From a virus (Duplodnaviria > Heunggongvirae > Uroviricota > Caudoviricetes), in IMG/VR virus record IMGVR_UViG_3300028800_000057: DNA of 64,000 bases. The stretch is one strand, 5' to 3'. The notes under the pieces were generated by a model. That model did no database searches. It was given only the letters and a program-made list of their open reading frames with translations, and was not told where the DNA came from. The position numbers were made by a program, and so were the translations under genes. Numbering within the stretch: position 1 is the first letter of the stretch; each line of letters opens with the position of its first letter. Below are positions 1 to 64,000 of the stretch, piece after piece.

Positions 1-5
1 AGTGG

Positions 6-518
6 GTGAAAGCTCACGCGATGATCGGAACTAACACGAACGTGGTAACTAGCATCGAGATTACCGATGGTGACTCTGGTGACTCCCCTCAACTTGCTGG
101 ACTAGTTGATAGTACTGCTCAGCGGTTCAATATGAAAGAGGTTTCGGCCGACAAGGCCTATCTTGCACACGCCAACTTAGAGGCCATTGCAAATGTTGGT
201 GCGGTCCCGTACATCCCCTTCAAGAGCAACAGTCAGGGTCAAGGTCCAGAGCAGTGGCAGAAGCTCTGGCATCTGTTCTGGTTCCGACGCCGAGAGTTTG
301 AGCAGCACTACCACCCCCGAAGCAACATTGAGTCCAGCTTCTCGATGATCAAACGGAAGTTCGGGGGCTCGATTCGATCTAAGCTTTACCCAGCTCAGGT
401 GAATGAGATACTAGCCAAGGTTCTCTGTCACAACCTAGCAGTCTTGGTGCATGAAATGTACGAACTAGGAATCGAACCAGAGTTCTGGGGTAGGCCCGCA
501 ATGGCCGGAGTTCATTAA
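6..518 (+). mobile_element. IS4/IS5-like DDE transposase, C-terminal part (runs off window start)
   Basis: Motifs VSADKAY, YHPRSNIESSFSMIKRKFG and KVLCHNL typical of DDE_Tnp_1 transposases. Confidence 0.85.
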
Positions 519-538
519 TCGACTCTACCGGCGTATAA

Positions 539-1537
539 TTGGTATCCTGTTATGATTCAGCGAGTAGATCCGTAGTCTTGATAAGTGGTAATGCCATGTT
601 CTTCAGAATCCAAAAAACTCCAATGATCCTGCTGGTTATTCTACTGACCTGGATCTCACGGGCTCTACCGAGTCTGGCCTCGGAGATTCGGCAACCTTCA
701 TCGGTTTTGACTTCAACCACAAGGCAGCCGACAAGCAAACCGCCGACGGACGACGAGTTACAAGCACTCTTACAACACTGGAAAGAAGAGTTCGGTTCAG
801 ATCCAAAGACCTCTCAGATAACGACCTGTAGTGATTTCGCAGCACAAGAGCGAAAAGTGAACGAGCTTGGAAAGATCGTGGCTGATATAATAGGCCGTAT
901 AAAGAATGCCACTAAGGATAACCCTCAAATGGCCGAGGGGCTAAAGAGTCCTTTGCTAAAAGAGCTAGCTGATTTGCGTAAAGAGCATTCTGACTTGGTC
1001 TATAGTGGCTATCGTGGAAAGATCTACCGTGACCTCCGAGCGGTTAGTGCAAGACTCGATGCCTTGCCAGTGTTCAGTGAAGGGTACTTTTTCTACTTGA
1101 GTGACCTGCGTGATGACTCTTGGGTGCAAGCAGTCGCAATAGTTCGACAAGCTATCAAGGATTCAAGTTGCGACTCAGAGTATCTCACAAAGGCCGCTAA
1201 AGAAGTTGATGACCGTGAAGCACAGATAAACGTTCTAGTAGCCAATGAAGCTCGATGCAGGGCCAGCCATAAATGTAAGCGTGAGCGGGCTCTGGCTGAG
1301 GCGATGACTGATAGTGTTCCAAATATTTGTGGTGATCTTGAAGACATTAAGTTATCCCAACAAAGACTGATTAGTCTCCAGAGTACGCCATCTGGCAGGG
1401 CTGACAAATACAACTTAGATGCAACCAGGGAGAGGATTCAGCTCGCCTGGGCAGAAGTGGCAAAGCTCAAAGCAACCTTCGCCAAAGAGACGGGCCAACA
1501 GTTCTCTGCTCGCCTGTGTTCAAAGATTCCACACTAG
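539..1537 (+). CDS. Putative secreted/membrane-anchored helical protein (start probably ATG 596 or later)
   Basis: 332-aa ORF; hydrophobic signal-like stretch MILLVILLTWISRALPSLA; coiled-coil-rich body. Confidence 0.6.
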   Translation: MVSCYDSASRSVVLISGNAMFFRIQKTPMILLVILLTWISRALPSLASEIRQPSSVLTSTTRQPTSKPPTDDELQALLQHWKEEFGSDPKTSQITTCSDFAAQERKVNELGKIVADIIGRIKNATKDNPQMAEGLKSPLLKELADLRKEHSDLVYSGYRGKIYRDLRAVSARLDALPVFSEGYFFYLSDLRDDSWVQAVAIVRQAIKDSSCDSEYLTKAAKEVDDREAQINVLVANEARCRASHKCKRERALAEAMTDSVPNICGDLEDIKLSQQRLISLQSTPSGRADKYNLDATRERIQLAWAEVAKLKATFAKETGQQFSARLCSKIPH

Positions 1538-1579
1538 GTTTCTAAGACGCCAGATACTCGGCAACCTCCGCGGGACATC

Positions 1580-2068
1580 TTGAAGCTTATCAGGCAATCA
1601 ACAGGGCCGTTAGAAATGGATATGGCCAAAGCAAGAGCGTTGTTTGTCTGTCTGAACGATAGTTACCCGCAGCTAGTGATCAGCCTCAGAACGAAGTGCT
1701 CGGACTTGGTTGAATCTCTCGGTAAGGATCACGCTCAAATAGCTGTCGATTGTGATTCGGACGGCCTCTTGAACGCAACTTGTGGCTGGTGGCATATTGA
1801 TTGCAACGAGGCCAAGGATGTAAAGTTCATATTTGGTGTTTTTGATAAGAAGGTAGTGTCTGCTTACGAGGTCAATGTTCCGGTTGAATCGTGGCCGATC
1901 ATGCCCCACAATCCGCCAGATGACCCACAGGGTGGGCGTAAGTACGTTCCCCCGACACATATTATTAAGAGTCAATGGGGGCTGGCTACGAGATTACAAC
2001 CCCCAAAACTAGCCGGGCCAATCGGTTACGATACCGTTGAAGTGGACTCAAACGGCAATCTAACTTAG
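1580..2068 (+). CDS. Hypothetical protein
   Basis: 162-aa ORF, no recognised motif. Confidence 0.5.
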   Translation: MKLIRQSTGPLEMDMAKARALFVCLNDSYPQLVISLRTKCSDLVESLGKDHAQIAVDCDSDGLLNATCGWWHIDCNEAKDVKFIFGVFDKKVVSAYEVNVPVESWPIMPHNPPDDPQGGRKYVPPTHIIKSQWGLATRLQPPKLAGPIGYDTVEVDSNGNLT

Positions 2069-2095
2069 CAAGGACGAGAACCCAAACAACGGCCC

Positions 2096-2434
2096 CTAAT
2101 CCGTTATAGCGTAGCCGTTACACATGATGGTTATTCGGTAATCATCGTCGAATGTAGCCCTGATAAGCTTCTCCAACTTTTCTACTTCACTACAAACCTT
2201 GGCCAAGGCAGCGGCCTCAATCGGCTTTTTCGGCGGTTGAGTCTTTTGAGTCCTCATCACGTTGATCTTTTTGAGTAGCTCAGGTTGACTTTTTGTACCT
2301 GCCAGTCGCGTAGCTAGACCATTGAGAGCAGCGGCCATTTTTTCCCTGCTGGGATTAGGCTCTTCGGTCATGGCCCACAAGGTTCTGAGTTCGGCTTGTA
2401 GATCTTCGGCTGTGGCGATCCTGTTCATACCCAA
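2096..2434 (-). CDS. Hypothetical phage protein (DLQAEL...PSREKMAAAL..LA.RLA motif)
   Basis: Amphipathic N-terminal motif of a kind I associate with large-phage proteins; likely start ATG 2428. Confidence 0.65.
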   Translation of the reverse strand: MGMNRIATAEDLQAELRTLWAMTEEPNPSREKMAAALNGLATRLAGTKSQPELLKKINVMRTQKTQPPKKPIEAAALAKVCSEVEKLEKLIRATFDDDYRITIMCNGYAITD

Positions 2435-2585
2435 CCGAGGTTACAAAAGGTTTAGCGGCTATCAAACTGCGGAGCTGGCTCGAAGTGGCCTTCTTGGGCA
2501 GAAATGAGAGTTGCCCACAAAAAGGTTGGACTAGGAGCCTTCTTGGGCAAAGCCATGCGCGACCCTGATCGGAGGGTTCAAGAGG

Positions 2586-3149
2586 TTAGGTGGCTGGGGC
2601 ATTGGGTTCTTTTTGGGTTAGAATCCCCTGAATTGCACTTGGCTCAGGGAGCTTCAACAGCTCTTCCTCCACTTTTTGACGAAGGGCGGCCCCTGGTATC
2701 TTCACACGACTAAGCAATCTCCAATGGATAGTCCCAGAGTCTTCACCCGTAATGTCAACAGAGAGGTTGAACAGCCCATCCACCGCCCTAATTGTCACCC
2801 CGAGAACCACGGGTTCAACACCAGGAACTGTGAAGGTGCAATACTCATGCAATAAGTCAACTGCACCCCCTGTACTAAACCCTAAGTACGGAATACCAAC
2901 TTGAGAGGCCACTCGTTTCAGAGCCGTCTGGATTATCGGCTTTAGTTCACTAAATCGAGCCTCCGTGTAGATGGTGAATAACCTGGCTCTCAATAGTTCT
3001 TGAGCGTCTAGCATTGCTTCTTCGGCAGCCAAGATGGAGCTCAACTCCTCGTCAGTCAGTTCAACTTCATCGGTTTTGTATCCAGTTGGCTTCTCTGTTT
3101 TAACAATGTAAGCCGGGATCTCTGAATCAAAAACATATACTTTAGGCAT
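2586..3149 (-). CDS. Hypothetical protein
   Basis: 187-aa ORF tightly packed in a minus-strand run. Confidence 0.7.
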   Translation of the reverse strand: MPKVYVFDSEIPAYIVKTEKPTGYKTDEVELTDEELSSILAAEEAMLDAQELLRARLFTIYTEARFSELKPIIQTALKRVASQVGIPYLGFSTGGAVDLLHEYCTFTVPGVEPVVLGVTIRAVDGLFNLSVDITGEDSGTIHWRLLSRVKIPGAALRQKVEEELLKLPEPSAIQGILTQKEPNAPAT

Positions 3150-3167
3150 CAGGTACTAAAACCCTTC

Positions 3168-3614
3168 TCACTCATCGTTGTCACAGATATAGCAGGGCCG
3201 AATATGACCATGGAGGCAGAGGACCTGATCTTTCAAGGCATCAAGTTCAGCTTGAACGACTTGGAGCTTAGAGGGGGCCCGCTTCTTTCTATTCTCCTCG
3301 ACGTACCCTCGGCCTAGGTCCCCCTCACAGATCCATGCTGGGTTCTCTTTGACGTGCTGGGTAATCACCGTCTGCTTCGGTGACATCAGCTTGCGGCCGC
3401 AATGGTACTCGAGAAGTACGTACCCGTCGTCCTGAATCTCTAAGACAAGGACGTAGAAGATCTGCTGGAACCGCCCCTTGTACCTGTTGACATAGGCCAA
3501 CAACTCAGGAGGGAGATCCCGTACCCGTAGAGCTACGCCCTTGCGCCAAGACCGTTTCTCTGGGGTGCCGTACTCGAACCAGGACACTTCACTTACCTCT
3601 ACTTCAATACCCAC
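3168..3614 (-). CDS. Hypothetical protein with C-terminal CxxC
   Basis: 148-aa ORF, packed gene run. Confidence 0.65.
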   Translation of the reverse strand: MGIEVEVSEVSWFEYGTPEKRSWRKGVALRVRDLPPELLAYVNRYKGRFQQIFYVLVLEIQDDGYVLLEYHCGRKLMSPKQTVITQHVKENPAWICEGDLGRGYVEENRKKRAPSKLQVVQAELDALKDQVLCLHGHIRPCYICDNDE

Positions 3615-3758
3615 TTACTAAGAACTACTTGGGCTCGAATCTTCATTGATCTAACCCAAGCGGAGATTGTACTCAAGAATGGCAGCACTGTCACCAGATA
3701 GAACGGTAAATCGTGAAACGGGTTTCCGCAAAAGTGCATAATCGGTGTACACCGGTGA

Positions 3759-4031
3759 ATGGACAAGGCACAACTGAAGGTTTTAGCTCGAGTATTGGAC
3801 TTATCGGCCAGTGAGTTCAGCAATCATGGGTGCAATGACTTCAACCTGACCAAGCAAGGGCTGACTGCTGACGAGATTAAGAGCTTCAAGGAAGGATTCC
3901 TGATGTTCATGCAAGAAGATGACAAATGGTACGAGGCATCCGGGAACTCAGTCGAGGACTGGCTCGTCATGCGATACTTGGCCAAGCTAGCCAAAGACGA
4001 GCTTCAGAGTCAACCTATAAATTTACGCTGA
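3759..4031 (+). CDS. Hypothetical protein
   Basis: 90-aa ORF with GGTGTA motif 9 nt upstream of ATG. Confidence 0.7.
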   Translation: MDKAQLKVLARVLDLSASEFSNHGCNDFNLTKQGLTADEIKSFKEGFLMFMQEDDKWYEASGNSVEDWLVMRYLAKLAKDELQSQPINLR

Positions 4032-4221
4032 ACCTCGAAGGCTTCGATGACCGCTCGCATGCAGTCTACCGTGAAGTTGTCCGTGGGGATCTGCATCGAT
4101 TCACCCTTACTTATGCTGATGCACAGGTAGGGCCTCCCGTTTGCGTCACATTGAAATGACGTAGTGCCAGGGCACTTGACAGAATCTCTAATGACTTTGA
4201 GTACTTTAGGGGTTTCAGGCA

Positions 4222-5232
4222 TCACTCTTCTCCGTCATAGTCGCCTTCTTCGGTCGCCTTATTGATGATCCCGGTGAGGATGCCAGCCATATCTTGGTGG
4301 TACCTCAGCCAGTTCTTCCAGGGGCGGTCTTGACCACCCGCGTATGAAGGCTTCCATAGGTTACCCCGACCACGGTACCCGTTCACGAGATCAAACCAGA
4401 CCATCTCGGCTACGCCCGACAGGAACCCAGGTAACTCATTAAGTTGAACCGCTCCTTCGAGTGCCATGAGCCAGTGGGACCCTAACCCGAGGCCGCACTC
4501 ATCTCTAATGCATCGGGATAAGTGGTGGTCCCATCGACGAAGGGTCATAGAAGACGCACCTTGAATCAAGCTCCGAATCGAGTATAGGTCATCCCCATTG
4601 AGCATCGCCTCTGACCTATCATGGACCGTTGTGAGGGTGTCGAGGGAGATTGCCGATTCTAATACCTTCCGGCATTCGACCCAATAGTCGCACAAGAGGC
4701 TCTTCAAGCTATCTAGGGTTGTAGGGAAGTCACCACTCCAAGACTTGAAGGGGCTGACCAGTACCGACTGCCACACGTCCTCCCGGATCATGGCCACCTG
4801 AACTCGCACATTCCGTATCCCAGATGTACGAGGAAGGTCTTCTGGCTTTGAGGCCGTAGGTGCCTCCTTGACGTGCCGTTTCTCCTCTCCGTAGCACCAG
4901 TGCCCGGGAACAAGGAGGCGCTCTTCCCAAGTGGCTTCCCAGAGCTGGTCAAAGTCCATATCCCGAGTCACCGCGATGTCATGCCAATGGTTCTCCCCGA
5001 CACTCAGCTCAAACATGTCCGTATGCAGCCCTTGGACCCAAAGACGCTTGAACACGTCATCCTTGACGTCATCCAACCTTCCGTAATCGTTATAGGTTCC
5101 TTGTACTGGGAATGTTCTGGGCAAGTACTTCGACGAGTAGTCACACGTTGCCTCCCCTAGGGTTGCCCGATGGTGCTCCGACACGAGGATAGCTAGAAGT
5201 CGTTGAGAGTGCACCCGGGGTGGAGCTTCCAC
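4222..5232 (-). CDS. Hypothetical protein
   Basis: 336-aa ORF; stop overlaps start of the 4010-4225 ORF. Confidence 0.75.
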   Translation of the reverse strand: MEAPPRVHSQRLLAILVSEHHRATLGEATCDYSSKYLPRTFPVQGTYNDYGRLDDVKDDVFKRLWVQGLHTDMFELSVGENHWHDIAVTRDMDFDQLWEATWEERLLVPGHWCYGEEKRHVKEAPTASKPEDLPRTSGIRNVRVQVAMIREDVWQSVLVSPFKSWSGDFPTTLDSLKSLLCDYWVECRKVLESAISLDTLTTVHDRSEAMLNGDDLYSIRSLIQGASSMTLRRWDHHLSRCIRDECGLGLGSHWLMALEGAVQLNELPGFLSGVAEMVWFDLVNGYRGRGNLWKPSYAGGQDRPWKNWLRYHQDMAGILTGIINKATEEGDYDGEE

Positions 5233-5909
5233 TTCCTATGAGTACAGACTTGGTCGTAGTGGCGCGTAACTCAAGTGAGATGGCCCTAGCCCAGCAGAAG
5301 CTCATCCTTTGGGTTGAAGCTAGGATTGAAGTCGAGAAGGCGCTACTTGCCGAGGCTGAGGTCAAGCTTGCCAAAGCCAAGGACATGAAGCAGAGAACCA
5401 CCACCTACGCCAACCGCGTTATGGTAGCCCGAGGGAGCGTGCAGTACTACGAGAAGATCAAGTTGGCTCTGCAGGCTGGGTACTGCATTGTCCCAAACTT
5501 CCCCATCGAGCTCATTGCCATTCGTACGAAGAAGACTGAGCCTACTCTGAGGGAGCACACCAATGAGCAGAAGGCAATGATGCTTGCACCCGGCGAGGGT
5601 CGGTACGTGGACCCTATTCCGAAGATGTCCACTCGAGTCGAAACCGAAGGCGAGAAGACCAAGAGGGTTCGCCATGCGGATTACTTCCGAGAGGTTACGT
5701 TCCCGGCGAGCCTAGCTCGTATCGAGATTCTTGAGGACCTCGACCGGGCTCAAAAGCTCAAGCTATTCGATGCCATTGGGATCTTACCCAGTACTCGACG
5801 CAAGCCTGACCCCATGCTGATTGGTCAGATCTTCCACAAGCGCGGACCGTACAGTGTCAAGACTGTCTCGTTCCTGATCGCTTGGTGGATCGATACAGCT
5901 ACCCTGTGA
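5220..5909 (+). CDS. Hypothetical protein with N-terminal coiled coil
   Basis: 229-aa ORF. Confidence 0.75.
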   Translation: MELPLPMSTDLVVVARNSSEMALAQQKLILWVEARIEVEKALLAEAEVKLAKAKDMKQRTTTYANRVMVARGSVQYYEKIKLALQAGYCIVPNFPIELIAIRTKKTEPTLREHTNEQKAMMLAPGEGRYVDPIPKMSTRVETEGEKTKRVRHADYFREVTFPASLARIEILEDLDRAQKLKLFDAIGILPSTRRKPDPMLIGQIFHKRGPYSVKTVSFLIAWWIDTATL

Positions 5910-6064
5910 CGTCTTGAACCAGGAAGCATGCCCCATCGAGCCGAGAGCTATTAGATAGGACTCGAACACCATGAAGAACACGTCCTGAGACTGGTTAGAT
6001 ACCCAGACCTGACCAGGGACGGGCTTCACGCCATTTCGGAAAAACGCTTTATAGGTTCAGATCA

Positions 6065-6340
6065 TCAGTCTTCATGCCCAGTGATTACACCTGTGTCCTT
6101 AGTATTCATTGCTGGTGGTTCCAGATCGACTTCAGTGAGCTCGCCACCCTCTGATTGAAGTGTGTTCAAGTGCATCTGGAGGTAGCGTACCACTCGTTCC
6201 TTGGCGTCTTCCTTAGAGTCCCCCAGTATTCGCAGTCTGGATCCTAACCAAGAAGGTGGTGTGCAGTGAGCCACGTGGGTATGCCCAGTTGCAATGGCTT
6301 CAGGTTCTGGCAAGTCATAGGTAACGATCTGGAACTTCAT
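6065..6340 (-). CDS. HicB-like fold small protein
   Basis: MKFQIV...GDSKEDAKERV pattern; paralogous to N-terminal part of 6833-7564. Confidence 0.5.
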   Translation of the reverse strand: MKFQIVTYDLPEPEAIATGHTHVAHCTPPSWLGSRLRILGDSKEDAKERVVRYLQMHLNTLQSEGGELTEVDLEPPAMNTKDTGVITGHED

Positions 6341-6350
6341 GGTCCTTGAA

Positions 6351-6821
6351 CTACACCGGCAAAGCACTCATCGTGACCGGGTCCACGTGGTACTTTACTG
6401 GGTCATCTGCAGCAGAGATTTGCTCCTTGAGAAACCCACGCTCCTTGAGCCTTGCGATGGCCTCAGAGACCTCTGTAGTTCGTTGGGCGCGCTCTAGGTC
6501 CTCAGCTGCAAAGAAGTCTTCAATGGCCTTCTGATAGCCTTCATCTTCGAAGTCATTGTTAGGGGGCTGGGGGTGTTCTTGGTACACGTGCTTCGACTCG
6601 TACCAGTCATCAGCTAACCCACTGGCGTAGACAGGACCGATCAAAGCTTGGCCGAGTACGAATCGGTCGCTCTCGATTGGGAAGACTCCGAGGCTTTCAA
6701 CCTCGGTTGCCATTACCTCGCCTAAGACCCGACGGACGTATCCGATCTCGATATCAGGACAGCATGAGTTGGGACGATCCACTTTGCTCCAGATCAACCT
6801 CAAGGCTTCAGAAACTTGCAT
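6351..6821 (-). CDS. Hypothetical protein
   Basis: 156-aa ORF in packed run. Confidence 0.65.
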   Translation of the reverse strand: MQVSEALRLIWSKVDRPNSCCPDIEIGYVRRVLGEVMATEVESLGVFPIESDRFVLGQALIGPVYASGLADDWYESKHVYQEHPQPPNNDFEDEGYQKAIEDFFAAEDLERAQRTTEVSEAIARLKERGFLKEQISAADDPVKYHVDPVTMSALPV

Positions 6822-6832
6822 GATGCCAGCTT

Positions 6833-7564
6833 CTACACCAGATTGGCGGGTATCTCAATCCCGTCTTGGTTCTTCCAAATAGTAGTAGAACCTTGCGCAT
6901 CAATCAGTTCGGTCGCCTCAGCGGGGACCTCGTTGGGTATGATTGTGCAAGTACTGAGTAGGATATCAGTGACTTTGAAGTCCCGATCCCCTATTGCAGT
7001 GTCTGGGTTGATGACTCGATAGATTGGCCCAAACCATGAGAAGGCCCAAGTACCGTCACTGCACAAAAACCAGCTGATGTCACCGATGCAATCGCTCCCC
7101 TGCTTGATCTGCTTCATTAGTTCGAAGGCTTCTCTCGATACGCCCAGGTACTTGTTAGTGTCACAGATGACACTCCCGATGCGCGTCTGCCCCATCGGCA
7201 CCCAACCGAACTCCTTGCCTACATTATTCTCGGGTTCGATGGGCTCGATGATGATCAATCCCTTGTAGGCAACCACTCGCACCTTCAGACTGTTCAGGTC
7301 TCCAGATCGAACGGAGTCATCACTCATCGCGTGCTCGCTGGGGGTGAGCCATATATCATTGGTCACCAAGTCAGGATAGGACGCGTCCAGACGCTGTTGG
7401 ATGACCTGTTTCAGCCTCTGTTGTGCATCACGGGGAGTTGGACCGCATACCCGAAGGGGAGCGTCCTCTGTCCACGGGAATGGCCTGCAGGAAGCTACCC
7501 AAGCATCCTCGCCAGGTTGGTTCAAGTACTTGATATTACGATAGACTACAATCTGAAAATTCAT
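6833..7564 (-). CDS. Two-part protein: HicB-like N-terminal module plus unknown domain
   Basis: MNFQIVVY...GPTPRDAQQRL matches 6065-6340; second part starts near MSDDSV. Confidence 0.55.
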   Translation of the reverse strand: MNFQIVVYRNIKYLNQPGEDAWVASCRPFPWTEDAPLRVCGPTPRDAQQRLKQVIQQRLDASYPDLVTNDIWLTPSEHAMSDDSVRSGDLNSLKVRVVAYKGLIIIEPIEPENNVGKEFGWVPMGQTRIGSVICDTNKYLGVSREAFELMKQIKQGSDCIGDISWFLCSDGTWAFSWFGPIYRVINPDTAIGDRDFKVTDILLSTCTIIPNEVPAEATELIDAQGSTTIWKNQDGIEIPANLV

Positions 7565-7943
7565 GCCCAGTACCCCCGCTTTCTTCGACGACGCACTTCC
7601 AGCTTGGCCAAGCCTATACCAAGTAATGCTGCTGAAACCAAGCACCCAAAGAACAGAGCTACCTCTTTCATGTCTTTTTCTCGCCGCGGATAACTATCAG
7701 GTTGGTCGGCTTCTTGCCGTCGTCCGGTCCAGACCAGCCGGTTTCCACGTGATGAAGCATTGTAGAGAAGTCCATCATCGCTTCAGCTGCCGACTGACCG
7801 TTCTCTAAGTACACCTGAGCGATGAGGGCCATCATTCCGTTGGCCACACATACTCTGACCCTGGCCTCCAGTCTGGCCATAACGTGGCAACTGTATCATA
7901 AAACAGATCTGAGTATGTCAAAATAGGGTATACTGGGGGCTCC

Positions 7944-8264
7944 ATGCCCAATGACAAGCCTAAAGTACGAGTATACGCCAACGGGGATCTACTCTGTGAG
8001 CCTCTCGTTGACATGGTTCCCGACCCTACAAGCCAAGATGGGACAATGCTCATATTCCCTGACTTCAACCTATTTGTAAGGCCAAAGCAGATGTTCACAA
8101 CGAGGGCGGGAGGGCGCCATCACCACGAGGACCTCAAGCCTGGGTTCTATGTATGGGTCAAGTGGGGAGAGTTCATTGCGAATGGTGCCGCTTGCCTGCA
8201 TTGGAGTAGTCAAGCTGAGCGAGTCCTATTCGATGATGTTGAACCGCCCCCACTTGCCGGTTGA
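7944..8264 (+). CDS. Hypothetical protein
   Basis: 106-aa ORF. Confidence 0.6.
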   Translation: MPNDKPKVRVYANGDLLCEPLVDMVPDPTSQDGTMLIFPDFNLFVRPKQMFTTRAGGRHHHEDLKPGFYVWVKWGEFIANGAACLHWSSQAERVLFDDVEPPPLAG

Positions 8265-8498
8265 AGCCTGTCAAAGTCCACCAAGCTCAAAGGTCTCGAA
8301 CGTTCCTCTGTTTTGCTTGTGGACGCGCAAGTCTGAGGCAACCTTCTGACCAAATGAGGTGAGTTGGTATATCCGATCCAAGCCGGTTCCAACGTTGATG
8401 AGTAGCCCCGCTACTTCGCAGTCTGAAAATGGCATGAATGTCTCCCAATGCGGCCAAGGGTATCATAGCCCTTGATTAGGGGCAACAATTAGGTGTAG

Positions 8499-8834
8499 GT
8501 GGGTTCGATGGCGCTTAACGGACCCTGTCCTTACTGTGGAGTGGGGGATTATTACTACTACAGTATAATGAGCGGGATTAGTGGGTGTCACCTCTGTCAA
8601 AGAAGTGGTTCCCACGAGCACGCTGGGGTTCTACCTCCGAAAGCGTGCGGGCCACTCATCGGCTTTTGGGTGCGGCTCATACGCTGGTGTTGGCTAAAGG
8701 ACCCGCACCTTCACAAGACCTGCTCTCGATGTCATGGAAAGTGGATCTCACCGCCGGTAGGAGTCAAGGGCGAGCCTGTACTGACCAAGCCCAAGAAGAT
8801 CAAGAATCGCTACCAACGAGATCCAGTTATATGA
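8499..8834 (+). CDS. Cys-rich (Zn-finger-like) protein with C-terminal RYQRDPVI tag; likely start ATG 8508
   Basis: Three CxxC pairs; tag at stop; GGTGTA motif 10 nt before ATG 8508. Confidence 0.7.
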   Translation: MGSMALNGPCPYCGVGDYYYYSIMSGISGCHLCQRSGSHEHAGVLPPKACGPLIGFWVRLIRWCWLKDPHLHKTCSRCHGKWISPPVGVKGEPVLTKPKKIKNRYQRDPVI

Positions 8835-9165
8835 CCGGATCCCTTTCGTAACGCGACACTCTCTTGATTGATTCAGGGATAGGCGATGAAGGACGACTCG
8901 ACTCGGATAGCGCAACCCCTTCGAAGCTAAACCAATAGACCCCTCCATTCCATTGCTCAACTTTGATAGCCCAAGAAGAGCCTTGGTAGTTATTGAACAT
9001 GTGGGCTGCCACATTCAATAGGATCTGCCTGTTTGACCCGCCTTCATTCAGCACTTCATTTAGGTCGTGTGCAAACCCATTCAGGTCATCCAGGTCATGA
9101 GTGCTTGCCACACTGAAGACCTCGAAGTCATCCTCGGACTCGCGCATCACAACATTAATAGACAT
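8827..9165 (-). CDS. Hypothetical protein with C-terminal SRYERDPVI tag
   Basis: ATG 9165 abuts the HU-like gene stop; tag at stop. Confidence 0.7.
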   Translation of the reverse strand: MSINVVMRESEDDFEVFSVASTHDLDDLNGFAHDLNEVLNEGGSNRQILLNVAAHMFNNYQGSSWAIKVEQWNGGVYWFSFEGVALSESSRPSSPIPESIKRVSRYERDPVI

Positions 9166-9166
9166 C

Positions 9167-9919
9167 TTACTTGACTTTATACCACCATCGCTTGGGGCTA
9201 GAAAAGATGTCTCTCCTACCACTCAGGGTATTCGAGACTGATGACCTGCGCTGAGGTGCCAGGTTGTTTACATCAAGTCGAGTGCAGATAGTATCGAAGT
9301 CAATTGTGTCACCCCCCATAACATAGATGATGCGTTCGACAAGAGTCTGTGGCTCAGAGTTAGGTGTCCTTGGTCGTGGAGTAAACCTACCAGCCCTAGG
9401 TGGAGTTGCTTGCGGCGGCGGTGGTGGCGGGTCCAAGACAACTACAGCCTGCTCGCGTTTTTTCTTTGGTAGCTTACTTGCTAGCTCCTCCAAGCCCAAT
9501 GCCTCAAGCTCTTCAACACTTAGTTTGGATAATGCCCGCTCCTGAGCCGCCTTTTTAGCCTTTAGCGGCTCCTTCGCCTTGCGTCTCTCCAACGACTTCA
9601 GGTCTGAAATAGACCCCACTACACCCACATCAAGCTTGAACCCAACTAAGAAAGAAGCCCTAAGCTTCTTCGAGGCGGGTCGAGGAGATATAACCATCAC
9701 CTCTCCGTTCACAGGGTTCCTACCGAGCCTCTCCTCTCTTGGTGGGGTATCTACAAGACGAATCCTTAGTACATTCGGGATGTTAACCACCCCATCTCTC
9801 TTCAAGGACCGTTCAAGTACTGTCTGCTGGGCCACCAAAAACGCCCTCACCGCGGTCTTTGTTACCTGGAACTCCCCAAGTTCAGCCTTAATCTCAGTGA
9901 TGAAGTCGGCATTAATCAT
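9167..9919 (-). CDS. HU/IHF-like DNA-binding protein fused to Pro-rich linker and C-terminal winged-helix-like domain
   Basis: R.GRNP.NGE.M.I arm motif (REERLGRNPVNGEVMVISPRPASKKLRASF). Confidence 0.8.
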   Translation of the reverse strand: MINADFITEIKAELGEFQVTKTAVRAFLVAQQTVLERSLKRDGVVNIPNVLRIRLVDTPPREERLGRNPVNGEVMVISPRPASKKLRASFLVGFKLDVGVVGSISDLKSLERRKAKEPLKAKKAAQERALSKLSVEELEALGLEELASKLPKKKREQAVVVLDPPPPPPQATPPRAGRFTPRPRTPNSEPQTLVERIIYVMGGDTIDFDTICTRLDVNNLAPQRRSSVSNTLSGRRDIFSSPKRWWYKVK

Positions 9920-9925
9920 AGGTGC

Positions 9926-9962
9926 ACTTGAAAAGTATCAGAGTAGTTGATACTTTTCAAGT
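9926..9962. promoter_or_regulatory. 15-bp inverted repeat forming a symmetric TTGAAA-N17-TACTTT promoter/operator
   Basis: ACTTGAAAAGTATCA-gagtagt-TGATACTTTTCAAGT directly upstream of the HU-like gene. Confidence 0.6.
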
Positions 9963-10585
9963 ATAATTAGGAATATTCTAGTTTAGCTCCACCATCAAGT
10001 AGTAGCTTGCTTTCGCTAAGTCGAGCTTCAGCTCCTTGAAGAAGTCGATTAGAGCACCAAGGTCCATCAGGGTGAATGCTCCACACGTGTTAGTTCCGCC
10101 CTCAGCTATCAAGCCTCCGAAGAGCCAACTCTGGTCCTTATCCCTGTCATTGTACTTGAGAGGGGCCTTGTGCTCATACCTGGATAATACAGCATAGGCC
10201 TCCACCAACGGGATACTGTGCTTGGAGGCATTACTCCCTGAGTACCTCTGAGTAGTCCAGTTTTGGGACTACTCTTATGTGCGACCCGCAAGAAGGACAG
10301 TAATCCTTCCCACTGACCACCCCATGGAGAGAGTTCGAACAGCACTCGAATATTGTCCCATTAGCTGTCTTCGACACTAAGTGGTTCAACAGGTACCCGT
10401 AAAATACCCTACTGTAAGCTATGGAACTCATACGTCTTTCTCCAATACAGTGTGCTTACGCTCATCAATCTCACGAAGTACCCTGCCAGAACGCCTAAGT
10501 GACCTTGTTGATATGAGGATAGCCACCAAAGATAGAGCTATCGACAGGATATTGAGCCCAGAGATTATGAGTTGGCCTCGGTCTG

Positions 10586-10939
10586 TCATTGCAAGAACCC
10601 ACGAGTCCTCATCATCGGAACCTTGCACCCATCGTTGTTGTACGACCAACGAGCCGCACACTCGATAGGAGTCACCGTCTGGTTGCCGTTCTTGTCCTTC
10701 GTGGATAGGCTGCAGGAGACATACCCGTCACCGTCGGTGTCCCGATTCATGCACTCGACCCCAAAGATCTCGATACTCATCGACCTGGCATAGGCTCTCG
10801 CCTCCTCTTCAGCGGTACTGCGCGAGGGTGAACAGCCGTGGAACACGAAGCCAATTGCTATGGCCGCCAAGATCCCGATGATTGACACTACTATGATCAG
10901 CTCAATAAGGGTGAATCCACGATGTAACTTGGTTCTCAT
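10586..10939 (-). CDS. Type IV pilin-like protein
   Basis: Class III signal RG-FTLIELIIVVSIIGILAAIAIG; Cys pairs in the C-terminal head. Confidence 0.85.
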   Translation of the reverse strand: MRTKLHRGFTLIELIIVVSIIGILAAIAIGFVFHGCSPSRSTAEEEARAYARSMSIEIFGVECMNRDTDGDGYVSCSLSTKDKNGNQTVTPIECAARWSYNNDGCKVPMMRTRGFLQ

Positions 10940-11026
10940 ACTCGATTCCTTCGACGGGATACGCTACTTGAACCAAAAACTCTAGTCAAGCAACCATTAC
11001 CCCGGTGTAAGTACTACACCAGACCA

Positions 11027-11275
11027 ATGGGTGATCACAGAAGTGCATACATATTTGGGGACTTATTCCGGGAGTTTGCCCGGGATGACATCAGTAAGAA
11101 CGACTTCGCTCTAACGATGTGGAAGTGCATGGAAGAACTGGACTTTCACTGGAGCGAGATGCGGGCCAATGAGGCACTCGAGAAGTTCGGCCTGGCTAGG
11201 AAACGCGTTGATCCAGACTACCCTGAGGAGGGTGAGGTTTGGTTCTACGGACCCGAGGGGAATGACAGGACGTAA
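11027..11275 (+). CDS. Hypothetical protein
   Basis: 82-aa ORF. Confidence 0.6.
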   Translation: MGDHRSAYIFGDLFREFARDDISKNDFALTMWKCMEELDFHWSEMRANEALEKFGLARKRVDPDYPEEGEVWFYGPEGNDRT

Positions 11276-11316
11276 TCAACCTACCGCCCAAACTGAGCTC
11301 TGATTCGCATCTAGTA

Positions 11317-11510
11317 TTGACTTTTTAGCTGTATTGGTATAAACAGCTCGTCCAGGGTTGGCCAACCCAAAACGAGGGGACGGGCCTGGATAGGGGCACT
11401 GACGGTCTTTGGACCCTCCGTGTTAGCGCTGCTGCACTCCGCCTATTCAGGTCTGTCTACCTCACCAACTTGTGGCATTTTGCGAATCAAGTGGCAAAAT
11501 GATACACCAA
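11317..11510 (+). ncRNA. Candidate structured small RNA behind a TTGACT...TGgTATAAA promoter
   Basis: ORF-free 350-bp gap; stems TCCAGG/CCTGGA, GTTGG/CCAAC, CATTTTGC/GCAAAATG. Confidence 0.35.
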
Positions 11511-11629
11511 TATGACACCAAGTTCAAGAAGCAACTTGGAAACTATTAAGAAAAGTAGGCGCACCACCGCCTTGGTTACACCCTCATTGAATGTATAGCT
11601 GATCTGGCCTATATGGCGCAGCCCCGGAT

Positions 11630-12016
11630 CTAGATCTTGAACAGGTCTATTACGTTCGGAATGAACCCAGACTGTAGCTCGTCTGCCTCATCCGCGTAAG
11701 CACTGGACACATACACATAACCCACCGGGATGTTAGAGTTTAATCTGTACTCACAGCCCGACTCTAGTGCGATTACCCCTCGCTTTGGTGAAGGCAGTAG
11801 CTTCACGTTACCCTCACCAAACATGATGGCAAAAGTGAGTATCTTGTCTGTATCCGCAGGGTTGACCCAAACACGGAAGATTGGATCAACCCGAGGCAGC
11901 AAGACCGCATACCGGGGCTTTGGCTTAGCCTTGCCAACCACTCGTAGCGAGGGCCGTACAGCTGGTTCTTCAGTGGGGTCCTGGTACTCTACTTGTATCT
12001 TTGCTGGCATGGACAT
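11630..12016 (-). CDS. Hypothetical protein
   Basis: 128-aa ORF. Confidence 0.65.
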   Translation of the reverse strand: MSMPAKIQVEYQDPTEEPAVRPSLRVVGKAKPKPRYAVLLPRVDPIFRVWVNPADTDKILTFAIMFGEGNVKLLPSPKRGVIALESGCEYRLNSNIPVGYVYVSSAYADEADELQSGFIPNVIDLFKI

Positions 12017-12030
12017 AATGTCAGCAATTA

Positions 12031-12068
12031 GTGAGCCAATGTGGGAGTTCTAACTAATATTGGCTCAC
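12031..12068. promoter_or_regulatory. 10-bp inverted repeat between divergent genes
   Basis: GTGAGCCAAT-N18-ATTGGCTCAC. Confidence 0.45.
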
Positions 12069-12117
12069 AGTACTGATATCATGGGCTGTAGCACCCACAA
12101 ATGGTGTATTTGAGGGC

Positions 12118-12558
12118 ATGGCTACAAGACACAAGGATAGCGCTCCGCGAGAAGAGATTGACTGCCTGAAGGACAAGTTGGGTCAGGACATCAGGGTTGG
12201 CTCGTACATCGCCTATGGGCACGCCCTTGGTCGTTGTGCAGCCATCAAGATAGGACGCGTCCTGAAACTAACCTCGAAGCCCCTGGACCCTCTTACCTAC
12301 TCATCCTCGCCCCACCGCTTGACTGTTGTAGGAGTCGATGACGACCTTGTCTGGGCTGATCGCGAAGCCGAGATAGCTAAGTACCCACCAAAGCTCAGTA
12401 AACTTGGTACCCTTCTATACCCTGATCGTACTGTAGTTCTCAAAGATACAGTTATCCCCGCAGCTTACAAGGTGCTCCTGGACTCCTTCGAGTGGCCAGA
12501 GAAGTCCAAGAGAACCCGAACTAGATCACCCAAGGTCGCTCGTACCGTGACAACCTAG
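12118..12558 (+). CDS. Hypothetical protein (SH3-like DK.G..I.VG..IAY start)
   Basis: 146-aa ORF; GGTGTA 9 nt upstream. Confidence 0.7.
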   Translation: MATRHKDSAPREEIDCLKDKLGQDIRVGSYIAYGHALGRCAAIKIGRVLKLTSKPLDPLTYSSSPHRLTVVGVDDDLVWADREAEIAKYPPKLSKLGTLLYPDRTVVLKDTVIPAAYKVLLDSFEWPEKSKRTRTRSPKVARTVTT

Positions 12559-13150
12559 GGGGTTCAAGAGCCATCAGCACCTCCAAGCTCTTTGGTAGTT
12601 TCAGCTCAGGGATACCGAAGTACAGTGGAGTGCAAGAGAACTCAGGTTGAGGTTCGACCTCCGAGTATCCAATAATCAACTTCCAGGAGCTATTATTGGC
12701 TAGTGCCTCCCTGATCCCCGCTCGCGTCACGAAGAACAAGGTCCCGTTGGGTACAATAACTAACTTCTCATGGACGAACCGTAGAAGCTGATTCACCCGA
12801 GTGTCGATCCTGTGGGCAAGGTTGAACTCCATCCCGCGAGACTTGAACCATCTGTCCGTGAACCTCGCAACAGGTATTGAAGGTTTCGACGGGTCATTGA
12901 GCTTATTTTTAACCCTAAACTCGAAGTGAGATACAAACTTTCTATCAACCTTCTCCCATTGGATGTGCCAGGTCTCGCAATTATCCTCCCAGTCAACTAG
13001 GATGCCACCAGTCGCAGCCGAGACCACTGATTTACTAACGTCCGGCCTGGAATACCGAACGACATTTAACTCATCCAGGTTCACCGAAGTCACGTACCAC
13101 TTGATGTGAATGGGCAGGGGCATCGAGCGAGTCGTACCATGGTGCGACAA
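12521..13150 (-). CDS. Hypothetical protein with C-terminal SRYERPWVI tag
   Basis: 209-aa ORF, tag at stop. Confidence 0.7.
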   Translation of the reverse strand: MSHHGTTRSMPLPIHIKWYVTSVNLDELNVVRYSRPDVSKSVVSAATGGILVDWEDNCETWHIQWEKVDRKFVSHFEFRVKNKLNDPSKPSIPVARFTDRWFKSRGMEFNLAHRIDTRVNQLLRFVHEKLVIVPNGTLFFVTRAGIREALANNSSWKLIIGYSEVEPQPEFSCTPLYFGIPELKLPKSLEVLMALEPPRLSRYERPWVI

Positions 13151-13190
13151 TTGTTGTCAATTGTAGTGATTTGGTGTAGACTTCCTCACC

Positions 13191-13478
13191 ATGGACGACG
13201 ACAACAGCGACGAGGGCTTCTTGCTGTACGTGGATATACACTCGGAGACCGACCTAGCCTTGTTCAGTCGCGAGGATGTCATCCGTCTTCTCAAGCTCGC
13301 CTGTGTCCCTCCAGGCTCATGGTTCGTACCGAACAGGACCTTCATTAGTGTCCAGGCCGACGTAGCCCGTCCCCTCACCAAACGCGCCAGGAGGCACCTC
13401 AAGCGCTTGAAGACGCCTCAACTCGAGTTACCCTTCGACCCGAGTCGTGGTGCTGAGGACTATTTGCTCTCAGAGTAG
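13191..13478 (+). CDS. Hypothetical protein
   Basis: 95-aa ORF; GGTGTA 12 nt upstream. Confidence 0.6.
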   Translation: MDDDNSDEGFLLYVDIHSETDLALFSREDVIRLLKLACVPPGSWFVPNRTFISVQADVARPLTKRARRHLKRLKTPQLELPFDPSRGAEDYLLSE

Positions 13479-13523
13479 CAAATTCAAGTTGAGATCTGAG
13501 TATCCTCGCTCGTAATACTGGGC

Positions 13524-13856
13524 ATGACCTACAATGATGCCCAACTAACACTAGAGGAAGTTAATCAGATGCCCATGGATGCTCTGACATTCAATGACTT
13601 TGCTCAGTTGAGTGACAGATCGTTCCACTTCAGGAGTTACAGTGAGGAGCAACTCACTATAGGGGTTCCAATCTCAGAGGTCGAGCGTATTCGAGAACTA
13701 CTCTCAGACTGCAAAGATTCTCGGAAGTATTGGATGTGGGTTCGAGCTGGACTAGAACCAGACAAGGCTCTCCGAAAGGTTAGAGTGGGTCGCGCCCAAG
13801 CCAAGAAGTCTCGTCTGGCTCAAGTAGAGATCATCTATGTTCGACGAGCAGCCTAG
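13524..13856 (+). CDS. Hypothetical protein, probably leaderless mRNA
   Basis: TTGAGA-N16-CGTAAT, ATG 7 nt downstream. Confidence 0.7.
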   Translation: MTYNDAQLTLEEVNQMPMDALTFNDFAQLSDRSFHFRSYSEEQLTIGVPISEVERIRELLSDCKDSRKYWMWVRAGLEPDKALRKVRVGRAQAKKSRLAQVEIIYVRRAA

Positions 13857-14239
13857 ATCACCCATGGGCGCTCGTATCGGGACAGTAATCTCCGAGGACC
13901 TCGGGACTTCCCGAGTGTGTCCCTGAGCAGATCTATCTCGCGTTGTTGAATATCAAGATGTTCTTGATCTTTCGGCTACTCTTCTTTGACATGAGTGAGG
14001 TCCCCACAGATAGCGTCAAGGATGGACTCATCTACTGGCAACCTGAAGATCTGTCCTCTTAAAGTCCTCACGTCGATATAGGACCGAGCGGTGCCACTCA
14101 CCGGAGCAAGGTAAATAACACGATCCGACCCAGGTTCCTTCACAGAAGCAATCTCACGAGCCTCGTTGAACCCAATCACTTCGAGGGTGGCAATAACTGG
14201 AAGAACCGGCCCCGTAGAACTTGGAGTATCTTCTGGCAT
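13853..14239 (-). CDS. 87-aa gene (13976-14239) with a 40-codon in-frame extension past TAG ending in SRYERPWVI
   Basis: TAG at 13976-13978 is in frame with a stop-free stretch to TAG 13853-13855 that carries the family tag. Confidence 0.55.
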
Positions 14240-14271
14240 AGTCCACTCAGTTACACCAGCACTACCTCAGA

Positions 14272-14631
14272 TCACCATCGAACTGTGCAGGCCTTCATAA
14301 ATAGCCCGCAACAGACAACTCCGGGAACCTGCTTCATACCTACTGGATTGGTCGCCTCGAACTCCGTCGCCGACCAATCGCTCATGCATGCAAAGAAACC
14401 ATGCCCGCGGGTCTGAATATCGGTGAAACCACTGTACCTGAGTGCACGTCGGGTATCAGCCTCGTTTGTCCAGGGCATCATCCAAAGAATGAGAATGATG
14501 ATCGATATTAGGTTGAGGAGGACTTTCATGCCCATCCGGTACACCGATATTGACGAATTATATGGAAAGTAGTTGACTGGTTTTCCAGAGTATGCGAGTA
14601 TCAACGGTGTTGGAGAAGTAGTTGACACCAA
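14272..14631 (-). CDS. Small membrane-anchored protein (start probably ATG 14530)
   Basis: Hydrophobic N-terminus; G.VCCGL.KAC motif. Confidence 0.6.
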   Translation of the reverse strand: MVSTTSPTPLILAYSGKPVNYFPYNSSISVYRMGMKVLLNLISIIILILWMMPWTNEADTRRALRYSGFTDIQTRGHGFFACMSDWSATEFEATNPVGMKQVPGVVCCGLFMKACTVRW

Positions 14632-14651
14632 TCGTCCACCGATTCTAGACT
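14622..14651 (+). promoter_or_regulatory. Sigma70-type promoter for the tracr/cas12 transcript
   Basis: TTGACA (14622)-N18-TAGACT (14646), followed by ATCAGG. Confidence 0.55.
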
Positions 14652-14656
14652 TTTAT

Positions 14657-14760
14657 CAGGGGACCTTCAACCCGTCATGTACGGGGTCCACCCCTAAAGC
14701 GAGGAACAAGTTCACTCGCTAACTGCCGAATCTTCAGTGATACGGCCCCACTTACTCGGT
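14657..14760 (+). ncRNA. Candidate tracrRNA
   Basis: CCTTCAA (14664-70) complements repeat nt 30-36; CCCCACTTACTC (14746-57) complements repeat nt 17-28 (one G:U); several stem-loops lie between them. Confidence 0.7.
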
Positions 14761-14856
14761 CAAGTCTCGATGGACGATTGGTGGCAACAACTCTACAACA
14801 TAGTGGGAATAAGCATAAAGCGAGGGTTACGACCACTCGCTGGAAAGGTAGCCTAC

Positions 14857-16596
14857 GTGGCAACCAAGAAGAAAATAGAGGAGATCAAGAAACCTGAGCT
14901 GACCGACGCTGATAAGGAGTGGGCCAGTGGGGAAGTTTACAAGCTCCTTGTAAAGTACTATCAGACGGCGGATCAACTAGGTCTGAAACCCAAGAAGCAA
15001 CCAAAAGTTTCAGTATACCTGTACTGCGGTTGTCCAATGGCCAAGTATGGAAGAGATACCCTAGGACGAATCCCTCTTGAGATCATCCAAGATCGTAACC
15101 TTGAAGGGGTCGAGGAAGCTCTGTTCAACCTTCCAGGTGCACTAACGCTCCCCATAGTATTCTCGGATCTTCCTAAGGAGGAGGCGGCCACCCTAAAGAA
15201 CCAGTTCTACGGGGTAGCCAGGACGCTCACTATGGGCCTCCAAGCCGTGTACCGACGTCGGTTCCAGGGTCCAATCGAAGGGAACTTGGAGACTGCAGCG
15301 TATCGAACCTGCAATGAAGGGATGGATGAGTATCTAGAAAGTCTAGATGACCCGCTTCTGAGGTTGATGCGGCCATCGTCAAACATAGTAGCGACTGCCA
15401 GTAAGGACTACTCCACCAGGTATGGCAACTGGGAGGCTAGAAATTCACAGGATAAGTCCCCACCATGGCCGAAGGTGACTGGGTTCCCAATCAAAACCGA
15501 CTGCTTTAGTATCGAGATCACTACCCCAGAAGCCTACCGAAAGCGTTGTCCTTCTGCCCCGGCCGAATTACCCAAAGAAATCGTCATGCTTAGTCTCAGA
15601 GTACTAGCTGGGGCGAGCAAGGGTCAACGAGTAGCACCTCTTGTTGCCCGAGTCCAAGTTCGAGGTAGCTCTGACTGGGCAACCCTCAAGAGGGCCATAA
15701 GTGGTACGAAGGGGTACAAGACAACTCAAGGTAGATTGGTTCTTGATGAAGGGAAGTGGGTGTTCAAGCTGGGGTTCAAGAAACCCCGACCCGAACCTTC
15801 AAAGGTCAAGACTGCGCTGGTAGTAATCCCGGCGCTCAATGACTTGGCGATGATTTACTCACATGAAGGTGATTACCTTCGCGGCAAGTACAAGGGGGCT
15901 GGGGAGGTCCTTCCGAAGGGGATAGACTCCTCGGGTTTCATCCACCTCAAGAAAATGTATGACTCCATGAGGTCAGCCCGAGCGCGCCACTTGAACTTCG
16001 TTGGTCGAGGTGCGAGAGGGCATGGTCAGAAGAGATTCCGACTATCACTAGAAGTAGTCGAGGGTAAAGAGACCGATAGGACCAACACCTGGATGGAGCA
16101 GCAGGCCTCCCATCTAGCCAGGTACGCCAATAGTATCGGTGCTATCGTCGGGATCGACGATATGGTTTCAGTCCCTACTGCTCCGGATCGCAAGATAGAA
16201 CGTCTCCTACGACGTTTTCCCTGGTGTACCTTCCGTGACAAGATCGCATGGGCTTGCAAGAAACATGGGGTCCCAACCAAGGTAATCAAACACTCTGGAG
16301 TCAAAGACTGCCCCATGTGCGGCGGGGAGAAGACCCTAGTTGACTCTGCTAACTATGATGGTCGTCCCGAACAGTGGTGCAGGACTGGTTGTGGAGCCGT
16401 AGCCCCAAAGAACCTATTCAGAGCCTGGAGACTGTTCAAGGTTCTTCTGGTCACTGATGCCGATAGCCTGGCGGTAGTTGATCAGGGCTTCAGAAATAAG
16501 GTTGAGGGTCTAATGCATATTCGTACACGAAACAACTCACCTGAAAGTATGAACCTTATGGGTGAACAACCTGATACCGCAGATGCAGCTGAATAG
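14857..16596 (+). CDS. cas12: Cas12f/TnpB-like type V effector with degenerate RuvC (probably nuclease-dead); about 579 aa from GTG 14857, ORF open from 14737
   Basis: KWVF.LGF, GARGHGQKR, IVGIDDM (E to D), FPW..FRDKIAWACKKHGVP, CPMCG/CRTGCG zinc finger; RuvC-I reads ALVVIPAL (no Asp), RuvC-III reads PKNLFRA (D to N); adjacent to array; SD-like GGAAAGG before GTG. Confidence 0.8.
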   Translation: MATKKKIEEIKKPELTDADKEWASGEVYKLLVKYYQTADQLGLKPKKQPKVSVYLYCGCPMAKYGRDTLGRIPLEIIQDRNLEGVEEALFNLPGALTLPIVFSDLPKEEAATLKNQFYGVARTLTMGLQAVYRRRFQGPIEGNLETAAYRTCNEGMDEYLESLDDPLLRLMRPSSNIVATASKDYSTRYGNWEARNSQDKSPPWPKVTGFPIKTDCFSIEITTPEAYRKRCPSAPAELPKEIVMLSLRVLAGASKGQRVAPLVARVQVRGSSDWATLKRAISGTKGYKTTQGRLVLDEGKWVFKLGFKKPRPEPSKVKTALVVIPALNDLAMIYSHEGDYLRGKYKGAGEVLPKGIDSSGFIHLKKMYDSMRSARARHLNFVGRGARGHGQKRFRLSLEVVEGKETDRTNTWMEQQASHLARYANSIGAIVGIDDMVSVPTAPDRKIERLLRRFPWCTFRDKIAWACKKHGVPTKVIKHSGVKDCPMCGGEKTLVDSANYDGRPEQWCRTGCGAVAPKNLFRAWRLFKVLLVTDADSLAVVDQGFRNKVEGLMHIRTRNNSPESMNLMGEQPDTADAAE

Positions 16597-16604
16597 AGGT
16601 TACA

Positions 16605-17315
16605 ATGCCAACCAAGCCCACATTTGTTGATCCTTACAAGGTCACTGGAAGTACTAAACAGATCATAACTAGGCTACTCAAACTCAAGCCGAAGGACTTT
16701 CCAGACGAAGACCAAGCTTTGGACCTAATTCGAAGGCTTAAGGCCGATGCTGATCAGGGTGAGATGCGGCTAATAGCCTATCTTACCGCCTACGAGAAAA
16801 GCGAGCTCTGGAAAAAGTCGGCAGTCCAGTGCCATACCTTCAATGGGTGGTTGAAGTACTATCAAACATCGCTCCCTGATGTGAGCAGGTATAACAACGG
16901 CAAGGAGGCCCTACTCGAGTTTGGGGTTGAAGCTTGTTTGGTCTACAGCATTCGAGCGCTGTCCAAAGTGGTTAGCCTACCAAAAGTGCATCGGCATACC
17001 TTCGTCAAGGAGGAACTTGAACCGGGAGTGGAAACCCGTAGGTTTCCACTAAGTGACGTCACCGTTGGTAGTCGTGTTAAGGAGTACCGTAAGGCTCATG
17101 GTTTAGTCAGTAATGTACCACGAAACCCGAAGAGCGACCTAGCAACTCAACTCGACGAAGCCCGGGAGAGGATCTGCCAGCTGAAAGAAGAAGTCCGAGA
17201 ACTCAAGAAAGAGCGGGACGACCTTAAAAAACGACTGGCCGAATATGACCCCCAAAACCTAATCACTAAGAAACCTGTACCACGGACCAGCAAGGTATCA
17301 AGGAAGGCCGCTTGA
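16605..17315 (+). CDS. Accessory protein co-located with cas12; DUF3102-like N-terminus plus C-terminal coiled coil
   Basis: 8 nt after cas12 stop; YL.AYE...LWK.....TF..WL motif; heptad LDEARERICQLKEEVRELKKERDDL. Confidence 0.7.
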   Translation: MPTKPTFVDPYKVTGSTKQIITRLLKLKPKDFPDEDQALDLIRRLKADADQGEMRLIAYLTAYEKSELWKKSAVQCHTFNGWLKYYQTSLPDVSRYNNGKEALLEFGVEACLVYSIRALSKVVSLPKVHRHTFVKEELEPGVETRRFPLSDVTVGSRVKEYRKAHGLVSNVPRNPKSDLATQLDEARERICQLKEEVRELKKERDDLKKRLAEYDPQNLITKKPVPRTSKVSRKAA

Positions 17316-17540
17316 TTTACGAGGGGTGAGGTGCTTAGCTTCACCCCTTACTCGCTCGCAGGACTATTCTTGAGCGAGTAAGTCCATGATCCTTGACAAA
17401 TTGAGTGCGGAAAGCGAGAAGGGTACTTACCCGTAATGGGGGCTCCTTCCCTAACATACTTGGGAATCAAAAGGTGCTTTTAGTACCCTCTCGCAAGAAG
17501 CATGTGAAGTGGTGGAATTGATTGATTACTGCAGTAACGT

Positions 17541-18834
17541 GTGTTGATCCGATTATGAGTAGGTGGGGTTTGAAGGACTGTCGACGCAGAGAAGCGTGCT
17601 CAACGCATTCGTAGGTGTTGATCCGATTATGAGTAGGTGGGGTTTGAAGGGAGTTGCTCGTCAGTCCCTTCTGGGAGGGCTAGGCGGGGTGTTGATCCGA
17701 TTATGAGTAGGTGGGGTTTGAAGGTGACTCGCTGCTATTCCCGGTCGTCTCGGCACTTGGCGGTGTTGATCCGATTATGAGTAGGTGGGGTTTGAAGGGG
17801 CGAGGACGACAACGACGTTATGTCGTTGATCTCGAGTGTTGATCCGATTATGAGTAGGTGGGGTTTGAAGGTCTGAACTCGGTTGGGACTCGGTCAGGTA
17901 CTTGGTCAGTGTTGATCCGATTATGAGTAGGTGGGGTTTGAAGGCAGGTCATCAGAGTCCAGGTGTTGATCCGATTATGAGTAGGTGGGGTTTGAAGGAA
18001 TCCGACAAGCGGCCTCGCCGTAGACCTCACTTACGGTGTTGATCCGATTATGAGTAGGTGGGGTTTGAAGGTTCGATTTTGAGGCCGTCAATCTTGGCTA
18101 GCGCGTTGTGTTGATCCGATTATGAGTAGGTGGTTCTTGAAGGGATCAAGCCCGATGAAGGTGTTACGCCGGGCATGAACGTGTTGATCCGATTCTGAGT
18201 AGGTGGTGCTTGAAGGGCCGTTAGCTAGCCCCATCGCATAGTGACTAGGGTTGTGTTGATCCGATTATGAGTAGGTGGGGTTTGAAGGGTTATGTCAGCC
18301 ACACGCCAACGTGGCCCGTTCTCGCGTGTTGATCCGATTATGAGTAGGTGGGGTTTGAAGGATTCGGCAAAGGGAGGAAAAGGGGGCCGGATTTCGCGTG
18401 TTGATCCGATTATGAGTAGGTGGGGTTTGAAGGGGCTCACGAGCATTAGGATGTCGGCGCGGGTGGGATTGTGTTGATCCGATTCTGAGTAGGTGGTTCT
18501 TGAAGGTCGCCTCGCTTGGCATAGTCAATTTTCGCCAATAGGTGTTGATTCGATTCTGAGTAGGTGGGGTTTGAAGGCAATCTATCGATTGGAACCATTG
18601 CTAGTCGACTTCTTGTGTTGATCCGATTATGAGTAGGTGGTTCTTGAAGGTTCGTCGGAGAGTTCGAGCACAACGGCCCAAATGCGTGGTTGATCCTATT
18701 CTGAGTAGGTGGTGCTTGAAGGATGCATTGACTACGACCAGCAACCCGCAATAGCCAAGTTCTGACCCCATTATCAGTAGGTGGGGTTTGAAGGGCCAGG
18801 TGTTGATCTGATTCTGAGTAGGTGGTATTGAAGG
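17541..18834 (+). CRISPR. CRISPR array, 19 repeats / 18 spacers; repeat GTGTTGATCCGATTATGAGTAGGTGGGGTTTGAAGG (36 nt)
   Basis: Repeats 1-8 identical; degeneration from 18108 onward places the leader on the cas12 side; spacers 35-38 nt except one of 18 nt and one of 5 nt. Confidence 0.98.
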
Positions 18835-19262
18835 GGGCCCCACATCACCTCGTAGAGCTCGTCAAAGCCTTCCGCCAGGGTTGGGTCCACGAACCTTTGA
18901 GCCGTGATGAGGATGCCCACGCGCGGGACGAATGCCTTCCCTGTCCGTTGAGCATTCCTCTCCATAGACTGCTGAACATTGGATCTGAAATGGTATACGA
19001 TGACCCGTGCGGAGTAGTAACGCGCCAGAGCTACCAACTCAGCCCGTTCTTCAACACTCGGGTTCGTGTTGTCCACTACTAGGGACTTCCCTGCCTCGAG
19101 AGCCTCCCGAATGAGCAGAGTCTGTCTCACAGACTTTGGAGTCCGATTCTTGCGACTACGAGTCATCAAGTCCTTGCTCACAAGGACATAGTCGGGAAAG
19201 AGCACCTTTTGAAAGGTGCTCTTTCCCGATGCCTGCAGGCCAACAAGAATGATGAGATCCAT
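18774..19262 (-). CDS. AAA_33 / polynucleotide-kinase-like P-loop protein
   Basis: LIILVGLQASGKST Walker A; VVDNTN; 3' end overlaps terminal CRISPR repeats. Confidence 0.85.
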   Translation of the reverse strand: MDLIILVGLQASGKSTFQKVLFPDYVLVSKDLMTRSRKNRTPKSVRQTLLIREALEAGKSLVVDNTNPSVEERAELVALARYYSARVIVYHFRSNVQQSMERNAQRTGKAFVPRVGILITAQRFVDPTLAEGFDELYEVMWGPLQYHLLRIRSTPGPSNPTY

Positions 19263-19266
19263 CGAA

Positions 19267-20019
19267 CTACTTGAGATTCTGCAGTATTTGAGTCACAAGA
19301 TCAACATATTCGTCCCCATAGGGTAGATTCCGGTCGATGTAGATCTTCCGTCTTTGAGCAATACTGGATGTCTTGGTCTTGGGGTTGAATCCAGTTTTCT
19401 CGAAACCATGCCAATAGAGCCCGGTCCCACGCTTCTGCCATAGAGGAACGTTGTTGAAGTTGATCCCGTTCTTGTGCAGTATTTCGTTCTTGGTAGAGAA
19501 GGTGGCCCCTTCGAGCCCCTCCGTCGCCTGCTTGGCGGTATGCCCGGATCTCCTCATTGTCCAGTAGCACCAGGAGTTGATACAGCACCGGGAAGCGTCC
19601 AGCTGCCTCCAACGGAAGTAGTCCAGCACATTGGATGTCAACGGCCCAACCCATAACCGACTGTCGAAGTGAGCCGCCTGACCTAGTTGAATCGAGAAGG
19701 TCGAGGAAGCTATCCCTGCAGAGACCGACACCAGCTTCTCCACCTCGCGGCCAAATAGATCCGTATCGCGAGGCAATAGAACAGAAATCTCGTCACTCTC
19801 CGTGAACGCATACAACCCTCCAAGCTCGACCAAGAGAATCGCCGCTGTCTCGACCATAGACTCGTGAAACTTCACGTCAAATGGGTGATCCATCCCACGA
19901 GTCAGCTTCGTAAAGCTCCGCCCATCAACGCGGATGATCGTGTAAGTATCGGGGAGAACCTCCAATGAGTGGTAGTACTCAAGCCGGCGCATCCTCGCTT
20001 CTAGGGTGTCGCTTTTCAT
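19267..20019 (-). CDS. thg1: tRNA(His) guanylyltransferase Thg1-like protein
   Basis: RVDGRSFTKLT, ESDEISVL, FDSR, YF.WRQ.DA.R..IN, FN.VP.WQKRG motifs. Confidence 0.92.
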   Translation of the reverse strand: MKSDTLEARMRRLEYYHSLEVLPDTYTIIRVDGRSFTKLTRGMDHPFDVKFHESMVETAAILLVELGGLYAFTESDEISVLLPRDTDLFGREVEKLVSVSAGIASSTFSIQLGQAAHFDSRLWVGPLTSNVLDYFRWRQLDASRCCINSWCYWTMRRSGHTAKQATEGLEGATFSTKNEILHKNGINFNNVPLWQKRGTGLYWHGFEKTGFNPKTKTSSIAQRRKIYIDRNLPYGDEYVDLVTQILQNLK

Positions 20020-20291
20020 CTCTGTACTCCCCCGTCACCAGTAATGCGAAGGATCTTGGTAGGCTGGACATTCATGTGAACAAGATGCTCCTGACCATTC
20101 ACCGTGCGCACGTACTGATACTCACGAGGGGAATTGGGGTCACCAAAGTCCGCAATTACCACCTGACCGTCAGCCAGGAAACCCATAAAATTGCCAACCC
20201 CAACAGCGGCCACATCCACCGTCGAAGCTTCAACTACCAGAACCTGAGAGTCAATGTGGCCTTTCGGCCCAGTAACTAAGAATAAACTCAC
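20016..20291 (-). CDS. Hypothetical protein, paralog of 20942-21289
   Basis: F.VTGP...VL.EA.T.D.AA.G and REY.Y.R shared. Confidence 0.7.
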   Translation of the reverse strand: MSLFLVTGPKGHIDSQVLVVEASTVDVAAVGVGNFMGFLADGQVVIADFGDPNSPREYQYVRTVNGQEHLVHMNVQPTKILRITGDGGVQR

Positions 20292-20957
20292 GACTTTATC
20301 TCCTCAACGGGCCAGATGATGTACGGACCCTGACCCGACGTTTGAATCACGAACCATCCCGCTTCTGGGTGGTGAGCTATCGCGGTTGGTACTCCGTCAC
20401 CGTTTTCACTCGTGAAGAGTTCAATCGCTTCAGGGGGCGCCCCGGTACGGTCCGTGACGATGAAGGTCTCGAGCTCCCCGGCACTTGGTCGACTCATGGT
20501 TTCTTGTGATCATCACCCACCGTGACAAGGTGAGTTACCGTCCCCGAGAAGTCGTAGGGCCCATCTGAGACGTGGACAGCTTCAGCCTTGCAACTATGAC
20601 TCTGAGCCAGAGACCTTGCCCAGCCCTCTGCCCCAGCATCGTTACCACGATACGTGTGAACCTCACGCTTACCTGTATACTTGTCCGTGTACCGAATTTC
20701 GTAACTCATGGCTTCTTCAACTCCTTGATCCTAGACACCACTTTGTCATACCGCCCCTGAAGCAAGGTCATGTCATCCCACGCAGCTTGGTTCGCTTCCT
20801 CGCTCCCGAGGTCGTCTAGAGACTGAAGAGCACAGATAGCCGAGTGGAGCTCGTCTCGTAATGATATGAGATCATTCAGGTTGTCTGGGTTAGCTTCCCC
20901 GCGCGCCTTTGCCCGTGCACCATCGTCCAACCGTCTCTTATCTACTGCTGAGGGCAT
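20288..20957 (-). other. Three coupled small hypothetical genes (20288-20497, 20494-20709, 20706-20957)
   Basis: Consecutive 4-nt stop/start overlaps. Confidence 0.65.
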
Positions 20958-21289
20958 GCTACCCCTGGTTCGGCAAGGATAACCCCATCACCGTTCACCT
21001 GAACCGTCACTTTGGGGGTGATCTTGTAGTACTCGTAGTCCCCAGAAACCTCTGTACCCCGTATGTAACGGTACTCACGAGCTGAATCAGCAAACCTGAA
21101 GTCTACTATCTGGGCGTGACCGTCTACCTCAATCCCGAGGTGAGCCCCGGCCCCAAGAGCAGCAGCGTCAATAGTCGGCGCTTCGATGAGTACCATCCGT
21201 TGTTCTTTTGAATTTACAGGTCCGGTCACTATGAACATCATGGTGTGACAGCCATACCAGAAACGGCTATTCCAAGTCAAGCTGGACAA
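20942..21289 (-). CDS. Hypothetical protein, paralog of 20016-20291 (start probably ~21241)
   Basis: Shared motifs as above. Confidence 0.65.
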   Translation of the reverse strand: MSSLTWNSRFWYGCHTMMFIVTGPVNSKEQRMVLIEAPTIDAAALGAGAHLGIEVDGHAQIVDFRFADSAREYRYIRGTEVSGDYEYYKITPKVTVQVNGDGVILAEPGVACPQQ

Positions 21290-21337
21290 TGGCCAGTTTT
21301 AGGTTGAGAATCGTCATCCTCGCGCGTAATACGAATC

Positions 21338-21643
21338 ATGACTACTGAACGACGATGTCTGTTTGCCTGTGGTGTTGAACTGGTACTTGAAAACGGCAAG
21401 GTCACTATTCCCGGTAAGAGCAATGACGGCCCGCTTCGTCAAGAGTATGCCGACAAGCTCGCTACCATGACTGATGACGAGTTCTTCGAGGCCTGCAAGA
21501 AGTACATCTGGCTCTCTGCCTACGCGAACAACAACCATAAGTCAGACTACCACTGGATGTGCGACGCCTGCACCCTCGAGAGCTGGCGCAGTGGTCGAGA
21601 ACACCTTTACGACAAGGCCTACAAGGAAGTCTCGAAGCAATAG
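21338..21643 (+). CDS. Hypothetical protein, probably leaderless
   Basis: TTGAGA-N15-CGTAAT-N7-ATG. Confidence 0.75.
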   Translation: MTTERRCLFACGVELVLENGKVTIPGKSNDGPLRQEYADKLATMTDDEFFEACKKYIWLSAYANNNHKSDYHWMCDACTLESWRSGREHLYDKAYKEVSKQ

Positions 21644-21819
21644 GCCACAGGGTAGCATGACCACCGCCATTATTGTAACCGACCGAGGGGAAGTCTTCCT
21701 TCATTGGGCCAGCGCTTCAAGGCTCACCCCTTCTGATGCAGAGGAATCCTATACCGTCCCAGAGTTTGGTACTCCCAAACGGATCACCTGAAACTTCTAC
21801 CTATGAGGACCTACCCAGT

Positions 21820-22506
21820 ATGACCCACGATCCGGTAGTCAAGGAACTGGTCGAGCGCGCAGAGCACATGCCCTCCCAGGGGGACAACTGGCCAGCCTTC
21901 ATAGATGCCATCCGGGAGTGCGATTATGATGTCACTGGCCCTATCTATCAAGGGGGTCCTAGTAGCCTGACTCGGAGTATCTCGATAGCTCTCGGCCCCA
22001 AGAAGGATGAGAAGGTCAGCCTGACTCGGTTGTTCCAAGAGTGGGATGACACCTACAAGCGAGAGCAGGCGCGTAGGGTCAGACAACGATACCTCGATGC
22101 AACCGTCGAAGTCACCTACTTGGATAAGAACGGAAAGCTAAAGAAGCCTGAGCGTATCCCCAAAGAAGATACCGACAAGCCGTGGAAGCCCGGCTGCCAC
22201 ATCCAAGAGGAAGGCGCCCGAATCGAAGGACGAGGATGGGACAAGGATCCACAACCCACCTTCGTTCTGAAAACAACCCCAATCGGTACCGAGACACCAA
22301 CGGGAACCATTGTGGGTAAGCGCAAGCTAGGCCCAACAGTCCAGTACCTCATCAAGCCCCGTAGCGCCCCCGCCGAGAAGAAGTACCTCGCACGACTCGA
22401 ACTCGAGTCACTACGGACTCAGCTCAAGATCAACCTGGACTACATGAGCCCTGAGACCATTCAGAAGACCCACGATAGAATTGAAGTCCTCAAGCACAAG
22501 GTGTAA
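21820..22506 (+). CDS. Hypothetical protein
   Basis: Long ORF (open from 21736), ATG 21820. Confidence 0.7.
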   Translation: MTHDPVVKELVERAEHMPSQGDNWPAFIDAIRECDYDVTGPIYQGGPSSLTRSISIALGPKKDEKVSLTRLFQEWDDTYKREQARRVRQRYLDATVEVTYLDKNGKLKKPERIPKEDTDKPWKPGCHIQEEGARIEGRGWDKDPQPTFVLKTTPIGTETPTGTIVGKRKLGPTVQYLIKPRSAPAEKKYLARLELESLRTQLKINLDYMSPETIQKTHDRIEVLKHKV

Positions 22507-22518
22507 CCTCGGGTCACT

Positions 22519-22776
22519 ATGAGAGTCAAAGACCTGATTGAAGCCCTATCGAAGCTTGACCCTGAGCTGTTGGTTGTACTCGCCCAAGATGAAGAGGGTA
22601 ATGGTTACGACAAGTTGGGTGATATCGACGACAACTTCGTCTTCAACGATGACCATGAGGCTCGCTTACATCACTTAACCCCAGAGCTGGAAGAGCATGG
22701 GTGGACCGAGAGTGATGTTGACAATGGACCTGAATTCATTCGGTGCGTGGTTTTGGGTCCTGGGTCTCAGGACTAG
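22519..22776 (+). CDS. Small conserved-type phage protein (M.V.DLIE.L...DPEL.V)
   Basis: Common phage N-terminal pattern. Confidence 0.7.
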   Translation: MRVKDLIEALSKLDPELLVVLAQDEEGNGYDKLGDIDDNFVFNDDHEARLHHLTPELEEHGWTESDVDNGPEFIRCVVLGPGSQD

Positions 22777-22779
22777 ACA

Positions 22780-23580
22780 TCACGGCAATGGTATCCACGA
22801 GGCGACTAGTAATTTCTCAATGCGAGGCCCTGACCCACAGTAAAGTTCAGGGGTGCCTTCCTTCAGATAGAAGCGAGACCCCCCATCCATTACTAAAGTA
22901 GGTGAGGTCAGTCTACCAGATGAGATCAGTTCACATTGAAATCCATCAGCTCTTATCGAGCTGATCAGTTCTCCCAGGCTTGGCAAAAAGAAGTCCTCTG
23001 GTATCTTGACCTTAGCTAGTACAACCCCACGATAGGACGATAACTGATCGGATGCAGCTTCTTGAACTAAGCCATTCCAGGTTTGCTTCAACTCAACCAA
23101 CACATGGCTTGTATTCTCAAGATCACGGATCTGAGACTCCTTGTGTTGATTGATTAGCATCTCCTCATGAGCCTTCTCAATCTTTGTTTGGAGCTCTCGT
23201 ATTTGGTTTGCATCCAGATGTTCAATCATGGGGTACACTACACCTTCACTGAGCACGGTCTCGATGTCCTTGAGAAGCTCCTCACCCTTGGAGGTAATCC
23301 AGGAGCAACGAATTGTCGCCCCATGCTCGATGTAGTCCTGGTTGCTGGCCCATGAGAGGAAGAACATCGTGGGCATGTCCTCGTACCTGTTGGTATCCCA
23401 TGTCGACTGCCCAACATGGAGTCTAAACATCTCGACGATGTACCGGAGGATCGCATCCGAGTCCCCGCAGTCACAGAGGGGTAGAACACCTTGCTTGAGG
23501 TAAGCCGCCCGAGTAGCCCAGACGACCCCATTCTCATCGTAGTACCCATCCTCTGGGTCATAGACCAGCTTATCAAGCAT
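22780..23580 (-). CDS. Hypothetical protein
   Basis: 266-aa ORF. Confidence 0.7.
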   Translation of the reverse strand: MLDKLVYDPEDGYYDENGVVWATRAAYLKQGVLPLCDCGDSDAILRYIVEMFRLHVGQSTWDTNRYEDMPTMFFLSWASNQDYIEHGATIRCSWITSKGEELLKDIETVLSEGVVYPMIEHLDANQIRELQTKIEKAHEEMLINQHKESQIRDLENTSHVLVELKQTWNGLVQEAASDQLSSYRGVVLAKVKIPEDFFLPSLGELISSIRADGFQCELISSGRLTSPTLVMDGGSRFYLKEGTPELYCGSGPRIEKLLVASWIPLP

Positions 23581-23757
23581 TGCTACTTTCGCTTCCCTTT
23601 GAGCTCCACCCCAAATAGTTTTTGAATTGCTATCAGATCTGCAGGGTCAGGCTTCAAACAGCGCCTCTTAGACTGATTGTCAACGGTATCCAGGAGTAAT
23701 TGAGCAAACTTCTGGTCAGTCTCGGTAGATGCTTTACTTCTCATGGTGGTTACCCAT

Positions 23758-24180
23758 CTAGTTCCACGGTGAATAGTCAGGCATGAGCACTGTCACCCCA
23801 GTGCCTCGCCCTACGGATACGCTCCAAGACCCAGCCGAGTCCTCAAGTAAGATCTCAGTAGGGACAGGGTAAGCTATATAAACCCCACCATGCCAGCCAA
23901 TAGCCACATAGTGGTACCTACTGCATCGACTCGGTTGAGAGCGATTAGGAGCACAGAGTTCGAACCGTTGGATCCAAGGAGTATCCTCATGAACAGATAG
24001 AACAGCAACCCGCTGATTCATCTCTTTAGTCTCTTCAAATCCATCATATTGACCAGAGAACACTCCACACTCAGGATGGTTATCCCTAGTGGAACCGTCC
24101 CTGGTCTCCAGCTCTACTACAACTCGATGAGAGTACTGACCAGGATCAATGATAAACTTGCCTGAAAGTTGAATCAACAT
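23758..24180 (-). CDS. Hypothetical protein
   Basis: 140-aa ORF. Confidence 0.6.
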   Translation of the reverse strand: MLIQLSGKFIIDPGQYSHRVVVELETRDGSTRDNHPECGVFSGQYDGFEETKEMNQRVAVLSVHEDTPWIQRFELCAPNRSQPSRCSRYHYVAIGWHGGVYIAYPVPTEILLEDSAGSWSVSVGRGTGVTVLMPDYSPWN

Positions 24181-24464
24181 GACTTACTTAATCCTACCCA
24201 CCACGCCACGACCACCAACCGTTTTATGCATCACCGTGACGTCCCGAGCGATCTCAGGAGGCCGAGGCTCATCACAGAAGGGTGAAGTAGCAAACGGGTA
24301 CTCATGAACAACCTCAACAGGTTCGCAGGTCATAGCAACATTTCCATCTTCGCCCACGAACTCGGAGGGGTACTGAACTGAAGTCAGTGTGACCTGACCA
24401 TCAACCACTTCCCCCTTGTAGGTGGCCCTGTTTGGGTTCTCTTTATCGTCAGCCATGCCAATAC

Positions 24465-24959
24465 CTACACCGTCAAGCGCTTGGCCAGGTCCTTTGCATA
24501 GTTGGCTAGCCACCCGTTCGAGTATTCCACTTCTTTCCCAGCACACTTCTCTACGTCCTCTTGGAGGATGGCTTCCACCTCACCCGGGGTCATGTGGTCC
24601 CGCATCAAGGTATAGAGAAACGATACGAGCGGATCCGAACTACGGACTGATCCGCTTCGAGCCCTCAAGTCAAGCACTCGAATCGGGTTGTTCTTAAGGG
24701 CTTGAATCCGATTCCAGAGCTCCTTACGACTCTCTTGACTAGACCTATCCCGTACCATGCTCAGGGTCGATTCAAACAATCGAAGTGGTATCGACCACGT
24801 CTGACGTATCGCCCCCTCCTCAGACGCCACCCAGGTCAAGGTGGGCTCAGGAACTCGACCATCCGCGTACCCTATCGATACCTCGGGGCGCACGGATTGA
24901 TACGCGTTCAATGAAGTCAATAGGCCCTGTGCAGTATCCCAAACCGTGTCAACAGCCAT
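24465..24959 (-). CDS. Hypothetical protein
   Basis: 164-aa ORF; GGTGTA 11 nt upstream. Confidence 0.7.
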   Translation of the reverse strand: MAVDTVWDTAQGLLTSLNAYQSVRPEVSIGYADGRVPEPTLTWVASEEGAIRQTWSIPLRLFESTLSMVRDRSSQESRKELWNRIQALKNNPIRVLDLRARSGSVRSSDPLVSFLYTLMRDHMTPGEVEAILQEDVEKCAGKEVEYSNGWLANYAKDLAKRLTV

Positions 24960-25008
24960 AGGTGACTGGTTACACCGTGGAAGATGACCTGTCTAGGGGG
25001 AACCGATC

Positions 25009-25512
25009 CTATTCTGCTACAGCCGTACCAGGAATGATAGCTTCAAGGTCCATTCCAGCTGAAGCGAATAAGGCCTCCCGATGGACCCCGTATAAGAGCT
25101 CCATAATAACTCGGATACTTCCCAAAGGCTCTATGAACCGCTCCTCTTCAGGGTAGATGCTGAGGAAGTTCTCGGTATCAATGATGACTTCCCTGATGCC
25201 TTGGATGACCTCACCCCAGGTCCAGTCAATAGGCTGACTCAGATTGTCAAGTATTATTTGATACTCATGGTACCTATCGTGAGTTGGCCTAACCATCGAC
25301 TGGGCAAACTTCACGCGCCCTTCCTCATTGAACAGGTACGCTTGATAGATCTCGCGCTTCTGGCTCCTGGTCACGTGCGTCGGCTCAGATTGACCATCCA
25401 CCTCACGGTCAATATACAATTGAATCCGAGCCCTTATGCTCTCTTTAGTACAGCTGTCCACTAGGTTCGAGGATTCAAGCTGAGTCAGATACCACTTGAG
25501 ATCTGGGGCCAT
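25009..25512 (-). CDS. Hypothetical protein, paralog of 26839-27390 (YLF..EGR.K.AQSM..P motif)
   Basis: WYL.Q.....LVD.CT....R.RIQ.YID shared with the paralog. Confidence 0.75.
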   Translation of the reverse strand: MAPDLKWYLTQLESSNLVDSCTKESIRARIQLYIDREVDGQSEPTHVTRSQKREIYQAYLFNEEGRVKFAQSMVRPTHDRYHEYQIILDNLSQPIDWTWGEVIQGIREVIIDTENFLSIYPEEERFIEPLGSIRVIMELLYGVHREALFASAGMDLEAIIPGTAVAE

Positions 25513-25536
25513 ACTCTGCCTACACCATGGATAGTA

Positions 25537-26814
25537 CTATCGAATCCGAGCGCCACCCGCTTGGCAAACTTGGACGAATAGCTCTCGAGTGAAAGGCCCG
25601 AGAGCCCGCGGCCCCTTCGTCACCCACAGACGGAACGCCTCAGCAAAACCCTCTATTGGCTCCGTATCACCATAGTCAGAGATCTCCTCAACTTGAACTA
25701 CTTCTTTGTCCTTGAATTTGAGGCGACGTAGGTAGTCATCCGGATCAAAAGGCTCACTAGGCTTAGCACTGATAGACCTGATGTAGGTCTCAGAAAGCTC
25801 CCTGAACTTGATCTCATCAGCTCGACTCTTTGCAGCAGGTAGAGTCAAGTTCAGTATGTCCTTGGCATCCATGAAGGCCCAGTCCTTTGGAAGCTTGTCC
25901 ACAACAATGCGGTAGAAGTGCTCTATGTCCCTATCAGAGATAGTCACCCCTCGGTCACCGAGAATCTCTTCCCACTCAGTTCGAGCTTGCCCCGGAAGAC
26001 ACTTGAACCAGAACCGATGCCCGATCTCGTGAATCAAGGTATGCCCATCAGGGGCCGCTAGCATACCCAGTGGGTACAAGGTAAGTATATCTGTCGAAGG
26101 ATTGTACATCCCTGCTACATCGAACTCACGGGTATCAAACTTCAACAGGACATTCAACCCATCAAGCGCTATCGAGAATCCAGCCCTCCGAACCGTCTTC
26201 AAGTGCTTGCCCAATAGGTTCAAGATCTCAGCAGCGTAGTCGTCATCCTCCTTCCGACCAACGTTTTCAATGGTCACAGGGACGCCCGCTACCTCAAGAT
26301 GGTCCACAGCATCATAGCGAACCATCGTCCCGCCCTGAGAGGCTATGTACTCAGTCAGCTGCTTGTAAACCTTGGTGAACGCTACTTGGTACCGTTTGAT
26401 CCACCCCTCGCGCTTCTTTTTCAACTCATTTAGGTCAGGGCTGTATGTTACCGTATGGCTGTCTTTCCCATCCCATCGGGTCGGAAACAAGTCCCTAAGC
26501 ACGTGAATAAAGTTCCAAGTGCTCGTGCGAAGCTCCTTGATGAGATGGGCCTCTTCCTTGTCCATCTTGGGCAGTATGACCTTGTATACCCAAGCCTCAA
26601 ACCCGTCCCGAAAGGTGCGAAACAGCTTCTGCGCCTCATTGAAGTGCTCATACCCCTTCTCGCGCCCTGCAGTGTCATCCCACTCATAATCCAAGGGGAT
26701 GTCCCGATAGATCTTGGTCATGATCTTGAGGTCTTTTGCCCACTTATCGAGAGTCTTCTGGTCTATCACTGCCGCATAACGTCGGGCGACATTGCGAGCA
26801 ATCAGGTCGAACAT
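25537..26814 (-). CDS. Zincin-like metallopeptidase-domain protein
   Basis: VAGMYNP...LIHEIGHRFW (HExxH) and distal EGFAEAF. Confidence 0.75.
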   Translation of the reverse strand: MFDLIARNVARRYAAVIDQKTLDKWAKDLKIMTKIYRDIPLDYEWDDTAGREKGYEHFNEAQKLFRTFRDGFEAWVYKVILPKMDKEEAHLIKELRTSTWNFIHVLRDLFPTRWDGKDSHTVTYSPDLNELKKKREGWIKRYQVAFTKVYKQLTEYIASQGGTMVRYDAVDHLEVAGVPVTIENVGRKEDDDYAAEILNLLGKHLKTVRRAGFSIALDGLNVLLKFDTREFDVAGMYNPSTDILTLYPLGMLAAPDGHTLIHEIGHRFWFKCLPGQARTEWEEILGDRGVTISDRDIEHFYRIVVDKLPKDWAFMDAKDILNLTLPAAKSRADEIKFRELSETYIRSISAKPSEPFDPDDYLRRLKFKDKEVVQVEEISDYGDTEPIEGFAEAFRLWVTKGPRALGPFTRELFVQVCQAGGARIR

Positions 26815-26838
26815 ACCGTCAGGAAAGTATAAGTACTT

Positions 26839-27390
26839 TCAGTACTTGAATGGACCGTCAGGAGGAAGAATACTCAAGGGTAACTGGTCGAAAGCTGCCA
26901 CCCCAGTCCCACGAATCTGCGCATCACGGTCAAGGTTAGCACAAGCTTCAATCGCATTCTGGTAGAGAACATACTCAAGCGCCACCAACTCCCGTAGCTC
27001 GCAGACCGCAGGGGTGAACCGCTCGTCATCCGGAAGTATAGAGAAGAAGTTCTCGTGCTCGATAGTGAACCCCTCAAGGTTCTTCAAGAACTTATTCCAG
27101 GTCCAATCGAAGAACTGTGAACGTGTTTCTAGTATTTCACGATAGTGCTCGTACCTGACCCGAGCTGGCTTGGCCACCGCGATCACATACCGACCCCTAC
27201 CCTCACGACTGAACAAGTACTCGTTCAGTATGCTTCGCTTCACCTCGCGACTCGTATGCGACGGCCCCGATTGAGCCATCAGGAAGTCGATGTACCACTG
27301 GATGCGCCCCCGTAGAACAGGGTCAGTGCAATCATCGACCAGCTCCGCTTCCGAGATCTGATCCAAGTACCATTCAACGCAGGATGCCAT
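26839..27390 (-). CDS. Hypothetical protein, paralog of 25009-25512
   Basis: Shared motifs as above. Confidence 0.75.
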   Translation of the reverse strand: MASCVEWYLDQISEAELVDDCTDPVLRGRIQWYIDFLMAQSGPSHTSREVKRSILNEYLFSREGRGRYVIAVAKPARVRYEHYREILETRSQFFDWTWNKFLKNLEGFTIEHENFFSILPDDERFTPAVCELRELVALEYVLYQNAIEACANLDRDAQIRGTGVAAFDQLPLSILPPDGPFKY

Positions 27391-27397
27391 GAAGGGG

Positions 27398-27790
27398 TCA
27401 CCCTAGATTATCTAGTGGGCTCAGTAAATCCCTAAACTTCTCACGGACCGAAGACCTACGGCAGATACCAACAAGCAGGTCGACAAGGCCCTCCTTGGAG
27501 TTACGCTTCGCCTTGAAGCCCCAGCAACGTACCATTACCGGATAACCCTCGTCCGACACCTCGAACGTGAACCAAACCTCCCTCGACCTGGAGTCAAAGA
27601 CCACGAACGCCAGACCTGATTCGAGAATGCCCCCAGATTCGATCTCGAAGTGAACCCACTTGCGACTAGGATCAAGAGTGTTCAAACCCGCAACGAACTC
27701 GTGTAGTAAGGCTACTACAGCCTCGTACCCAGGGTTTTGGGTATCAATGCGGATGGCTTTGACCAAAGACTCAGCAAACGGATTTGGCAT
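27398..27790 (-). CDS. Hypothetical protein
   Basis: 130-aa ORF; GGTGTA 9 nt upstream. Confidence 0.65.
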   Translation of the reverse strand: MPNPFAESLVKAIRIDTQNPGYEAVVALLHEFVAGLNTLDPSRKWVHFEIESGGILESGLAFVVFDSRSREVWFTFEVSDEGYPVMVRCWGFKAKRNSKEGLVDLLVGICRRSSVREKFRDLLSPLDNLG

Positions 27791-28079
27791 GCTTCGTGTT
27801 ACACCGAGTGATCAGTCAATCCAGAAGTAAGTTGTCCCCACAGGGACCATAGTCTGACTGGAACTAGGACTACCCGGAGGTAACGGACCTTGAGTTATAG
27901 CCCTAATCGAGTTGATAAGTGCATGTACTTGTCCCGAGGGGATAGCCCCTCCTTGCTCTCACAAGTCGAACAGACCCCGAAGGTCTCCTTCAGATGGTTG
28001 GAACACGCGCATTGGTGAATGATATTCCTGCAATACTTGCAGATAAGCCTCCCATGCCCATTCGGTAGTTGTACGTTTT

Positions 28080-28424
28080 TCATGTAACTAAATTAGATAG
28101 GCCTAGTAACTGGACTTCCTCGGGAGTCAACTTGGAGAGTGCTCTAGTACGGATAGACTCTAGCGCAGAGTCTGCATCAGCCAGAATCACTGGCAAGTCA
28201 ACTAAGTAACCTACAACCCCGTTGGTCAAGACAAGTACCTTGCGCGTGCCCGTGTAGGAAGAATCACCCAACCCCTTCGAATAGGCCAGAGCTACCACAT
28301 CACTCGTGAAGCAACCCTCTGACTTGGTACAGCAACCGTCCTCATTGGTTCGATAAACCTCAGTCATCTGAATCACACGGAAATCAGTGAGAGGCTTTCC
28401 AATCAGGTCTGTTACATCGGACAT
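28080..28424 (-). CDS. Hypothetical protein
   Basis: 114-aa ORF; GGTGTA 9 nt upstream. Confidence 0.7.
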   Translation of the reverse strand: MSDVTDLIGKPLTDFRVIQMTEVYRTNEDGCCTKSEGCFTSDVVALAYSKGLGDSSYTGTRKVLVLTNGVVGYLVDLPVILADADSALESIRTRALSKLTPEEVQLLGLSNLVT

Positions 28425-28448
28425 GCCACCCAGTACACCGAGAGGATC

Positions 28449-28961
28449 TCAGATCACCCACGCACGATGATACCGACTCACCCGAATAGGTTCAGCCCAG
28501 TCAGGGCATGAACCAAGGGTGTTCGACCGGTAAAGTCGAATAGCCGCTATCGTTGCGCCTGTAACAATCGCCCCAGCGGCATGAGGGATAGCGATAGTAC
28601 CATCAACCCCTCGAGTTACCCTCCAAGTGTTACCCCCAACGCCAGTATCGACACTAGTAACCAGTATGATCTCTTGGTCAACCTGAACCTTAAACCTCGA
28701 TTGAGCCGGGAATCTAGTTGAGTTCGTGACGTGTAGTGTTGACTCACGCTCCCAGATGTTGAACATCAAAGAGGATTTCACCAACGAGTCCTCACTCACG
28801 AAGTTCTCAGTAACCCACTCCCATAGGATGCCGACCGGATGCCCCAGTAAGCAAGTGCCCTCCCACCCAAAGTTTGGGGACCGCCCTACCGCGTCCCCCG
28901 TAACACCCTGAGAGGGATACGTAGAGGGACAGTGCCGGCAACTGTCACAAGGGTTAGGCAT
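28449..28961 (-). CDS. Cys-rich protein with inserted tail-type beta domain and C-terminal SRYHRAWVI tag
   Basis: CxxCxxCP.TYPSQG shared with 30163-30498; insert VDQEIILVT...VTRGVDGT.A..HAAGA.V. Confidence 0.75.
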   Translation of the reverse strand: MPNPCDSCRHCPSTYPSQGVTGDAVGRSPNFGWEGTCLLGHPVGILWEWVTENFVSEDSLVKSSLMFNIWERESTLHVTNSTRFPAQSRFKVQVDQEIILVTSVDTGVGGNTWRVTRGVDGTIAIPHAAGAIVTGATIAAIRLYRSNTLGSCPDWAEPIRVSRYHRAWVI

Positions 28962-29401
28962 CAGATGACCGGATCCCGGTTGTACCTCGAGACCCTGTCA
29001 ACCGGTGTCAATGGCTCCTCAACGGGTGGTTCCGATGAGCCAGTGGGGTCACCTAGGTATCGAATCGTTGCCCATGGACCAAGACCCAGAATCCTCTCTT
29101 GTAGTACTGGAGCTTGTCCCCTCTGAAAGGTGAACTCAACATGGGTGTTCCGAGGGCCCCCCAAATTCGTGAGGGTAAACCCACCCCAGCCACCCCAGTA
29201 TGTACCACCTATCCAAACACGAGTATAAATGTCGTTCTCCGGTACTCCAGGGTCTTCAAAGCCCACCTCGTCAATAACACTACGAAGACTCTGTACCGCT
29301 ATGATAAGATCGCTCGGCCCAAACTCGTGATACCCACCACGACCCGTACGCCCCTTGACCACGAATACCTGATCGCTCTCGTCCACTTCAATCGTTGGCA
29401 T
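28961..29401 (-). CDS. Hypothetical protein with SRYNRDPVI tag (start ATG 29401)
   Basis: GGTGTA 11 nt upstream of ATG 29401; TGATG coupling to next gene. Confidence 0.7.
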   Translation of the reverse strand: MPTIEVDESDQVFVVKGRTGRGGYHEFGPSDLIIAVQSLRSVIDEVGFEDPGVPENDIYTRVWIGGTYWGGWGGFTLTNLGGPRNTHVEFTFQRGQAPVLQERILGLGPWATIRYLGDPTGSSEPPVEEPLTPVDRVSRYNRDPVI

Positions 29402-29420
29402 ATACCCGAGATTACACCAA

Positions 29421-29621
29421 ATGTGGATTGACCCAAAGAAGCAAAACCCCGCGGTCGGAGTACCCGTCAGAGCCCTCCTCCGAGGGGCTACCACTGGGAA
29501 GCTCGTCGAGTCCGTTCTTGTCCACGTCGACGAAGATGACTGCTACTGGAGAACCGCTGACGACAACTCAGAGATAGACTTCAACTGGGAGGTAATCGGA
29601 TGGCTTCCGGAAGTCAAATGA
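29421..29621 (+). CDS. Small DUF551-like protein
   Basis: MWID.....P...V....VIGWLP pattern. Confidence 0.55.
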   Translation: MWIDPKKQNPAVGVPVRALLRGATTGKLVESVLVHVDEDDCYWRTADDNSEIDFNWEVIGWLPEVK

Positions 29622-30114
29622 CCGGTTCCCGCTCGTATCTCGAGACTCGTTCAAGTAAATTGGAACTCTCTTCCGATGGCTCAGCAGGTAACGATGGATC
29701 ATCCTGAACTTCTTCCTCGACAGGATCAGCAAACGCCGTACGGTATAGGTATTGACCCGCTTGCCCAGCTAACTGTGATGTGGGATCTAACCTGACAATA
29801 AAAATGCAAGCGAGGTCATAATCGACAGTACCCTCCTCTAGATTCTGAAGCACCCACTTAGCCACATCGAGTTGGGTACTCTCAACGACGTATAGGGGAG
29901 ACCTCTCCCCTATCAAGTATTGCGCTCTCGAAAGTCGCTCGTCTTGATCCGTACTGTGTTGGAATATGAAGGCTGAGGTAGAGTAGACTAAGGAGGGTCT
30001 TCGATTGCTATCAGCCCACGCCAAAAGATACCGAGCTGCCTCCAATTGCAGTTCAACCGGTACTTCAGAACACCCCATTAGCTTTTGACTAGCAAAACTT
30101 TTTCGTACAGGCAT
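29614..30114 (-). CDS. Hypothetical protein with SRYEREPVI tag (start ATG 30114)
   Basis: GGTGTA 9 nt upstream; tag at stop. Confidence 0.7.
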   Translation of the reverse strand: MPVRKSFASQKLMGCSEVPVELQLEAARYLLAWADSNRRPSLVYSTSAFIFQHSTDQDERLSRAQYLIGERSPLYVVESTQLDVAKWVLQNLEEGTVDYDLACIFIVRLDPTSQLAGQAGQYLYRTAFADPVEEEVQDDPSLPAEPSEESSNLLERVSRYEREPVI

Positions 30115-30130
30115 ATCAAAGAGTACACCA

Positions 30131-30163
30131 TCAGATGACCGGATCCCGCTCATATCTAGGCAT
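30131..30163 (-). CDS. 10-aa micro-ORF MPRYERDPVI consisting only of the tag
   Basis: ATG overlaps TGA of the upstream gene (TGATG); ends in TGA at 30131-33. Confidence 0.5.
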   Translation of the reverse strand: MPRYERDPVI

Positions 30164-30498
30164 CAAATCACCCACTCCCGCGAGTAACGACTCCTCCGAA
30201 GCCCAGCATACTTGACGTCTCGGTCAGGACAATTCAACCAAAGAACCGAACGATACAGATGGATAGTCTTCACATCCTCCAATGGACCATCCCATACCCA
30301 ACAGACCCGTACCTCATGACCCCGAGAACAAGCCGCCCTCCAAACAAAGTCAGCAACCGGTATCCGGCCAATAGCCTCCGTGCCTACAACACCCTGAGAG
30401 GGATACGTCAAGGGACAATACCGACAACCATCACATGAAGGCGGTAAAGCCAAATCACGCCCCCCGGGTACCCAAAGACCAACGCTCATTGATCCCAT
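30163..30498 (-). CDS. Cys-rich protein with SRYSREWVI tag, paralog of 28449-28961
   Basis: CDGCRYCPLTYPSQG; tag at stop. Confidence 0.7.
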   Translation of the reverse strand: MGSMSVGLWVPGGRDLALPPSCDGCRYCPLTYPSQGVVGTEAIGRIPVADFVWRAACSRGHEVRVCWVWDGPLEDVKTIHLYRSVLWLNCPDRDVKYAGLRRSRYSREWVI

Positions 30499-30895
30499 TC
30501 AGGTATGACGATACTTCAACCGTATCGTCAGCTATGTACCCAGTACCACTCCGAAAAGGCTCGATACAGACCTCGGAGCAATAACACGAAACCCGACCCG
30601 CAATCTCCCTGAACCCACGCTCAAACTCCATCGCCACCGGTCCCGATGTCAAGACCGTAACCCGAGAAGCACTCTCAGAGATGAACAAGACATGGTGAAG
30701 TAGAAGACGAACATAGAGCTGCTCCGCTACCCACAAGATCCGCGAATCATGATCCGCACCCCAGATGATAGCAAAGTCGTGATTGCTCATCTGAGGTACC
30801 CATACAAGAGCCCGTAGTACCGAATAGTGAATACCATTACCCAGTATTGGGTCTTCATCATGCAAAGTGGTGAAAAACTCAGAGTATAGCTTCAT
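30455..30895 (-). CDS. Hypothetical protein
   Basis: 146-aa ORF. Confidence 0.65.
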   Translation of the reverse strand: MKLYSEFFTTLHDEDPILGNGIHYSVLRALVWVPQMSNHDFAIIWGADHDSRILWVAEQLYVRLLLHHVLFISESASRVTVLTSGPVAMEFERGFREIAGRVSCYCSEVCIEPFRSGTGYIADDTVEVSSYLNGINERWSLGTRGA

Positions 30896-30918
30896 GTAGG
30901 TAGAGGTCCTGTAGTAAA

Positions 30919-31335
30919 TTAGGTCTGAATCAGCTCCTCATACGCTACTTGGTCGAATAAAGCAACATGGGCGCCACGATAGTCTATCAAAGCCACACCC
31001 GAGTTGAACCCAAGGCGATCCCGCTCCTGAACCAAGGACCAGTCAGGCCCCGCTAGCGTGTGAAGCGTCTCAACAAGCTGGTCCGCTCGGACACCGTCAA
31101 CCGTATCACCAGCACCCGAAACAGCCGCACCAGGGAACCTAGCCCAGTCCCACCACCAAAGAGGGTCCCACTCATCTATGTGCTTGTGGTCCTCGAACGT
31201 CGTCCAGATAGACCATGCGTTCTTCGTCTCAACCTGTCCTTGCCCCACCCGGTAACTTGCCCCTCCAGTAGGCCTGAGAATCAGGATGTCAGCCCGCTTG
31301 TTGATGCTCTCCCGAGGATCTTGATTGCTCCACAT
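30919..31335 (-). CDS. Hypothetical protein
   Basis: 138-aa ORF. Confidence 0.6.
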   Translation of the reverse strand: MWSNQDPRESINKRADILILRPTGGASYRVGQGQVETKNAWSIWTTFEDHKHIDEWDPLWWWDWARFPGAAVSGAGDTVDGVRADQLVETLHTLAGPDWSLVQERDRLGFNSGVALIDYRGAHVALFDQVAYEELIQT

Positions 31336-31356
31336 AGTAATGGATGTAGTACACCG

Positions 31357-32124
31357 CTATACAATTCGTTCAACCCAGGTCCTGAATAACTCAACTTTAG
31401 TCTCAGGAGGAAGACAAGCTTCAGCCAGTCTAAATTGATCTGCATCACTGGTAATGAATAATTCGGCTTCTGATGCACTTGTCACGTGAAGAAGGTCGGT
31501 TGTGTCGTTGATGTCTGGTCTCTCACCATTCACAAACCCTTGTATATGTAGGCTTTGATAGGCTATACTTGCACCACTGTAGACCCAAAGGAACCTAATT
31601 GTTCTTGGGTCTACCTGTGAGGTCAGGTGAAATCTCTCAAGTAGGTTAGTAGCACACCTCACCCTGTGCTCTTCATTGAATAATGTGTCTATTAGCTCAG
31701 GAATGTGACGACTAGGAATCTCTTGGTATCGACGAATTAGATCATTCTGACTAACCAAACTATGACTCCTTGATATACTAAGACGAGAACCCTGGGTCCT
31801 ATAGATTTCTGGCCTATACAGAGCCGAATGGAAGGCTTCCATGATGTCAACCCTCGACAATGGAACCCTGATTAGTGACTCTGAATAAGAGTATGCTTTT
31901 AGACTACACTTCTCTAGAAAAGCAAGTCTCTCTCGAAGTTGGTCTACCCTACCAGCAGCCTGAAGTGGGGGTACCAGCTCATCAAGAAAGGTCGAGCTTA
32001 GAACGATTGAATTACTATGGTCTTGTAAGTGACTTAGTACACGTTCCTTGTAACTTTGATCCAACGTTGAGTTAGATCTCCAAAGGTCTGAAAAGGCGCT
32101 AGTGTCAAAGTAATAGTCTGTCAT
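31357..32124 (-). CDS. PIN-domain-like protein
   Basis: YYFDTSAF at N-terminus; DINDTTDLLH...ELFITSD acidic motifs at C-terminus. Confidence 0.7.
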   Translation of the reverse strand: MTDYYFDTSAFSDLWRSNSTLDQSYKERVLSHLQDHSNSIVLSSTFLDELVPPLQAAGRVDQLRERLAFLEKCSLKAYSYSESLIRVPLSRVDIMEAFHSALYRPEIYRTQGSRLSISRSHSLVSQNDLIRRYQEIPSRHIPELIDTLFNEEHRVRCATNLLERFHLTSQVDPRTIRFLWVYSGASIAYQSLHIQGFVNGERPDINDTTDLLHVTSASEAELFITSDADQFRLAEACLPPETKVELFRTWVERIV

Positions 32125-32202
32125 AGGGTAGACTGCTACACCGGGGAAGATCACCGGCTCCCTCTTGGAAGCTCATGAAGTGCTTGGTCATTCCAACTCA
32201 AC

Positions 32203-32856
32203 CTACGCCTTTACTCGAGCGTAAACGTGGTCAATGAACTCCTTCGGCGGCCTGACACCATGGGCTTCAACATAGTGGTCAAACCCATCCGGCCACATGT
32301 AAATACCATCCCCCTTGTCCGTCGAACCAAGATCAGCAGAACAGAGACGACACATAGACCACCCACGCCAATACTCCACGTCAGGACATGACCGGAGATA
32401 ACCAAGAACCATCGCCCTCTCATCAGCATCCCACGACAGGTCCACATGCTGACCAGGCCACGGTAACACGATACCCTTCTGCGCATACCAGTCAACTAAT
32501 GGGTTCTCAGCAGTAGCCCAATACCCAATGCACTTGACCGAAGCACCCTCCCCACCATCCGGATGCCCTTCAACTACCATCGGTACAATCCCATGGTCAC
32601 CCAGAACAGGTGGCTCACTCCCCGCCATTACCCCCCAGTAATAAACGAAGTCCAACCGAAGCTGATGCATATACCTCGTGCCAGGTATCGACTCCAATTC
32701 AATGTTCACCTCCGACCCCTCAAACGAATGAATCCGCCCAAGTGTCCCCACCGGTATCTCTACCTCACCCCCTTCACCGTCACTGATAGTGAGCGGCTCC
32801 TTACTCACTATCTGGGCACCCTTCCAAAGTGGCTTATTCACTGGTACTGCGAACAT
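32203..32856 (-). CDS. Hypothetical protein with C-terminal RGWS.CRLC...WP.G..HYV..H.V.PP domain
   Basis: Cys/His-rich conserved-looking module; GGTGTA 10 nt upstream. Confidence 0.7.
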   Translation of the reverse strand: MFAVPVNKPLWKGAQIVSKEPLTISDGEGGEVEIPVGTLGRIHSFEGSEVNIELESIPGTRYMHQLRLDFVYYWGVMAGSEPPVLGDHGIVPMVVEGHPDGGEGASVKCIGYWATAENPLVDWYAQKGIVLPWPGQHVDLSWDADERAMVLGYLRSCPDVEYWRGWSMCRLCSADLGSTDKGDGIYMWPDGFDHYVEAHGVRPPKEFIDHVYARVKA

Positions 32857-32930
32857 GCCCGAGGAATACACCGGAAACCTCACCTTTCTGGTTGAGATTC
32901 ACACCTAGCCGCGCGTAATAGTCAAGTGTT

Positions 32931-33506
32931 ATGAACAAATCTGAGTTCGTTCGAGCTAACCTGAAAAAACCTACCCTTGAAATCTTGAGGATGGCCAGAA
33001 AACAAGGGGTGAATGGCCTTTCCTCGAACCTGGTGAGCGTCGTCAAGTCCAATGAGAAGAACGGAATGAAGAGAAACCCCGCTGAGCCGCCCCCTGATGA
33101 AGGTGCCCCCATAACCACCCACGAGCACGAGTTGTATGACTTGTTCCTTTCAGTAGGCCTAGATAGAACGCACGAAATACTGGACTACTACGAGAGAAGA
33201 ATTCAGGAAGCCTTCCCCCTCATCAACCTGGACCCCCTGGAAAGCAAACTCACACCCATCCCGAGAGGAATCCGGAACCAAGGGGACCATACCCTGATCA
33301 ACCACCTCATCTACCTCCTCGGTGACCAAACACTTACATTCGCCAGCATCTGTACTCGCCTATCCGAATACAATTGGATGCCCGAACGAAAGTCCTCAGT
33401 GAGCAACGTCCTTAGCTTTCGCCGAGACTTGTTCAATCACCCCTGCCGAGGGACACACAACCTCACAAGAAAGGCTCTGCGCAAGAGAAGTACCCTGAAG
33501 TTGTGA
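32931..33506 (+). CDS. DNA-binding protein with C-terminal winged-helix-like domain
   Basis: C-terminus aligns with C-terminus of 9167-9919 (F..ICTRL.......R.SSVSN.LS.RRD.F). Confidence 0.7.
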   Translation: MNKSEFVRANLKKPTLEILRMARKQGVNGLSSNLVSVVKSNEKNGMKRNPAEPPPDEGAPITTHEHELYDLFLSVGLDRTHEILDYYERRIQEAFPLINLDPLESKLTPIPRGIRNQGDHTLINHLIYLLGDQTLTFASICTRLSEYNWMPERKSSVSNVLSFRRDLFNHPCRGTHNLTRKALRKRSTLKL

Positions 33507-33515
33507 CCAGAGCCG

Positions 33516-34247
33516 TCACCCCAGGTCAAACGTCATCTCATCCAACCACGACATGTCATCACCTATAGACGATGACACCGGAGCAGAGGGAGAGGCACCC
33601 TCAGACGAGTGCAATGGTACAAGCTCAGGTAAGACCGAAGCATGCTCGTCCCCAGGCTCAGGCGTGCCACCCTCCAATACCTGCAGATAGGCATCAGCGC
33701 CCCCAGATGAGCTCAGCGAGGGTTCAGTTGCGACTACGACAGGTGCTACAGACTCAGTTGCTACCATAGTAGTCGTACCTGACAACGCCTTCTCTAGTTG
33801 GATACGAGCCCAGTCCGATACAGTACGACCATCTGCACAAGCTCGAGTAACCATCGCTTCAAGCTGTGTCCCTGTTACCCGAACCTTCAATACCTTGTTC
33901 CGTAACTCTTTACCACCCCTCCCAGTCCCAATGTATGCGTCCCCACCTTCCTTATACCCAGCCACAATGTTGTAACCAACATTCGGGTCACGAGATTTGT
34001 ATCGGTCAATAGCATCCCTCTCAGCTACCAACAGTGTGGCTCGATCAGGGTAGGCCTCTATCTCCTCAACTGCAAAGGCATCAGGCCCTTGCCTCTTGAT
34101 AGCTCCATGAAGCCCAGTAGAAACATTACCCTTGCTATCATGCACATGTCCAGCCCACCGTAGTGCTAATGGCTGAGTAGTACGCCCGATGTAGACCTTC
34201 CCTGTAGTCTTGTTCCGTACTAAGTATATGATTCCGTACGCGGGCAT
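33516..34247 (-). CDS. GIY-YIG endonuclease fused to a ribbon-helix-helix-like module and disordered tail
   Basis: GIIYLVRNKTTGKVYIGRT, AER.AI.....GYN; LKVRVT....EAM...A...G.TVSDWAR. Confidence 0.85.
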   Translation of the reverse strand: MPAYGIIYLVRNKTTGKVYIGRTTQPLALRWAGHVHDSKGNVSTGLHGAIKRQGPDAFAVEEIEAYPDRATLLVAERDAIDRYKSRDPNVGYNIVAGYKEGGDAYIGTGRGGKELRNKVLKVRVTGTQLEAMVTRACADGRTVSDWARIQLEKALSGTTTMVATESVAPVVVATEPSLSSSGGADAYLQVLEGGTPEPGDEHASVLPELVPLHSSEGASPSAPVSSSIGDDMSWLDEMTFDLG

Positions 34248-34334
34248 CCCTCTGTGGTACACCGGAAAGTGGCAGGGCGGACGCCTGGCCCGCCTCATTC
34301 TTTGTACCACGCTAATAGGTTAGTAATATCAAGT

Positions 34335-34408
34335 ACTTGGAATGTACCACACGGAAAGTGGCGGGCCTTCCAGCCAGCCTCCCACTTTCCGTGTGGTACA
34401 TTCCAAGT
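34335..34408. repeat. Perfect 27-bp inverted repeat with extra GGAAAGTGGC copies
   Basis: ACTTGGAATGTACCACACGGAAAGTGG-N20-CCACTTTCCGTGTGGTACATTCCAAGT; related copies near 34264 and 34418. Confidence 0.9.
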
Positions 34409-34911
34409 GTGGTACACGGAAAGTGGCAGGCTGAACAGACGGACAACCGCCGCAAATACCAAACCCACCCGGCCCAATTTTCCTAAATAACTACACACAC
34501 TATAATACCACACAATTCACGGTGCTTCGCACAAGTGACCTGTGATGGATTACACACCTACCTGCAGCCCCCACACACAGTTGTCTTGCAATTCATGTGA
34601 GTTCAGTGCAGCACCATTCACATTCACAGTGAATCACACAAGGAAGTGACACTGCGCCTCTGGCGCCTTGTGATTCACTGTGTAAAGTGTTGAGGTAGGA
34701 TAGTCACACCAGAACTAGGCGCGGAGCGCCGGGTTAGGGTTGGATATGTAGGCAGAGTATCGGTTCGTGACGATACCGCTCTGAAGTATTGTCCAAACCA
34801 CATGTAGTTATCGGTGACGTTCGTGCCCGTAAAAGTATGAACAGATACTATGCCTACATCAGAAGTATCAATTCTTGTTGAGATCAGAGCGAGTGGTGCG
34901 TAATAGGAGGC

Positions 34912-35304
34912 ATGACAATCAGCACTCCTGAGCAAGAAGAGATGATCAGGTCAACGGTACCCGGTGCAACCTGGTACTACCGAAGCATCAGTGGATGGCA
35001 TGAGGTCACCGTTGAGCGCGTGACCAAGACCGTGGTCATCATGACTACAGGAGAACGGGTCCCGAAGGCTTCTAGGCAGTGTGGTGGTCGGGTTTGGTTC
35101 CCACCTACACCTGAGATGGTTGAGCTCTACGAGGCCGAGCAGATGAAAGCGGCTGCCCAGACTCACTACCTGCAGGCTCTCGACAACCTTCAAGCGGTAG
35201 CCAAGCGCGCTACGCCGGCCCAGCTCCGTGAGCTGGCTACTCAGGTGAACAACGCAGTCGATCTCCTACAGGGGGAGATGAGGCGTGCAAGCGTGAAGGG
35301 GTAG
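34912..35304 (+). CDS. Hypothetical protein
   Basis: TTGAGA-N15-CGTAAT-N7-ATG. Confidence 0.75.
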   Translation: MTISTPEQEEMIRSTVPGATWYYRSISGWHEVTVERVTKTVVIMTTGERVPKASRQCGGRVWFPPTPEMVELYEAEQMKAAAQTHYLQALDNLQAVAKRATPAQLRELATQVNNAVDLLQGEMRRASVKG

Positions 35305-35523
35305 GACATGACGTGTACGCTCAAGACCTCGGAGCTGTTCGCGGTGACCCACAGGGCCCTCGTGAGTCAGCAGTGGGGGCAGGCTCGAGTACTACTGGAT
35401 GCGCTCGACCTCAGGAGTGACAACCGGGACAAGCTGTGTTCAGCAGTGAGTTATGGCTGCCCGGATATGCTGGTGAGGGTGATTCAGGACAGGATAGACT
35501 TGGTCAATTCAAAGGTGATATAG

Positions 35524-36120
35524 ATGGCAAAGCGTAATCTACTAGGCGACTGCGTACTTCGACGGGATCCCAAGGGGGACCTCTGGCTCATGAACCGTCA
35601 AGAGGGTGGGTGGCGCTCGTGGGCAGACCCTGTGAAGAGCGAGGCGGCTCTCTTGGCTGAGTTCAATGTACGTCTTGGGGAGTGGACTAGGGACTCGTGT
35701 TCGGAGTACTGTCTGGTGACTCGCATACCGCGCTCGGAGCAACCGACTCTCCACGACGGGGAGGTTATACCGGAACCCGGTTTGGCTTGTGAGCGGCATG
35801 CCTTCAAGCGCATCCAAGATGTCAATGGACTGAGTGGACCGAATATGTTAGACGACAGTTGTGCCAGTGGACCGAAGGCAGGTATGAAGCCGGTTGTCAT
35901 CGTTGATGGTCTCAACGTACTGACTGGGTACAGCATCATGGGTGAGGAACCACTACCAGAGCCATTCAAACCCCATGACGTTGGTCAGCGCGGTCAGAGT
36001 ACCGAGAACGTTGATAGCGCTGAACAACGCATCATGCGGTTCTACAAGCGCACCCTACTACCGAACCTGAGCAACGAGAACGCCGGGTACCAGTTTTTCC
36101 ACCCAGGGAAGAAGACATGA
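35524..36120 (+). CDS. Hypothetical protein
   Basis: 198-aa ORF in + strand run 34912-36413. Confidence 0.65.
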   Translation: MAKRNLLGDCVLRRDPKGDLWLMNRQEGGWRSWADPVKSEAALLAEFNVRLGEWTRDSCSEYCLVTRIPRSEQPTLHDGEVIPEPGLACERHAFKRIQDVNGLSGPNMLDDSCASGPKAGMKPVVIVDGLNVLTGYSIMGEEPLPEPFKPHDVGQRGQSTENVDSAEQRIMRFYKRTLLPNLSNENAGYQFFHPGKKT

Positions 36121-36632
36121 GCTTCGTAATCAAGCACCGGGAAGTCAACGGCGTCTACCTCTGCCATGAGGGCCTTCATTGGTACTGGGGGCCTCGTGAG
36201 CAGGCGCGCGAGTACTCCAAGGAGGATGCCTTCGTCCTTCTCAAGTCACTCTCGAATTGGGGTCCGGTTCTTGGCGTAGGTCAAGAAGATGCCCTCATCG
36301 AGATTGACAAGACACCGGACACCATACCGGTGCCCTCTCCGCAGGCTTTGCAGGGTTTGAGATGGGACTTGACCGGTAGCGCACTACCGTGTACCTTGTG
36401 TGAGTCAGGGTAGTTCGGGTTTTTCTGCGTTTGTCCCTGACCGGGCCAGTCTCCCTTTTCATCGTCGGGGGCTGGCCCGACTCCTATTTAGGGGTAGCGC
36501 GCTACGGTATGTAGCGGATCACGAAGGTGAAGGCCATGGCCATCAGCACCGGGAAGACAGCTTGCTCCCTGCTGAACCCGAGGATGCTACACAGGGAGAT
36601 GGACAAGAGTCCTATGACAAGAGCTCGAGTGA

Positions 36633-38155
36633 TCATACCCAGTTGAGCTGGTACGTCTTCCAGCACCTGGGGCAATCCCCATTGACGTTGTCCACAGTAT
36701 CAGAGGGGTCGCCCAGCATCTTCGGTATCTTGCCCGAGATGAGCTGGACCACTGCCTGCAGCTCGATGACGCTCATAGGGAAAGCGCACGCGAGGGGAGC
36801 TCCCACTTCAACCTGGTCGCCGGTGACATTGACCAGAGTGATGTAGACGCCCCAGGTCGGGTCGTCGGGGAAGCTGTGATAGACCCTGGCTTGGTAGGAG
36901 TTAGCTCCTCCGGTCAGCTCGAACTGTTCAACAGTCATGGGCACTTGGCCTTCAGTACCTCAGTAATAACGGATGCTAGGAGTATGCTCAGCAGAATAGT
37001 CGAAAGGATTACCTCTCTACTGAACCCCAGGAGGTAGCCCATAGCAATGGAGGTTAGTGTGCAAGCAATGACACGGAGGATGATCAGTATCACCGGTGGC
37101 CCTTGAGGATGAAGGCGAGGATGACCACCGCTACCGAGAGCCCGTACCACACGTAGTGGCCTGGGAAGAACTTCTCAGGCTTGAGGGCTACGCCCGGCCC
37201 CATATTCGTTGTGAGCCAGCTGAGGAGGCCGGAGCACTCCTTCCCAAGTGAGTTCACCCCATGGACGAGGAGTCCGATGATGAGCAGTAGGGCCGCGATA
37301 ACGAGTAGGAGTAAGAAGGTCATGTCATCCTTATCATCTGCATGATGTGCTTGGCTTCGAACTGGATGAGGTCACCTAGGCGAGGTAGCTCTGGGTTGCA
37401 CATGGCATGGCTGTCGACCTCCCCAGTGTACTTCCCGGGCTCATGAACCTCGGTGACCACGATCCACATACGCTCGGACATTACCTCTGAGGCCTTGGAC
37501 TCGAAGATGACCTTTGCCACATCCCCCACATGGAGAGCTGTACGTTCTTCAACCGGTGGGATCTCGAACGTATTGGGGTGGGACTCAGCCCATCGTTCAG
37601 TGTCTGTGAGCTTCCAGTTCATGTCGTGTTGTTCTCTCCCGAGTACACTCGGTAGCCCAAGGCTCTCAACGCACCAGTGACAGTAGCGATGTCGTGGGCA
37701 TGCTGACGAGGCCCACGGGGGATCAGTGTTGGCACATACCCATACTCTCGACAGGCATTAACCAGCTGTTCAAACGTGTTGAACGCTGTGACGCGCGAGG
37801 TAGCTGCATCAAGGGCTGGATCAGTTGCCATCAGTTTCTCTTGGGTGAGTGCGTCGACTTCCTTCTTCTCACCAAGCTCTTGAAGGAAGTCACCCAACGT
37901 CTCATCACTCACATGGGTTGCCATAGATCCACTCTAGGGGAGAATGCTGAATCGTGCCAATCGAAGTACCTTCATGGCCTCGTAGTACTTGGTGCTGAAC
38001 CGAGGCATATCGAGGTGGCCCTCTTGAGTGAAGAGGCGCACATGATGCGCAAACTCTCTCCGGCGCTCAGCAGCCCTGAGCTTGAGGTCCATCCGACGGG
38101 TTCTTCGGTTTTCACGATTCGAGGCCTTGAAGCGCTTGTAGGTATTGAGATGCAT
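36633..38155 (-). other. Run of small minus-strand hypothetical genes incl. two membrane proteins (36633-36944, 36935-37150 region, 37090-37323, 37320-37622, 37619-37924, 37934-38155)
   Basis: Overlapping stop/start junctions; hydrophobic segments. Confidence 0.6.
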
Positions 38156-38175
38156 GAGGGCTAGTACACCGGAAG

Positions 38176-38715
38176 TTAGGCTGCATCAGGCTTTTTCCGC
38201 TCCCAAGGTCGGAGAGGGTAGCTGCAGTCGCCCAAGTTGATACCTGCACACTTCAGGGCATCGATCATGCTCTGAAGAATATCCTCTCCCTCTTGGGTAG
38301 TGGCTGCATGGATTGCCATGGCATTGCGCACAGAGAGTAACTCTTGTTCAGTGATCCCCCAGAAGGTTACCCCATAACCCTCGTCAGCTATCACGATCTT
38401 GCACTTCGGGTTTTCTGTGACTTCTTTGTTGTTCGTTGGCGCGCTCACTTCGTCTGCTTTGGGGGCTTGGGGCATAGAGGCCAGCCAATGCCCCATCTCA
38501 GTATTGAACTTCGCCCAGGCCGCCGCGGTCTTTGAGTTCCAAGTATCTGTCGCAAAGTCAAGCGCGCGAGCTCTCTTGACCAACTCAATGACCCTGCGAA
38601 CGACCACCCGCCGGTTCATCTTCTCTGATTCCACATACTCAGGTAGATGGCCCTTTACAGACAGCTTGGTACTCAGGTCCAGTAGCTCGTTCTTCAATCT
38701 TTTCAGGTACTTCAT
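38176..38715 (-). CDS. Hypothetical protein
   Basis: 179-aa ORF. Confidence 0.7.
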   Translation of the reverse strand: MKYLKRLKNELLDLSTKLSVKGHLPEYVESEKMNRRVVVRRVIELVKRARALDFATDTWNSKTAAAWAKFNTEMGHWLASMPQAPKADEVSAPTNNKEVTENPKCKIVIADEGYGVTFWGITEQELLSVRNAMAIHAATTQEGEDILQSMIDALKCAGINLGDCSYPLRPWERKKPDAA

Positions 38716-38938
38716 CGTTCTTCCTTCAACAGCTCAGGGGGTACGTTCTCACAAGGCACTCGGAAAGCTGAACCCATCCAGTAGCACATGCACATGTTGT
38801 GAACACGAGAATCCCGATGGTACTGGGGAGTGTCCCACGACACTTGAGTGCGCTTCGATCCAGCCCAGAATAGTATCCCGAACCCAAAGAGGACCATTAG
38901 GCCCACCGAAAAGTACAGGATGAGGTTGTGTCTGAGAA

Positions 38939-39442
38939 CTAAAGCCATACTTGAAGCTCAGAGTCAAAGTACTTCTTGGGCACCGGGCACACCTTGGACA
39001 CTAACTGTCGCACCTTTCCTGGGTCAACCTTATTCAACGAATCCAGCCCGATTGTCAAGGCTGCCTTCGTCACACGCCGGTGAGATACCGCCCCTTGGAC
39101 CCGCCTCCAGATCAGATCCACACCATCGAGTAACCCCTGTGTCGATGAACACTCGAGTACCAGCTCAGCCTTGATCTGTTTCTTGTGGCTCTTGACCCCC
39201 CGTGGTAACGGTGTCCGTAGGGGTGCCCACTGGTTGACCATCTTCAGGATGATACTCGTAGGCTTCTTTGATAGTAGTGCTATCCCCAATAGTATCGCTG
39301 TCTTAGCTATCCTATGCTTTGTAACGGTACACTTGATCCGGCCCTCACCTTTGCCCTTGGAGGCTTCATAAATCGTGTTCAGGATCTCAACACTCTCGAT
39401 GGTATTGCTCAGGTCTAGTACTGCGTTCCTACGAGTTGACAA
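38939..39442 (-). CDS. Basic hypothetical protein
   Basis: 167-aa Lys/Arg-rich ORF. Confidence 0.6.
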   Translation of the reverse strand: MSTRRNAVLDLSNTIESVEILNTIYEASKGKGEGRIKCTVTKHRIAKTAILLGIALLSKKPTSIILKMVNQWAPLRTPLPRGVKSHKKQIKAELVLECSSTQGLLDGVDLIWRRVQGAVSHRRVTKAALTIGLDSLNKVDPGKVRQLVSKVCPVPKKYFDSELQVWL

Positions 39443-39750
39443 GGTGGAAGGTTCTCTTGAATACCGGTTACAAACAATCGGTAAGGGTTACCACAGGTTA
39501 GGCTCAGTATCAATAGGCTTGTTTGCCGATATAACTGAACGTACGTGATGGTACAGGGCTTGTCTTATAGTGGCAAGAACGAAACACCAAAAAGAACAAT
39601 TGATGAATTTGGGCGCGCAAAGTTTAGGGCGTGGAGCAAGGTGCTAACATCCCACATGTCGAGGTTTGTTCTTGCGGCCTAATCTGGGGGTGAGTAGTAG
39701 TTACAAATGTCTCAAGAGTATCTAAGTACCTCTCGGTGTAGGGCAAGAGT

Positions 39751-40542
39751 ATGAAGGTGAGTCGCAAGATGTTCATCTCAAGGGCCAGTAGGGTTCATGG
39801 GGGGCAGTACGACTACTCACAGCTCCCGGCAGTGTTGGGGGCGACGGTGGCTCTCGTATGTCCAGAGCATGGTGCATTTGATAGGAGCACTCGTGATCAT
39901 CTGAAGGGGCGAGGGTGCCCACCCTGTGATGCCAAGAAGAAGCACCAAGAGGTGTTGGACAGGTTCGTTCAACAAGCTCGTAAGGTACACAAGGATCTAT
40001 ACAGTTACTCGAGAGTAGGAGACGCCCAGTTCCCATCAGTACTAATCACCTGCAGCAAGCATGGGGACTTTGAACAGAGCAAGTACAGTCACCTAAAGGG
40101 TAGTGGGTGTCCCCTGTGCAACCCTCCCTTCTATCACCCCTCTAAGATTGCAAACAGGTGGCTCGACTCCATTGGACTGCCTGATGATACTAGGCACAGA
40201 GAAGTCAGGGGGCTTATACCAGGTCGCCGCTTCACTGTGGATGGGTTCGATCCGGACACCAACACAGTCTACGAGTTCTACGGAGACGAGGTTCACGGTA
40301 ACCCCCGACTGTACTCTCCAGAGCTTCACAGTTCACTCTCGCACACGACCTACGGTGAGTTGTACCAACGGACACTCGCTAAGGAGCGCCTCATCACAGA
40401 GGCTGGATTCAAGCTCGTGACCATGTGGAGGTCAGACTTCGACGGGCTAGATCAACCCACCAAGGCTCAAGAGCTGTCACCAGCAGAGGTGACTCGAACT
40501 CTCGATGAGTTCATTCAGGACGCTCAGCTTGTAGTTCGTTGA
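39751..40542 (+). CDS. Homing-endonuclease-like protein: CxxHG repeats plus Vsr/DUF559-like PD-(D/E)xK domain
   Basis: Y.YS......CPEHG.F repeats; VDGFDPDTNTVYEFYGDEVHG. Confidence 0.8.
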   Translation: MKVSRKMFISRASRVHGGQYDYSQLPAVLGATVALVCPEHGAFDRSTRDHLKGRGCPPCDAKKKHQEVLDRFVQQARKVHKDLYSYSRVGDAQFPSVLITCSKHGDFEQSKYSHLKGSGCPLCNPPFYHPSKIANRWLDSIGLPDDTRHREVRGLIPGRRFTVDGFDPDTNTVYEFYGDEVHGNPRLYSPELHSSLSHTTYGELYQRTLAKERLITEAGFKLVTMWRSDFDGLDQPTKAQELSPAEVTRTLDEFIQDAQLVVR

Positions 40543-40903
40543 TAGGATCCTTCTACTGTATAACCATGTGCGCAAACCATGCTTTCATAGCTATAAGAAT
40601 GGATCTGTACTCTGCATACATGTAGTTTTGGCGCACGTTCATCGCGATAAGCACCAATGGTAACGAAAACTACATGTGATCCATAAAGTATTCGTTGATA
40701 CTCGGCCCCGATTGGTGTACTATCTAACTCGTACTAGTTCCTGATTGTTTCCTTTCGTGGACAGGTTGAGTGGCCCTCTTCAGTTGGCGCTGGAGGGGGC
40801 CGTTCCCTTTAAGCTTGTTGCTATTCGCCCTGGATTGGGATACTCTACCTCTTGCGTTACCTCACAATGACGCCTTCGAACGACCTCCTCGGGCTAACCA
40901 CCG

Positions 40904-42259
40904 ATGGAGGTCGTTCCCTTTAATAATCCGTTTCTACTCAATCTTGGGGGTATGGAAAACCACGAAGAACTAGCTTCTGAGCACCCAACTAACCCTTGCC
41001 CTGCTCCCATACCAGAAGGACAGGTCCAACAAGCTATCCCCGAGGAGCTGCTTCGAACTGTAGTTGACGAGCTGAGGGGTATACGAGCCGATCTATCCGC
41101 CTTGGGTGATATGCGACAACTCGTCAAGGACCTGGTGAACTCCTTCTTGAACTTAGAGCCTCGAGTGGCGAAACTAGAGCACGATGCTGCACATGGGTTC
41201 GGTATTTGCAAGTACCACCATGATGGGGAAGTCAATAAGGACGTCTAACCCATATTAGTCGTTGAGATCCGGTCCCTGTCGTGCGTAATAGGGATCATGA
41301 GACATCAACGAGCATACACGATGAGAAGTACCCGTAGACGCCCACCATCACCCGAGAGTTTAGCCCGCGCAGTCAGAGGGGTTATGGGGTTGAAGGATAC
41401 AGATCCACTACCTACGCCCGAGGAGTTAGAGGCAGCCCTCCTTCCTCACGTAGACAAGGTCATGCCCAATGGCCTTGTGCTTCGAATGACCAGGGACACG
41501 GACGGTACACCCATGTTCGGAGTTGAGAAGGTCCAACCCACTCTCACATCAAACCCATGACCTTGAACCCGACCACCGAGAACAACGCCCAGCCCTTCAC
41601 CGGTAGTCAGAGGGTCATCCTGGAGAAGCGGACCCCTGAAGGCATCCTAGACCTGTCCGATCCCCAGCCCCCGCTCAAGGTCCATGATGTCGACGGCCGA
41701 GGACGTGGTACGCCCCGGGACCTCACCTTCGACGACGTCTACCGGATGATGTTCGATGCATGCCCAGACGCCCAAGGCTCCTGGGAGACACTCCGAGCTT
41801 GGCTCGACTCCAAGAGCTGGGTCGTAAGAGCCAAGACATGGTGAAGTACCGTAAGCTCTCAGAGCGAGACATCCTCCGGTGGGATGACGAGTACCGTCCA
41901 TACCCCGAGAGGATGTGGATGAAGGTCCACGGACCCGCTACAGGCTCACTCCATACGGTAGGGCTCCACCCGTACCCAGGGTTCGAGTACCGAAGGAAGA
42001 TACCATGCCCCAAATCATCGAACTGAACCGTCGGCTCTTCATCGAGTGGTCCAAAGGGACGCTCCTGAAGCGGGACCGTAATGGCAAGTGCATCGTCCTA
42101 GACGGCTCCGACTTCGCCCGTCAGTGCGAAGGGGTGGAAGCGGCTCTTGACCAAGGCGCTACGCTCTACCTCACAGACGATGCCGGCAAGCGTATCACCA
42201 AGATCACCTCCGACGGTAAGGGCTACGAAGAAGAGCTCCTAGACGAAGATTCTTGTTGA
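40904..42259 (+). other. Run of small + strand hypothetical genes (40904-41248, 41297-41560, 41557-41844, ~41838-42026, ~42002-42259)
   Basis: Coupled ORFs; class A promoter at 41262. Confidence 0.6.
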
Positions 42260-43775
42260 GAACGACACCCCCCATGCGTAATACCTGATGTGAGCTGATA
42301 CCCCCACCCATGGCGGGCTAAGCTCTTAGTTGGTTGACAGGCCCCAGGGGCGTCATGACCATGGTGGGTTGTGACGCCCTTGGTTTACCCTGGACCACTT
42401 ACCCTCGGGGGTTACATGGACAACAGTAGTATTCCCAAGCTGCTCAAGTTGAACTGGATGCAGTCATTAGTTGATGGGAAGCCCTGCGGGCCCGCCTTCG
42501 CATACCAAGGCCTGTGGGTGTACAAGAAGGAAGACGGCTCAATATTCAGGATGCGATTGAGCCAGGCCGCTTCCATGGAAGACATCAGGCCTTGCTGGCA
42601 GCCCATCAAGGTACAGGAGGTGTCCTGCACCCTAGTACCCCCACCGGCTACCCTAACCAAAGATCCCATGTACTTTGACCCGGCCTCCTTACTCGAAGAT
42701 AAGTGACCACACCATCACCTAAGTACATACTTTACCTACTACAACACTACTCACCTACTATAACGCCCGTGTTCTATTGTAGTTGTGTGATGAGCCCTGC
42801 ACTCCTTCAGTGTATTGTGTGGTTAGTGTGAGTGAGTAGTGAGTAACACAGTGTATTGTGTGTATACCCACACCTAACCTGCGCTGAGCGCCTGTTGTGT
42901 GTGGGTTGTGTGTATAGTGTAAATTCGATCCATTATCTTTTCGGTCGTCCGGACAGGGGGCTTAACCGCGTATTCAGTTTACGTACGATGGAGGTGAGGT
43001 AGAAGGATATTTCCGGGGTTCTCTCAGGGCGCCTTCGGCGCGATGAAGGACAGGGAAAGTATCCAAACAGACCCCCACCCCCCTAAAAGGGGACCCAAAG
43101 GGAGGGTGTGCGACCTTAAATTTTCTATGGGGCGGATATTTTTTCTGACAGGCCCATAATTCCAAGGTAGTGTGCTCGATTCAGGTGGTGTATCCAGAGC
43201 CCATGCCCATTGAAGCGAAGAATCTGCCTATTGTCTATGCGCACCTAGCTCCTGACGGACGTCTCTTGGATGCCAGGACGGAGGCACCGGTGTCGTGGGA
43301 GACGACTGGTGGTAAGGTTCATGAGTACGTGGTTCTGGTGGACTGGTTGTGGTCCGACGGGCCAGGGTTCGAGCTACCAGAAGAGGGGAAGGCGGTGGTG
43401 TGCAAGGTGATGACGATGGCCACTGGGTTGGAGGTACCTGACCGGATGCGGTACGCGTCCTATCCGAGTTGGAGTGGTATGTTTGGGTACCCATCTATGT
43501 GGGGTCGATGGGGGTGGAAGTACTTGGAGCCTTGAATGAAAAAGTTCCTTGTTGGTAAGTCTAGGGTCACTAACGATGTTGGAGGGGTCTCGTAGGAACT
43601 ACTCTTGGGCCGAGTGTAGTGGGACTGGATATCATCAGGATCGTCCAGTGTGGTTAGCGGTCTGGTTGATGATCATTGCTGACAACACGCTTCACCTGAT
43701 CTGTAATGGCCTCGCCCTGAAGTTTCTCTGAAAAAACTGATTGAGAGGACCTAACCCTCGCGCGTAATAGAGAGC

Positions 43776-43994
43776 ATGGCTACCAAGACCAAGTTAACAT
43801 CGGCGCAAGTTCGTACCCTCAGTGAGATTATCAAGCTAGCTGATGAGGGGTCTCGCAGGTATTACTGTGTCGTTGAGTACAAGCCGGCGCAAGCCCTTCT
43901 CAAGCTTGGTTATGTGAAGAAGGTCGAGGGGTTAGGTGACGAGTACCGGATGGCTCTAGTGCCGACGGTTGAGGGGCGTGGGGCGGTAGTGTGA
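43776..43994 (+). CDS. Small winged-helix-like protein
   Basis: LTSAQ.R.L...L.KLGYV...T.EGR; class A promoter at 43741. Confidence 0.65.
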   Translation: MATKTKLTSAQVRTLSEIIKLADEGSRRYYCVVEYKPAQALLKLGYVKKVEGLGDEYRMALVPTVEGRGAVV

Positions 43995-43996
43995 GT

Positions 43997-44797
43997 CTAT
44001 TCGAGATCTGCTTCCCGGATGAGTCTAGTCATCTTCAGGAGTGCTCGGGCTTTAGTTTGACTGACTAGAGGTTCTGAGACGCCCCAGGAGGTGGCGAGAT
44101 CCGCGAACTTGTCACCGGAGGCTAGGGCCTCGATGACTTGTCGTTCTCGGTCGCTGAAGGGGATTGAGTCGACTTGTTGGAGAATGTTCCGGAAGTGGAG
44201 GGTTTTGTCTTGAGTGGGTGAGTTGGACTGGATAACAGTGTACTCAATGTCCTCAAACCTAGGTTTGTCATCGGCCTTCATCAATCGGCGGGGGATCTTG
44301 GACTCGACTCGGATCTCATCCCATACTTGACCTCGAATACGGAGGCGGGCGTAACCGGGGAATGATGCCTCCTCGCCGGTGAAGCGGGTGCAGGCGTCCC
44401 ATAGGCCGATGGTCCCGAAGTGTTCGAGGGTCTTGAGGTCGTAGCTGTGGCACAGCTTGCGGATGAGGATTCGGGCTTCGAGGTTGACCAGGTGCAGGTT
44501 AGCTTGGAAGCGTTCCTGGAGTGGATCTCGGGGCTTGATGGGTTCTGGGGCGCCGATGGTGATGAACCTAGCAGGGTGGACGATAGCCTGGACCTTGAAC
44601 TCACTCATATCGATTACCAAGCCCTTACGGCGGGAGTGGTAAATCTTCATCGAGTCGGAGCGAGAAATCTTCCCTGTGTGGGTGATGACGGTTTCCCGGT
44701 GAAGCCCAGTCATCTTTGAGATCTGGCGCAGGCTAAACCCTTGGTTGCGAAGTCGTGCGGCTTCGTCAAGGCGTTTGGGGTCAGAGAAGTTGGCCAT
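43997..44797 (-). CDS. FliA/WhiG-like sigma-70 family factor with an extra N-terminal HTH
   Basis: Region 2 GTIGLWDA..RF.....F.GYA.LRIRGQ.WDEIR; region 4 SDRERQVI...LA..WGVSE..VSQ...RAL; N-terminal G.SLRQIS..TGLHR.TV. Confidence 0.85.
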   Translation of the reverse strand: MANFSDPKRLDEAARLRNQGFSLRQISKMTGLHRETVITHTGKISRSDSMKIYHSRRKGLVIDMSEFKVQAIVHPARFITIGAPEPIKPRDPLQERFQANLHLVNLEARILIRKLCHSYDLKTLEHFGTIGLWDACTRFTGEEASFPGYARLRIRGQVWDEIRVESKIPRRLMKADDKPRFEDIEYTVIQSNSPTQDKTLHFRNILQQVDSIPFSDRERQVIEALASGDKFADLATSWGVSEPLVSQTKARALLKMTRLIREADLE

Positions 44798-44890
44798 GCT
44801 CGGGCTTCACTAACTACCCCGGGACAGAAGGATTACTCCTAGGCTATGAGAGGCTGGATAACTTGCTTATAGCTGGCCTAGTTAGGTTTT

Positions 44891-45901
44891 ATGCCACGCA
44901 AGTTCCTGTACTCACTTCATGCACTAGTTGAGAACTATGGTTCCAACCAAGTAACCCACTTGGTTGGTTCGGGGACTGGAGGTTGGACCGTGGTTGGTAA
45001 TATCACGGCGGGACCAAGCTCCAACAACCTATCCTCGCTCGCCTCCAACATTCAGGGATCTCGGGTATTGTACGCCAACTACGGGGGTGGTGTCGTCCCG
45101 CTGGATTACAATGGAGTTACTTGGGTCCCAGGAACGTTAGTACCACAGGGTGGTGGAAACTGTGCAGCTGTAGCAATGTCAGATGACGGGCTCCACGCAT
45201 TATCAGGGGGAGACTTTTCAAGCGGTGTTACCCCTTACGACTTCAATACAGGGACTAATCTTTGGGAAGCGAGGCCTGTAGTTAGCATTCCGTCAGCACA
45301 CTTCAATTCAGTTAGTATAACTAGGGATGGTTCGAGAGCGTTAGCTACTCCAAAATGGGAATCTCACGTCTACCCGCTATTTAGAGACCCAGGTACAGGG
45401 ATCTGGACCGTAGGCACTGGCATCCCACTTACCGGAGCTGCTGAGAAGTTCTTTTGTAGTGGGATCTCTCCTTCTGGTGATGCTGCCATTATTGGTAGTT
45501 GTAACTCCAACTTCCACTCAGATTGTCTTGCTTGGAATGGGTCTTCCTGGGACCATTCTACAGTACCGGTTGTTCTTAGAAGTGTCAGTTGGCGTCCGGA
45601 TGGGTTATCCGCAATTGGAGGGGGCGGTGAGGATGAGCCTGGAGTTATTCGCACAGTCAACTTTGATCCTGTCACCAAGATCTTCACCCCGGGTCAAGTC
45701 ATAACCGGGTTCAACACTGTTGTATCGGTTGCTGTCGCCAACGATGGGATTGGTAATACAGCACTAGCAACAGACTTCTACGGTAATATCGTGACTCCGC
45801 TCAGCTACTCGATGGTTACTGGACTTTGGACTGCTGGGGCCTCTATTTCAAGTACAGACTTCACTAACCCTTGGAACATGCTAGTGTTCCCCATCTGGTG
45901 A
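44891..45901 (+). CDS. Beta-propeller protein
   Basis: Repeated blades with [VI].[ISW].[PRD]DG motifs and spaced Trp. Confidence 0.75.
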   Translation: MPRKFLYSLHALVENYGSNQVTHLVGSGTGGWTVVGNITAGPSSNNLSSLASNIQGSRVLYANYGGGVVPLDYNGVTWVPGTLVPQGGGNCAAVAMSDDGLHALSGGDFSSGVTPYDFNTGTNLWEARPVVSIPSAHFNSVSITRDGSRALATPKWESHVYPLFRDPGTGIWTVGTGIPLTGAAEKFFCSGISPSGDAAIIGSCNSNFHSDCLAWNGSSWDHSTVPVVLRSVSWRPDGLSAIGGGGEDEPGVIRTVNFDPVTKIFTPGQVITGFNTVVSVAVANDGIGNTALATDFYGNIVTPLSYSMVTGLWTAGASISSTDFTNPWNMLVFPIW

Positions 45902-46229
45902 GGTTACTAGGCGAGGAGTGCGCTCAGCTTCATCTCGGCGGTTACCAGCTTCTGCTGCCGGCGCGCGATGGATCGTCTAACCCTAGATTCTAGACTGCAG
46001 GAGCGGCCATTGTGACGGTACCGATCAGTTGGTTTGACTTGGCTGAGTACCTGTTCGCTATGTCGAATCCCGCTCATCTGGTTGTTCATGTACATCCTGA
46101 TTGAAATCTCGGCAAAGAACAGGGCATTCGTAATTGGTTGGTATCTCATACCCTGTATTACGCACGGTGGTCAAAGATCTCAACGTAATTTTAGTTGAGT
46201 TCAGCCCATCCTCGCGCGTAATATTAACC

Positions 46230-46469
46230 ATGAAGAAGAATCAAGACCCAAAAGAGGCTATGAAGAGCCTTATCTCCGATGCCCGAGAGCATGCAGCCTC
46301 AATCGAAGCTGCATGTAAGATCCTGGAAAACGCCCTCAATGGGGTTGACCCAGAGCACAAAGAGTTCCTGGATAAGATGGCTGAGCTGTATGATGGTCGT
46401 CTGGTAGTCAACAAGCTTCGCACAGTTCTCCAAACTAACTTTGTCAGGACGTCAACCTCGTCGAGGTAA
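46230..46469 (+). CDS. Hypothetical protein, probably leaderless
   Basis: TTGAGT-N16-CGTAAT-N7-ATG 46230. Confidence 0.65.
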   Translation: MKKNQDPKEAMKSLISDAREHAASIEAACKILENALNGVDPEHKEFLDKMAELYDGRLVVNKLRTVLQTNFVRTSTSSR

Positions 46470-46884
46470 TACCCCATGCCCAAAGACAAGAGCACGTGTT
46501 GGCATACTCACCGAAGCGTTCCCCATACTATTCCAATCAAGGCTGAAGGATCTCAGGAGATCATTGGTGAGGCCACGCTCCGGGTATGCCTCGAATGTGG
46601 TCAGGTCGAAGGGTCGGTATCAAACGGATCCCTTCTCAACCCTTCGGGTAGCTTGCCACTGACTGTGCCCAAAGGCATTGACATTGGGGTAGCGGCCCGC
46701 AAGGTACTTGGGAATGCCTAACCACGAGCCTAATACTGTCTTTACCATCTCGGTGCTTAAGATAACCCAGTCGTACCTGACTGTTGAAGTAATCCTCTTG
46801 AACCTACTCTCCGGGATGATTTTTACCTACTGGGTTATCCGTTTATTTGATTGAGATCTGTGCCTCTCGCGCGTAATAAGGGGC

Positions 46885-47370
46885 ATGGCAAGAAAGATCA
46901 TCCTCCCAGTGGTAGTAGCACTCCTGGTACTAGACTTCGTGTTTAGCGTGTACGCTTCATCACTTACGCCTTCTGCCAAGAACATCTGTAGTCAGCTGCA
47001 AAGCAAGGGGTTGGTGAAGGATTGCCAACAGGGGACTCCGTGGGCCTTCGAGGTAGTAAGGCACGAGCCTCAATGGAGGTTCTACCCGACCAGCCCTGAG
47101 TTATTCGGGTGCTACCGCATCTCAAAGATTGGGTCGTGGGAGCGGTGTTACTTCGAGGGCGCAATCACTCAATTTGCTAGCGTGAGTGACCTCGACGCTG
47201 CAGTCACTCAGATCACTAATGCGCATCACCACGAAAACCTTGATAAATTTGCTGACATAGTAAGAGCTGACACCACACTAGAACATCACACAGTGTATGC
47301 TTATGCTAAGCATCGAATGCTAATTCTGATGCCGAGGACCGAGAAGGGGTACTCGTCGAAAATGAGATAG
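46885..47370 (+). CDS. Secreted/membrane-anchored protein
   Basis: Signal-like N-terminus; class A promoter. Confidence 0.7.
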   Translation: MARKIILPVVVALLVLDFVFSVYASSLTPSAKNICSQLQSKGLVKDCQQGTPWAFEVVRHEPQWRFYPTSPELFGCYRISKIGSWERCYFEGAITQFASVSDLDAAVTQITNAHHHENLDKFADIVRADTTLEHHTVYAYAKHRMLILMPRTEKGYSSKMR

Positions 47371-47716
47371 AGAGCTTACTTGGACCGAGTGACTAACTCC
47401 AATTCTGGTTGAGATCCACCCCTCTCGCGCGTAATAGTGGACATGGCAAGAATCACTCCTTTCTCGGTTGGTCAGCGCTGGTATTGTGACAACTCGGCTA
47501 CGGGGCGACCGAGCTTTACGTTCGTGATTCTTGGCCCTGGGTTCAAGTCTTATGAAAAGCGATGCCGGTTGGAGTATGATGACCCGCGACACCCACATCA
47601 TAATCTTGATGGTGAATACACACATAAGCACCTCAAGAAGTATGGCAAGCTTGTTTACACGGCCAAAACTTAGTACCTCTTAGCTTAACAACTCAAAACA
47701 AGAAAAGGGAAGACAA

Positions 47717-48571
47717 GTGTTATCTAAATTCGTTACTTTTTTCGCGCTATTGGTACTCTCATGCTCAGTAATGCAATCAGGGTCTGAGAATTCATCTTCA
47801 GAGCAAAGTGGCCTCGGTGAAGTCAAAGCAAGCATACAAATCGCGTCCGGAGTGGACATCACTCAAATCGCATACACGCTAGCTTGCACCCCAACACCGG
47901 TGCCCAGCCAAGTAGCCACTGGTGTTTGGCAGGTTAATTCCGACATCAATGGTAGGGCAAAGGTGAATGGATCCATTGGTGGGCTTGACCCAAATGACAC
48001 CTGTACCTTGGTGCTTTCGGCTCAAGACTCTTGGGGGCAAGCCAATGGCAACATCCAAAACTGTCGAGGCGAAGCAGACGGGCTACAAGTTGATGGCGCT
48101 GTAGTTCAAATGAATGTGGTGTGCACCGACAACAACGTTGCTGGACCAAACTCAGGGAATGTTACGGCCAACATCACGGTGTCTCAAGGCGCACCCTATC
48201 AGTGCAGCGGCATTGCCTGGTATACTAGTTCAGAAGCTTGGTCACCTATTCAGTATGTAGGGGATACCTTTTCCTTGAACATGGGAGTTACCGTCCCAAC
48301 CTCACCACAAACTGTCACATGGTCCAGTAACCACCTCGGTGCCTATTGGTATCAAGGCGCTACATACACAAATGTCTTTACTCTGACCGGGAATCCTGCG
48401 ACAGACCCAGCCACATCGGGCAACCCAGCGGCTCAGGTGATGTATTGCTATGCAAGTGGCAACTTCACCATTACCCTGACTGTCCAAGACCTGACTCCTG
48501 GCCTTCTCATCAACGGGCAACCCGGGCTTTGCCCGGCCTATTCGAACACGTTCCCCATTACCTGCTACTGA
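47717..48571 (+). CDS. Putative lipoprotein, Cys-rich beta-sandwich
   Basis: MLSKFVTFFALLVLSC lipobox-like; multiple Cys pairs. Confidence 0.75.
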   Translation: MLSKFVTFFALLVLSCSVMQSGSENSSSEQSGLGEVKASIQIASGVDITQIAYTLACTPTPVPSQVATGVWQVNSDINGRAKVNGSIGGLDPNDTCTLVLSAQDSWGQANGNIQNCRGEADGLQVDGAVVQMNVVCTDNNVAGPNSGNVTANITVSQGAPYQCSGIAWYTSSEAWSPIQYVGDTFSLNMGVTVPTSPQTVTWSSNHLGAYWYQGATYTNVFTLTGNPATDPATSGNPAAQVMYCYASGNFTITLTVQDLTPGLLINGQPGLCPAYSNTFPITCY

Positions 48572-48586
48572 CAATTAGGGTGGTTT

Positions 48587-48630
48587 CCAAATGCGTTCCA
48601 TGATGCTCATGGAACGCATTTGGTTTAATT
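48587..48630 (+). terminator. Rho-independent terminator
   Basis: 17-bp perfect stem CCAAATGCGTTCCATGA/TCATGGAACGCATTTGG followed by TTTAATT. Confidence 0.75.
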
Positions 48631-48666
48631 GATTGAGAATATCGGAGCTCGCGCGTAATACTCAGC

Positions 48667-48933
48667 ATGGCTACTACTACTACCACTAAGTTTCACGGGA
48701 CCGTCGAGTACTTGGTTGGGCAACATGCGGCCATCGTAGAACTCACTGACGGGATGGGGGAGTGGGCGGGGGCCAGTCGGATTGACCTACGGCCCGTTGC
48801 CTTTGAGACCCGAGAGGGTCTTCAGTCGCGTCTTTATGAGGCTGGGTACATTCGAGCCAGCGCTTCCGCTGCTTCTAAGGGTGGCCGACTTGAAACCTAT
48901 AAGACTACTACTTTTCAACTTTCTTGTTGCTAA
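48667..48933 (+). CDS. Hypothetical protein, probably leaderless
   Basis: Class A promoter, ATG 7 nt after CGTAAT. Confidence 0.7.
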   Translation: MATTTTTKFHGTVEYLVGQHAAIVELTDGMGEWAGASRIDLRPVAFETREGLQSRLYEAGYIRASASAASKGGRLETYKTTTFQLSCC

Positions 48934-49162
48934 ACGTTGAGCTGGTGCGTAATAGCCTACATGACTATTACAAGAGGGGCCATAGCTGTTGGTGACAAGG
49001 TAACTTACCGGGATGAGGGTCTCCGGAAAGAATACAAGGTATTCATGATTCTCCCTTGTACATGCCCTATGTGTCAGGTAGGGGACACGTTCTTGGTGGA
49101 CCTTCCTAGCTTGCTCAACAGCGAGATGAAAAGGCATGTAGGGCACGAGATGATTGAGAGGG

Positions 49163-49900
49163 CTAGGCCCCTACCATCTCCTTCCACCGGTTCACGATCA
49201 TCTCAGTGAAGGGTATCGATGGGGTCCCGTAGCAACCTAGTGCCCAGGCGTCGTTGACTTCGACTAGGAGGGTGCGACCGTCGTCGGTGACACCAAGGTC
49301 GAGAGAGTAGCCGACGGGAGCGTCCTTGAAGCACTTGATAGCTTGAGTGGCCACATCCAAGTTGGGGAAGATAGAGCAGTCCCCCTTGTAGTGTCGGCAG
49401 GCGAAGATGAGGCCTTGGTGGATGAGAACTCGGTACTCGGAGACGAAGTTGACGACGTTGGATTCCCAGATAGGAGTGTTTTCGTCGAAGGTGTTCAATC
49501 GGATCTGGTCTTCGATGCTTCCTGAGTAGAGGAAGCCATTGAATAGCTTGGTCCCGCCCCGGGGCTTAACAAAGATGGATCGCGAGCTGGTGCGCCGTCT
49601 TAGGTAGCCCATGGTAGATGGGTTGATGTGACGGCCGAAGATCCCTTGGAGGCTTGGTGGGTAGTCTTGGACTTCGGGGAGAGGAACTCCTAGAAGGTTC
49701 AGGGCCGCTACTACGTGGGGGACCCCTCCGTGAACGAGGGTATTCTTGGTCAGCTCGCCTTGGATGTCACGGGTGAACGTGTATAGTTGGGTGGGTATGT
49801 CCAAGATCCTGCAGCCAGACCAAACAGCGAAAGCTGTCTCATCAATGGGCATCTTGGTTTCAAGGGACGCTTGGATGAAGGCCTTTTCAATACCGAGCAT
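49163..49900 (-). CDS. ATP-grasp domain protein (DUF4343/R2K-like)
   Basis: FVKP...KLF.G, FVSEYRV, YSLDLGV......LVEVND..ALG.YG. Confidence 0.85.
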   Translation of the reverse strand: MLGIEKAFIQASLETKMPIDETAFAVWSGCRILDIPTQLYTFTRDIQGELTKNTLVHGGVPHVVAALNLLGVPLPEVQDYPPSLQGIFGRHINPSTMGYLRRRTSSRSIFVKPRGGTKLFNGFLYSGSIEDQIRLNTFDENTPIWESNVVNFVSEYRVLIHQGLIFACRHYKGDCSIFPNLDVATQAIKCFKDAPVGYSLDLGVTDDGRTLLVEVNDAWALGCYGTPSIPFTEMIVNRWKEMVGA

Positions 49901-50180
49901 GGATCACCGGGTCTTGCCTTGGCGCATACGCTCGGCTCGTTCTAGGTTGAGTTTGGTTGCTGGGAAGTAGCTTGGTAGATCTCGAAGCGCTCCGTTGGTA
50001 TAGCCAATGACTTTACCAGTAATACGGGAGATAGAGATTCCATTCTCAAGACGAACCATAGTAGGTGTGACCCATATCGCTTCATGGTCCTCTACCATTT
50101 GCCCCTTGAAGCCTAGGAACTTGTCACCGGGTTTAGCTCGGTTGTATGCATATGCGTCAGTTGCTTTCATCCTAACTAAG

Positions 50181-50969
50181 TCACAATCGATCAAAGATCC
50201 TGACCTCTGTGACACCGTCGGTGGTCTCGAGGCGGATGGTTTGGTCGTCGATGACTACCGTCAAGACTGCAGAAGCAGGGAGGTCCCCAAGTTGGAGGTA
50301 GACGTCGACTGGGATACCTAGGTTTCGGAAGGCGGTGACGAGGTTCCTGAGCTGGTAGGGTCCAGCATCCGGGGTCCTCCAGGAAGATTCAAAATGGGAT
50401 CCTGGTACTACTCGGTCCAGGAGACTCTGAACATTACGTTCTTGTTGAATAGCTTGGGCGACCGGGCTTGGGCTAAACAAATGGTTCAAAGCTTCAGGTA
50501 GTACCCCCTCTCCATCTCTTCTGATGAGAGTTAGGATAGGTGCAAGCTCTTGCCGGATGATGTCATCGACACCCTCTAGGTTGGCTCCTGGGGTTCTCGA
50601 GTACTCGCTAATTCGTACTCTGATGGCATCTCCCGCACGAGTCCAGATAGCAGCAGCGGTAGTGGTTCTTGAGAGGTGGCGTCTGATCTCTCCAAGCCAG
50701 ACCTGACTTCGAAGAACGGCTTGTCTCTCGAATTCACTTTGAGGAGCCACGTTCCCCTCTGGGCCTTCGAAGTCAGGGACAAATTCCCCATGCTCCATTG
50801 GTAACTCTATATTACGGGTGAGTAGCTCAGGGTCTACTGGCCATCGTGGCATACGCCTGTTCGATACGGGGATCTCGGCGCACGGGTTGGGTGGGTCCGG
50901 CTGGGGCGGGCTTTGCCTACGATTGGGCCGGACCACCTTCCAGAATAATTCGTAATCTTCGTCGGCCAC
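50181..50969 (-). CDS. Hypothetical protein, partial paralog of 60121-60720
   Basis: DED.E.FW..VRP.R N-terminal motif shared. Confidence 0.7.
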   Translation of the reverse strand: MADEDYELFWKVVRPNRRQSPPQPDPPNPCAEIPVSNRRMPRWPVDPELLTRNIELPMEHGEFVPDFEGPEGNVAPQSEFERQAVLRSQVWLGEIRRHLSRTTTAAAIWTRAGDAIRVRISEYSRTPGANLEGVDDIIRQELAPILTLIRRDGEGVLPEALNHLFSPSPVAQAIQQERNVQSLLDRVVPGSHFESSWRTPDAGPYQLRNLVTAFRNLGIPVDVYLQLGDLPASAVLTVVIDDQTIRLETTDGVTEVRIFDRL

Positions 50970-51038
50970 GGGTGGTACACTACCACCGGGTTTACAAGAA
51001 GGACACTTCTTTTGATCTATTGATAACTGCGGGTACGT

Positions 51039-52526
51039 ATGTCTGCTGATCTGATTCAGAGAGTAGGGCTTTGCCTCAAAAGGGTTGACTTTTGAATAAG
51101 TTCTATTACGCTGGAATCAGGTCTCATTCCTTCGACCAAAAGCGAGGGTTACGACCACTCGCTAAAGCCTCCGGTTAGGAGGGTCTCATACTTTTGAGGC
51201 AAAGAGAGAGTAGCGTCAAGATTCATCGAGGCATCAGCGCCTATCTCCGTAAAGGAAGTTGACGGAAGGATTGAAGTCTCTGGGCCTTATGACAAGATGA
51301 AGGACTTGATCCCTTACCTACGTGGGAAATTCGAGTATCGCGGTCATGACCACACTTGGTGGGAATCCAAAGCGAAAATGACCCCTCTGAAGATTAAGAA
51401 TCTTCAGAAGAAGGTTGATGCGGTCAATGGGAAATTTGGCCCCAACCCTGTGAAGGTGGAAGAGCCAGCGGATGCTAAGGCGGTCAGGATTGAGGAAGCC
51501 AAAAAGCTGCTCAGTAAAGCGATCCATATACGGGTTACTGGATTGATCTTTAGTCCCATCGGGGTCGATGGTGCTCAATTGACAGGAGCTCTTACTGATC
51601 TGAGGGTGTTGATTAACATGTCTGGTGGGGATTATGGCCCAGAGTTCTCGAAGTTCTATGTGCAGAATATCAAACCAGTAGAGTTTAGTAAGCTCCTGGA
51701 CGCGATTGAGGACCAGGGTAGGCTTGTGGCCAAGTCCCTTGCTGATCTGTCTAGTATAATTCCGCGCAAGTTCCCGAGCTTGCAGATTAACGTGGGGACC
51801 AATAACGGGAGCTACTTGTTCGTAGTCTCTGGAAAGACCTATGACTTCAAGGATGATATCAAAAAGCTGGTACCGGTAACATTCAATGGTCAAGGGAGTT
51901 TCTGGTGGGCTCCAGTCCATCAGGTTAAGGAAGCTCAAGTAAAGAAGCTAATTGAGTATCTCGAGAGTGAAGAGCGGGCGAGAGCTGAGAAATGGAAGGC
52001 TGAAAAGGTGGAGAGGACACCTACCGAGAAAGCGAAGAGGCCTAATCGTAGAGGGGATCATTGCTTAAACTGCGGGGCGTGGGTAGATGCTGGTGATGGT
52101 TACTTAGTAGACCATTGGGACAATGATGAGGACGAGCTAGTCTATAAGGTGGTTCACTCTGATCCTAGTGTCTGCGCTGAAGTCAAAGAGGCGGCCAGAA
52201 TACGCCGTGAAAAGGCTAATACGAAGCGTGAGGCTCAGGGAAACTTGTATAAGCTTTGTGCAAAGTCAGAGTACTATGTACAAGGTACAGGACATCGACC
52301 CCCAGGTGAGCAGATCTGGATTGACAAGACTGCACTCGGATATGGGGGTGGGACGTGGGTAGTTATTGAACCCGGTGATAACTACTTCTGGTATGTCAAG
52401 AATAACGGGGCTGACGGGGACGATTGGTCCAACAACAATGTCTCGACAGGTGGTGCTGGGGCCATTGGATATCGACTTCCGATGACAGAAGAAGCGCGCG
52501 TTCTCATTGACGTGGCAAAGGAGTAG
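51039..52526 (+). CDS. Gene split by a 147-bp insertion; restored product about 446 aa (MSADLIQRVASRFIEAS...), downstream part annotated from 51297
   Basis: Removing 51067-51213 fuses ATG 51039 in frame with the 51297-52526 ORF. Confidence 0.75.
51067..51204. mobile_element. 138-bp MITE-like insertion
   Basis: 14-bp TIRs CTTTGCCTCAAAAG (51069-82) / CTTTTGAGGCAAAG (51191-204); 9-bp direct repeat AGAGAGTAG (51058-66, 51205-13). Confidence 0.85.
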
Positions 52527-52535
52527 AGGTTAGCT

Positions 52536-53219
52536 ATGTCAGATCCCATTGTTGAGGTGGTGGTGCTCCGTTACAAGAAGGCTGCCGAGAGTTGGCTCAC
52601 CGAAACCAGTGATCAACTACCTCTTGAGGATGCAGAAGTATACATCAGGGAAGATGTCAAGCTAGTTCGTTGGTACAAGGCCAAGTGCTTGTACCTAGTC
52701 CCGATATTCAGAAGGCTGGCAGAACCGTTAGAAGCCCCCCAGATATTGGTCTCTGCAGATCGGATAGAGAAACGAGTTCAGGAGCTGGATCAGCTCATGG
52801 CGTTAGTTCAGGAAGGCGCCAAGCTGTTCAAGAAGGCTCAGAGTGAATTTGACCAACTCATCGAGGATCTTGCAGATAAGAAGCCTCGAAGGGGTGGGCT
52901 CATTGAGGCTGTCTACGACCTACCGAGTATTGAATCCATCCTCAAAGTAGCCAAGGACGCTCGTAAGATCCAGGACCGTTTCGTCAGGGAGGATGATGAC
53001 TACCATATCGACTGGGTATTGGAGGAGTATCTTGGCTCCGAGGCTGGGATTGGTAAGAAGATAGAGAAGAATGGGGCCAACCTTAATGGGTGGTTCACGG
53101 ACCGGTTCGTGGGCGTGTGGGTTCTATATGGTTTCGTGAAGTACTTCGTCGACACTGACTACATTCAATCGATGGTGGACGAGGTTCGATCCAATAAAGA
53201 AGTGGATGATAAGCCTTGA
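52536..53219 (+). CDS. Hypothetical helical protein
   Basis: 227-aa ORF. Confidence 0.7.
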   Translation: MSDPIVEVVVLRYKKAAESWLTETSDQLPLEDAEVYIREDVKLVRWYKAKCLYLVPIFRRLAEPLEAPQILVSADRIEKRVQELDQLMALVQEGAKLFKKAQSEFDQLIEDLADKKPRRGGLIEAVYDLPSIESILKVAKDARKIQDRFVREDDDYHIDWVLEEYLGSEAGIGKKIEKNGANLNGWFTDRFVGVWVLYGFVKYFVDTDYIQSMVDEVRSNKEVDDKP

Positions 53220-53257
53220 AAACTCGCTTACTGGTGTAGTATTGTCACTGGTAAGCT

Positions 53258-53626
53258 ATGAAGACTAGAATTTCGTATATAGAAGAGATGTGCAGAAGGC
53301 TCCCTTGGATGGGTAAATCCAAGGTTGAAGAGTTCTTACAGGCTCAAGCTGCAGCCATTACTGATGCGCTTAACGCTGATAGCGGTGGGGTTCCGACGGT
53401 GGTGATACCTGGGGTGGTCAAGATCACATCGAAGTACCGGGCGCCTCAACCTGAAAGAATACGCAGAAATCCTATTACAGGGGCCCCGCTAGTAGTTGGA
53501 GCTAAACCGGCATCACGCAAGCTAAAGGCCAAGTTCACTACGAGTATCTGTGCGGCAACCGGTGGTTTGGTGGCGACCGTACACGGACCTGGGGCTAAGA
53601 CTCGAGAGAAGCAGGAAGCCTCCTGA
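53258..53626 (+). CDS. HU/IHF-like DNA-binding protein
   Basis: IPGVVKI...R...ER.RRNPITG....VGAKPASRKLKAKF. Confidence 0.85.
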   Translation: MKTRISYIEEMCRRLPWMGKSKVEEFLQAQAAAITDALNADSGGVPTVVIPGVVKITSKYRAPQPERIRRNPITGAPLVVGAKPASRKLKAKFTTSICAATGGLVATVHGPGAKTREKQEAS

Positions 53627-53914
53627 TGACGGCCAAGTGTACGGTATGTGCGATCCCGTACGGTGAAACTCAATGTGTAACCTGTGGTGCTGAAGCACCA
53701 CAGGTTGAAGTTGGGCTTGTGCGAGAGCTGTATGAAGTAGGAAGTAATGGCCCACCGATACTCACTACAATAATGAGTATCCGGGAAGGTGTCGAAGTCG
53801 AGCCCGTTCGATGTGACAAGTGCGGCGAGTTGACGGTCAGCCACATTGAGAGTCCGGATGGGAAGAAAGGGTGCCTCAAGTGCTTTAGAGAGTTCTTGAA
53901 GCTAAGAGAACCGC

Positions 53915-54115
53915 TCAGTCAAATACCCGAGCCAACTCTTCCCGGACGATTGTCCTCAACGGACCTTCCTCTTCAGGTCGATTCTGCCAAAGTCTTGTGA
54001 TCTCTCGAGTTAGAAGATCGGCCGTAAACTCAGATAGGGTTTGACTATTGCCTCTTGCTAGTAGCCTAGCTTTCGCATTGGTCTCGTTGTCTACTTCGGT
54101 TGTTATGTGTTTCAT
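53915..54115 (-). CDS. Ribbon-helix-helix-like regulator
   Basis: MKHITTEVD.ET..KA..LA......TLSEF..DLL. Confidence 0.65.
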   Translation of the reverse strand: MKHITTEVDNETNAKARLLARGNSQTLSEFTADLLTREITRLWQNRPEEEGPLRTIVREELARVFD

Positions 54116-54190
54116 GGGTAACCTCCTTGAGTCCTAGCTTGTACCTAGTTTCTCTGGTTGGCAAGGAGTTCAGGTGCATATTCCCACATG

Positions 54191-54239
54191 AATTCCACTA
54201 ATTAGACACATGATCATCATGTGTCTAATTAGTGGAATT
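54191..54239. repeat. Perfect 49-bp palindrome (24-bp arms, 1-nt centre)
   Basis: AATTCCACTAATTAGACACATGAT-C-ATCATGTGTCTAATTAGTGGAATT. Confidence 0.92.
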
Positions 54240-54421
54240 GAAATGATTTGAACTCAAAAGGTCTCCGGTGTAGATAGTACTTAGCCGACGGCTTAGCGGT
54301 CGATAGTCCAGGGGTTGTTGTGCGCACCCTCTCCCTGGTGAGATGCCCAGCTTCCGTGTTCGGTGGGGAACCGAGGCCAGGTTCCTGACACAAGTCAGGA
54401 ACCTGGCCTTCTCCTTATCCA

Positions 54422-54772
54422 TTAGTTGGCGTTGGGTACAACCTGGGTGAAGCGTACTCTACCGCCCTCAATGAAGTGTGGATCTAGGACCACCTTGATA
54501 TGCTCTGCCCCTGGGACATCAAAGCTGGTCAAAAAGTCAGGACCATCTTCAACCTGTTTGATGGTGTACCTCTGTATATGCAGCCGATCCATCATATCCC
54601 TGAGCTTGTCGACATCGGTGAAGCAAGGCAGGTACTGATAGTTGGATCCGGGCATCATAAAGAAGTGAGGTTGGGTTCCATCCCACGGGAATACCGTCCC
54701 GGTTAGGTTTACTGTTTTCTCAGTGGTTCCTTCTACTCGATGAGGTTCCAGCATCCCTGCACAGTAGCACAA
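54422..54772 (-). CDS. Hypothetical (SseB-N-like YLPCFT motif)
   Basis: 116-aa ORF. Confidence 0.55.
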   Translation of the reverse strand: MCYCAGMLEPHRVEGTTEKTVNLTGTVFPWDGTQPHFFMMPGSNYQYLPCFTDVDKLRDMMDRLHIQRYTIKQVEDGPDFLTSFDVPGAEHIKVVLDPHFIEGGRVRFTQVVPNAN

Positions 54773-54776
54773 TCAC

Positions 54777-55106
54777 TTGTGGAATAGAACAAGTATGAAG
54801 CTCAAGCCGGTAGTAGACGACACAGGGAAACTTCGCGGGTACGCATTCTTCTGCCCCGGGTGCGACGGGGCACACATATTTTACACGACGGGGACCGTCG
54901 TCTGGGCGTTCGATGGGAACCAAGAGAGCCCTACGTTCAGTCCTTCATTGCTGAACACTTGCCCTAATCACCCGGACCCGAAGCAGCACCGGTGTCATCT
55001 GAACCTTACGGCCGGGAAGATTCAGTACCACGGGGACTGCAGTCACGACCTTGTTGGGAAGTTAATTGACCTACCAGAGTGGCCTTGGGCACCCGGAGAG
55101 GTGTAG
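54777..55106 (+). CDS. DUF6527-like Cys/His protein
   Basis: F.CPGC...H...W.FDGN.ESPTFSPS...CH..LT.G.IQY..DCSH.L.G. Confidence 0.75.
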   Translation: MWNRTSMKLKPVVDDTGKLRGYAFFCPGCDGAHIFYTTGTVVWAFDGNQESPTFSPSLLNTCPNHPDPKQHRCHLNLTAGKIQYHGDCSHDLVGKLIDLPEWPWAPGEV

Positions 55107-55252
55107 CCTAGAGTATCGTCTGGAGCGCTCGGAGCTGAATGGTTTTGCATAGCTACTGAGGCCGTGTGGCTGCTGATGGTTAGGGATAGGCCAGCACCGT
55201 AGTGCAATGCGGAGCTGGCCGTTTCTCTTTACTTGGCAATGCTCCTAAGTGG

Positions 55253-55392
55253 TTGATTTTGTAAGTTGGGTGAGTTATGATCTCATTGAATCAGGATACA
55301 TTCTTGATTTATTGGTTTTGTTCTTTCGACCAAAAGCGAGGATTATGATCACTCGCTAATGTCCCAGGTTAGGGAGTCCTTTTAGGGCAAAG
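55253..55392 (+). ncRNA. Promoter plus tracr-like structured RNA homologous to 51085-51204
   Basis: TTGATT-N17-TATGAT, GAATCAGG, TTCGACCAAAAGCGAGG-attatgatc-ACTCGCTAA, GGTTAGG loop, GGCAAAGAG. Confidence 0.6.
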
Positions 55393-55394
55393 AG

Positions 55395-55721
55395 GTGTCT
55401 GACTATCTTGAAACCAAGCATGAGTTGAGGGAACTCAAGAATACCTTCGTAGCAGTCACGACTCGAGTAGAAGCGGTGGATGCCTACTCACATGAGGTCG
55501 CTGAGCGCAGTCATGACCTCAAGGAGACGGTGGCTCAGCTCTCGGGGTACCTGGCTGGGATACTTCCGAAGGCTGGTGTGAAGGTCCCAGGGGCTGAGCC
55601 AGGGGCTATCAGCATGGAGATTGTCTCTGACCCACTTCCCATGAACGAGAAGCGTCAACGCCCGGTGAACGTCCACACCCGGGTGCCGGCACCCAAGCCC
55701 AATGACAGTTCAGGTCGATAG
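55395..55721 (+). CDS. Hypothetical coiled-coil protein
   Basis: 108-aa ORF followed by a terminator. Confidence 0.65.
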   Translation: MSDYLETKHELRELKNTFVAVTTRVEAVDAYSHEVAERSHDLKETVAQLSGYLAGILPKAGVKVPGAEPGAISMEIVSDPLPMNEKRQRPVNVHTRVPAPKPNDSSGR

Positions 55722-55735
55722 CTAATAGGATAGGC

Positions 55736-55775
55736 GAAAGGCCAGTGATTTCAAGGAGCTCACTGGCCTTTCTTT
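55736..55775 (+). terminator. Rho-independent terminator
   Basis: GAAAGGCCAGTGA/TCACTGGCCTTTC stem followed by TTT. Confidence 0.75.
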
Positions 55776-56861
55776 ACCATCGGCAACAATTTGTTAGGCT
55801 CTACACCTAAAACCTAACCATATCGAGGGGCTGGGATTCTGCACCCTTACCGTATGAGTGAACCGGTTATGCCAGAGTCTTGTCCTGTTTTGGTCTATTG
55901 TTCAGGATTCCCCTAGTATCTACACCTTGTACTCAATACTTTGCAAGTGCATTCAACTGAATATCTGGGATAGTTGACAATTGACGACTACCCTAGTATC
56001 AGAATAAGCTATGTACCAAGAGGATCTTATCCATGTAGTATCTGTGCTTCTGTCTCTATGCGGACCTGAGGCTGGATATCTTGAGTACAAGGAAGGCTCT
56101 GTAGAAGATCCTGGGGGTGAGTTTGATGAAGCGCTGGCGCTTGGATGGGTTGTGAAGGAGAGCGAGGGCGGGCCTTGGTGGAGGATCAATGTGTCACCGA
56201 AGGGCACTGAGTTGGTAGAACAGATCTTCAAGGCAACCGGTGTCGAGATAACTCAATGAAGTTCCCATGGTTTCATAGGCCCAAGAAACTGAGCTTAGTC
56301 GATTCTCAGCTCAAGAGGTTGTACTCTAACACCGCTCGAACCTTTGGGTTGCGCGGGCGTGCACTCACGGTCTCAGTCAAGGCTCAGATGGGTTTTCCCT
56401 ATCACACGGAGCAAGAGTTCCTTGAGAGGATTGCGATCCTCATTCATGCTCTCGTATTAGAGGGTAACCTTGACGAGGCGGTAGCTGAACTTAGGAAGCT
56501 TCGGGATACTCCGCTCCACCATGATCAGTGATTATGATCTCGAAGTCATCTGTCAGAAGGTACTTGCCGCTGACGAGAACCGATTCACGATTGTGCTACA
56601 TAAGCACGGCAAGTCGGTTCTAGGCCACCTGGTTGGTAAGGTATCGATGATGGTCCCGAAGTCAGAATTGTCGAAGGATCTTCTTCTCCGCGCCCATCAG
56701 ATGTTGGCTAAGTTGTTGGATACACCCAGTAATTAGCACTCACACTGGTATGGGTTCCCAGGTATCGGGGCGCATACTAAGGGGAAACCCTAGAAAAGGT
56801 GTTCCATAAATCGATTTATCAAGAAAAAGATGTTGAGATCTGACACCGGTGGCGCGTAATA

Positions 56862-57290
56862 GTGGGCATGGAACATCAAACCCAGATTACAGATGAACAA
56901 GAAGTCCACTCCTCCGTACATCTTACTCGAGTTACGGTACCACCACCGGCTGAAGCCCTAGTGTTAGTTCAAAGTGAAAGAGCATTGGCGCGAATTAGTA
57001 AAGCACAGGAGCAAGCTAATAAGGCACGGGAGCAAGGGGACATCGTCGTCACGGTGAAAGAGCAACCCGAGCTAATCAATAGCGTGGCCAGGATGTTGGA
57101 TGTAAATCCTATCTCAGTTGCTATACACCTGGCAATAATCAACAAGACGCTTATCCAAGCAGTTTTCGTTGACGGTAAGCTTCGACGTGATCGTGCAGCC
57201 CGTAGACCCCTCAACAACCTTAACTTCTCCGGGCCGTCTTTTGGCCAACGAAGTATCGAGTTGGTCCTGACGATGAGTTTGGTGGTATGA
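56862..57290 (+). CDS. Hypothetical protein (start ATG 56868)
   Basis: Class A promoter 56833-56860. Confidence 0.65.
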   Translation: MGMEHQTQITDEQEVHSSVHLTRVTVPPPAEALVLVQSERALARISKAQEQANKAREQGDIVVTVKEQPELINSVARMLDVNPISVAIHLAIINKTLIQAVFVDGKLRRDRAARRPLNNLNFSGPSFGQRSIELVLTMSLVV

Positions 57291-57651
57291 GATCTCTTTG
57301 GCTTGACGATGTACGGACGCCACCTGGCCCTGATTGGCTTTGGGTGAAGACTTCCCTGGAAGCTATCAAGGCGCTCCGAGCAGAATAGTTCGAGGTCATC
57401 TCTCTTGACCATGACCTCGGTGAGGGTGCAGGGGATGGGTACGAGGTCCTTCAGTACCTCGAAGCAGAAGTATTCAGGGACCCTTCGTGCAAACTCCCTA
57501 GGACAATAGTTGTCCACTCGGCCAATACAGTAGCGCGCCAAAGGATGCTGCAAGCCGTGAAGAGTATCGAGAAAATAAGATCAGAGTATTGACTTTCCCA
57601 TATAATTGAGGGACTCTCCTTGAGACCGCTACTAAAGGACAAGGAGATTGC

Positions 57652-58293
57652 ATGCCAAGTGGAACTAACAGACCTCCCAGATTCAGAGGTCGTATGTTTG
57701 GATTGAAAGGTGATCCTAACTTCCCAAGATTGGCCAGGGACGGGCTACCGTGTCAATCCGATGCTTTCAGGATGATTTTGGCTGGAGGTCCTCGAAGCAT
57801 CAAAGAAATTATTTCCCTCCTTGAAGCACTTGATTGGATGCCCTACACCAAAGGTGACAAGGAACACTACATCGGGAATAACCTGAGTATCTGTTGTGGT
57901 ACTAAGGCGAAGGGAAACGATAGGATAGAAAGGGATCGCAACGGGGACAGAGAAAACTTTGGGTTCTATCGTCTTCGCAATAGGGACCATAGGCTTATGA
58001 AGTGGGTCTCAGAGAATAAACCTGAACTACTTCATTCGAATGCACTAGATCTCATAAACGCTTCTAAATCCAAGCCTGAGCACAAGCCAGTCTCAAAGTC
58101 TACATCAGACAAGGGAAATGGTAGCTCAAAAGCTCCGCTCGCCGTAAGCCCACCTGAGCACACTCTGGTCATTGGTCCAATTAAGGGTGTGTTTCATGTT
58201 AGCTTGTTTGGCAAGCGGGACCCGCTGTTCACGGTCGACTTCGAATTATTCCCTTCTGCTGATCAGGTCCATGGCCTTGGAGGTCGACGCTAA
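57652..58293 (+). CDS. Winged-helix-like domain protein
   Basis: GPRSIKEII..L...DWMP......YI.NNLS, similar pattern to 32931-33506 C-terminus. Confidence 0.6.
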   Translation: MPSGTNRPPRFRGRMFGLKGDPNFPRLARDGLPCQSDAFRMILAGGPRSIKEIISLLEALDWMPYTKGDKEHYIGNNLSICCGTKAKGNDRIERDRNGDRENFGFYRLRNRDHRLMKWVSENKPELLHSNALDLINASKSKPEHKPVSKSTSDKGNGSSKAPLAVSPPEHTLVIGPIKGVFHVSLFGKRDPLFTVDFELFPSADQVHGLGGRR

Positions 58294-58999
58294 CGTCATC
58301 TCGAACTCCTCAACGACCCAACTATCCGGCGCGGGGCGTTTACCGGTGCGGTAGTCTCCATCACAGTAATTCTTGAGGCTGCAGATCACTTGCCCTCGAG
58401 TGTTCCAGGTCTTCCCCAACTTGGTCCACTTGGGACGACTACCACCGGTTGAGTACAGTCCGGTTGTAAGATCCTTGATCTTGAAGACAGACTTCATCGC
58501 CCAAGCTTCCTCTTGAGGCGATGAAGCTCATCTTCATCCTTCTCGCGCTGGTCAGCTTCATCCTTGATTCTCTTGCGAGACTTGCGCTCAGCCTTCTCGA
58601 TACCACCCTCGTGGTCTGCCCTCCAAGTGGAGCCGATCTTATCACTAGCCGCGTACATAGCGGCTTCCATGTTGGGGGCGTTGAGCTGAGTGATCCGGAT
58701 TCCGCAACCAATGGTGTAGTCACATCCTCCAGACTGACGTTCTACTAGGTAGTATGGCATAGTCCAGTGATTTACACCGGAGCATTATTGAAGTAGGCTA
58801 GGTATCCAATGAACCCAGTCTTGTATCTGGCACCTCTGTTGAACAAGGGTGGACCCGCGCCGCGCCGGACCCCGCCGTCGAAGTCCAAGGTTTTTTGGAT
58901 CACCCTGGGGTGCTTGGCGCTGGCTGGCGTGACTACTTGGTTCTTCGTCGAGCACCCTTCAATCGGAATTGTTCAAGCCAAGAGACCAATGGGGAGACC

Positions 59000-59416
59000 C
59001 TAGCTCTTTATCGAGTCAGGTACCCAATCAGAGGGGTCGACGACGGGTGCGACGATACGGTGGAAGAGGGAGATCAACTCCTCTTCCAGGTCGTCCTTGA
59101 GCGCCGGGAAGGCTTGGGATAGTCTGAGACGATTAGGGAGCTGCCCCCTCACGACGTCCCAGAACCTATCCTCGAACGGGTTCAGGAGCTCCTCGTGGTC
59201 GGGGATCTTCTTCATGTTCTGCCAAGTAGCAAGTGTCCTATCACACAGTTCAACGAGTGTGTAGTCGTCCTTGGATATGTTCTTGGGTCGCTCTGCTTCA
59301 CCAACCATGCGGACCCGAACCCACTTCCTCTCGGGACACCACATGACAACCCCTATTGCAACCCACCAATAGGGATCCTGCAGCCTAATGGCAAAGACGG
59401 AGTATTGGGCGGGCAT
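59000..59416 (-). CDS. DUF3037-like hypothetical protein
   Basis: YSV........IGVV pattern; weak. Confidence 0.45.
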   Translation of the reverse strand: MPAQYSVFAIRLQDPYWWVAIGVVMWCPERKWVRVRMVGEAERPKNISKDDYTLVELCDRTLATWQNMKKIPDHEELLNPFEDRFWDVVRGQLPNRLRLSQAFPALKDDLEEELISLFHRIVAPVVDPSDWVPDSIKS

Positions 59417-60120
59417 ACTTCACTAGGAGCATTTGTATCAGATGATACTCCTAGAGAGTAACTCAGTACTCCTGTGGTTCATTTGGGTTACCGCGTCGTG
59501 GGGGTTCTATGTTTACCCCAGGCTTGATGCTCTTGAGGATGAGCGCGACCGCTTCATCGAGTTGCATGTCCTGGGTTAGTTGGAGGTTCTCTATCTTGGT
59601 TTCGTAGGAGCCATCAGGGTTTGGCTTGAGGGAGTAGCAGTCTTGGATCATGCCCAGCCCCGATGAGTGATCTACCCAACCCCCACCCATGATGCCGTAC
59701 TGGTCAAGGTTATGAGTACGGAGCCCGGCGGCCTTGAGCTGTGCAACGGCTTCTTCTTGTGTCATAGACCCTCTTTAGCATGAAATGAGCAGAATTGGGT
59801 ACCATCATAATCCGGTATGGGGTGCCCCCAGTACTTGCAGAAAGGTACCTCGCAGACCTGCCCGCGATTAGCACAAGTCGCGCAGGTCTCGGGGCGAGGG
59901 ACATACTGCCTAATCTCTTGTTTTGGATAGAGTTTTAGTGGTGGTTGGGTTCGTGCTCGCAACAAGTTACCGAATACGTCAAAGAGCACGTATATCACCG
60001 ACGGCGGAATCTTATGGTTAACCATCAAATAACTGGTGTTCTCTCGTAACGTGATAGGCGAATGCGCGGGGGCTCTGGGGGATCCGGTTGGCCCTTTGTA
60101 GGGCAATGGCCGGGCATAAA

Positions 60121-60720
60121 TTACATCGATCTCATACCACCAAGGTCGAATGCCATGGAGATGATGGGGTGTCCAGTCACATCAGTTCTGGAGTCAACTC
60201 GTATATCTCCAAGTTGAGGGACGAAAGTTAGAGTCATAGTTCGAGACTCATTCAAGTTCTGATCTAGTCTGGCTTCTACAACCCCAGCAGCAGTCAGTAG
60301 CGGCCCCAACCCATCTCGGACTGGTTCGGGTATCTCGGTCGCTTCCTCTTCATCTCTGGACCATACCCGTTCAACGTCTGCTGCTCCGCCGGTGGCGAGT
60401 GTCCTTCCAATCTCGTGAAGGAGCATGAGCATAGTGTCCCCAGTCACTGGACCAATGTAGTTATTCAGGATTCTAGTAGTTATGGCCTGCACACGACGGT
60501 GGATCGCCTGGGATATTTGAGCCTGTGCAGGTGGAATCAGGGGCACCCCGTCTTGGTCAACGACAACCCTCTCCAATCTACTAGCCCAATCTTTTGGTTT
60601 TAAGTCATGACGCTCCACCGGGACTCCGCGTCTCGGGCGTATCCGGTTCCAAAATCTCTCGAATTGGTCTTCATCAGCCACGGGATTATATACACTAGGT
60701 TCAGGGGCCGGGTTGATCAA
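60121..60720 (-). CDS. Hypothetical protein, partial paralog of 50181-50969
   Basis: DEDQFERFWNRIRPRR. Confidence 0.7.
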   Translation of the reverse strand: MINPAPEPSVYNPVADEDQFERFWNRIRPRRGVPVERHDLKPKDWASRLERVVVDQDGVPLIPPAQAQISQAIHRRVQAITTRILNNYIGPVTGDTMLMLLHEIGRTLATGGAADVERVWSRDEEEATEIPEPVRDGLGPLLTAAGVVEARLDQNLNESRTMTLTFVPQLGDIRVDSRTDVTGHPIISMAFDLGGMRSM

Positions 60721-60804
60721 AGTAACAAGCTCAACGATTTAGTTGAGATTCGTGCTCTCCGCGCGTAATACTGGTCGATTCCAATCTAATACTTGAGGTG
60801 AGAA

Positions 60805-63491
60805 ATGGATTCCATCAGTAAAGTTACGGCAAATTGGGTGTCAGAGGTTATAGGTCTCGCTACAGGAGAGGTGTCTCAGCTACTGGCTGATGCGGTTCCT
60901 ACTCAGGCAGAGGGTCTAGTCAGTGTCAAAGGGGTGGAAAAGGACCTTGGGGTTACCATCATTCGAGTCGAGATCACCATAGAAAGCAGACAAGTGTACG
61001 GTCTCGTCGTCGTAAGAACGAGCCTCCAAATCATAAGGGATGGTGTGACTATCCTACTGAGTGGGGATCCCGTGGCGCTTGTCACTGGTATCAAGGCAAA
61101 AGCTGCTGAGTTGGTTACTTGCCTGAAGATAGCTCCTAACGGGTATCGAATTTAGTACAGTTATACTGTCGCCCGGCTTGAGCAATAACCGAATCCTGTT
61201 GAAATTACAGATTACCCTAGTAGTATGCCAGGATGAGCTGTGACTGGAACGTTTTCTGTCGTACCTGTAATGATGAACATGGGTTTGATGACGCAAATCA
61301 CATGGTGGATCTTATGTTCACCCTCATCAGACACGCTGATGCTATCGCCGGTCTGACTTCATTGCTGGATAGCACGTCAGACGTGGTTCTGAAGACTCAC
61401 TACGGGGAGATTACCGCTGGGTGGTTCAAGAAGCATCTGGGTCATGATTTGGTGGCCCGTTCCGAGTACGGAGATATTCGTGAAGTACCAGAGAATCCTG
61501 TTGAGAGCGAAAACCCTCATGCGTAATAGAGAGTATGGAAAAGCTCACCAAGTCCGAGAGTCAGATTCTTGCTAAGGTTGAAGCTGGCGCAACCGCAGGG
61601 GCTTTGATAGGGCTGGGCATAAGTCCGGAATCCCCTCACTTCTCGGACCCAGAGTACCGATTCATCAAACGGTTGTATGAAGCTAATAAGATCGTTTGGG
61701 TACCTTGGAGCAAAGTCCATGGTGCCGGTTGGGCTCTTCCTGGTAGGTTCCCAGAGGTCGGTGAGTACTACGTCGAATTTGATGAAACTGACGAGATGTA
61801 TTACGTCTACCACACCAATACCGGTGACCACACCTACTCATCCTGGTGTGATAAGGAACAAGCCCAACGTGATGCAGACCGACGCAATGGTGTTGAGAAA
61901 CCCTAACCTCGCGCGTAATAAAGAGCATGTCGTCATCAAGAACTCCCCGCTACGTAGTGAACTTTACCACTGTTCACCCGACCCAGTTCCACACGGGCAT
62001 TGAATGGAAGTTGAGTGTTCATGGTCAGCCGACTGACAGCAACCTCATATCCTTCTGCGCGAAGTACGAGGAGTCAACTCGGAGTGGTGGCTGCAACGAA
62101 CACCTGGGGCCGATGCAAATCTCCGAAGCCAAGATTGTTGATCAGAAGACCTCCAAGGTCGTAGCTGAAGCAATCTTCGCATCCTAGTACGATTCTGTTG
62201 AGAAACCTAACCCTCACGCGTAATAGCTACTATGGCAATGTACAGCAGCAAAGCACTCGAGAAACAAGCACACGAACTCAATGCTCAGATCTTAGCTGCG
62301 TTGACTGCAGCAGGAATCAAAGCTGAGTTGAGTGAAAACTCAGAAGGAATCAAGATTCCTGAGTACACCTACTACATACTCAGTGTCAGTGAGCCTTACT
62401 CTGGGTCTACTTGGAGTCGTAACCCTTCAGGTAAGCTCGAAGTGGACTTTAGGTCGGTCCATACGGGCATGGGTTGTCTCTGTCACGCCAAACGGTTCAA
62501 GATTGACACCAAAGATCTGATCAAGAAGGTAGTAGCGAGTGTCAAAGAGCGCCGGGACGCCCTCGTTGCTGTAGCCAAGCGGGACAAGGAAAAAGACAAG
62601 GCTCAACGATCTCACCAAAAGATCCTCAGGGCCATGAAAGAGAACTACCCTGAGTTCTATGGTAACATCGAGCACCACGAATCTCAGATCAATCTTAACT
62701 TTCGTCGCCTGACGGAGGGCGAGGCTCGGTTGATCCTGATGACGCTTCGCAATGCCGGCATCAATAGTACTCCCGCCCTCACGGATGACTCAGACTCTAA
62801 TAACGAGGACTAACATGTACGAAATTGGACTCAGGCGGTTGTTCTCTGATGCTGAGGCAGCCAAAAACAATGACAAGATCGTGGAGCAGATCCGCGGGTA
62901 CTTCAACAATGAGAGTTGGAATCTCCTTCAGAGCCGGTATGCTTGGTGGGTCATGGGAGTCATTCGCTTCATGGAGCAAGAGAATTGCTCCAGCTTGGAA
63001 GTCATGACCGAGAAGCTACAGGAGAAGATCCGGAATGCCAAGACCTCAGAAGAGATCATGGACGTTCGGATAATCTTCAATGGTGATGCTTGGTTGACTA
63101 TCCAGGCTAGGTTCTGTTGGTGGACTATCGGAGTTGAGAAGTTCCAAGCAGATCGAAGGGCAGCATGAACATCGAATACATCGTGGTCTGTAGAGAAGAC
63201 CGGAAGGATGATGGGACCCCCGGTGACTATACGCTGGTGACCCGCACCGTATTCCCCAACAAGGAAGCGGCAGAAACTTTCGCCGATGGGTGCGCAAGTG
63301 AGCGACAAGCCATCGTTGTGGGTGGCAGATTCGACGGGTTGCGCCGGGACTTTGAGGATAGGTTTGGGGCTTCAAAGAAGACCACTTACATCTGTGGTAG
63401 CAAAAGTACCACCGTGAGCGAGGATACTGGCGTTGTCACCGTTCAGGACTCTAATAACCCTCAGACCACCAAGCACCTTTCACTTTCTTAG
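60805..63491 (+). other. Run of small + strand genes mostly under class A promoters (60805-61155, 61233-61526, 61535-61906, 61927-62187, 62232-62813, ~62815-63168, 63165-63491)
   Basis: TTGAGA/CGTAAT promoters at 60743, 61501, 61893, 62198. Confidence 0.7.
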
Positions 63492-63534
63492 GCTTTTGGT
63501 TGAGTTTCGAGTACCACTGCGCGTAATACCTAAC

Positions 63535-64000
63535 ATGGCAAACAGCGAGATCAACTACAAGCAACTTAGAGACGGAACATGGGGCCTTGCTGGAATCAAT
63601 CTAGTGCCCGGTACGACGGTTACGGTCACCAAGAAGTCCAGGGAGACCAAGCGTGAAGTTGTCGGAGCCATCGTGTGGAAGAATCGAACCGACGGCTTCT
63701 GTTACGCCACTATCGCTACCGAGCAGAGTGCCCAGGCCCCTCAAGCTAAAGCAGCCCCCAAGGCCCGTAGCACCGCTACCAGAGGCACCTCTACTACTCG
63801 TCGTAGCAGCCGTCGGTCTGGTAAGCAAGAAGGCGCTCAAGAGGGCAAGTACCAGTCATCGCGTGAAGGCGATGATGGTGATGAGGTCGGTCGAGTATGC
63901 TGGCTCCGGACCCGTGGAACTCGAATCCCCGTCGTCGTGATTGGTTGGAGCACTGGCTACTGCAAAGAAGATGGCCTCTCAATGTGCTTACCCATGGATG
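63535..64000 (+). CDS. Hypothetical protein, runs off window end (MANSEINYKQLRDGTWGLAG...)
   Basis: Class A promoter at 63500-63527, ATG 7 nt downstream, frame open to end. Confidence 0.75.
   Translation, partial: MANSEINYKQLRDGTWGLAGINLVPGTTVTVTKKSRETKREVVGAIVWKNRTDGFCYATIATEQSAQAPQAKAAPKARSTATRGTSTTRRSSRRSGKQEGAQEGKYQSSREGDDGDEVGRVCWLRTRGTRIPVVVIGWSTGYCKEDGLSMCLPMD

Follow-up and report, generated by a model that had tools for sequence, protein, structure and literature searches.

Encapsulin cargo-loading peptides are short sequences at the extreme C-terminus of unrelated proteins, carried on a flexible linker, that suffice to address their cargo to one protein shell; their consensus is rich in Gly, Ser and Leu. 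The C-terminal motifs recognised by ClpX, of the ssrA type (LAA-COOH) and the MuA type (RRKKAI-COOH), offer basic residues followed by an aliphatic pair at a free end. The PDZ class II ligands of tail-specific and HtrA proteases, of the form hydrophobic-x-hydrophobic-COOH, present a free carboxylate, an aliphatic last residue and the alternating positions of strand-addition ligands, and the peroxisomal PTS1 signal (-SKL-COOH) is a proteome-wide, strictly C-terminal code with one receptor. In phages, the CTS of T4 (on IPI-III and Alt) and the SPN3US-type ejection proteins are examples of a phage-encoded label by which diverse proteins are brought into the head to be co-injected (PMC3012670, PMC7411985).

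We analysed a window of 64 kb (the whole stretch of 64,000 nucleotides) from an uncultured phage of ~440 kb (about 443 kb), together with two related IMG/VR contigs, G001 and G002. Six-frame translation of the window yielded 10 copies of the strict motif RY.R..VI, where 0.03 were expected (60 shuffles), and in 10/10 cases a stop codon follows directly (TGA in seven, TAG in two, TAA in one). The two contigs contain 19 and 20 further terminal copies and 0 non-terminal ones; in the window and both relatives together, 49 of 49 occurrences of RY.R.[PW]VI abut a stop and 0 are internal. The preliminary description had listed nine copies in a strictly terminal position and had suggested a search for the motif in related phages. 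All nine copies were recovered, the terminal position was borne out, and a tenth copy was added, whose motif lies at 60028-60051 on the minus strand and whose stop occupies 60025-60027. It had also counted nine reading frames; the copies are real, but two of them (13853-13975 and 30131-30163) are not stand-alone genes, and the window holds seven intact tagged genes and three orphan tags (Table 1). In the window and the two contigs 43 of 462 ORFs are tagged, with a tagged share of about 6-14%. Only small proteins (75-224 aa) bear the tag, and untagged ORFs reach up to 664 aa.

The shared tail is 9-11 amino acids long and follows the consensus P-x-x-R-[VLI]-[ST]-R-Y-[E/N/D/S]-R-x-[P/W]-V-I-COOH, with eleven conserved positions, seven of them nearly invariant. 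Across the 43 tagged proteins, the final I (position 0) and the V before it (−1) never vary, and position −2 is P in 23/43 and W in 19/43. The conserved positions alternate (Y at −6, R at −4, P/W at −2 and I at 0, plus R at −7 and V at −1), a pattern compatible with an extended strand bound in a groove.

Table 1. Copies of the C-terminal tag in the 64 kb window, followed by two candidate enzymes discussed in the text. Ortholog entries give contig and position, body identity and identity over the last 10 residues.
Feature	Position	Strand	Product	C-terminal end and stop	Context	Ortholog
Tagged gene	8499..8834	+	108-111 aa, four Cys pairs	KNRYQRDPVI-TGA	likely start ATG at 8508, behind GGTGTA motif; stop-to-stop overlap of 8 nt with convergent tagged gene 8827-9222; only + strand copy in window, all others −	G001 44385-44720; 66%; 10/10; convergent overlap kept
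Tagged gene	8827..9222	-	112-131 aa	RVSRYERDPVI-TAA		G001 43719-44039; 42%; 9/10
Tagged gene	12521..13150	-	200-209 aa	RLSRYERPWVI-TAG		
Orphan tag	13853..13975	-	forty sense codons	LLSRYERPWVI-TAG	no ATG, GTG or TTG; in frame directly behind TAG (13976-13978) of 87-aa gene 13976-14239	G002 41927-42235; 102 aa, without tag
Tagged gene	28449..28961	-	170 aa, Cys-rich	RVSRYHRAWVI-TGA		
Tagged gene	28961..29401	-	146 aa	RVSRYNRDPVI-TGA	ATG at 29401 behind GGTGTA motif; stop overlaps ATG of next tagged gene	G002 52159-52578; 40%; 9/10
Tagged gene	29614..30114	-	166 aa	RVSRYEREPVI-TGA	ATG at 30114, GGTGTA motif ahead	no relative in the two related contigs
Micro-ORF, tag alone	30131..30163	-	10 codons	M-PRYERDPVI-TGA	ATG overlaps TGA of upstream tagged gene; frame differs from that gene	
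Tagged gene	30163..30498	-	111 aa, Cys-rich paralog of 28449-28961	RRSRYSREWVI-TGA		
Orphan tag (tenth copy)	60025..60120	-	thirty-one codons	RLSRYERTPVI-TGA	in frame directly behind TAA (60121-60123) of 199-aa ORF 60121-60720; TGA overlaps likely ATG of next gene	
R2K.2 ATP-grasp	49163-49900		predicted protein-peptide ligase		PF18299, E 2.5e-37	
M34-like zinc peptidase	25537-26814		lethal-factor / Pro-Pro-endopeptidase-like		adjoins tagged cluster	

Selection acts on the peptide and not on a DNA repeat, as had been proposed from synonymous codon variation among the copies. Between pairs of tags within a genome, the codons of invariant residues are 92% identical at positions 1 and 2 but 46% identical at position 3. 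Ser is encoded 26 times by TCN and 12 times by AGY, both invariant Arg residues use CGN as well as AGR, and Val, Ile and Tyr draw on their full codon range. The 27 nt after the stop are 26% identical between such pairs, and the flanks look random. With synonymous positions and flanking sequence both essentially random, an element at the DNA or RNA level is excluded; the same third-position and downstream values rule out a DNA repeat or the end of a mobile element. They also weigh against a signal acting at the level of nucleic acid or translation (a terminator, a recombination linker, a stalling or termination peptide, or a coupling signal), which we regard as exceedingly improbable. Such a signal would agree with the constant position next to the stop, and a hairpin of modest stability (−14.8 kcal/mol, z −2.2) is possible across the two convergent tags at 8808-8853. 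In 7/43 tags the ATG of the following gene overlaps the stop, yet this couples only 16% of them to a downstream start; moreover, a phage would pay dearly for an arrest peptide on about 10% of its genes, and to our knowledge the motif resembles no known ribosome-arrest motif.

The 43 tagged proteins of the three genomes fall into 25 body families by BLASTP. Within the window the bodies are unrelated except for one paralog pair (28449-28961 and 30163-30498, 39% identical), in agreement with the preliminary description, which had likewise noted a Pro-rich linker: the stretch ahead of the tail is rich in Pro and Glu, with Pro at 19-33% at about −12 to −19 against a background of 6.1%. In the AlphaFold2 model of the protein encoded at 12521-13150 the mean pLDDT is 86.8 overall and about 60 over the last 20 residues; a low-confidence tail follows a body with pLDDT above 90. 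This protein is one of a larger family of tagged paralogs, which begin with h-x-W and in most cases end in the W form of the tag. The bodies of orthologs are 37-66% identical, whereas 8-10 of the 10 terminal residues are shared between them. Untagged neighbours are mostly 70-90% identical between relatives, which indicates that the tagged bodies evolve fast. Taken together, the unrelated bodies, the selection on the peptide and the flexible linker point to a portable recognition tag.

We judge the chances to be evenly balanced that this tag is a C-terminal docking or address motif for one conserved, clade-specific receptor, probably serving cargo loading. According to this proposal, the tag would be a short linear docking motif presented at the end of the protein on the flexible Pro/Glu-rich linker; a single conserved receptor peculiar to the clade would read it, and the free C-terminus would form part of the recognised feature. 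Its most likely use would be that of an address label gathering varied cargo proteins at one place, which could be the virion interior, for co-injection, or a compartment built by the phage. Of the protein-sorting signal inferred in the preliminary description, the portable C-terminal recognition tag stands, and the uses listed there (virion loading or ejection, compartment import, docking on a PDZ-like or protease adaptor, degradation) are not told apart by the data. A weak hint of a link to the virion comes from the tagged protein encoded at 28449-28961, in which an inserted domain (about residues 72-135) matches PHROG tail/virion structural families (E 4e-6 to 4e-4) and which has weak structural look-alikes among viral proteins. 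Many ejection proteins are packaged by giant phages (PMC7411985). Another tagged protein, P0019, is an HU-like DNA-binding protein and fits several destinations equally.

Measured against the known labels, the tag seems to be an undescribed address or docking label. Its consensus, R-[VL]-S-R-Y-E-R-x-[PW]-V-I in its core, bears no resemblance to encapsulin cargo-loading peptides, and it occurs on dozens of families where an encapsulin shell takes few cargo types; no encapsulin shell gene (PF04454, HK97-fold) came up when the ORFs of the window (64 kb of about 443 kb) were scanned with Pfam. T4 CTS cargo consists of small, fast-evolving proteins, as here. However, the CTS is an N-terminal leader that the prohead protease cleaves off at an L/I-x-E site, whereas the present tag is C-terminal in 49/49 occurrences and therefore does not belong to the T4 type. 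The likeness to PTS1 is one of logic only, since domain of life, motif and machinery all differ. With its aliphatic end and hydrophobic −2 position the tag has the form of a PDZ ligand, but Pro at −2 is atypical and the conserved stretch spans 9-11 residues instead of 4-6; Pfam matches for the proteins encoded in the window (64 kb of about 443 kb) included no PDZ family.

We also observed that 5 of about 52 copies are separated or interrupted by a stop codon or frame change: four tags lie behind one, and the fifth is broken by one. This is a new observation. The orphan tag at 13853-13975 is identical in sequence across six independent assemblies. These five copies, together with the one untagged ortholog, indicate that some bodies, at least, can do without the tag. 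That nonsense codons have repeatedly cut off tags while the bodies stayed intact could reflect selection to stabilise the proteins, if the tail were a degron or unfoldase handle by which a host or phage AAA+ protease or unfoldase schedules the degradation or remodelling of small proteins. The need for a free C-terminus and the two aliphatic end residues after basic ones would suit this explanation. Nevertheless, we consider it unlikely: with its eleven conserved positions the tag is far longer and more specific than the ClpX motifs and other known C-terminal degrons, a Pro-rich spacer is unusual for degrons, and Pfam detected no protease or unfoldase gene in the window.

The tag is restricted to this phage clade, with genomes of ~440-510 kb. 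A looser DNA pattern matched only two contigs in IMG/VR, with 20 and 21 hits, and the tag is also present in a further relative of 464,890 bp. It is absent from two other huge phages, FLC9 and LR745208.1, and FLC9 is devoid of any portable C-terminal tag. Across 185,579 prokaryote genomes, searches returned 0 and 1 matches, and the single match is no more than chance would produce. This effective absence weighs against the idea that the tail anchors phage effectors on a single conserved machine of the host (such as a polymerase, clamp, ribosome or chaperone), as SSB or clamp-binding tails do, because it implies that no host protein binds such a hub by the same tail. An invariant tail on fast-diverging bodies is what a slowly evolving host partner would be expected to produce, and the bodies resemble typical small phage host-takeover genes of no known family. 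On the other hand, neither PDB sequences nor the searchable literature contained a match to the motif, which resembles no bacterial hub-binding motif that we know of; attachment to a host hub is thus distinctly unlikely.

Very unlikely, in our view, is that the tag marks substrates of a phage enzyme that modifies or cuts the terminal carboxylate or the linker, for which the ATP-grasp and the peptidase of Table 1 are the candidates. The ATP-grasp retains its catalytic residues. For R2K enzymes, protein substrates of unknown identity have been predicted (PMC4431377), and binding of the R2K member Cdc123 needs the last 13 residues of eIF2-gamma (PMC8844851). In G002, however, the ATP-grasp is a pseudogene (residues 21-123 deleted, and a frameshift) although 20 intact tags are kept, a new finding that speaks against this enzyme as the tag reader. 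Conversely, FLC9 and LR745208.1 carry R2K.2 and lack the tag, so that the tag does not track an intact enzyme. The peptidase displays HEIGH...EAFAEAFRLW motifs, and its model resembles both PPEP-3 (Z 11.3) and the catalytic domain of lethal factor (Z 11.3). Its gene stands directly downstream of tagged ones, both in the window and in G001, and tags are preceded by Pro-rich linkers. Nonetheless, G002 lacks it in the syntenic region, and a Pro-Pro dipeptide occurs in only 6/43 linkers. The peptidase itself bears the phage's other, N-terminal tag and for that reason looks more like cargo than like a reader.

Returning to a docking or address motif: if one receptor reads it, a peptide of 9-11 residues would unite dozens of otherwise unannotatable phage proteins by a common function, as parts of an injected arsenal, say, or as what fills a compartment, and would provide a handle on the dark matter of huge phages. 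Prokaryotic viruses would then offer a rare instance of a linear sorting signal that spans the proteome, and the tag could serve to load foreign proteins into phage particles or shells. As the peptide is short, invariant and usable as bait, the proposal is directly testable. A wider version, which we put forward tentatively and hold to be possible though doubtful, is a sorting code like that of eukaryotic organelles. The C-terminal tag on small proteins (the 6-14% of ORFs given above) and an N-terminal helical tag on larger enzymes would both route cargo to the virion interior or to a vault- or encapsulin-like shell, and some genes may set their tagged fraction by stop read-through, with tags in frame behind TAG, TAA and TGA. 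PF01505 (MVP) gave no match in G001 or G002, and control genomes were likewise without a match. As a separate observation, a genome walk located a second copy of a 409-aa gene at ~−27 kb from the window, beside an assembly break.

The pattern RY.R..VI occurs ten times in the six-frame translation of the window, each time directly followed by a stop codon, while shuffled versions of the window (n = 60) held 0.03 copies on average and a terminal copy in none. This bears out the C-terminal enrichment proposed in the preliminary description, whose nine copies were all recovered, together with a tenth, unlisted one at 60028-60051 (-). When the two related IMG/VR contigs G001 and G002 were included, RY.R.[PW]VI was terminal in 49 of 49 cases. 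The consensus of the 43 tagged genes in these three genomes is P-x-x-R-[VLI]-[ST]-R-Y-[E/N/D/S]-R-x-[P/W]-V-I, in which, counting back from Ile at position 0, R-7, Y-6, R-4, V-1 and I0 are invariant (43/43). Ahead of the tag lies a linker in which Pro is enriched 3-5 times around positions -12 to -19. Position -2 is Pro in 23 genes and Trp in 19; rare residues at this position are Ser (TCG) in G001 at 24780 (KSVI) and Leu in sequence L006 at 3450 (KLVI). The Ser codon TCG and the stop codon TAG are each one mutation away from Trp (TGG), and the Ser and Leu codons one mutation away from Pro (CCG). Judged by their codons, the Ser, Leu and TAG variants have the appearance of transitional forms in the switch between P and W, which is seen inside single body families.

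The tag is conserved as a peptide. Its ten copies in the window encode Ser by TCG, TCC, TCA or AGT, Arg by CGN or AGR, and termination by TGA, TAG or TAA; over the 43 tagged genes, Ser is split between TCN (26) and AGY (12), each of the two invariant Arg residues uses all six codons, and every Tyr, Val and Ile codon occurs. Comparing tags pairwise within genomes (327 pairs) gave, for the invariant codons, 92% identity at positions 1 and 2 and 46% at position 3; for the 27 nucleotides past the stop, identity was 26%. Since synonymous codons vary freely and neither third positions nor the downstream flank are conserved, it is the peptide that is under selection, not a DNA repeat, as had been claimed from the window alone; the same figures exclude a nucleic-acid-level element as the explanation of the tag. 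At window positions 8798-8863, two convergent tagged genes have stop codons overlapping by 8 nt (GTTATATGAC), a layout kept in G001. With the same peptide encoded on both strands, this segment amounts to an inverted repeat, though an imperfect one (-14.8 kcal/mol, z -2.2).

The window is almost wholly unannotatable and no tRNA gene was found within its 64 kb. Many peat and rhizosphere assemblies, made independently, contain identical DNA, on contigs of up to 443,068 bp. Degenerate DNA patterns for the tag matched only two IMG/VR contigs, G001 (66,974 bp, CheckV 13% complete, 20 matches) and G002 (98,513 bp, CheckV 19% complete, 21 matches), as well as a few metagenome contigs; the reversed patterns gave 0 matches on G001 and G002, both of which are syntenic with the window. 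Tags are also carried by a further relative, a contig of 464,890 bp. Neither LR745208.1 (485 kb) nor FLC9 (322 kb), both huge phages, contains the pattern, and in a more distant huge phage (the 407-kb contig Ga0116241_10000046) the tag is absent from the 21-kb neighbourhood around a homolog of the peptidase described below. Within 185,579 prokaryote species genomes, one variant of the DNA pattern had 0 matches and the RYERPWVI pattern a single match, in a Planctomycetia MAG, where about 3 chance matches were estimated; this match was rejected as a true tag, since its 61-codon frame stands alone and lacks the upstream consensus. The 'phages' collection searched held no relatives of the tagged proteins. 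At E<=10, a profile of the tail, with 8000 candidates scored, retrieved at least 15 proteins, every one of them from the tag-bearing clade, and had no match in the PDB. No mention of the motif turned up in the searchable literature, nor anything relevant on phage C-terminal targeting peptides.

Tagged proteins are small (75-224 aa, against up to 664 aa for untagged ORFs in the window, G001 and G002) and make up 7 of the 126 ORFs of at least 60 aa in the window, 18 of 133 in G001 and 18 of 203 in G002. Without their tails, the 43 proteins sort into 25 families by BLASTP; a Cys-rich and an 'h-x-W' family are large paralog families. Between orthologs, bodies are 37-66% identical and 8-10 of the last ten residues match. 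Untagged neighbours are mostly 70-90% identical, so evolution is fast in the tagged bodies, whereas the tail stays fixed. Of 9 tagged bodies searched against Pfam and PHROGs, 8 had no match, and none has a Pfam family; one body has an inserted domain common to PHROG tail and virion structural families, and one tagged relative is an HU-like DNA-binding protein. The AlphaFold2 model of a 209-aa tagged protein has a mean pLDDT of 86.8, dropping to about 60 over the last ~20 residues. Its fold had no significant match in the PDB, AFDB clusters or BFVD. With VIA-align the best Z was 4.1, under the tool's stated noise level, and HK97-fold capsid/encapsulin entries filled 11 of the best 50 rows, all below that level, so that no fold is claimed. 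Starts with Met-Pro are found in 21 of the 43 tagged proteins versus 47 of the 419 untagged ORFs of the three sequences, an excess partly tied to TGATGCC stop-start overlaps and to a class of gene starts marked by GGTGTA. This hexamer lies 9-14 nt ahead of the ATG in about 25 genes per sequence, tagged and untagged alike (in the window at 8484, 29420, 30133, 14259 and about 20 other sites), fixes several start codons, and would appear to be a promoter or gene-start element of the phage itself.

These properties fit a short linear docking motif, the free C-terminus of which would be recognised by a single conserved, clade-specific partner. Our first choice is that the tagged cargo would be loaded into the virion, or into a shell built by the phage. 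We prefer cargo loading because the cargo proteins are diverse, small and quick to evolve, because one tagged protein has virion-type domain matches, and because T4 and giant phages provide a precedent (PMC3012670, PMC7411985). Alternatively, the tag may be a degron or a tether to a host hub. It may also mark substrates for an enzyme, and the only protein-modifying enzyme found by Pfam scans of the window ORFs is an R2K.2 ATP-grasp (see Table). The protein library contains 2262 representatives of this family at E<=0.001, and a published prediction has its members ligating peptides to proteins (PMC4431377). However, the G002 copy is a pseudogene (residues 21-123 deleted, plus a frameshift) in a contig with 20 intact tags, and the R2K.2-bearing phages LR745208.1 and FLC9 lack the tag, FLC9 being devoid of portable C-terminal tags altogether. 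For these reasons we consider it improbable that the R2K.2 ATP-grasp reads the free C-terminus of the tag. A complex prediction for this enzyme with a 44-aa tail, ATP and Mg scored 0.00, which carries no weight for or against binding.

A 425-aa protein is identified as an M34-type zinc peptidase, preceded by a bundle of helices at the N-terminus, as its AlphaFold model (pLDDT 84.6) matches the Pro-Pro endopeptidases PPEP-2/3 and the catalytic domain of anthrax lethal factor (Z 9.7-11.3). Twenty homologs are located on contigs of huge-phage size. A Pro-Pro cleavage site as a feature of the linker was rejected, Pro-Pro being present in only 6 of 43 linkers. Because such sites are rare, because its N-terminus (LIARNVARRYAAV) bears the phage's other, N-terminal helical tag, and because the syntenic part of G002 lacks it, the peptidase looks more like cargo than like a tag-processing enzyme.

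Five of about 52 tags are severed from a body or interrupted (see Table). The orphan tag at 13853-13975 has the same sequence in six assemblies, and the G002 ortholog of the 87-aa gene preceding it encodes 102 aa and no tag. That three different stop codons are involved speaks against a single suppressor and in favour of repeated loss of the tag through nonsense mutations. As the orphan tags are all still perfect, they would either have arisen very recently or still be translated by ribosomes reading through the stop.

Coordinates of interrupted tags, candidate partners and neighbouring genes
Feature	Sequence	Position	Strand	Remarks
Orphan tag	window	13853-13975		no start codon; in frame after TAG of 87-aa gene
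Orphan tag	window	60025-60120		in frame past a TAA
Micro-ORF	window	30131-30163		tag alone
Interrupted tag	G002			TGA in place of usual Arg ahead of V-S-R-Y
Interrupted tag	G002	96263		TAG at W position (K-TAG-VI)
R2K.2 ATP-grasp	window	49163-49900	-	PF18299, E 2.5e-37; catalytic residues intact
R2K.2 counterpart	G001	5306-6076
R2K.2 counterpart	G002	75651-76066
425-aa protein	window	25537-26814	-	HEIGH and EAFAEAFRLW motifs
Prepilin-type N-terminal methylation motif protein	window	10586-10939	-	PF07963
AAA_33 kinase	window	18774-19262	-	Pfam
Thg1-like tRNA-His guanylyltransferase	window	19267-20019	-	Pfam
409-aa gene	window	51198-52526	+	pair also given as 51297-53219
227-aa gene	window	52536-53219	+
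Second copy of pair	L038	2196-4118		~27.2 kb upstream of window
Small ORF	window	61233-61526	+	tail ...NPVESENPHA
Small ORF	window	63653-63940	+	tail ...GPVELESPSS

Pfam searches on called genes also identified the methylation-motif protein, the kinase and the guanylyltransferase of the Table. Some population variants have the 409-aa/227-aa gene pair in a second copy, beside which several assemblies break. The G002 ortholog of the 409-aa protein has 446 aa and starts with the N-terminal RVASRF tag; in the window, a stop codon stands 4 residues ahead of the RVASRF motif and the first ATG 30 codons downstream. The PF01505 (MVP) profile had no match in G001 or G002, and control genomes gave none either. 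Finally, the two small ORFs near the end of the window have similar acidic C-terminal tails.

Follow-up and report, generated by a model that had tools for sequence, protein, structure and literature searches.

The described system closest to this locus is type V-U24, a CRISPR-linked Cas12 subtype reported to have a noncanonical RuvC-I site and an associated helix-turn-helix (HTH) protein of unknown function (Altae-Tran et al. 2023, PNAS, PMC10691335). No other paper mentioning V-U24 was found in the literature, and we came across no published account of its carriage by phages, of its tracrRNA, PAM or targets, or of RuvC-II and RuvC-III having decayed as well. By sequence profile and by fold, the locus is matched best by the type V-F1 Cas12f1 enzymes (AsCas12f, 8j12/7wju; SpCas12f1, 9i8y; OsCas12f, 9nzq). 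These share with the present locus the GHG motif, the zinc finger, tracrRNA use, an array downstream of the effector gene and a T/C-rich 5′ PAM, but they have an intact D-E-D triad, cut DNA, measure 400–530 aa and lack an HTH partner; their tracrRNA is usually encoded between gene and array, whereas here it lies upstream of the gene.

Other type V systems resemble the locus in part. Cas12m (type V-M) is likewise a small effector with a non-canonical RuvC, which interferes by binding and silencing (PMC10442227); however, it is bacterial, processes its own crRNA without a tracrRNA, which is present here, has no HTH partner, and is a distant match by profile (E = 1.9e-7 and 3.7e-4) and by Foldseek (1.5e-9). 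The dCas12f-sigmaE proteins and a cluster of CRISPR-linked dCas12f are nuclease-dead descendants of Cas12f1 that carry out RNA-guided DNA binding and frequently lie close to HTH genes (Hoffmann et al., Nature 2026, PMC13472631; 9n9c, 9n9m). Their fold match to our effector is good (TM by target 0.76), but the profile match reaches only E = 1e-3. They lack part of the C-terminus (about 365 aa in length), are chromosomal in Bacteroidota, and are partnered by a sigma factor and served by a single chimeric guide without a tracrRNA, whereas the present effector is full length, has no adjacent sigma factor and has an array plus tracrRNA in place of the single guide. Among phage-encoded systems, CasPhi and Cas-lambda are characterised nucleases. 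CasPhi/Cas12j, Cas-lambda and Cas12r, the last from Thermus Lalka phages and able to interfere with plasmids and phages (bioRxiv 10.64898/2026.04.20.719267), are similar in being compact phage type V loci without adaptation genes, likewise thought to act in conflicts between mobile elements, but they belong to different Cas12 lineages with no reported architecture of tracrRNA plus HTH partner.

The window analysed here is a 64,000-nt stretch of IMG/VR record IMGVR_UViG_3300028800_000057, and the carrier of its CRISPR locus is a soil phage of roughly 440 kb. On the + strand the locus comprises a 579-aa Cas12f1-like effector (14857–16596), a 236-aa accessory protein (16605–17315) and a 19-repeat array (17541–18835), preceded by a tracr-like RNA; every element listed in the original prediction, made from the sequence alone, was found. 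The effector-accessory-array module recurs on other phage contigs of 62–473 kb, among them a 145-kb IMG/VR record (CheckV completeness 28%) that carries the array of locus L010; other relatives' contigs measure 226–473 kb. All 13 distinct loci whose gene neighbourhoods were examined lie on phage-like contigs, terminase, DnaB, anti-Pycsar and Tad2-like genes occur beside the relatives' loci, and the module was not found in the 185,579 prokaryote genomes searched. The predicted phage carriage is borne out by these contigs, by the IMG/VR record and by the neighbouring phage genes. PHROGs gave no match for the effector, the accessory or seven of eight large window ORFs. The locus had also been said to lack adaptation and tns genes, and no Cas1 or Tns family match was seen in Pfam among 20 scanned window ORFs of at least 213 aa, with smaller ORFs of Cas2 or Cas4 size covered in part; Cas1 was not found in the related 145-kb record either.

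With fair probability, in our view, the phage encodes here a type V CRISPR system of Cas12f1 lineage that is complete and functional and that carries out tracr-dependent, RNA-guided DNA binding without cleavage. The effector ORF opens at 14737 (619 aa), and homologues place the start at a GTG at 14857, preceded by the ribosome-binding site GGAAAGG, which gives 579 aa. The original prediction had called it Cas12f-like and proposed profile, structure and phylogenetic searches to place it. In these, Cas12f1, with its WED/REC/RuvC architecture, was the best match: the family profile hit 9i8y (E = 6.6e-37) and AsCas12f (about 1e-35) in the PDB, and the AlphaFold2 model (pLDDT 87.6), full length with zinc finger and C-terminal helix, had AsCas12f (2e-16), SpCas12f1, OsCas12f and dCas12f as its top Foldseek matches, with TM by target of 0.64–0.72 for the Cas12f1 structures. 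The GHG motif and the CxxC...CxxxC zinc finger (C485, C488, C508 and C512) are invariant in the family.

The RuvC site departs from that of Cas12f1. HMM and family alignments put the triad positions at Ile324-Pro325, Asp434 and Asn519: against 9i8y, the catalytic Asp of VDLG falls on Ile324, next to an invariant Pro325, the RuvC-II Glu on Asp434 and the RuvC-III Asp on Asn519. Two of the three carboxylates are missing, the third is changed from Glu to Asp and the TSQ motif reads (G)VK; the D-E-D triad of type V-F1 is not intact. The motif readings made earlier were right in substance. To our knowledge, two-metal catalysis needs the RuvC-I Asp in all characterised Cas12 and TnpB enzymes; here a different residue stands in its place in about 109 of the 110 family representatives. 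At RuvC-I, 18 cluster representatives have Ile or some other non-acidic residue before a Pro; they form a monophyletic clade (support 0.98), and every one of them has also lost the RuvC-II Glu. The residue at that position varies across the wider Pro-type clade (D/S/H/V/A), as does the RuvC-III column among close relatives (N/V/T/I/D/L), and the variable RuvC-III together with the lost Glu is the pattern expected from relaxed selection on a dead site. Both genes are nonetheless under purifying selection, with dN/dS of 0.07–0.16 for the effector and 0.15–0.20 for the accessory, and a decaying relic was rejected on these values (0.07–0.2 in both proteins).

It is rather improbable that the effector is still a nuclease or nickase with a non-canonical site around Asp434-Asp435, or that a nuclease of the host or of the phage is brought in by the bound complex or by the accessory, with destruction of the target as the outcome. 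Such activity runs against the established requirement for the RuvC-I Asp, the free variation at RuvC-III and RuvC-II argues against a conserved alternative site, and no nuclease domain was found in the accessory with Pfam, AFDB clusters or VIA-align. It would, however, be in keeping with Asp434, which never varies in the close family, and Asp435, which hardly does, and with more distant relatives that keep the RuvC-II Glu and RuvC-III Asp and have His/Arg-Arg at RuvC-I. Such a site has been described only as 'noncanonical', and TnpB proteins with rearranged RuvC sites are on record (PMC10691335). Residual or altered effector activity, e.g. RNA processing as in Cas12m, is possible within binding without cleavage, since Asp434 is invariant in the close family and Asp is kept in the RuvC-III column of four close relatives.

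The accessory gene starts 8 nt past the effector stop and follows the effector in every related locus, including relatives with 26–38% effector identity, in agreement with the coupling first noticed. Its model (pLDDT 82.7) resembles a ParB/KorB-type HTH DNA-binding domain (about residues 48–172) with a C-terminal coiled coil (about 173–215), although the structural scores are modest: VIA-align gave Z 6.4 for the ParB DNA-binding domain 6s6h, 5.5 and 4.9 for KorB (8qa8 and 1r71) and 4.8 for Spo0J. Comparison with AFDB clusters returned DUF3102, DUF222 and ParB-HTH at E = 0.04–0.4, the Atlas features were DUF3102 and Plasmid_parti_N, and neither Pfam nor NCBIfam contained a matching family.

A conserved downstream gene with a ParB/KorB-like HTH fold (Z 4.8–6.4) and no Pfam family agrees with the partner described for V-U24. 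Arrays adjoin the loci of the close family and of L021–L023, and the description of a CRISPR-linked Cas12 with noncanonical RuvC-I and an HTH partner applies both here and across the wider family. The system very probably belongs to this subtype, as matched by description, and the earlier statement that none of the known dead type V systems fits is not supported (PMC10691335). The family had been catalogued once but never studied, and is less unprecedented than was first claimed.

Between the accessory stop and the array lies a leader (17316–17540) with two hairpins, a TTGACA at 17393–17398 that may belong to the array promoter, and a long hairpin at 17413–17494 (stem AGCGAG...CTCGC). An inverted repeat at 17349–17384 immediately precedes this TTGACA. 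The leader is conserved in the window, L001, L002 and L005, with a reduced form in L006 and L008. As originally counted, the array (17541–18835, + strand) has 19 units of 36 nt, of which the 3′ 20 nt are conserved among relatives; its distal repeats are degenerate, the last two being just 5 nt apart, and the spacers comprise 16 of 35–38 nt and one truncated to 18 nt. Related arrays have 15 (L001), 41 (L010), 3 (L006), 10 (L021), 6 (L022) and 9 (L023) repeats, and no spacers were common to any two arrays, that of the window included.

New here is the recovery of three independent protospacers, for spacers 7, 9 and 13, from rhizosphere metagenomes that also contain the phage, all preceded by 5′-CTTC on the spacer-sense strand. 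Spacer 7 (17999–18035) matched a 151-nt contig from run X9 (5′ flank ending CCTTC), and spacer 9 (18144–18180), with protospacers in runs X1 and X9, matched, with one mismatch, a 463-nt contig (flank ending ACTTC) whose depth was 5.9 vs 10.6 for the phage. Spacer 13 (18434–18470) matched contigs of 86 and 77 nt from run X1 (flank ending TCTTC), inside the coding sequence of an ArsR-type HTH protein (reverse-strand translation; Pfam HTH_20, 1.8e-4; HTH_5, 4.7e-4). In each case the spacer region alone matched; for spacer 7 the rest of the contig was noted to be unlike. The spacer mapping and 5′ PAM search suggested at the outset yielded a candidate PAM, 5′-CTTC (n = 3), located as expected for type V and consistent with an array read in the + direction. 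That such protospacers occur in nature, with a 5′ PAM, indicates that the array has real DNA targets. Searches elsewhere were negative: the window array had no match among INPHARED phages or PLSDB plasmids and only its repeats matched the 145-kb record, the L010 array had no match among phages, exact IMG/VR scans with spacers 1, 2, 3 and 13 and with the sequences flanking the protospacers of spacers 7 and 9 found nothing, and the 32-aa ArsR-like peptide of the spacer 13 target had no tblastn match in phages or plasmids. All spacers against the window and the related loci retrieved gave chance partial matches of 18–19 nt and nothing more.

These targets bear on a different use, to which we give an equally low probability: a programmable regulator instead of a weapon of defence or competition, in which promoters of the host or the phage are occupied by the effector or by the ParB/KorB-like partner that it delivers, reprogramming expression during infection, and phage mRNAs use further copies of the scaffold hairpin as operators. 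One natural target lies in an ArsR-type regulator gene, and dCas12f-sigmaE and TldR offer a precedent (PMC13472631). The conserved hairpin AGCGAGG-N8-CACTCGCT, which lies inside the tracr-like RNA at 14698–14720, occurs four times on the window's + strand, against 0.14 expected: besides the tracr copy there is one in the 5′ UTR of the effector, and two more precede other ORFs. Against a fixed regulon, the arrays are long (up to 41 repeats), completely turned over between related phages and degenerate at their distal repeats, which gives the look of adaptive targeting; moreover, beyond the array itself no match to any of the 40 L010 spacers was found in the 145-kb record that carries them, and no window spacer matches the window.

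Adaptive binding of this kind would depend on the RNA upstream of the effector, which is well supported as a tracrRNA by comparative analysis. This structured RNA of about 180 nt (14619–14800) is closed by a covarying stem (14618–14640 with 14772–14800). RNAalifold on an eight-locus alignment gave 57 pairs, 26 with compensatory changes, the fold of 14608–14856 had z = -6.8, and the covariance model matched just 5′ of the effector in L020 (66 bits), L023 (59 bits) and L022 (35 bits), three loci left out when the model was built; no Rfam family matched. Two anti-repeats, CCTTCAA at 14664–14670 and CCCCACTTACTC at 14746–14757, are predicted to pair with the 3′ part of the repeat, as in type V-F1. 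In a repeat-by-tracr duplex matrix the cognate groups scored best in all four repeat families, and the observed duplex energies were reached by 0 of 300 and 1 of 300 shuffle controls. A window-wide duplex scan for anti-repeats was of little help, the anti-repeat being in two parts: it ranked GC-rich chance duplexes and extra repeat copies on the minus strand high. The tracr-like RNA noted originally is therefore real. The hairpin has also been written as AGCGAGG-N8-CACUCGCU, with copies outside the tracr at 14819, 51141 and 55335. A scan of prokaryote genomes for the tracr-hairpin pattern found no match, and the sole IMG/VR match, L024, was rejected as chance because no effector or array is present there.

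We regard as very unlikely that this RNA is solely a cis-regulatory leader of the effector mRNA, with the effector working with crRNA only, like Cas12m. The anti-repeats are short (7 and 12 nt), no terminator separates the RNA from the effector gene, and a second hairpin copy (14819–14841, exact pattern match), present in L001 too, sits directly before the ribosome-binding site (14842–14848). Yet the consensus fold leaves both anti-repeats single-stranded, and they vary in step with the repeat in four divergent families, even in L022 and L023, where the repeat sequences bear no relation to the others, and the Cas12f1 enzymes, the closest solved relatives, all use a tracrRNA. A tracrRNA that acts partly as a cis leader may be envisaged given the missing terminator, and any regulatory role of the second hairpin copy is speculative. 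The promoter originally proposed, TTGACA-N18-TAGACT at 14622–14651, does exist (10/12), but it probably falls within the 5′ strand of the closing stem. Since that stem must be transcribed, the working promoter is more likely upstream of 14619, where a candidate sigma-70-type promoter can be read (TTGACT at 14573, 17-nt spacing, and GAGTAT preceded by TG, 14593–14601; 14573–14601 overall). The same arrangement occurs in L001 (TTGACC-N17-GAGTAT) and similar ones in L002, L005, L006 and L008.

Transposon guidance as by Cas12k (type V-K CAST), which shares a naturally inactive RuvC, tracrRNA use and a short conserved repeat 3′ end, was rejected because no transposase genes are present: Cas12k is always Tn7-linked (tnsB/tnsC/tniQ), such genes were seen neither here nor in the related loci examined (no corresponding Pfam families among the genes called around nine of them), and the Foldseek match was weak (9e-6).

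For the favoured reading, RNA-guided binding without cleavage, the following sequence of events can be proposed. A transcript starting upstream of 14619 would carry the tracrRNA ahead of the effector gene, and the array, read in the same direction, would have its transcription start in its own leader. Each repeat would pair through roughly its final 20 nt with the two separate anti-repeats, and the effector would bind this duplex and recognise dsDNA with a 5′-CTTC PAM beside a match of about 36 nt. With a RuvC pocket that has lost its RuvC-I and RuvC-III carboxylates, the complex would stay on the DNA without cutting, so that the target replicon, perhaps the host or else a competing mobile element, could not be transcribed or replicated there. 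The co-inherited accessory could strengthen the block or regulate the locus. Computation shows the parts of the locus and their conservation, the RNA fold, the joint change of repeat and anti-repeat, the active-site substitutions, and natural targets with a common 5′ flank; binding without cutting, the CRISPRi-like silencing originally proposed, what the accessory does and how the RNAs are processed are inferred.

With every naturally dead type V effector so far (Cas12k, Cas12m, dCas12f and TldR), RNA-guided DNA binding turned out to have a further use, and the present family is one more such effector. It spans phages from about 60 kb to megaphages, with large arrays, completely differing spacers, no adaptation genes seen and a dedicated DNA-binding partner always alongside. 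A more far-reaching and doubtful proposal is that megaphages use the tracr-dependent dead Cas12f and its ParB/KorB-like partner as an adaptive, programmable silencer of host regulators (ArsR-type, spacer 13) and rivals, with the scaffold hairpin doubling as a translational operator on the effector's own and other phage mRNAs (14819, 51141 and 55335); were this true, a single protein would act on DNA targets and at the same time govern a small RNA regulon of the phage. If the system silences and does not cut, repression or recruitment tools could draw on a compact natural dCas12f of 579 aa whose tracrRNA is defined and whose PAM, 5′-CTTC, is short, and the finding would mean that phages use an adaptive form of CRISPR interference against their hosts or rivals.

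The effector gene (14857-16596, + strand) encodes a protein of 579 aa from a GTG start behind a GGAAAGG ribosome-binding site; because homologues begin at this same codon, the shorter of the two lengths in the original prediction was retained and the 619-aa form was set aside. Alone, the protein gave weak matches to NCBIfam guided_TnpB (3.7e-7) and to the PDB Cas12f1 structure 9i8y (4.9e-6). An exhaustive search recovered a family of 119 cluster representatives, and a profile built from 40 of these and run against PDB structures matched the Cas12f1 structures 9i8y (E 6.6e-37), OsCas12f and AsCas12f (∼1e-36 to 1e-35), with weaker matches to Un1Cas12f (1e-19), Cas12m (1.9e-7) and sigma-linked dCas12f (1e-3). 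The AlphaFold2 model (pLDDT 87.6, pTM 0.81) was most similar to AsCas12f (Foldseek 2e-16; TM by target 0.68-0.72), followed by SpCas12f1, OsCas12f and dCas12f, while Cas12m2 and Cas12k were far weaker. The effector is a Cas12f1-type protein, in line with the Cas12f-like assignment proposed from the sequence, and is under purifying selection (dN/dS 0.07-0.16). Close-family effectors share a short C-terminal tail, ...AAE (window 16585-16593).

Substitutions at all three triad positions, also proposed previously, were found using HMM and family alignments. At RuvC-I, the catalytic Asp of VDLG (9i8y) falls on Ile324, which directly follows the conserved Val; the adjoining Pro325 does not vary within the close family. 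Asp434, equally invariant there, aligns with the RuvC-II Glu (E422 of Un1Cas12f, by counting). Asn519 is the counterpart of the RuvC-III Asp, and the 11 closest proteins have N/V/V/T/N/I/D/D/D/D/L in this column. Replacement of the RuvC-I Asp extends to nearly all of the wider family, most members of which carry His/Arg-Arg at that position and retain Glu at RuvC-II and Asp at RuvC-III. Proteins of the Pro type (n = 18) form one clade (support 0.98), and the RuvC-II Glu is gone in 18 of 18. The alignments look like the stepwise decay of a site no longer in use.

Every related locus contains a gene-free stretch of 300-400 nt located 5' of the effector, with a conserved element inside (14619-14800 in the window). 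Eight distinct RNA copies were aligned, resulting in a 57-bp structure with compensatory double changes at 26 pairs; the closing stem (14618-14640 with 14772-14800) exceeds 20 bp, and the window copy folded far better than shuffled sequences (z = -6.8). No Rfam family matched this RNA. Two + strand segments that are single-stranded in the consensus can pair with the repeat: CCTTCAA (14664-14670) with its last 7 nt (-8.3 kcal/mol), and CCCCACTTACTC (14746-14757) with the 12 nt just upstream of these (-22.5 kcal/mol). Comparable duplexes were obtained for the related loci L001, L010, L006 and L008. A covariance model made from the eight copies, among which L020, L023 and L022 were not included, located the RNA in these three loci as well (66, 59 and 35 bits, respectively), immediately ahead of effectors that are just 26-38% identical to the window protein. 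The repeats of L022 and L023 are unlike that of the window in sequence and their anti-repeat segments carry corresponding changes; when repeats and tracr RNAs were compared in a duplex matrix, cognate groups ranked top in four of four repeat families. The covarying structure, with anti-repeats that track the repeat across four families, argues that the RNA, earlier described as tracr-like, is a tracrRNA.

In many distant homologues, a conserved “N-terminal peptide” (G-D-L-H-S-P-x-G-E-A-K-x-H-S-A-N; homologue proteins P0012-P0030) coincides with the tracr-like RNA that the covariance model located (L022:5001-5155, L023:4902-5064) and appears to be non-coding RNA translated by gene callers that extended the ORFs. 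A near-perfect 86-nt hairpin elsewhere in the window (34334-34419) matched the model at 36.9 bits through the closing stem alone and lacks all of the tracr motifs.

The promoter proposed originally, TTGACA-N18-TAGACT (14622-14651), was the best promoter-consensus match in the region, but is probably not a working promoter: it forms part of the covarying closing stem, on the 5' side, and other loci have TGGCAC or TGGCAG instead. Transcription therefore probably starts farther upstream, at a candidate promoter on the + strand composed of TTGACT (14573) and a TG-extended GAGTAT (14593-14601), an arrangement shared with L001. No terminator was found between the RNA and the effector gene, and thus the tracrRNA may arise by processing of the leader of the effector mRNA.

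Four + strand copies of the hairpin AGCGAGG-N8-CACTCGCT of the tracrRNA occur in the window, compared with 0.14 expected. Two of these (51141-51163 and 55335-55357) lie inside paralogous elements of ∼120 nt (∼51060-51215 and ∼55290-55412), each arranged as TTCGACCAAAAGCGAGG, the hairpin and then a second hairpin with a GGTTAGG loop; the elements precede ORFs 51297-52526 and 55395-55721. The effector ribosome-binding site carries a copy identical to that at 51141, and the repeated hairpin may be a shared RNA operator.

A 236-aa accessory ORF (16605-17315, + strand) starts 8 nt past the effector stop, and its counterpart lies downstream of the effector in all loci, close and distant. The protein has invariant residues (Trp69, Phe79, Arg95, Tyr96 and Pro148), a C-terminal coiled coil, and is under purifying selection (dN/dS 0.15-0.20); no Pfam, NCBIfam or PHROG family and no named homologue was found. 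Residues 48-172 of its model (pLDDT 82.7) resembled DNA-binding domains of ParB (6s6h, Z 6.4), KorB (8qa8, Z 5.5; 1r71, Z 4.9) and Spo0J (Z 4.8), and AlphaFold DB clusters and Atlas features agreed with this, pointing to DUF3102, DUF222, ParB-HTH and Plasmid_parti_N. Each score is modest, yet since three approaches agree the accessory is likely an HTH-type DNA binder; unlike ParB, it has no N-terminal CTPase domain. It could serve as a co-repressor or as a regulator of the locus. Accessories too have a short conserved C-terminal tail, ...KAA or RKAA in most members (window 17304-17312). Just 5' of the conserved TTGACA of the CRISPR leader is an inverted repeat whose arms measure 11 bp (CTTACTCGCTC...GAGCGAGTAAG; 17349-17384). 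Related loci also have one at this position, with differing arm sequences. It may be an operator to which the accessory binds, or else the operon's 3' hairpin.

The 19-repeat array proposed originally is genuine (17541-18835, + strand); its repeats are 36 nt long, the final two being degenerate, and its spacers comprise 16 that measure 35-38 nt and a truncated one of 18 nt. Conservation of the repeat among close relatives is confined to its 3' 20 nt; the 5' half varies freely, a pattern that fits a crRNA retaining just the 3' handle. The array of L006 has three repeats only. Solitary repeat-like sequences 5' of the effector in that locus (∼4490-4520, …GAGTAGGTAGGAACTGAAGG; ∼5385-5400, the shorter AATAGGAACTGAAGG) may be stand-alone cr-like RNAs. 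A contig from rhizosphere metagenome runs X2 and X5 fuses the leader straight to repeat 13, with 857 nt absent (window 17540 to 18398). This may represent a shorter, older array variant without the 12 leader-proximal spacers, which if true would imply polarised spacer gain; assembly collapse is equally possible because the joint falls inside 36 identical bases.

Close family members (50–100% identity) were found on metagenomic contigs only, some of 226, 443 and 473 kb, and one in a 145-kb IMG/VR viral record (CheckV 28% complete); protein and RNA patterns had no match in 185,579 prokaryote genomes. Genes around the related loci are typical of phages: Thg1-like, AAA_33 kinase and anti-Pycsar Apyc1 genes in close relatives, and large terminase, DnaB-primase, resolvase, GP88, RNA ligase and Tad2-like genes in distant ones. 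In the window, the Thg1-like tRNA-His guanylyltransferase (19267-20019, - strand) and the AAA_33 kinase (18774-19262, - strand; as listed, this ORF enters the degenerate terminal repeats) are neighbours conserved in several related phages. Other recognisable genes (9167-9919, 33516-34310, 43997-44797 and 49163-49900) encode, in that order, an HU-like DNA-binding domain, a GIY-YIG nuclease, a LuxR/sigma-70 region-4-like HTH and an R2K ATP-grasp; most of the remainder are small unknown ORFs. Consistent with the earlier claim that adaptation and tns genes are lacking, a Pfam scan of the 20 window ORFs of 213 aa or more detected no Cas or Tns family, and Cas1 was not found in the 145-kb record; the source of new spacers is inferred.

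Window DNA was present in at least 13 rhizosphere metagenome runs, and contigs of four runs were aligned to the locus. Short contigs were recovered that matched exactly one spacer, flanked at each end by unrelated sequence: spacer 9 in runs X1 (463 nt, one mismatch, depth 5.9 versus 10.6 for the phage) and X9, spacer 13 in X1, and spacer 7 in X9. Their flanks differ from one another, and other CRISPR arrays were rejected as their source. Read on the spacer-sense strand, their 5' flanks terminate in ACTTC, TCTTC and CCTTC, and the common CTTC is a candidate PAM (n = 3 protospacers) in the position expected for type V; four-base agreement at three independent sites has a chance of ∼1 in 65,000. 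AAGG precedes the array's own spacers, so the array is not itself a target. The spacer 13 target is antisense within an open frame whose 32 residues match ArsR-type HTH families (HTH_20 1.8e-4, HTH_5 4.7e-4). Neither spacers nor targets matched target replicons in any database searched, including phages, plasmids and IMG/VR.

This kind of system is already known and the family is probably catalogued: V-U24 (Altae-Tran et al. 2023, PMC10691335), mentioned in no other paper searched, matches the window family by its published description, which gives it a noncanonical RuvC-I site and an HTH partner whose function is not known. The CRISPR-linked dCas12f cluster in Bacteroidota (Hoffmann et al. 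2026, PMC13472631) is C-terminally truncated with single guides, unlike the window effector. As far as our searches reach, the upstream tracrRNA, phage and megaphage carriage, three-position catalytic decay, candidate PAM and natural targets are undescribed. The components, their conservation and selection, RNA structure and repeat pairing, active-site substitutions and real targets with a common 5' flank were shown computationally. On the best-supported reading, the system centres on a Cas12f1 derivative that depends on the tracrRNA and would recognise CTTC-flanked DNA and, like Cas12m and dCas12f, stay on it without cutting, with silencing as the presumed outcome.

Follow-up and report, generated by a model that had tools for sequence, protein, structure and literature searches.

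One short and one long repeat:anti-repeat duplex joining the crRNA to a tracrRNA are known from Cas12f1, Cas12b and Cas12k, and Cas12f1 is a tracrRNA-dependent class. TnpB and IscB work with omega-RNAs, single RNAs in which the guide is covalently attached to the scaffold, and the IscB scaffold lies upstream of its open reading frame. In the dual guide of Cas12f1, a long repeat/anti-repeat stem with a mismatch is accompanied by a short 5- to 7-bp stem between the spacer-proximal end of the repeat and an internal part of the tracrRNA (PMC11246509), and Cas12k forms two such duplexes, at crRNA positions -1 to -5 and -6 to -14 (bioRxiv 10.1101/2021.07.07.451486). For the dCas12f-sigmaE and CRISPR-linked dCas12f systems of Bacteroidota, single chimeric guides and no tracrRNA-like species were found; the putative guide RNAs were detected by covariance in intergenic regions near CRISPR loci, and these effectors come from bacteria, are truncated at the C terminus and are encoded in linkage with rpoE or HTH genes (PMC13472631). 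Cas12r of the Thermus Lalka phages is RuvC-active and uses crRNA alone, with no tracrRNA detected by small-RNA sequencing (bioRxiv 10.64898/2026.04.20.719267).

The locus described here lies in a stretch of 64,000 nucleotides (the window) and consists, in this order on the plus strand, of a leader RNA, an effector gene, an open reading frame for an accessory protein and a CRISPR array. The features downstream of the leader are as follows.

14857-16596, plus strand: effector gene, 579 amino acids, GTG start; Cas12f-like, with the acidic residues of RuvC-I and RuvC-III missing
16605-17315, plus strand: accessory gene, 236 amino acids; helical N-terminal domain and coiled coil
17316-17540, plus strand: array-leader region; a terminator-like conserved nested hairpin, followed by TTGACA (17393-98; invariant) and the long-range stem GCGAGA...TCTCGC, which is also conserved
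17541-18834, plus strand: CRISPR array, 19 repeats of 36 nt with spacers mostly of 35-39 nt

The locus and its genes were found only in rhizosphere DNA metagenomes. A search of 5.8 billion protein clusters returned nine relatives of the effector with 50-86% identity, giving a close family of 10 proteins; the relatives' contigs are up to 473 kb long, one of them being a viral contig of IMG/VR. More distant relatives (L015, E 1e-135; L016, E 2e-60; L019, E 7.5e-59) came from a profile search of 1.84 billion representatives, and the effector-family profile matched 185 cluster representatives at E values up to 0.001. The same profile found no relative on the contigs of 185,579 species genomes. Since PHROGs revealed no hallmark phage genes among ten large open reading frames of the window, the phage assignment rests on the IMG/VR relative, on the 145- to 473-kb contigs of the close relatives and on the terminase/DnaB context of L019. 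Apparently, this is a phage-borne system of a large soil phage that combines a dead-Cas12f-like effector, an array and a scaffold RNA. The genes cas1, cas2, cas4 and tns are absent near the window locus, and no tnsB, tnsC or tniQ was found among the called genes of 12 related loci or the ten open reading frames flanking the window locus. Recurrent neighbours of the CRISPR locus in several related phages, at most a few kilobases away, are genes for a Thg1-like tRNA-His guanylyltransferase and for an AAA_33/polynucleotide-kinase-like protein (window 18774-20019; L002:8652-8888 and 11517-11740; L003:10421-10876; L006:798-1262 and 3421-4167); in the window, the 3' end of the kinase gene overlaps the last array repeats on the opposite strand.

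By its predicted fold, the effector is Cas12f-like. The 16 best Foldseek matches of its AlphaFold model (pLDDT 69) are all Cas12f or dCas12f structures, led by AsCas12f (8j1j, E 8.8e-15), and the family profile matched the PDB entry of a Cas12f1 (9i8y, E 7.5e-9). Curated HMMs gave only TnpB/Cas12f signals below their cut-offs. The protein has the miniature TnpB-like build that characterizes type V-F, with WED/REC, RuvC and zinc-finger (TNB) domains, the finger being of the CxxC...C..C type. The RuvC D-E-D triad is incomplete: an invariant acidic residue is lacking both in the RuvC-I strand (VVIPALN) and at the RuvC-III position behind the zinc finger (APK.LFRAW), and only D434 aligns with the RuvC-II glutamate in the ten-member alignment. 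Read from these alignments, the effector is probably nuclease-dead. The accessory gene directly follows the effector gene in every locus. Its product shows 29-64% identity across loci, with invariant Y..AYE.S..W and F..WL motifs and a C-terminal coiled coil; a family search assigned it to no family and gave only weak DUF3102/ParB-HTH-like leads.

The start of the effector gene at GTG 14857 was set by 10 homologues, and five loci carry an in-frame stop 9 nt upstream. Starts at GTG 14737 and ATG 14770 were rejected on the basis of the homologue alignment and upstream in-frame stops. In the distant relatives, gene callers had run the effector open reading frame over the tracrRNA (L016:5001-5140, L019:5001-5142) and, in L008, over the 3' arm of its terminal stem (5001-5045), so that the deposited protein N termini are probably wrong. 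A gene-free gap of 300-420 nt precedes the effector gene in all nine distinct close homologues, and these gaps can be aligned with each other.

Between loci, conservation of the CRISPR repeat is confined to its 3' 20 nt, the part that pairs with the leader RNA as described below. The repeat of ShCAST ends in a similar G-rich motif, ...GGUGGG..UUGAA.G. Among the arrays of the window, L001-L003 and L008, the 5' 16 nt of the repeat are completely different, and none of the 106 spacers of these five arrays is shared. The window array includes one spacer of only 18 nt (17945-17962), and its final two repeats are 5 nt apart. Searches of the spacers against 50,697 phage records gave no match, three spacers had no exact match in IMG/VR, and comparison with the window and the related loci yielded no meaningful match. 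The leader, its TTGACA box and the degenerate distal repeats assign plus polarity to the array; region 17316-17540 has the appearance of a structured leader of the array.

Upstream of the effector gene we predict, with a probability of about 85%, a structured tracrRNA of ~176 nt (14617-14792) that serves as guide scaffold of this phage-borne, Cas12f-like and probably nuclease-dead effector. Its approximate ends were placed by covariation and promoter-like boxes. The leader comprises the following features.

14573-14601, plus strand: candidate promoter, TTGACT (14573-78), 17 nt, GAGTAT (14596-601); its TTGAC box is invariant in nine leaders
14617-14650, plus strand: 5' arm of P1, half of a ~32-bp terminal stem (RNAalifold, nine loci)
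14658-14695, plus strand: P2 hairpin, outer helix 14658-62/14691-95, inner helix 14671-76/14680-85, with AR1 in the 5' internal loop
14664-14670, plus strand: AR1, short anti-repeat CCUUCAA, exact complement of repeat nt 30-36 (UUGAAGG), which adjoin the spacer
14698-14720, plus strand: P3 hairpin, AGCGAGG-loop-CACUCGCU; the most conserved element, with covarying inner pairs
14725-14746, plus strand: P4 hairpin, GCCG-A-AUC ... GAU-A-CGGC; compensatory changes at pairs 125:173 and 129:169
14746-14757, plus strand: AR2, long anti-repeat CCCCACUUACUC, which pairs with repeat nt 17-28 (GAGUAGGUGGGG)
14759-14792, plus strand: 3' arm of P1, partner of 14617-14650 (RNAalifold, nine loci)
14793-14856, plus strand: rest of the 5' leader, with a degenerate pseudo-repeat remnant (~14801-14814), a second P3 hairpin (14818-41) and a Shine-Dalgarno-like GGAAAGG (14842-48)

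An earlier note on this DNA had proposed a bipartite tracrRNA-type RNA 5' of a cas12-like gene, a proposal that is strongly supported by conservation and covariation in 12 loci and by the literature. Its pairing claims proved exact upon re-checking: CCTTCAA (14664-70) is the perfect complement of the 3' heptamer of the repeat, and CCCCACTTACTC (14746-57) pairs with GAGTAGGTGGGG over 12 bp with one G:U. Both repeat segments, TTGAAGG and GTAGGTGG, are present in 19 of 19 repeat copies. The likeness that it drew to the short and long duplexes of Cas12f and Cas12k agrees with the published structures (PMC11246509; 10.1101/2021.07.07.451486). The two anti-repeats (7 bp and 12 bp) lie on the same strand as the array with which they pair, and AR2 is non-coding because the effector starts at GTG 14857. 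The isolated duplex energies were -20.8 and -7.2 kcal/mol. RNAcofold of tracrRNA and crRNA did not return the expected duplexes, and pairing inside a multiloop closed by P1 is a pseudoknot in that formalism.

Could such complementarity arise by chance in an ordinary untranslated region? The 7-mer alone would be weak evidence, since 57 of 3000 shuffled versions of the 300-nt stretch preceding the gene contained CCTTCAA. A duplex of at least 12 bp arose in 12 shuffles, and both matches together in only one; moreover, the 12-mer pattern, with G:U allowed, has a single occurrence outside the array in the 64 kb. Both matches are also conserved, accessible and covarying in 12 loci and occur in four letter combinations. 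These comparative data contradict a chance origin, the probability of which we regard as negligible.

Within the close family, AR1 forms 7 of 7 bp in all six loci with arrays and AR2 10-12 of 12 bp, with a mismatch at position 5 or 6 of the AR2 duplex in L001-L003. AR2 shows G:C to G:U to A:U transitions at two positions, where C changes to U in the tracrRNA opposite a G-to-A change in the repeat. The spacer-proximal repeat end and AR1 read UUGAAGG/CCUUCAA in the window and L001-L003 and CUGAAGG/CCUUCAG in L008 and L010; AR1 of L006 and L007 is CCUUCGG. Overall, there are four letter combinations of the short duplex, the other two, GUGAAGG/UCUUCAC and AGUGGAG/CUCCACU, coming from relatives matched only at a profile E of ~1e-59. 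L019 uses letters that differ from those of the window: CUCCACU is complementary to AGUGGAG (nt 30-36) in 7 of 7 bp, and an 11-bp duplex joins CCUCUUGAUCC to GGAUCGAGAGG (repeat nt 18-28). In L016, UCUUCAC faces GUGAAGG, and a bulged 9-bp AR2 duplex is formed by CCU-CCACGU with ACGUGG(U)AGG. The AR2-like segment of L015 is CCACCUAUCU. Independent compensatory repeat/anti-repeat events within the close family are few (~3). The distant relatives carry most weight, and no other argument for the bipartite model is as strong as the match of the L016 and L019 anti-repeats to their own divergent repeats at equivalent positions.

Region 17316-17540, downstream of the accessory gene and upstream of the array, occupies the usual position of a Cas12f or Cas12k tracrRNA, and CTTCACCCCTTACTC within it shows partial complementarity to the repeat (5 + 4 bp with a 2-nt gap). 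It is very improbable, however, that the true anti-repeat RNA lies there. CTTCACCCCTTACTC is the 3' arm of the terminator-like hairpin (GGGGTGA...TCACCCC) and would hence be paired, it is missing in L008 and L010, and it fails to track the repeat differences of L002 and L003, for which reasons it was rejected as a gapped anti-repeat. The core covariance model also found no match in 17316-17540.

Comparison of nine loci further supports the scaffold fold proposed for the tracrRNA. Of the 59 pairs in the RNAalifold consensus, 30 show changes in both partners, and 94.7% of the cells are paired; sliding the 3' partners by 1-3 columns lowered these values to 31-42% paired and at most six double-change pairs. 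None of 500 column shuffles reached the observed percentage paired or double-change count, and the window RNA has a folding z of -6.0. In nine homologue RNAs, the probability of being unpaired is 0.76-0.96 for AR1 and 0.80-0.90 for AR2, versus ~65% of each RNA being paired; AR2 is predicted to lie unpaired in the multiloop between P4 and the 3' arm of P1. The heptamer does lie in an internal loop of a hairpin, as the bulge postulated in the earlier note implied, but covariation supports AGGGG (14658-62)/CCCCU (14691-95) as the outer helix of P2, with G:C to A:U changes in L006-L008, rather than the GGACC/GGTCC helix assumed there. The P4 loop of L004 contains a 31-nt insertion.

The P1-P2-P3-P4 layout is retained 5' of the effector gene in L015, L016 and L019 (z = -6.5 to -7.6; L016, -6.5; L019, -7.6), with L015 encoding a compact version. 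In these three loci, the inner helix of P2 is missing and AR1 is found in the hairpin loop. A covariance model, built on the tracrRNA core and not on the full-length RNA, matched L016 and L019 best where the effector gene had been called to begin. In Rfam, no family passed its gathering threshold anywhere in the window, and the matches in 14500-14900 were noise (E >=1); a DNA pattern scan for the tracrRNA core in viral and metagenome contigs returned the L001 lineage only. Covarying complementarity, a conserved scaffold structure and a position within the CRISPR-cas locus, all marks of a tracrRNA, are thus combined in this RNA.

The RNA had originally been delimited to 14657-14760, with the long anti-repeat at its 3' end and a start just after TTGACA-N18-TAGACT. 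These limits capture the inner core only. The flanks 14617-14650 and 14759-14792 belong to the RNA because 20 of the 32 pairs of P1 have undergone compensatory double changes; AR2 is consequently internal, followed by the covarying 3' arm of P1. The boxes do exist at 14622-14651, and a promoter scan scored them 10/12; a TAnnnT-like hexamer, a T-run and AUCAGG are roughly conserved in nine loci. On these grounds, a short tracrRNA from ~14657 to ~14760 with merely incidental complementarity in its flanks could be considered, but we think it unlikely. The double changes include positions in both hexamers, and the -35 box reads TTGACA, TTGTCA, TTGTCG, TTGGCA or CTGGCA while its partner in the 3' arm changes along with it, so that the boxes cannot be taken as the only start site. 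Furthermore, the 25 G:U cells in P1 indicate selection on RNA, a short form would leave 14759-14792 without a partner, and P1 is kept in L019, L016 and L015.

As TTGACA-N18-TAGACT lies inside the 5' arm of P1, at least some transcripts must start further upstream, and 14573-14601 would be the promoter of a joint tracrRNA/effector transcript. Its -10 hexamer is weak in the window and nearer to consensus in L006 and L007 (TATAGA, TATAAG). In L019, a clean, consensus-like TTGATT-N17-TAAGAT promoter precedes the terminal stem. The boxes in the P1 arm precede AUCAGG, and a like arrangement of promoter-like box, AUCAGG and P3 hairpin recurs in two paralogous leaders of the window (~51085-51121 and 55254-55296, the latter immediately preceded by a terminator-like hairpin); an additional start inside the RNA, near 14657, is therefore possible, and the short form could coexist with the long one.

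We found no terminator between the RNA and the effector gene. With the gene starting at GTG 14857, this makes the scaffold RNA the 5' leader part of the effector transcript, so that a discrete small RNA would need processing. The same observation could be taken to mean that the RNA is only a cis-acting leader, for instance an autoregulatory protein-binding site, whose complementarity to the repeat serves regulation. In L008 and L010, the 3' arm of P1 ends ~25 nt ahead of the start codon, a second P3 hairpin precedes the effector gene in the window and in L002, and four loci carry a pseudo-repeat that can pair with AR1 and AR2 just 5' of the Shine-Dalgarno sequence. A purely cis-acting role nevertheless appears improbable, even more so than the short form: the anti-repeats covary with array repeats that lie 2.7 kb downstream, behind a terminator-like hairpin and their own TTGACA, and covariation with separately placed repeats requires pairing in trans with array transcripts. 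The RNA might act in trans while still attached to the mRNA, which is compatible with the tracrRNA reading and no true rival to it.

The pseudo-repeats (GAGTGGGTG, 1-4 nt, GAAGG) are located at L001:1539-1556, L004:4973-4988, L006:4972-4988 and L007:4971-4988, and the element is degenerate in the window. They pair over 8-9 bp with AR2 and 5-6 bp with AR1 of their own locus and track the AR1 variant, CGAAGG occurring with CCUUCG and TGAAGG with CCUUCA. The 'spacer' of such a pseudo-repeat would be the ribosome-binding site of the effector gene itself.

The P3 hairpin (AAGCGAGG-N8-CACTCGCT) occurs in four copies in the window versus 0.05 expected by chance, all on the plus strand, in leaders and with covarying inner pairs (14697-14720, 14818-14841, 51140-51163 and 55334-55357). 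Like the tracrRNA, the leaders 51116-51199 and 55290-55388 contain AUCAGG, a P4-like hairpin and a small P2-like one; the core model gives them 34 and 27 bits. The genes that follow (51297-52526 and 55395-55721) are unrelated and were rejected as Cas12 or accessory paralogues. P3 may be a shared protein-binding leader motif.

For the tracrRNA, we propose the following course of events. The RNA would be transcribed on the plus strand from a promoter 5' of 14617, as leader of the effector/accessory operon, and might be released by cleavage at or near the ~32-bp P1, for which RNase III is the obvious candidate. The array would be transcribed on the same strand, with the last 20 nt of each repeat serving as crRNA handle; handle positions -1 to -7 would pair with AR1 and, after one free nucleotide, -9 to -20 with AR2. 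The effector would then bind the composite RNA and presumably use the spacer for DNA binding, not cutting.

Compared with the known systems, the effector fold is closest to the V-F1 enzymes AsCas12f, Un1Cas12f1 and SpCas12f1, whose tracrRNAs likewise carry the short anti-repeat 5' of the long one. In contrast to these, the long anti-repeat is here not at the 3' end but internal, followed by the 34-nt 3' arm of P1; the RNA lies upstream in the effector leader, in the same orientation, instead of in the interval from effector to array; it shows no sequence similarity to theirs and no Rfam family; and the effector lacks the RuvC-I and RuvC-III acidic residues. With Cas12k it shares two anti-repeat:repeat duplexes and, apparently, a naturally nuclease-dead effector. 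However, no tnsB, tnsC or tniQ accompanies it in the window or the related loci, its context is a phage and not a Tn7-like element, and Cas12k is not its closest relative, no Cas12k structure being among the 50 best Foldseek matches of the effector model.

Like dCas12f-sigmaE, the present effector is a probably nuclease-dead Cas12f relative with an accessory partner, but its locus has a full array and a scaffold RNA encoded separately, and its coiled-coil accessory protein is unrelated. Cas12r is likewise a miniature type V effector of about this size, encoded by a phage together with an array but no adaptation genes; identity of the two was rejected because Cas12r is a tracr-less, active nuclease. 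As with the omega-RNAs of TnpB and IscB, a large structured scaffold RNA is co-encoded with a TnpB-family protein, whereas here separate genes encode the scaffold and the guides, which base pairing brings together. The features that set this RNA apart from those of known Cas12f and Cas12k are thus its leader position, the P1 stem, the internal long anti-repeat and the apparently dead effector in a phage. A literature search found no publications on this dead-Cas12f tracrRNA family: the kind of RNA is known, whereas the family, the leader position and the long closing stem are, as far as we found, undescribed.

Solitary half-repeats, consisting of the 20-nt handle part only, were found in intergenic positions directly 5' of plus-strand genes in L008 (2694-2715, 3803-3824 and 4695-4716) and L004 (1886-1908 and 4699-4721), one copy in L004 lying between promoter and tracrRNA. 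In L010, the entire 'array' is one repeat (5451-5486), 39 nt ahead of the start codon of the next gene. These elements 5' of genes in three phages, the pseudo-repeats in four, whose 'spacer' would be the ribosome-binding site and start codon of the effector itself, and the recurring AUCAGG-P3 leaders raise the speculative idea, which we rate as doubtful, that the scaffold RNA is the hub of a phage gene-regulation circuit in which mRNA leaders are read as guides or decoys. If so, the complex of dead Cas12f and scaffold would capture leaders, providing autoregulation and control of a small regulon, and would be a natural counterpart of engineered 'reprogrammed tracrRNAs'.

The predicted tracrRNA supplies the missing guide component of an undescribed family of phage-borne, apparently dead Cas12f-like effectors, the reconstitution of which would be impossible without the scaffold RNA. 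The pairing rules, i.e., 7 bp next to the spacer, one free nucleotide and 11-12 bp, with both anti-repeats open in a closed four-helix scaffold, would permit single-guide design; because of the internal position of the long anti-repeat, the fusion would have to be circularly permuted or P1-truncated. The placement of a scaffold in the effector's own leader, closed by ~32 bp, is unusual for type V and suggests that scaffold and effector production are coupled and possibly autoregulated. If the effector is the compact, naturally dead and RNA-guided DNA binder predicted here, with a dedicated partner protein, it would be of interest as a tool and for phage biology, where it may silence host or rival elements.

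Follow-up and report, generated by a model that had tools for sequence, protein, structure and literature searches.

We found that the 64,000-nt phage DNA analysed here (the window) carries a second copy of a tracrRNA hairpin directly before the ribosome-binding site of a cas12f-like gene. This second copy, hairpin 2, is non-coding and folds on its own. As far as sequence comparison can tell, it is kept far better than neutral drift allows, by selection or copy-correction, and exactly in the parts that are invariant among all copies of the hairpin. This pattern fits feedback control of Cas12 synthesis, without proving it, and the reading that we put forward, at somewhat less than even confidence, is a translational autoregulation of cas12 by scaffold mimicry.

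The earlier note had placed the pattern AGCGAG-N11-CTCGCT within the tracrRNA at 14698-14720 and again at 14819-14841, and both positions were confirmed on the sequence. With at most one mismatch, the pattern occurs four times in the window against 0.18 copies expected, and none of 100 shuffled sequences reached four; the two further copies, likewise on the + strand, lie at 51141-51163 and 55335-55357. The unit common to the first two copies is longer than first claimed, comprising 26 nt of the form TAAAGCGAGG-N8-CACTCGCT with 20/26 positions identical (family D5). Hairpin 1, which is helix P1 of the tracrRNA, and hairpin 2 fold alike into a 6-bp lower stem, a bulged A and a 3-bp upper stem, with folding energies of -9.5 kcal/mol (z -4.4) and -11.8 kcal/mol (z -4.3), respectively. 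The family consensus is carried by hairpin 2 and not by hairpin 1: hairpin 2 is identical at 26/26 positions to consensus P1 and to the tracr P1 of three other lineages (L002, L007 and L008), and with its flank it matches the copy at 51139-63 at 25/25 positions. The copy at 55335-55357 is a compensatory variant. The second copy was also said to lie directly 5' of a Shine-Dalgarno (SD)-like GGAAAGG followed by GTG. This proved correct, in that the hairpin ends at 14841 and the GGAAAGG begins at the next nucleotide, 15 nt before the GTG at 14857-14859. The name of scaffold mimic is thus deserved, hairpin 2 being an exact copy of the consensus tracr hairpin that abuts the SD. An intrinsic terminator or attenuator was rejected as an identity for hairpin 2, there being no U tract; GGAAAGGTAGCC comes after the hairpin. 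No Rfam family matched within 12000-20000, and over 14450-15050 neither variants nor useful joints or ends turned up in contigs from four rhizosphere runs. The features of the locus are collected in Table 1.

Table 1. Positions of the tracrRNA-cas12 features and of the related cassettes in the window.
Feature	Position	Strand	Basis or description
Putative promoter of the tracrRNA-cas12 unit	14573-14601	+	TTGACT (14573-78), 17-nt spacer, TGC-GAGTAT (14593-14601)
tracrRNA, ~180 nt	14617-14795	+	Inverted repeat I1, covariation
Hairpin 1 (P1 of the tracrRNA)	14695-14720	+	TAAAGCGAGG-AACAAGTT-CACTCGCT
Linker from tracrRNA to hairpin 2	14796-14815	+	Weak relic of the repeat 3' half, AGTGGGAAT (14802-10)
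Hairpin 2 (second P1 copy)	14816-14841	+	TAAAGCGAGG-GTTACGAC-CACTCGCT
Shine-Dalgarno-like GGAAAGG	14842-14848	+	8 nt before the start codon
Predicted small hairpin spanning the GTG (GGU.AGCC/GGC.ACC)	14847-14865	+	Minimum-free-energy folds
cas12f-like effector gene, 579 aa	14857-16596	+	Start GTG 14857; homologues, upstream stops
Conserved partner gene, 236 aa	16605-17315	+	All-helical, C-terminal coiled coil
CRISPR array	17541-18844	+	19 repeats of 36 nt (GTGTTGATCCGATTATGAGTAGGTGGGGTTTGAAGG)
tracr-like cassette 1	51113-51209	+	P1 copy 51138-51163 identical to hairpin 2; model R1 101.7 bits
tracr-like cassette 2	55307-55397	+	P1 copy 55332-55357, compensatory upper stem; model R1 90 bits

The tracrRNA is closed by a long stem (14617-14650 with 14759-14792) and contains a pseudoknot strand, CCTTCAACC (14664-72), hairpin P1, a GCCG/CGGC hairpin and an anti-repeat, CCCCACTTACTC (14746-57). 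Both the anti-repeat and the pseudoknot strand can pair with the CRISPR repeat at its 3' end, GAGTAGGTGGGGTTTGAAGG. A consensus fold from nine lineages comprises 56 pairs, 28 of which show compensatory changes, and the whole leader folds at -96.9 kcal/mol (z -5.2). The anti-repeat, the conserved structure and the adjacent effector gene and array mark it as a candidate type V (Cas12f-like) tracrRNA. The 3' strand of P1 (CCACTCG) resembles the anti-repeat, but the strand order is opposite to that of a guide hairpin.

Hexamers of the form TTGAC-N17-(T/G)A...T occur at the same place 5' of the tracrRNA in all nine aligned loci, and transcription is predicted to start near 14608. A simple promoter scan missed this element in the window because GAGTAT is a weak -10 element. 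Two other candidate promoters were discarded: TTGACA-18-TAGACT (14622-51) falls within the closing stem, on its 5' arm, whose bases covary as RNA pairs in relatives, and GAGGGT in the linker has no -35 element 17 nt before it. The distance from the tracrRNA to the cas12 start is 16-65 nt in all 10 lineages. No terminator or promoter was predicted between the two in the window, the sole locus scanned, and no + strand terminator was found in 14200-17700. Given the conserved promoter of its own, the short distance and the lack of a predicted terminator in the window, the tracrRNA is probably the 5' leader of the cas12 mRNA, so that the effector RNA and the ribosome-binding site would sit on one transcript.

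It had further been proposed that cas12 starts at 14857 and not at 14737, and the comparison of relatives bears this out. Eight of the nine full-length homologues from other phages begin with M-A-A-K-K or M-V-K-K at the aligned position of GTG 14857; the ninth (P0011) starts further in, and the called start of one of the eight (P0010) overlaps its own tracrRNA. Among the eight relatives' loci that were checked, six have a stop in frame 12-48 nt upstream and offer no other start. An N-terminal extension from 14737 or 14770 was therefore rejected: it is absent from every homologue of other phages, stops lie upstream, and 14737-14795 is the covarying 3' part of the tracrRNA. The gene model is corrected accordingly, and the upstream "ORF" is RNA. 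The GGAAAGG aligns with AAGGAG or AGGGAG of the relatives, and the small hairpin around the start codon is predicted with the same fold in the sister lineage, L001.

The product of the gene is related to Cas12f/TnpB (PDB 9i8y, E 1e-8; NF040570) and has degenerate catalytic residues in RuvC. Across the effector family, VIPALN, without Asp, stands at the RuvC-I position, and in the clade of the window effector N, V, T or I takes the place of the RuvC-III Asp; the Cas12f-like effector is thus apparently non-cutting. Phages carrying this system are of roughly 450 kb, and that of the window is a huge soil phage.

P1, the tracrRNA stem-loop with the best-conserved sequence, is found in 9/9 aligned lineages, and a relative with 38% protein identity still shows a recognisable form of it, GAGG-N8-CACTC. 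Its lower stem is invariant: across 18 copies the lower seven pairs and the bulged A never covary, unlike the other tracr helices, which covary freely. Two upper pairs do covary (10 double-change cells; 0/500 shuffles). We counted this sequence-specific conservation as what base-specific contact would give, and we infer that P1 is the RNA ligand of the effector.

The 6-bp half-sites, which show no compensatory change in the 18 copies, would also suit an operator at the DNA level, the inverted repeat AGCGAG-N11-CTCGCT being bound as double-stranded DNA by a dimeric HTH-like partner. The gene directly after cas12 in every locus encodes such a candidate, a protein with a coiled coil and a structure model of pLDDT 82 whose likeness to ParB/KorB DNA-binding domains (Z 6.2 to 4.8 by VIA; Atlas TM 0.41) is weak and below the level informative for helical proteins. 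Foldseek gave no match for it in the PDB, and Pfam and NCBIfam returned coiled-coil noise only. We regard a DNA-level operator as highly improbable, since the two pairs above the half-sites covary so as to stay complementary and the RNA of which P1 forms an integral helix covaries strongly. Moreover, every copy is oriented with its surrounding RNA structure and has an asymmetric bulged A and a 5' UAAA flank.

Across lineages, hairpin 2 is present in two of 10, the window phage and its sister L001. In the next lineage, L002, it is half-deleted, its 3' half being gone, and the other lineages lack it. Since L002 keeps an intact effector and a 34-repeat array, and the hairpin is confined to two lineages, hairpin 2 is dispensable for the system. 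On this distribution it is a young duplicate of P1 whose origin would lie in the ancestor of the three lineages. A metagenome scan added only one locus (L035), a copy of the L003 lineage; IMG/VR held one locus, again of the L003 lineage, and a scan of genome contigs gave no further lineages. Two cluster members add no new lineage, P0130/L043 being near-identical to L001 and P0002/L036 to the window.

The neutral yardstick between the window and L001 is a divergence of 49.6% (0.496) over 242 four-fold sites. At this distance hairpin 2 is identical at 23/26 positions, and all three changes fall in the apical N8; the lower stem and flanks are identical at 18/18 positions (P about 4e-6), a constraint seen in two lineages only. 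Considering that the genome contains another P1 copy identical to hairpin 2 of the window, gene conversion could give the appearance of purifying selection, and hairpin 2 might be a non-functional duplicate homogenised with the other P1 copies of the tracrRNA and cassettes. Its restriction to one group of lineages and its loss in L002 without visible harm would agree with this. Such a duplicate is nevertheless a rather improbable explanation. The upper part of the L001 hairpin (GGTCATGCCC) matches neither the L001 tracr P1 nor the sole L001 cassette seen, and its lower stem is intact, which selection on the lower stem fits better than wholesale conversion. In addition, hairpin 2 holds the same position relative to the SD in both lineages, and the SD region is conserved too (14842-56, 13/15 identical).

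The same data bear on a role in cis that needs no mimicry. After cleavage of the tracrRNA, hairpin 2 could form the 5'-terminal stem-loop of the cas12 mRNA and block 5'-end-dependent decay or mark a processing boundary. It is a stable, autonomous hairpin between the tracrRNA 3' arm and the SD, and some processing is likely given that tracrRNA and cas12 share one promoter. Protection, however, needs structure and not sequence, yet the lower stem and flanks have kept the very sequence of P1 at about 50% neutral divergence, and seven lineages do without hairpin 2. We consider such a structural element unlikely, though worth keeping in mind.

The 61-nt linker from the tracrRNA to the cas12 ribosome-binding site, within which hairpin 2 sits, opens with 20 nt (14796-14815) homologous to GTGGGAATTTAAGG of L002 and GTTGGAATTGAAGG of L001. 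Pairing of the window linker with the anti-repeat was no better than that of shuffled linkers (p 0.66), and the window, L001 and L002 linkers as a set were at shuffle level (p 0.61-0.82). Short linkers (16-30 nt) hold no extra element. The 44-61-nt linkers of L003, L004, L007 and L008 have in common a conserved box of 9 nt, GAGTGGGTG, that lies 10-14 nt 5' of the SD and pairs with the tracr anti-repeat at -19.6 to -21.8 kcal/mol vs -12 to -14.5 kcal/mol for shuffles (p 0.006-0.07). These box-type lineages are without hairpin 2, and the hairpin-2 lineages are without anti-repeat pairing.

The repeat-like stretches directly 5' of the hairpin position in L001 and L002 raise the question of a natural guide of the tracr-L or CreR type, in which the decayed repeat 3' half, with hairpin 2 as its "spacer", would steer the dead effector to P1 DNA in its own tracr gene and in the cassettes and repress transcription. 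Matches to the hairpin were found for its first 10-12 nt in the P1 DNA of the same transcription unit and over 25 nt in cassette 1, and an effector without RuvC catalytic residues would repress by binding. Against this, the sole protospacer found (L033 spacer 8 vs L021 11059-95) has a 5' TTT flank, a single case and as such weak PAM evidence, while the P1 "targets" are flanked by CACCCC, TCACCC or CGACCA. The repeat relic of the window pairs with the anti-repeat at chance level, a guide self-paired at -11.8 kcal/mol would be a poor one, and no seed match for the box-type leaders was found near their promoters. A natural guide of this type is therefore very unlikely.

The two dispersed cassettes resemble the tracrRNA almost wholly through P1, as the cassette model scores 27.8-29.2 bits on the tracr core vs 24.7 bits for the hairpin alone. 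They show no consistent adjacency to a gene start, and neither their variable 3' tails nor the "spacers" of the leaders gave a convincing second match in the sequences searched. The presence of P1 in cassettes far from the CRISPR locus, together with a partner gene that follows cas12 in every locus, would be compatible with the same operator logic under another regulator, P1 and hairpin 2 being bound by the 236-aa partner or by a host or phage RNA-binding protein. This, too, is quite unlikely in our judgement. The partner model is helical and bears a weak resemblance to a DNA-binding HTH protein, not to an RNase or a protein that binds RNA hairpins, which points to DNA and not RNA as its target. 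P1, for its part, lies inside the scaffold RNA of the effector itself, as a helix that is conserved in systems as distant as 38% protein identity. A broader form of the effector hypothesis, in which P1 is a portable effector-binding operator and the dead Cas12f-like protein also reads the extra RNA copies at its own ribosome-binding site and in the cassettes, has in our estimate a small but appreciable chance of being right. If so, a CRISPR effector would double as a sequence-specific RNA-binding regulator, its RBS copy would sense unloaded effector, and the hairpin-type and anti-repeat-box-type leaders would be two evolutionary solutions to one feedback problem.

In the translational autoregulation that we tentatively propose, hairpin 2 would be bound by whichever protein recognises P1, in the simplest case the nuclease-dead Cas12f-like effector itself, and would serve that protein as a translational operator by imitating its usual RNA ligand. 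An effector sitting 0-2 nt from the SD would hinder 30S binding, and free effector, not loaded with tracrRNA and crRNA, would lower its own synthesis. Several lines of evidence argue for this proposal: the element is non-coding and lies beside the ribosome-binding site of the presumed regulator's own mRNA; it is an exact ligand-like mimic with the same fold and bulged A; its invariant part is strongly conserved; the tracrRNA leads cas12 in all lineages; sister clades bear a different effector-related element, the box, near the SD; and the partner does not look like an RNA-hairpin binder. The narrow distribution of hairpin 2, with its half-deletion in a third lineage, argues against a core role, and the P1 copies of the cassettes are not consistently beside a start codon. 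Furthermore, a hairpin just 5' of the SD does not by itself block initiation, which also counts against the proposal.

To our knowledge, matching of CRISPR effector level to guide-RNA supply is known only for DNA-level circuits (tracr-L, CreR). If true, the circuit proposed here would work at the RNA level, after the manner of the long-known feedback of ribosomal proteins, in a non-cutting Cas12f relative carried by a phage. The locus offers a compact test system, with a leader of ~250 nt and natural variants of hairpin, anti-repeat-box, short-linker and half-deletion types, and the 26-nt RNA module may be a specific handle for this Cas12f-like effector family.

Autogenous translational repression by mimicry of an RNA ligand is well established for E. 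coli S8, L1 and L10-L12 on their operon mRNAs, for MS2 coat protein on the replicase operator hairpin and for T4 RegA. Here, too, a copy of what would be the protein's usual RNA ligand lies at the ribosome-binding site of its own mRNA, hairpin 2 being an exact copy of a scaffold hairpin that abuts the SD, and effector exceeding its usual ligand would switch off its own translation. Unlike in those cases, the presumed regulator would be a CRISPR effector, and the cas12 leader already holds the full ligand, the tracrRNA, ~60 nt upstream. We found no described case in the literature of such ligand-mimic autorepression for a Cas protein.

Nuclease-dead Cas12f homologues have been reported in transcription control, some of them beside CRISPR arrays and often with HTH or sigma partners (Hoffmann et al., Nature 2026, PMC13472631). 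The present locus is similar in having a Cas12f-like effector with a broken RuvC site, an array and a weakly HTH-like partner; those systems target DNA, and the passages of that report covered here contain no leader-embedded tracrRNA or scaffold-hairpin copy at a ribosome-binding site. TnpB obtains omegaRNA by processing the mRNA that encodes it (Nety et al., CRISPR J 2023, PMC10278001). There, as here, an effector of the same superfamily has its scaffold RNA embedded in its own mRNA, effector binding being presumed in our case. The TnpB scaffold overlaps the gene's 3' end, and the protein excises it; in the present locus the scaffold forms a 5' leader, with an extra scaffold hairpin at the ribosome-binding site.

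Degenerate mini-CRISPRs (CreR/CreA) and stand-alone repeat-like elements upstream of cas genes, including cas12a, are described as mediating autorepression that senses the crRNA load (Liu et al., 10.1101/2023.03.10.532045; Shmakov et al., 10.1101/2023.03.03.530964). Their logic in those accounts is decayed CRISPR-RNA parts beside the effector gene with autorepression as the outcome, and this is the logic first proposed for hairpin 2. By the same accounts, these elements are crRNA-like guides partly complementary to the cas promoter beside a PAM; hairpin 2, in contrast, copies a tracrRNA stem and not the repeat, and has no PAM-flanked target. With tracr-L, a natural single-guide RNA, Cas9 represses its own promoter; tracr-L acts on DNA via an 11-bp match beside a PAM (Workman et al., 10.1101/2020.05.21.102756; 10.1101/2023.03.03.530964). 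Both systems extend the tracrRNA by extra RNA elements, which tracr-L uses for feedback on cas expression, and the box-type leaders, with a tracrRNA and a repeat-like box that pairs with the anti-repeat, share the tracr-L layout. Unlike tracr-L, the box type has no promoter match and the hairpin-2 "targets" are without a T-rich flank; the position of hairpin 2 at the ribosome-binding site points instead to the RNA level.

The motif AGCGAG-N11-CTCGCT, which the earlier note had reported in the tracrRNA at 14698-14720 and again at 14819-14841, was found at both positions by a pattern search of the window. With one mismatch allowed, four occurrences were found versus 0.18 expected; the two further ones (51141-63 and 55335-57), absent from the earlier note, each lie inside a tracr-like cassette. 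The duplicated unit is 26 nt long (TAAAGCGAGG-N8-CACTCGCT). Its tracr copy (hairpin 1, the P1 stem-loop) and its second copy (hairpin 2) each fold alone and in the same manner, into a stem of six lower and three upper pairs with a bulged A (-9.5 and -11.8 kcal/mol, respectively). Hairpin 2 ends at 14841 and is directly followed by the SD-like GGAAAGG (14842-48) and GTG 14857, as had been described. The observation of the hairpin copy is confirmed and extended. The cassettes form a family of about 95 nt with four predicted helices, including the P1 copy, and occur once or twice per fragment in related huge phages. ORFs downstream of them are inconsistent, starting 60-224 nt away or lacking altogether, and a model built from the cassettes matches the tracr core (E 1e-5), P1 giving nearly all of the score.

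The CRISPR locus around hairpin 2 is compact and type V-like, and its phage is uncultured and very large, contigs with these or related genes being up to 443-473 kb long. The family profile of the effector matched Cas12f1 best in the PDB (9i8y, E 1e-8), and NF040570 likewise matched the effector. Its RuvC-I strand reads ALVVIPALNDLAM (V-I-P-A-L-N); the Asp is absent throughout the wider family in alignments, distant relatives having VRRGM or VVPSL. At the RuvC-III position, where an Asp would be expected past the zinc finger, the window effector has N and its close relatives have V, T or I; D is found only in L007, L008, L009 and L011. Given the loss of both residues, the effector is probably nuclease-dead and non-cutting. 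The partner protein encoded next to it is all-helical with a C-terminal coiled coil. The array is irregular, with one repeat pair 54 nt apart enclosing an 18-nt spacer, and degeneracy rises over its last three repeats. The array leader has a mean identity of 72% over four lineages, much above neutral, and contains TTGACA-N17-GAGAAG, similar to the tracr promoter, and a hairpin (CTTACTCGCTC-N14-GAGCGAGTAAG) whose 5' arm and flank (CCCCTTACTCG) are similar to the tracr anti-repeat.

Features of the window and of loci of relatives (L-numbers); coordinates refer to the window unless a locus is named
Feature	Location	Strand	Remarks
Effector, Cas12f/TnpB-like, 579 aa	14857-16596	+	PDB and family matches
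Degenerate RuvC positions	residues about 320-334 and 512-527 of the 579-aa form		alignments
Partner gene, 236 aa, co-conserved	16605-17315	+	after cas12 in all loci
Array leader	17316-17540
Array-leader hairpin	17344-17383
CRISPR array, 19 repeats	17541-18844	+
Irregular parts of array	17905-17995; 18683-18844
Cassettes 1 and 2	51113-51209; 55307-55397
Cassettes of relatives	L001 14-107 (-); L016 10389-10482; L020 3629-3722; L021 7505-7598 (-); L026 1970-2063 (-)
Type A leader	L042, L009, L011		linker 16-30 nt; no element near SD
Type B leader	L003, L004, L007, L008		linker 44-61 nt; conserved box GAGTGGGTG, then GAAGG, then SD
Type-B box, just before cas12 start	L003 1255-1275; L004 5965-5990; L007 5964-5990; L008 5963-5990
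Type C leader	window, L001		linker 61-65 nt; hairpin 2 against SD
Spacer 8	L033 4763-4799		array of a 145-kb IMG/VR phage
Protospacer	L021 11059-11095		5' flank CAGTTT

The consensus fold of the tracrRNA in nine lineages has 56 pairs, 28 of them with compensatory changes, and a promoter (TTGAC-N17-(TG)n-GAGTAT) is predicted 10-25 nt 5' of it in all aligned loci. In each of the ten lineages, one of them a relative at 38% protein identity, 16-65 nt separate the end of the tracrRNA from the cas12 start; in that relative the SD lies 8 nt past the tracrRNA closing stem. Linkers of 16-19 nt leave no room for an arrangement other than co-transcription. In the window locus, the one scanned, neither a plus-strand terminator nor another promoter was predicted between tracrRNA and cas12. 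We infer that the tracrRNA is the leader of the cas12 transcript.

The effector homologues fall into ten clusters. Nine full-length homologues in the alignment come from other phages; eight of them start with M-A-A-K-K or M-V-K-K at the residue of GTG 14857, and the ninth (P0011) starts further in; the longer gene call occurs only in a near-identical copy of the window phage. Of eight relatives' loci checked, six have a stop codon in frame 12-48 nt further 5' and offer no alternative start; the stop in L001 is immediately 5' of its own hairpin 2. Moreover, 14737-14795, which would be translated from a start at 14737, is the covarying 3' part of the structured RNA. Collectively, this evidence bears out the earlier proposal that the true start is 14857, not 14737. 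Gene calls that begin within tracrRNA, namely P0010 (L009 5694-5738, MVTANDL...) and the 608-aa P0002/P0129 (from ATG 14770; region 14770-14856), are probably misannotated; translation likely begins at MDLTEEDKEW and GTG 14857, respectively.

Three types of leader were distinguished (see table). The type-B box, GAGTGGGT(G/A), followed 2-5 nt further on by GAAGG and then the SD, is found in four lineages without hairpin 2 and is exactly complementary to the anti-repeat CACCCACTC of the tracrRNA. Their duplex reaches -19.6 to -21.8 kcal/mol, shuffled linkers giving -12 to -14.5 (p 0.006-0.07), and in the L003 lineage the box pairs with the anti-repeat better than the real repeat GAGTAGGTGGGG does. 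Pairing of type-C linkers with the anti-repeat was at chance level against shuffled linkers (p 0.6-0.8). In the few lineages available, every longer leader keeps an element related to the effector RNA near the RBS, and the forms of this element exclude one another; of the comparative evidence, this speaks most strongly for a regulatory role. The type-B layout also resembles a natural single guide whose spacer position is taken by the RBS.

Among the tracr helices, P1 varies least in sequence. When 18 copies were aligned (nine tracrRNAs, two hairpin-2 copies and seven cassettes), no compensatory change was seen in the lower seven pairs or the bulged A, and covariation was seen in the two upper pairs (10 double-change cells, 0/500 shuffles; 98.4% of cells paired); the remaining tracr helices covary freely. 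The window hairpin 2 matches the tracr P1 of L002, L007 and L008 at 26/26 positions and cassette 1 at 25/25; hairpin 1 of the window, not hairpin 2, is the copy whose upper part has diverged. Hairpin 2 is present only in the window and L001, which are sister lineages (support 94/95). The next branch, L002, has its 5' half only (AGCGTCGGTCA), with 14-16 nt missing, and still carries the effector and a 34-repeat array. This distribution places its origin in the common ancestor of the three, with one later loss; hairpin 2 is young and dispensable. Between window and L001, 120/242 four-fold degenerate sites differ (0.496), and hairpin 2 is 23/26 identical (P = 5e-5), its lower stem and flanks being 18/18 identical (P = 4e-6). 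All three changes lie in the upper N8, which is variable among all P1 copies. The SD region is 13/15 identical, and the linker 5' of hairpin 2 aligns poorly. These identities exclude plain neutral decay. Copy-correction from other P1 copies could likewise have kept hairpin 2 uniform, as its identity with cassette 1 in the window might suggest; the upper part of the L001 hairpin 2 matches no other L001 copy seen, and we consider a non-functional duplicate maintained by copy-correction alone improbable.

We favour the autoregulation model of the earlier note in its general form, as a plausible and testable reading of the sequences. On this model, whatever recognises P1 as part of the scaffold (the effector being the simplest candidate) would also bind hairpin 2 at the cas12 RBS and, when bound, would limit translation initiation of cas12. 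Residues 48-170 of the partner have a weak likeness to the ParB/KorB DNA-binding domain or HTH (Z 6.2 to 4.8), which counts slightly against the partner as the hairpin binder, itself a doubtful candidate, and lends something to a DNA-level operator, to which we give very low odds. It is also highly unlikely that a decayed repeat and hairpin 2, as its spacer, act as a guide: such a guide would be self-paired, and CACCCC or CGACCA flanks its P1 'targets', whereas the sole protospacer found has a 5' TTT flank. That protospacer, on a 12.5-kb cassette-bearing contig of a related phage (L021), is matched 37/37 by spacer 8 of L033; this one match suggests that related huge phages target one another and that the PAM is T-rich. 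P1 as a cleavage site was ruled out, because P1 must remain intact within the tracrRNA.

Autogenous translational control by ligand mimicry is known for ribosomal proteins and the MS2 coat protein, and hairpin 2 at the cas12 RBS would follow the same logic. Within the incomplete journal coverage of our literature search, no description was found of a Cas effector controlled via a scaffold-hairpin copy at its own RBS. The proposed feedback would also be akin to that of tracr-L and CreR, which senses crRNA and acts on DNA (10.1101/2020.05.21.102756; 10.1101/2023.03.10.532045; 10.1101/2023.03.03.530964).
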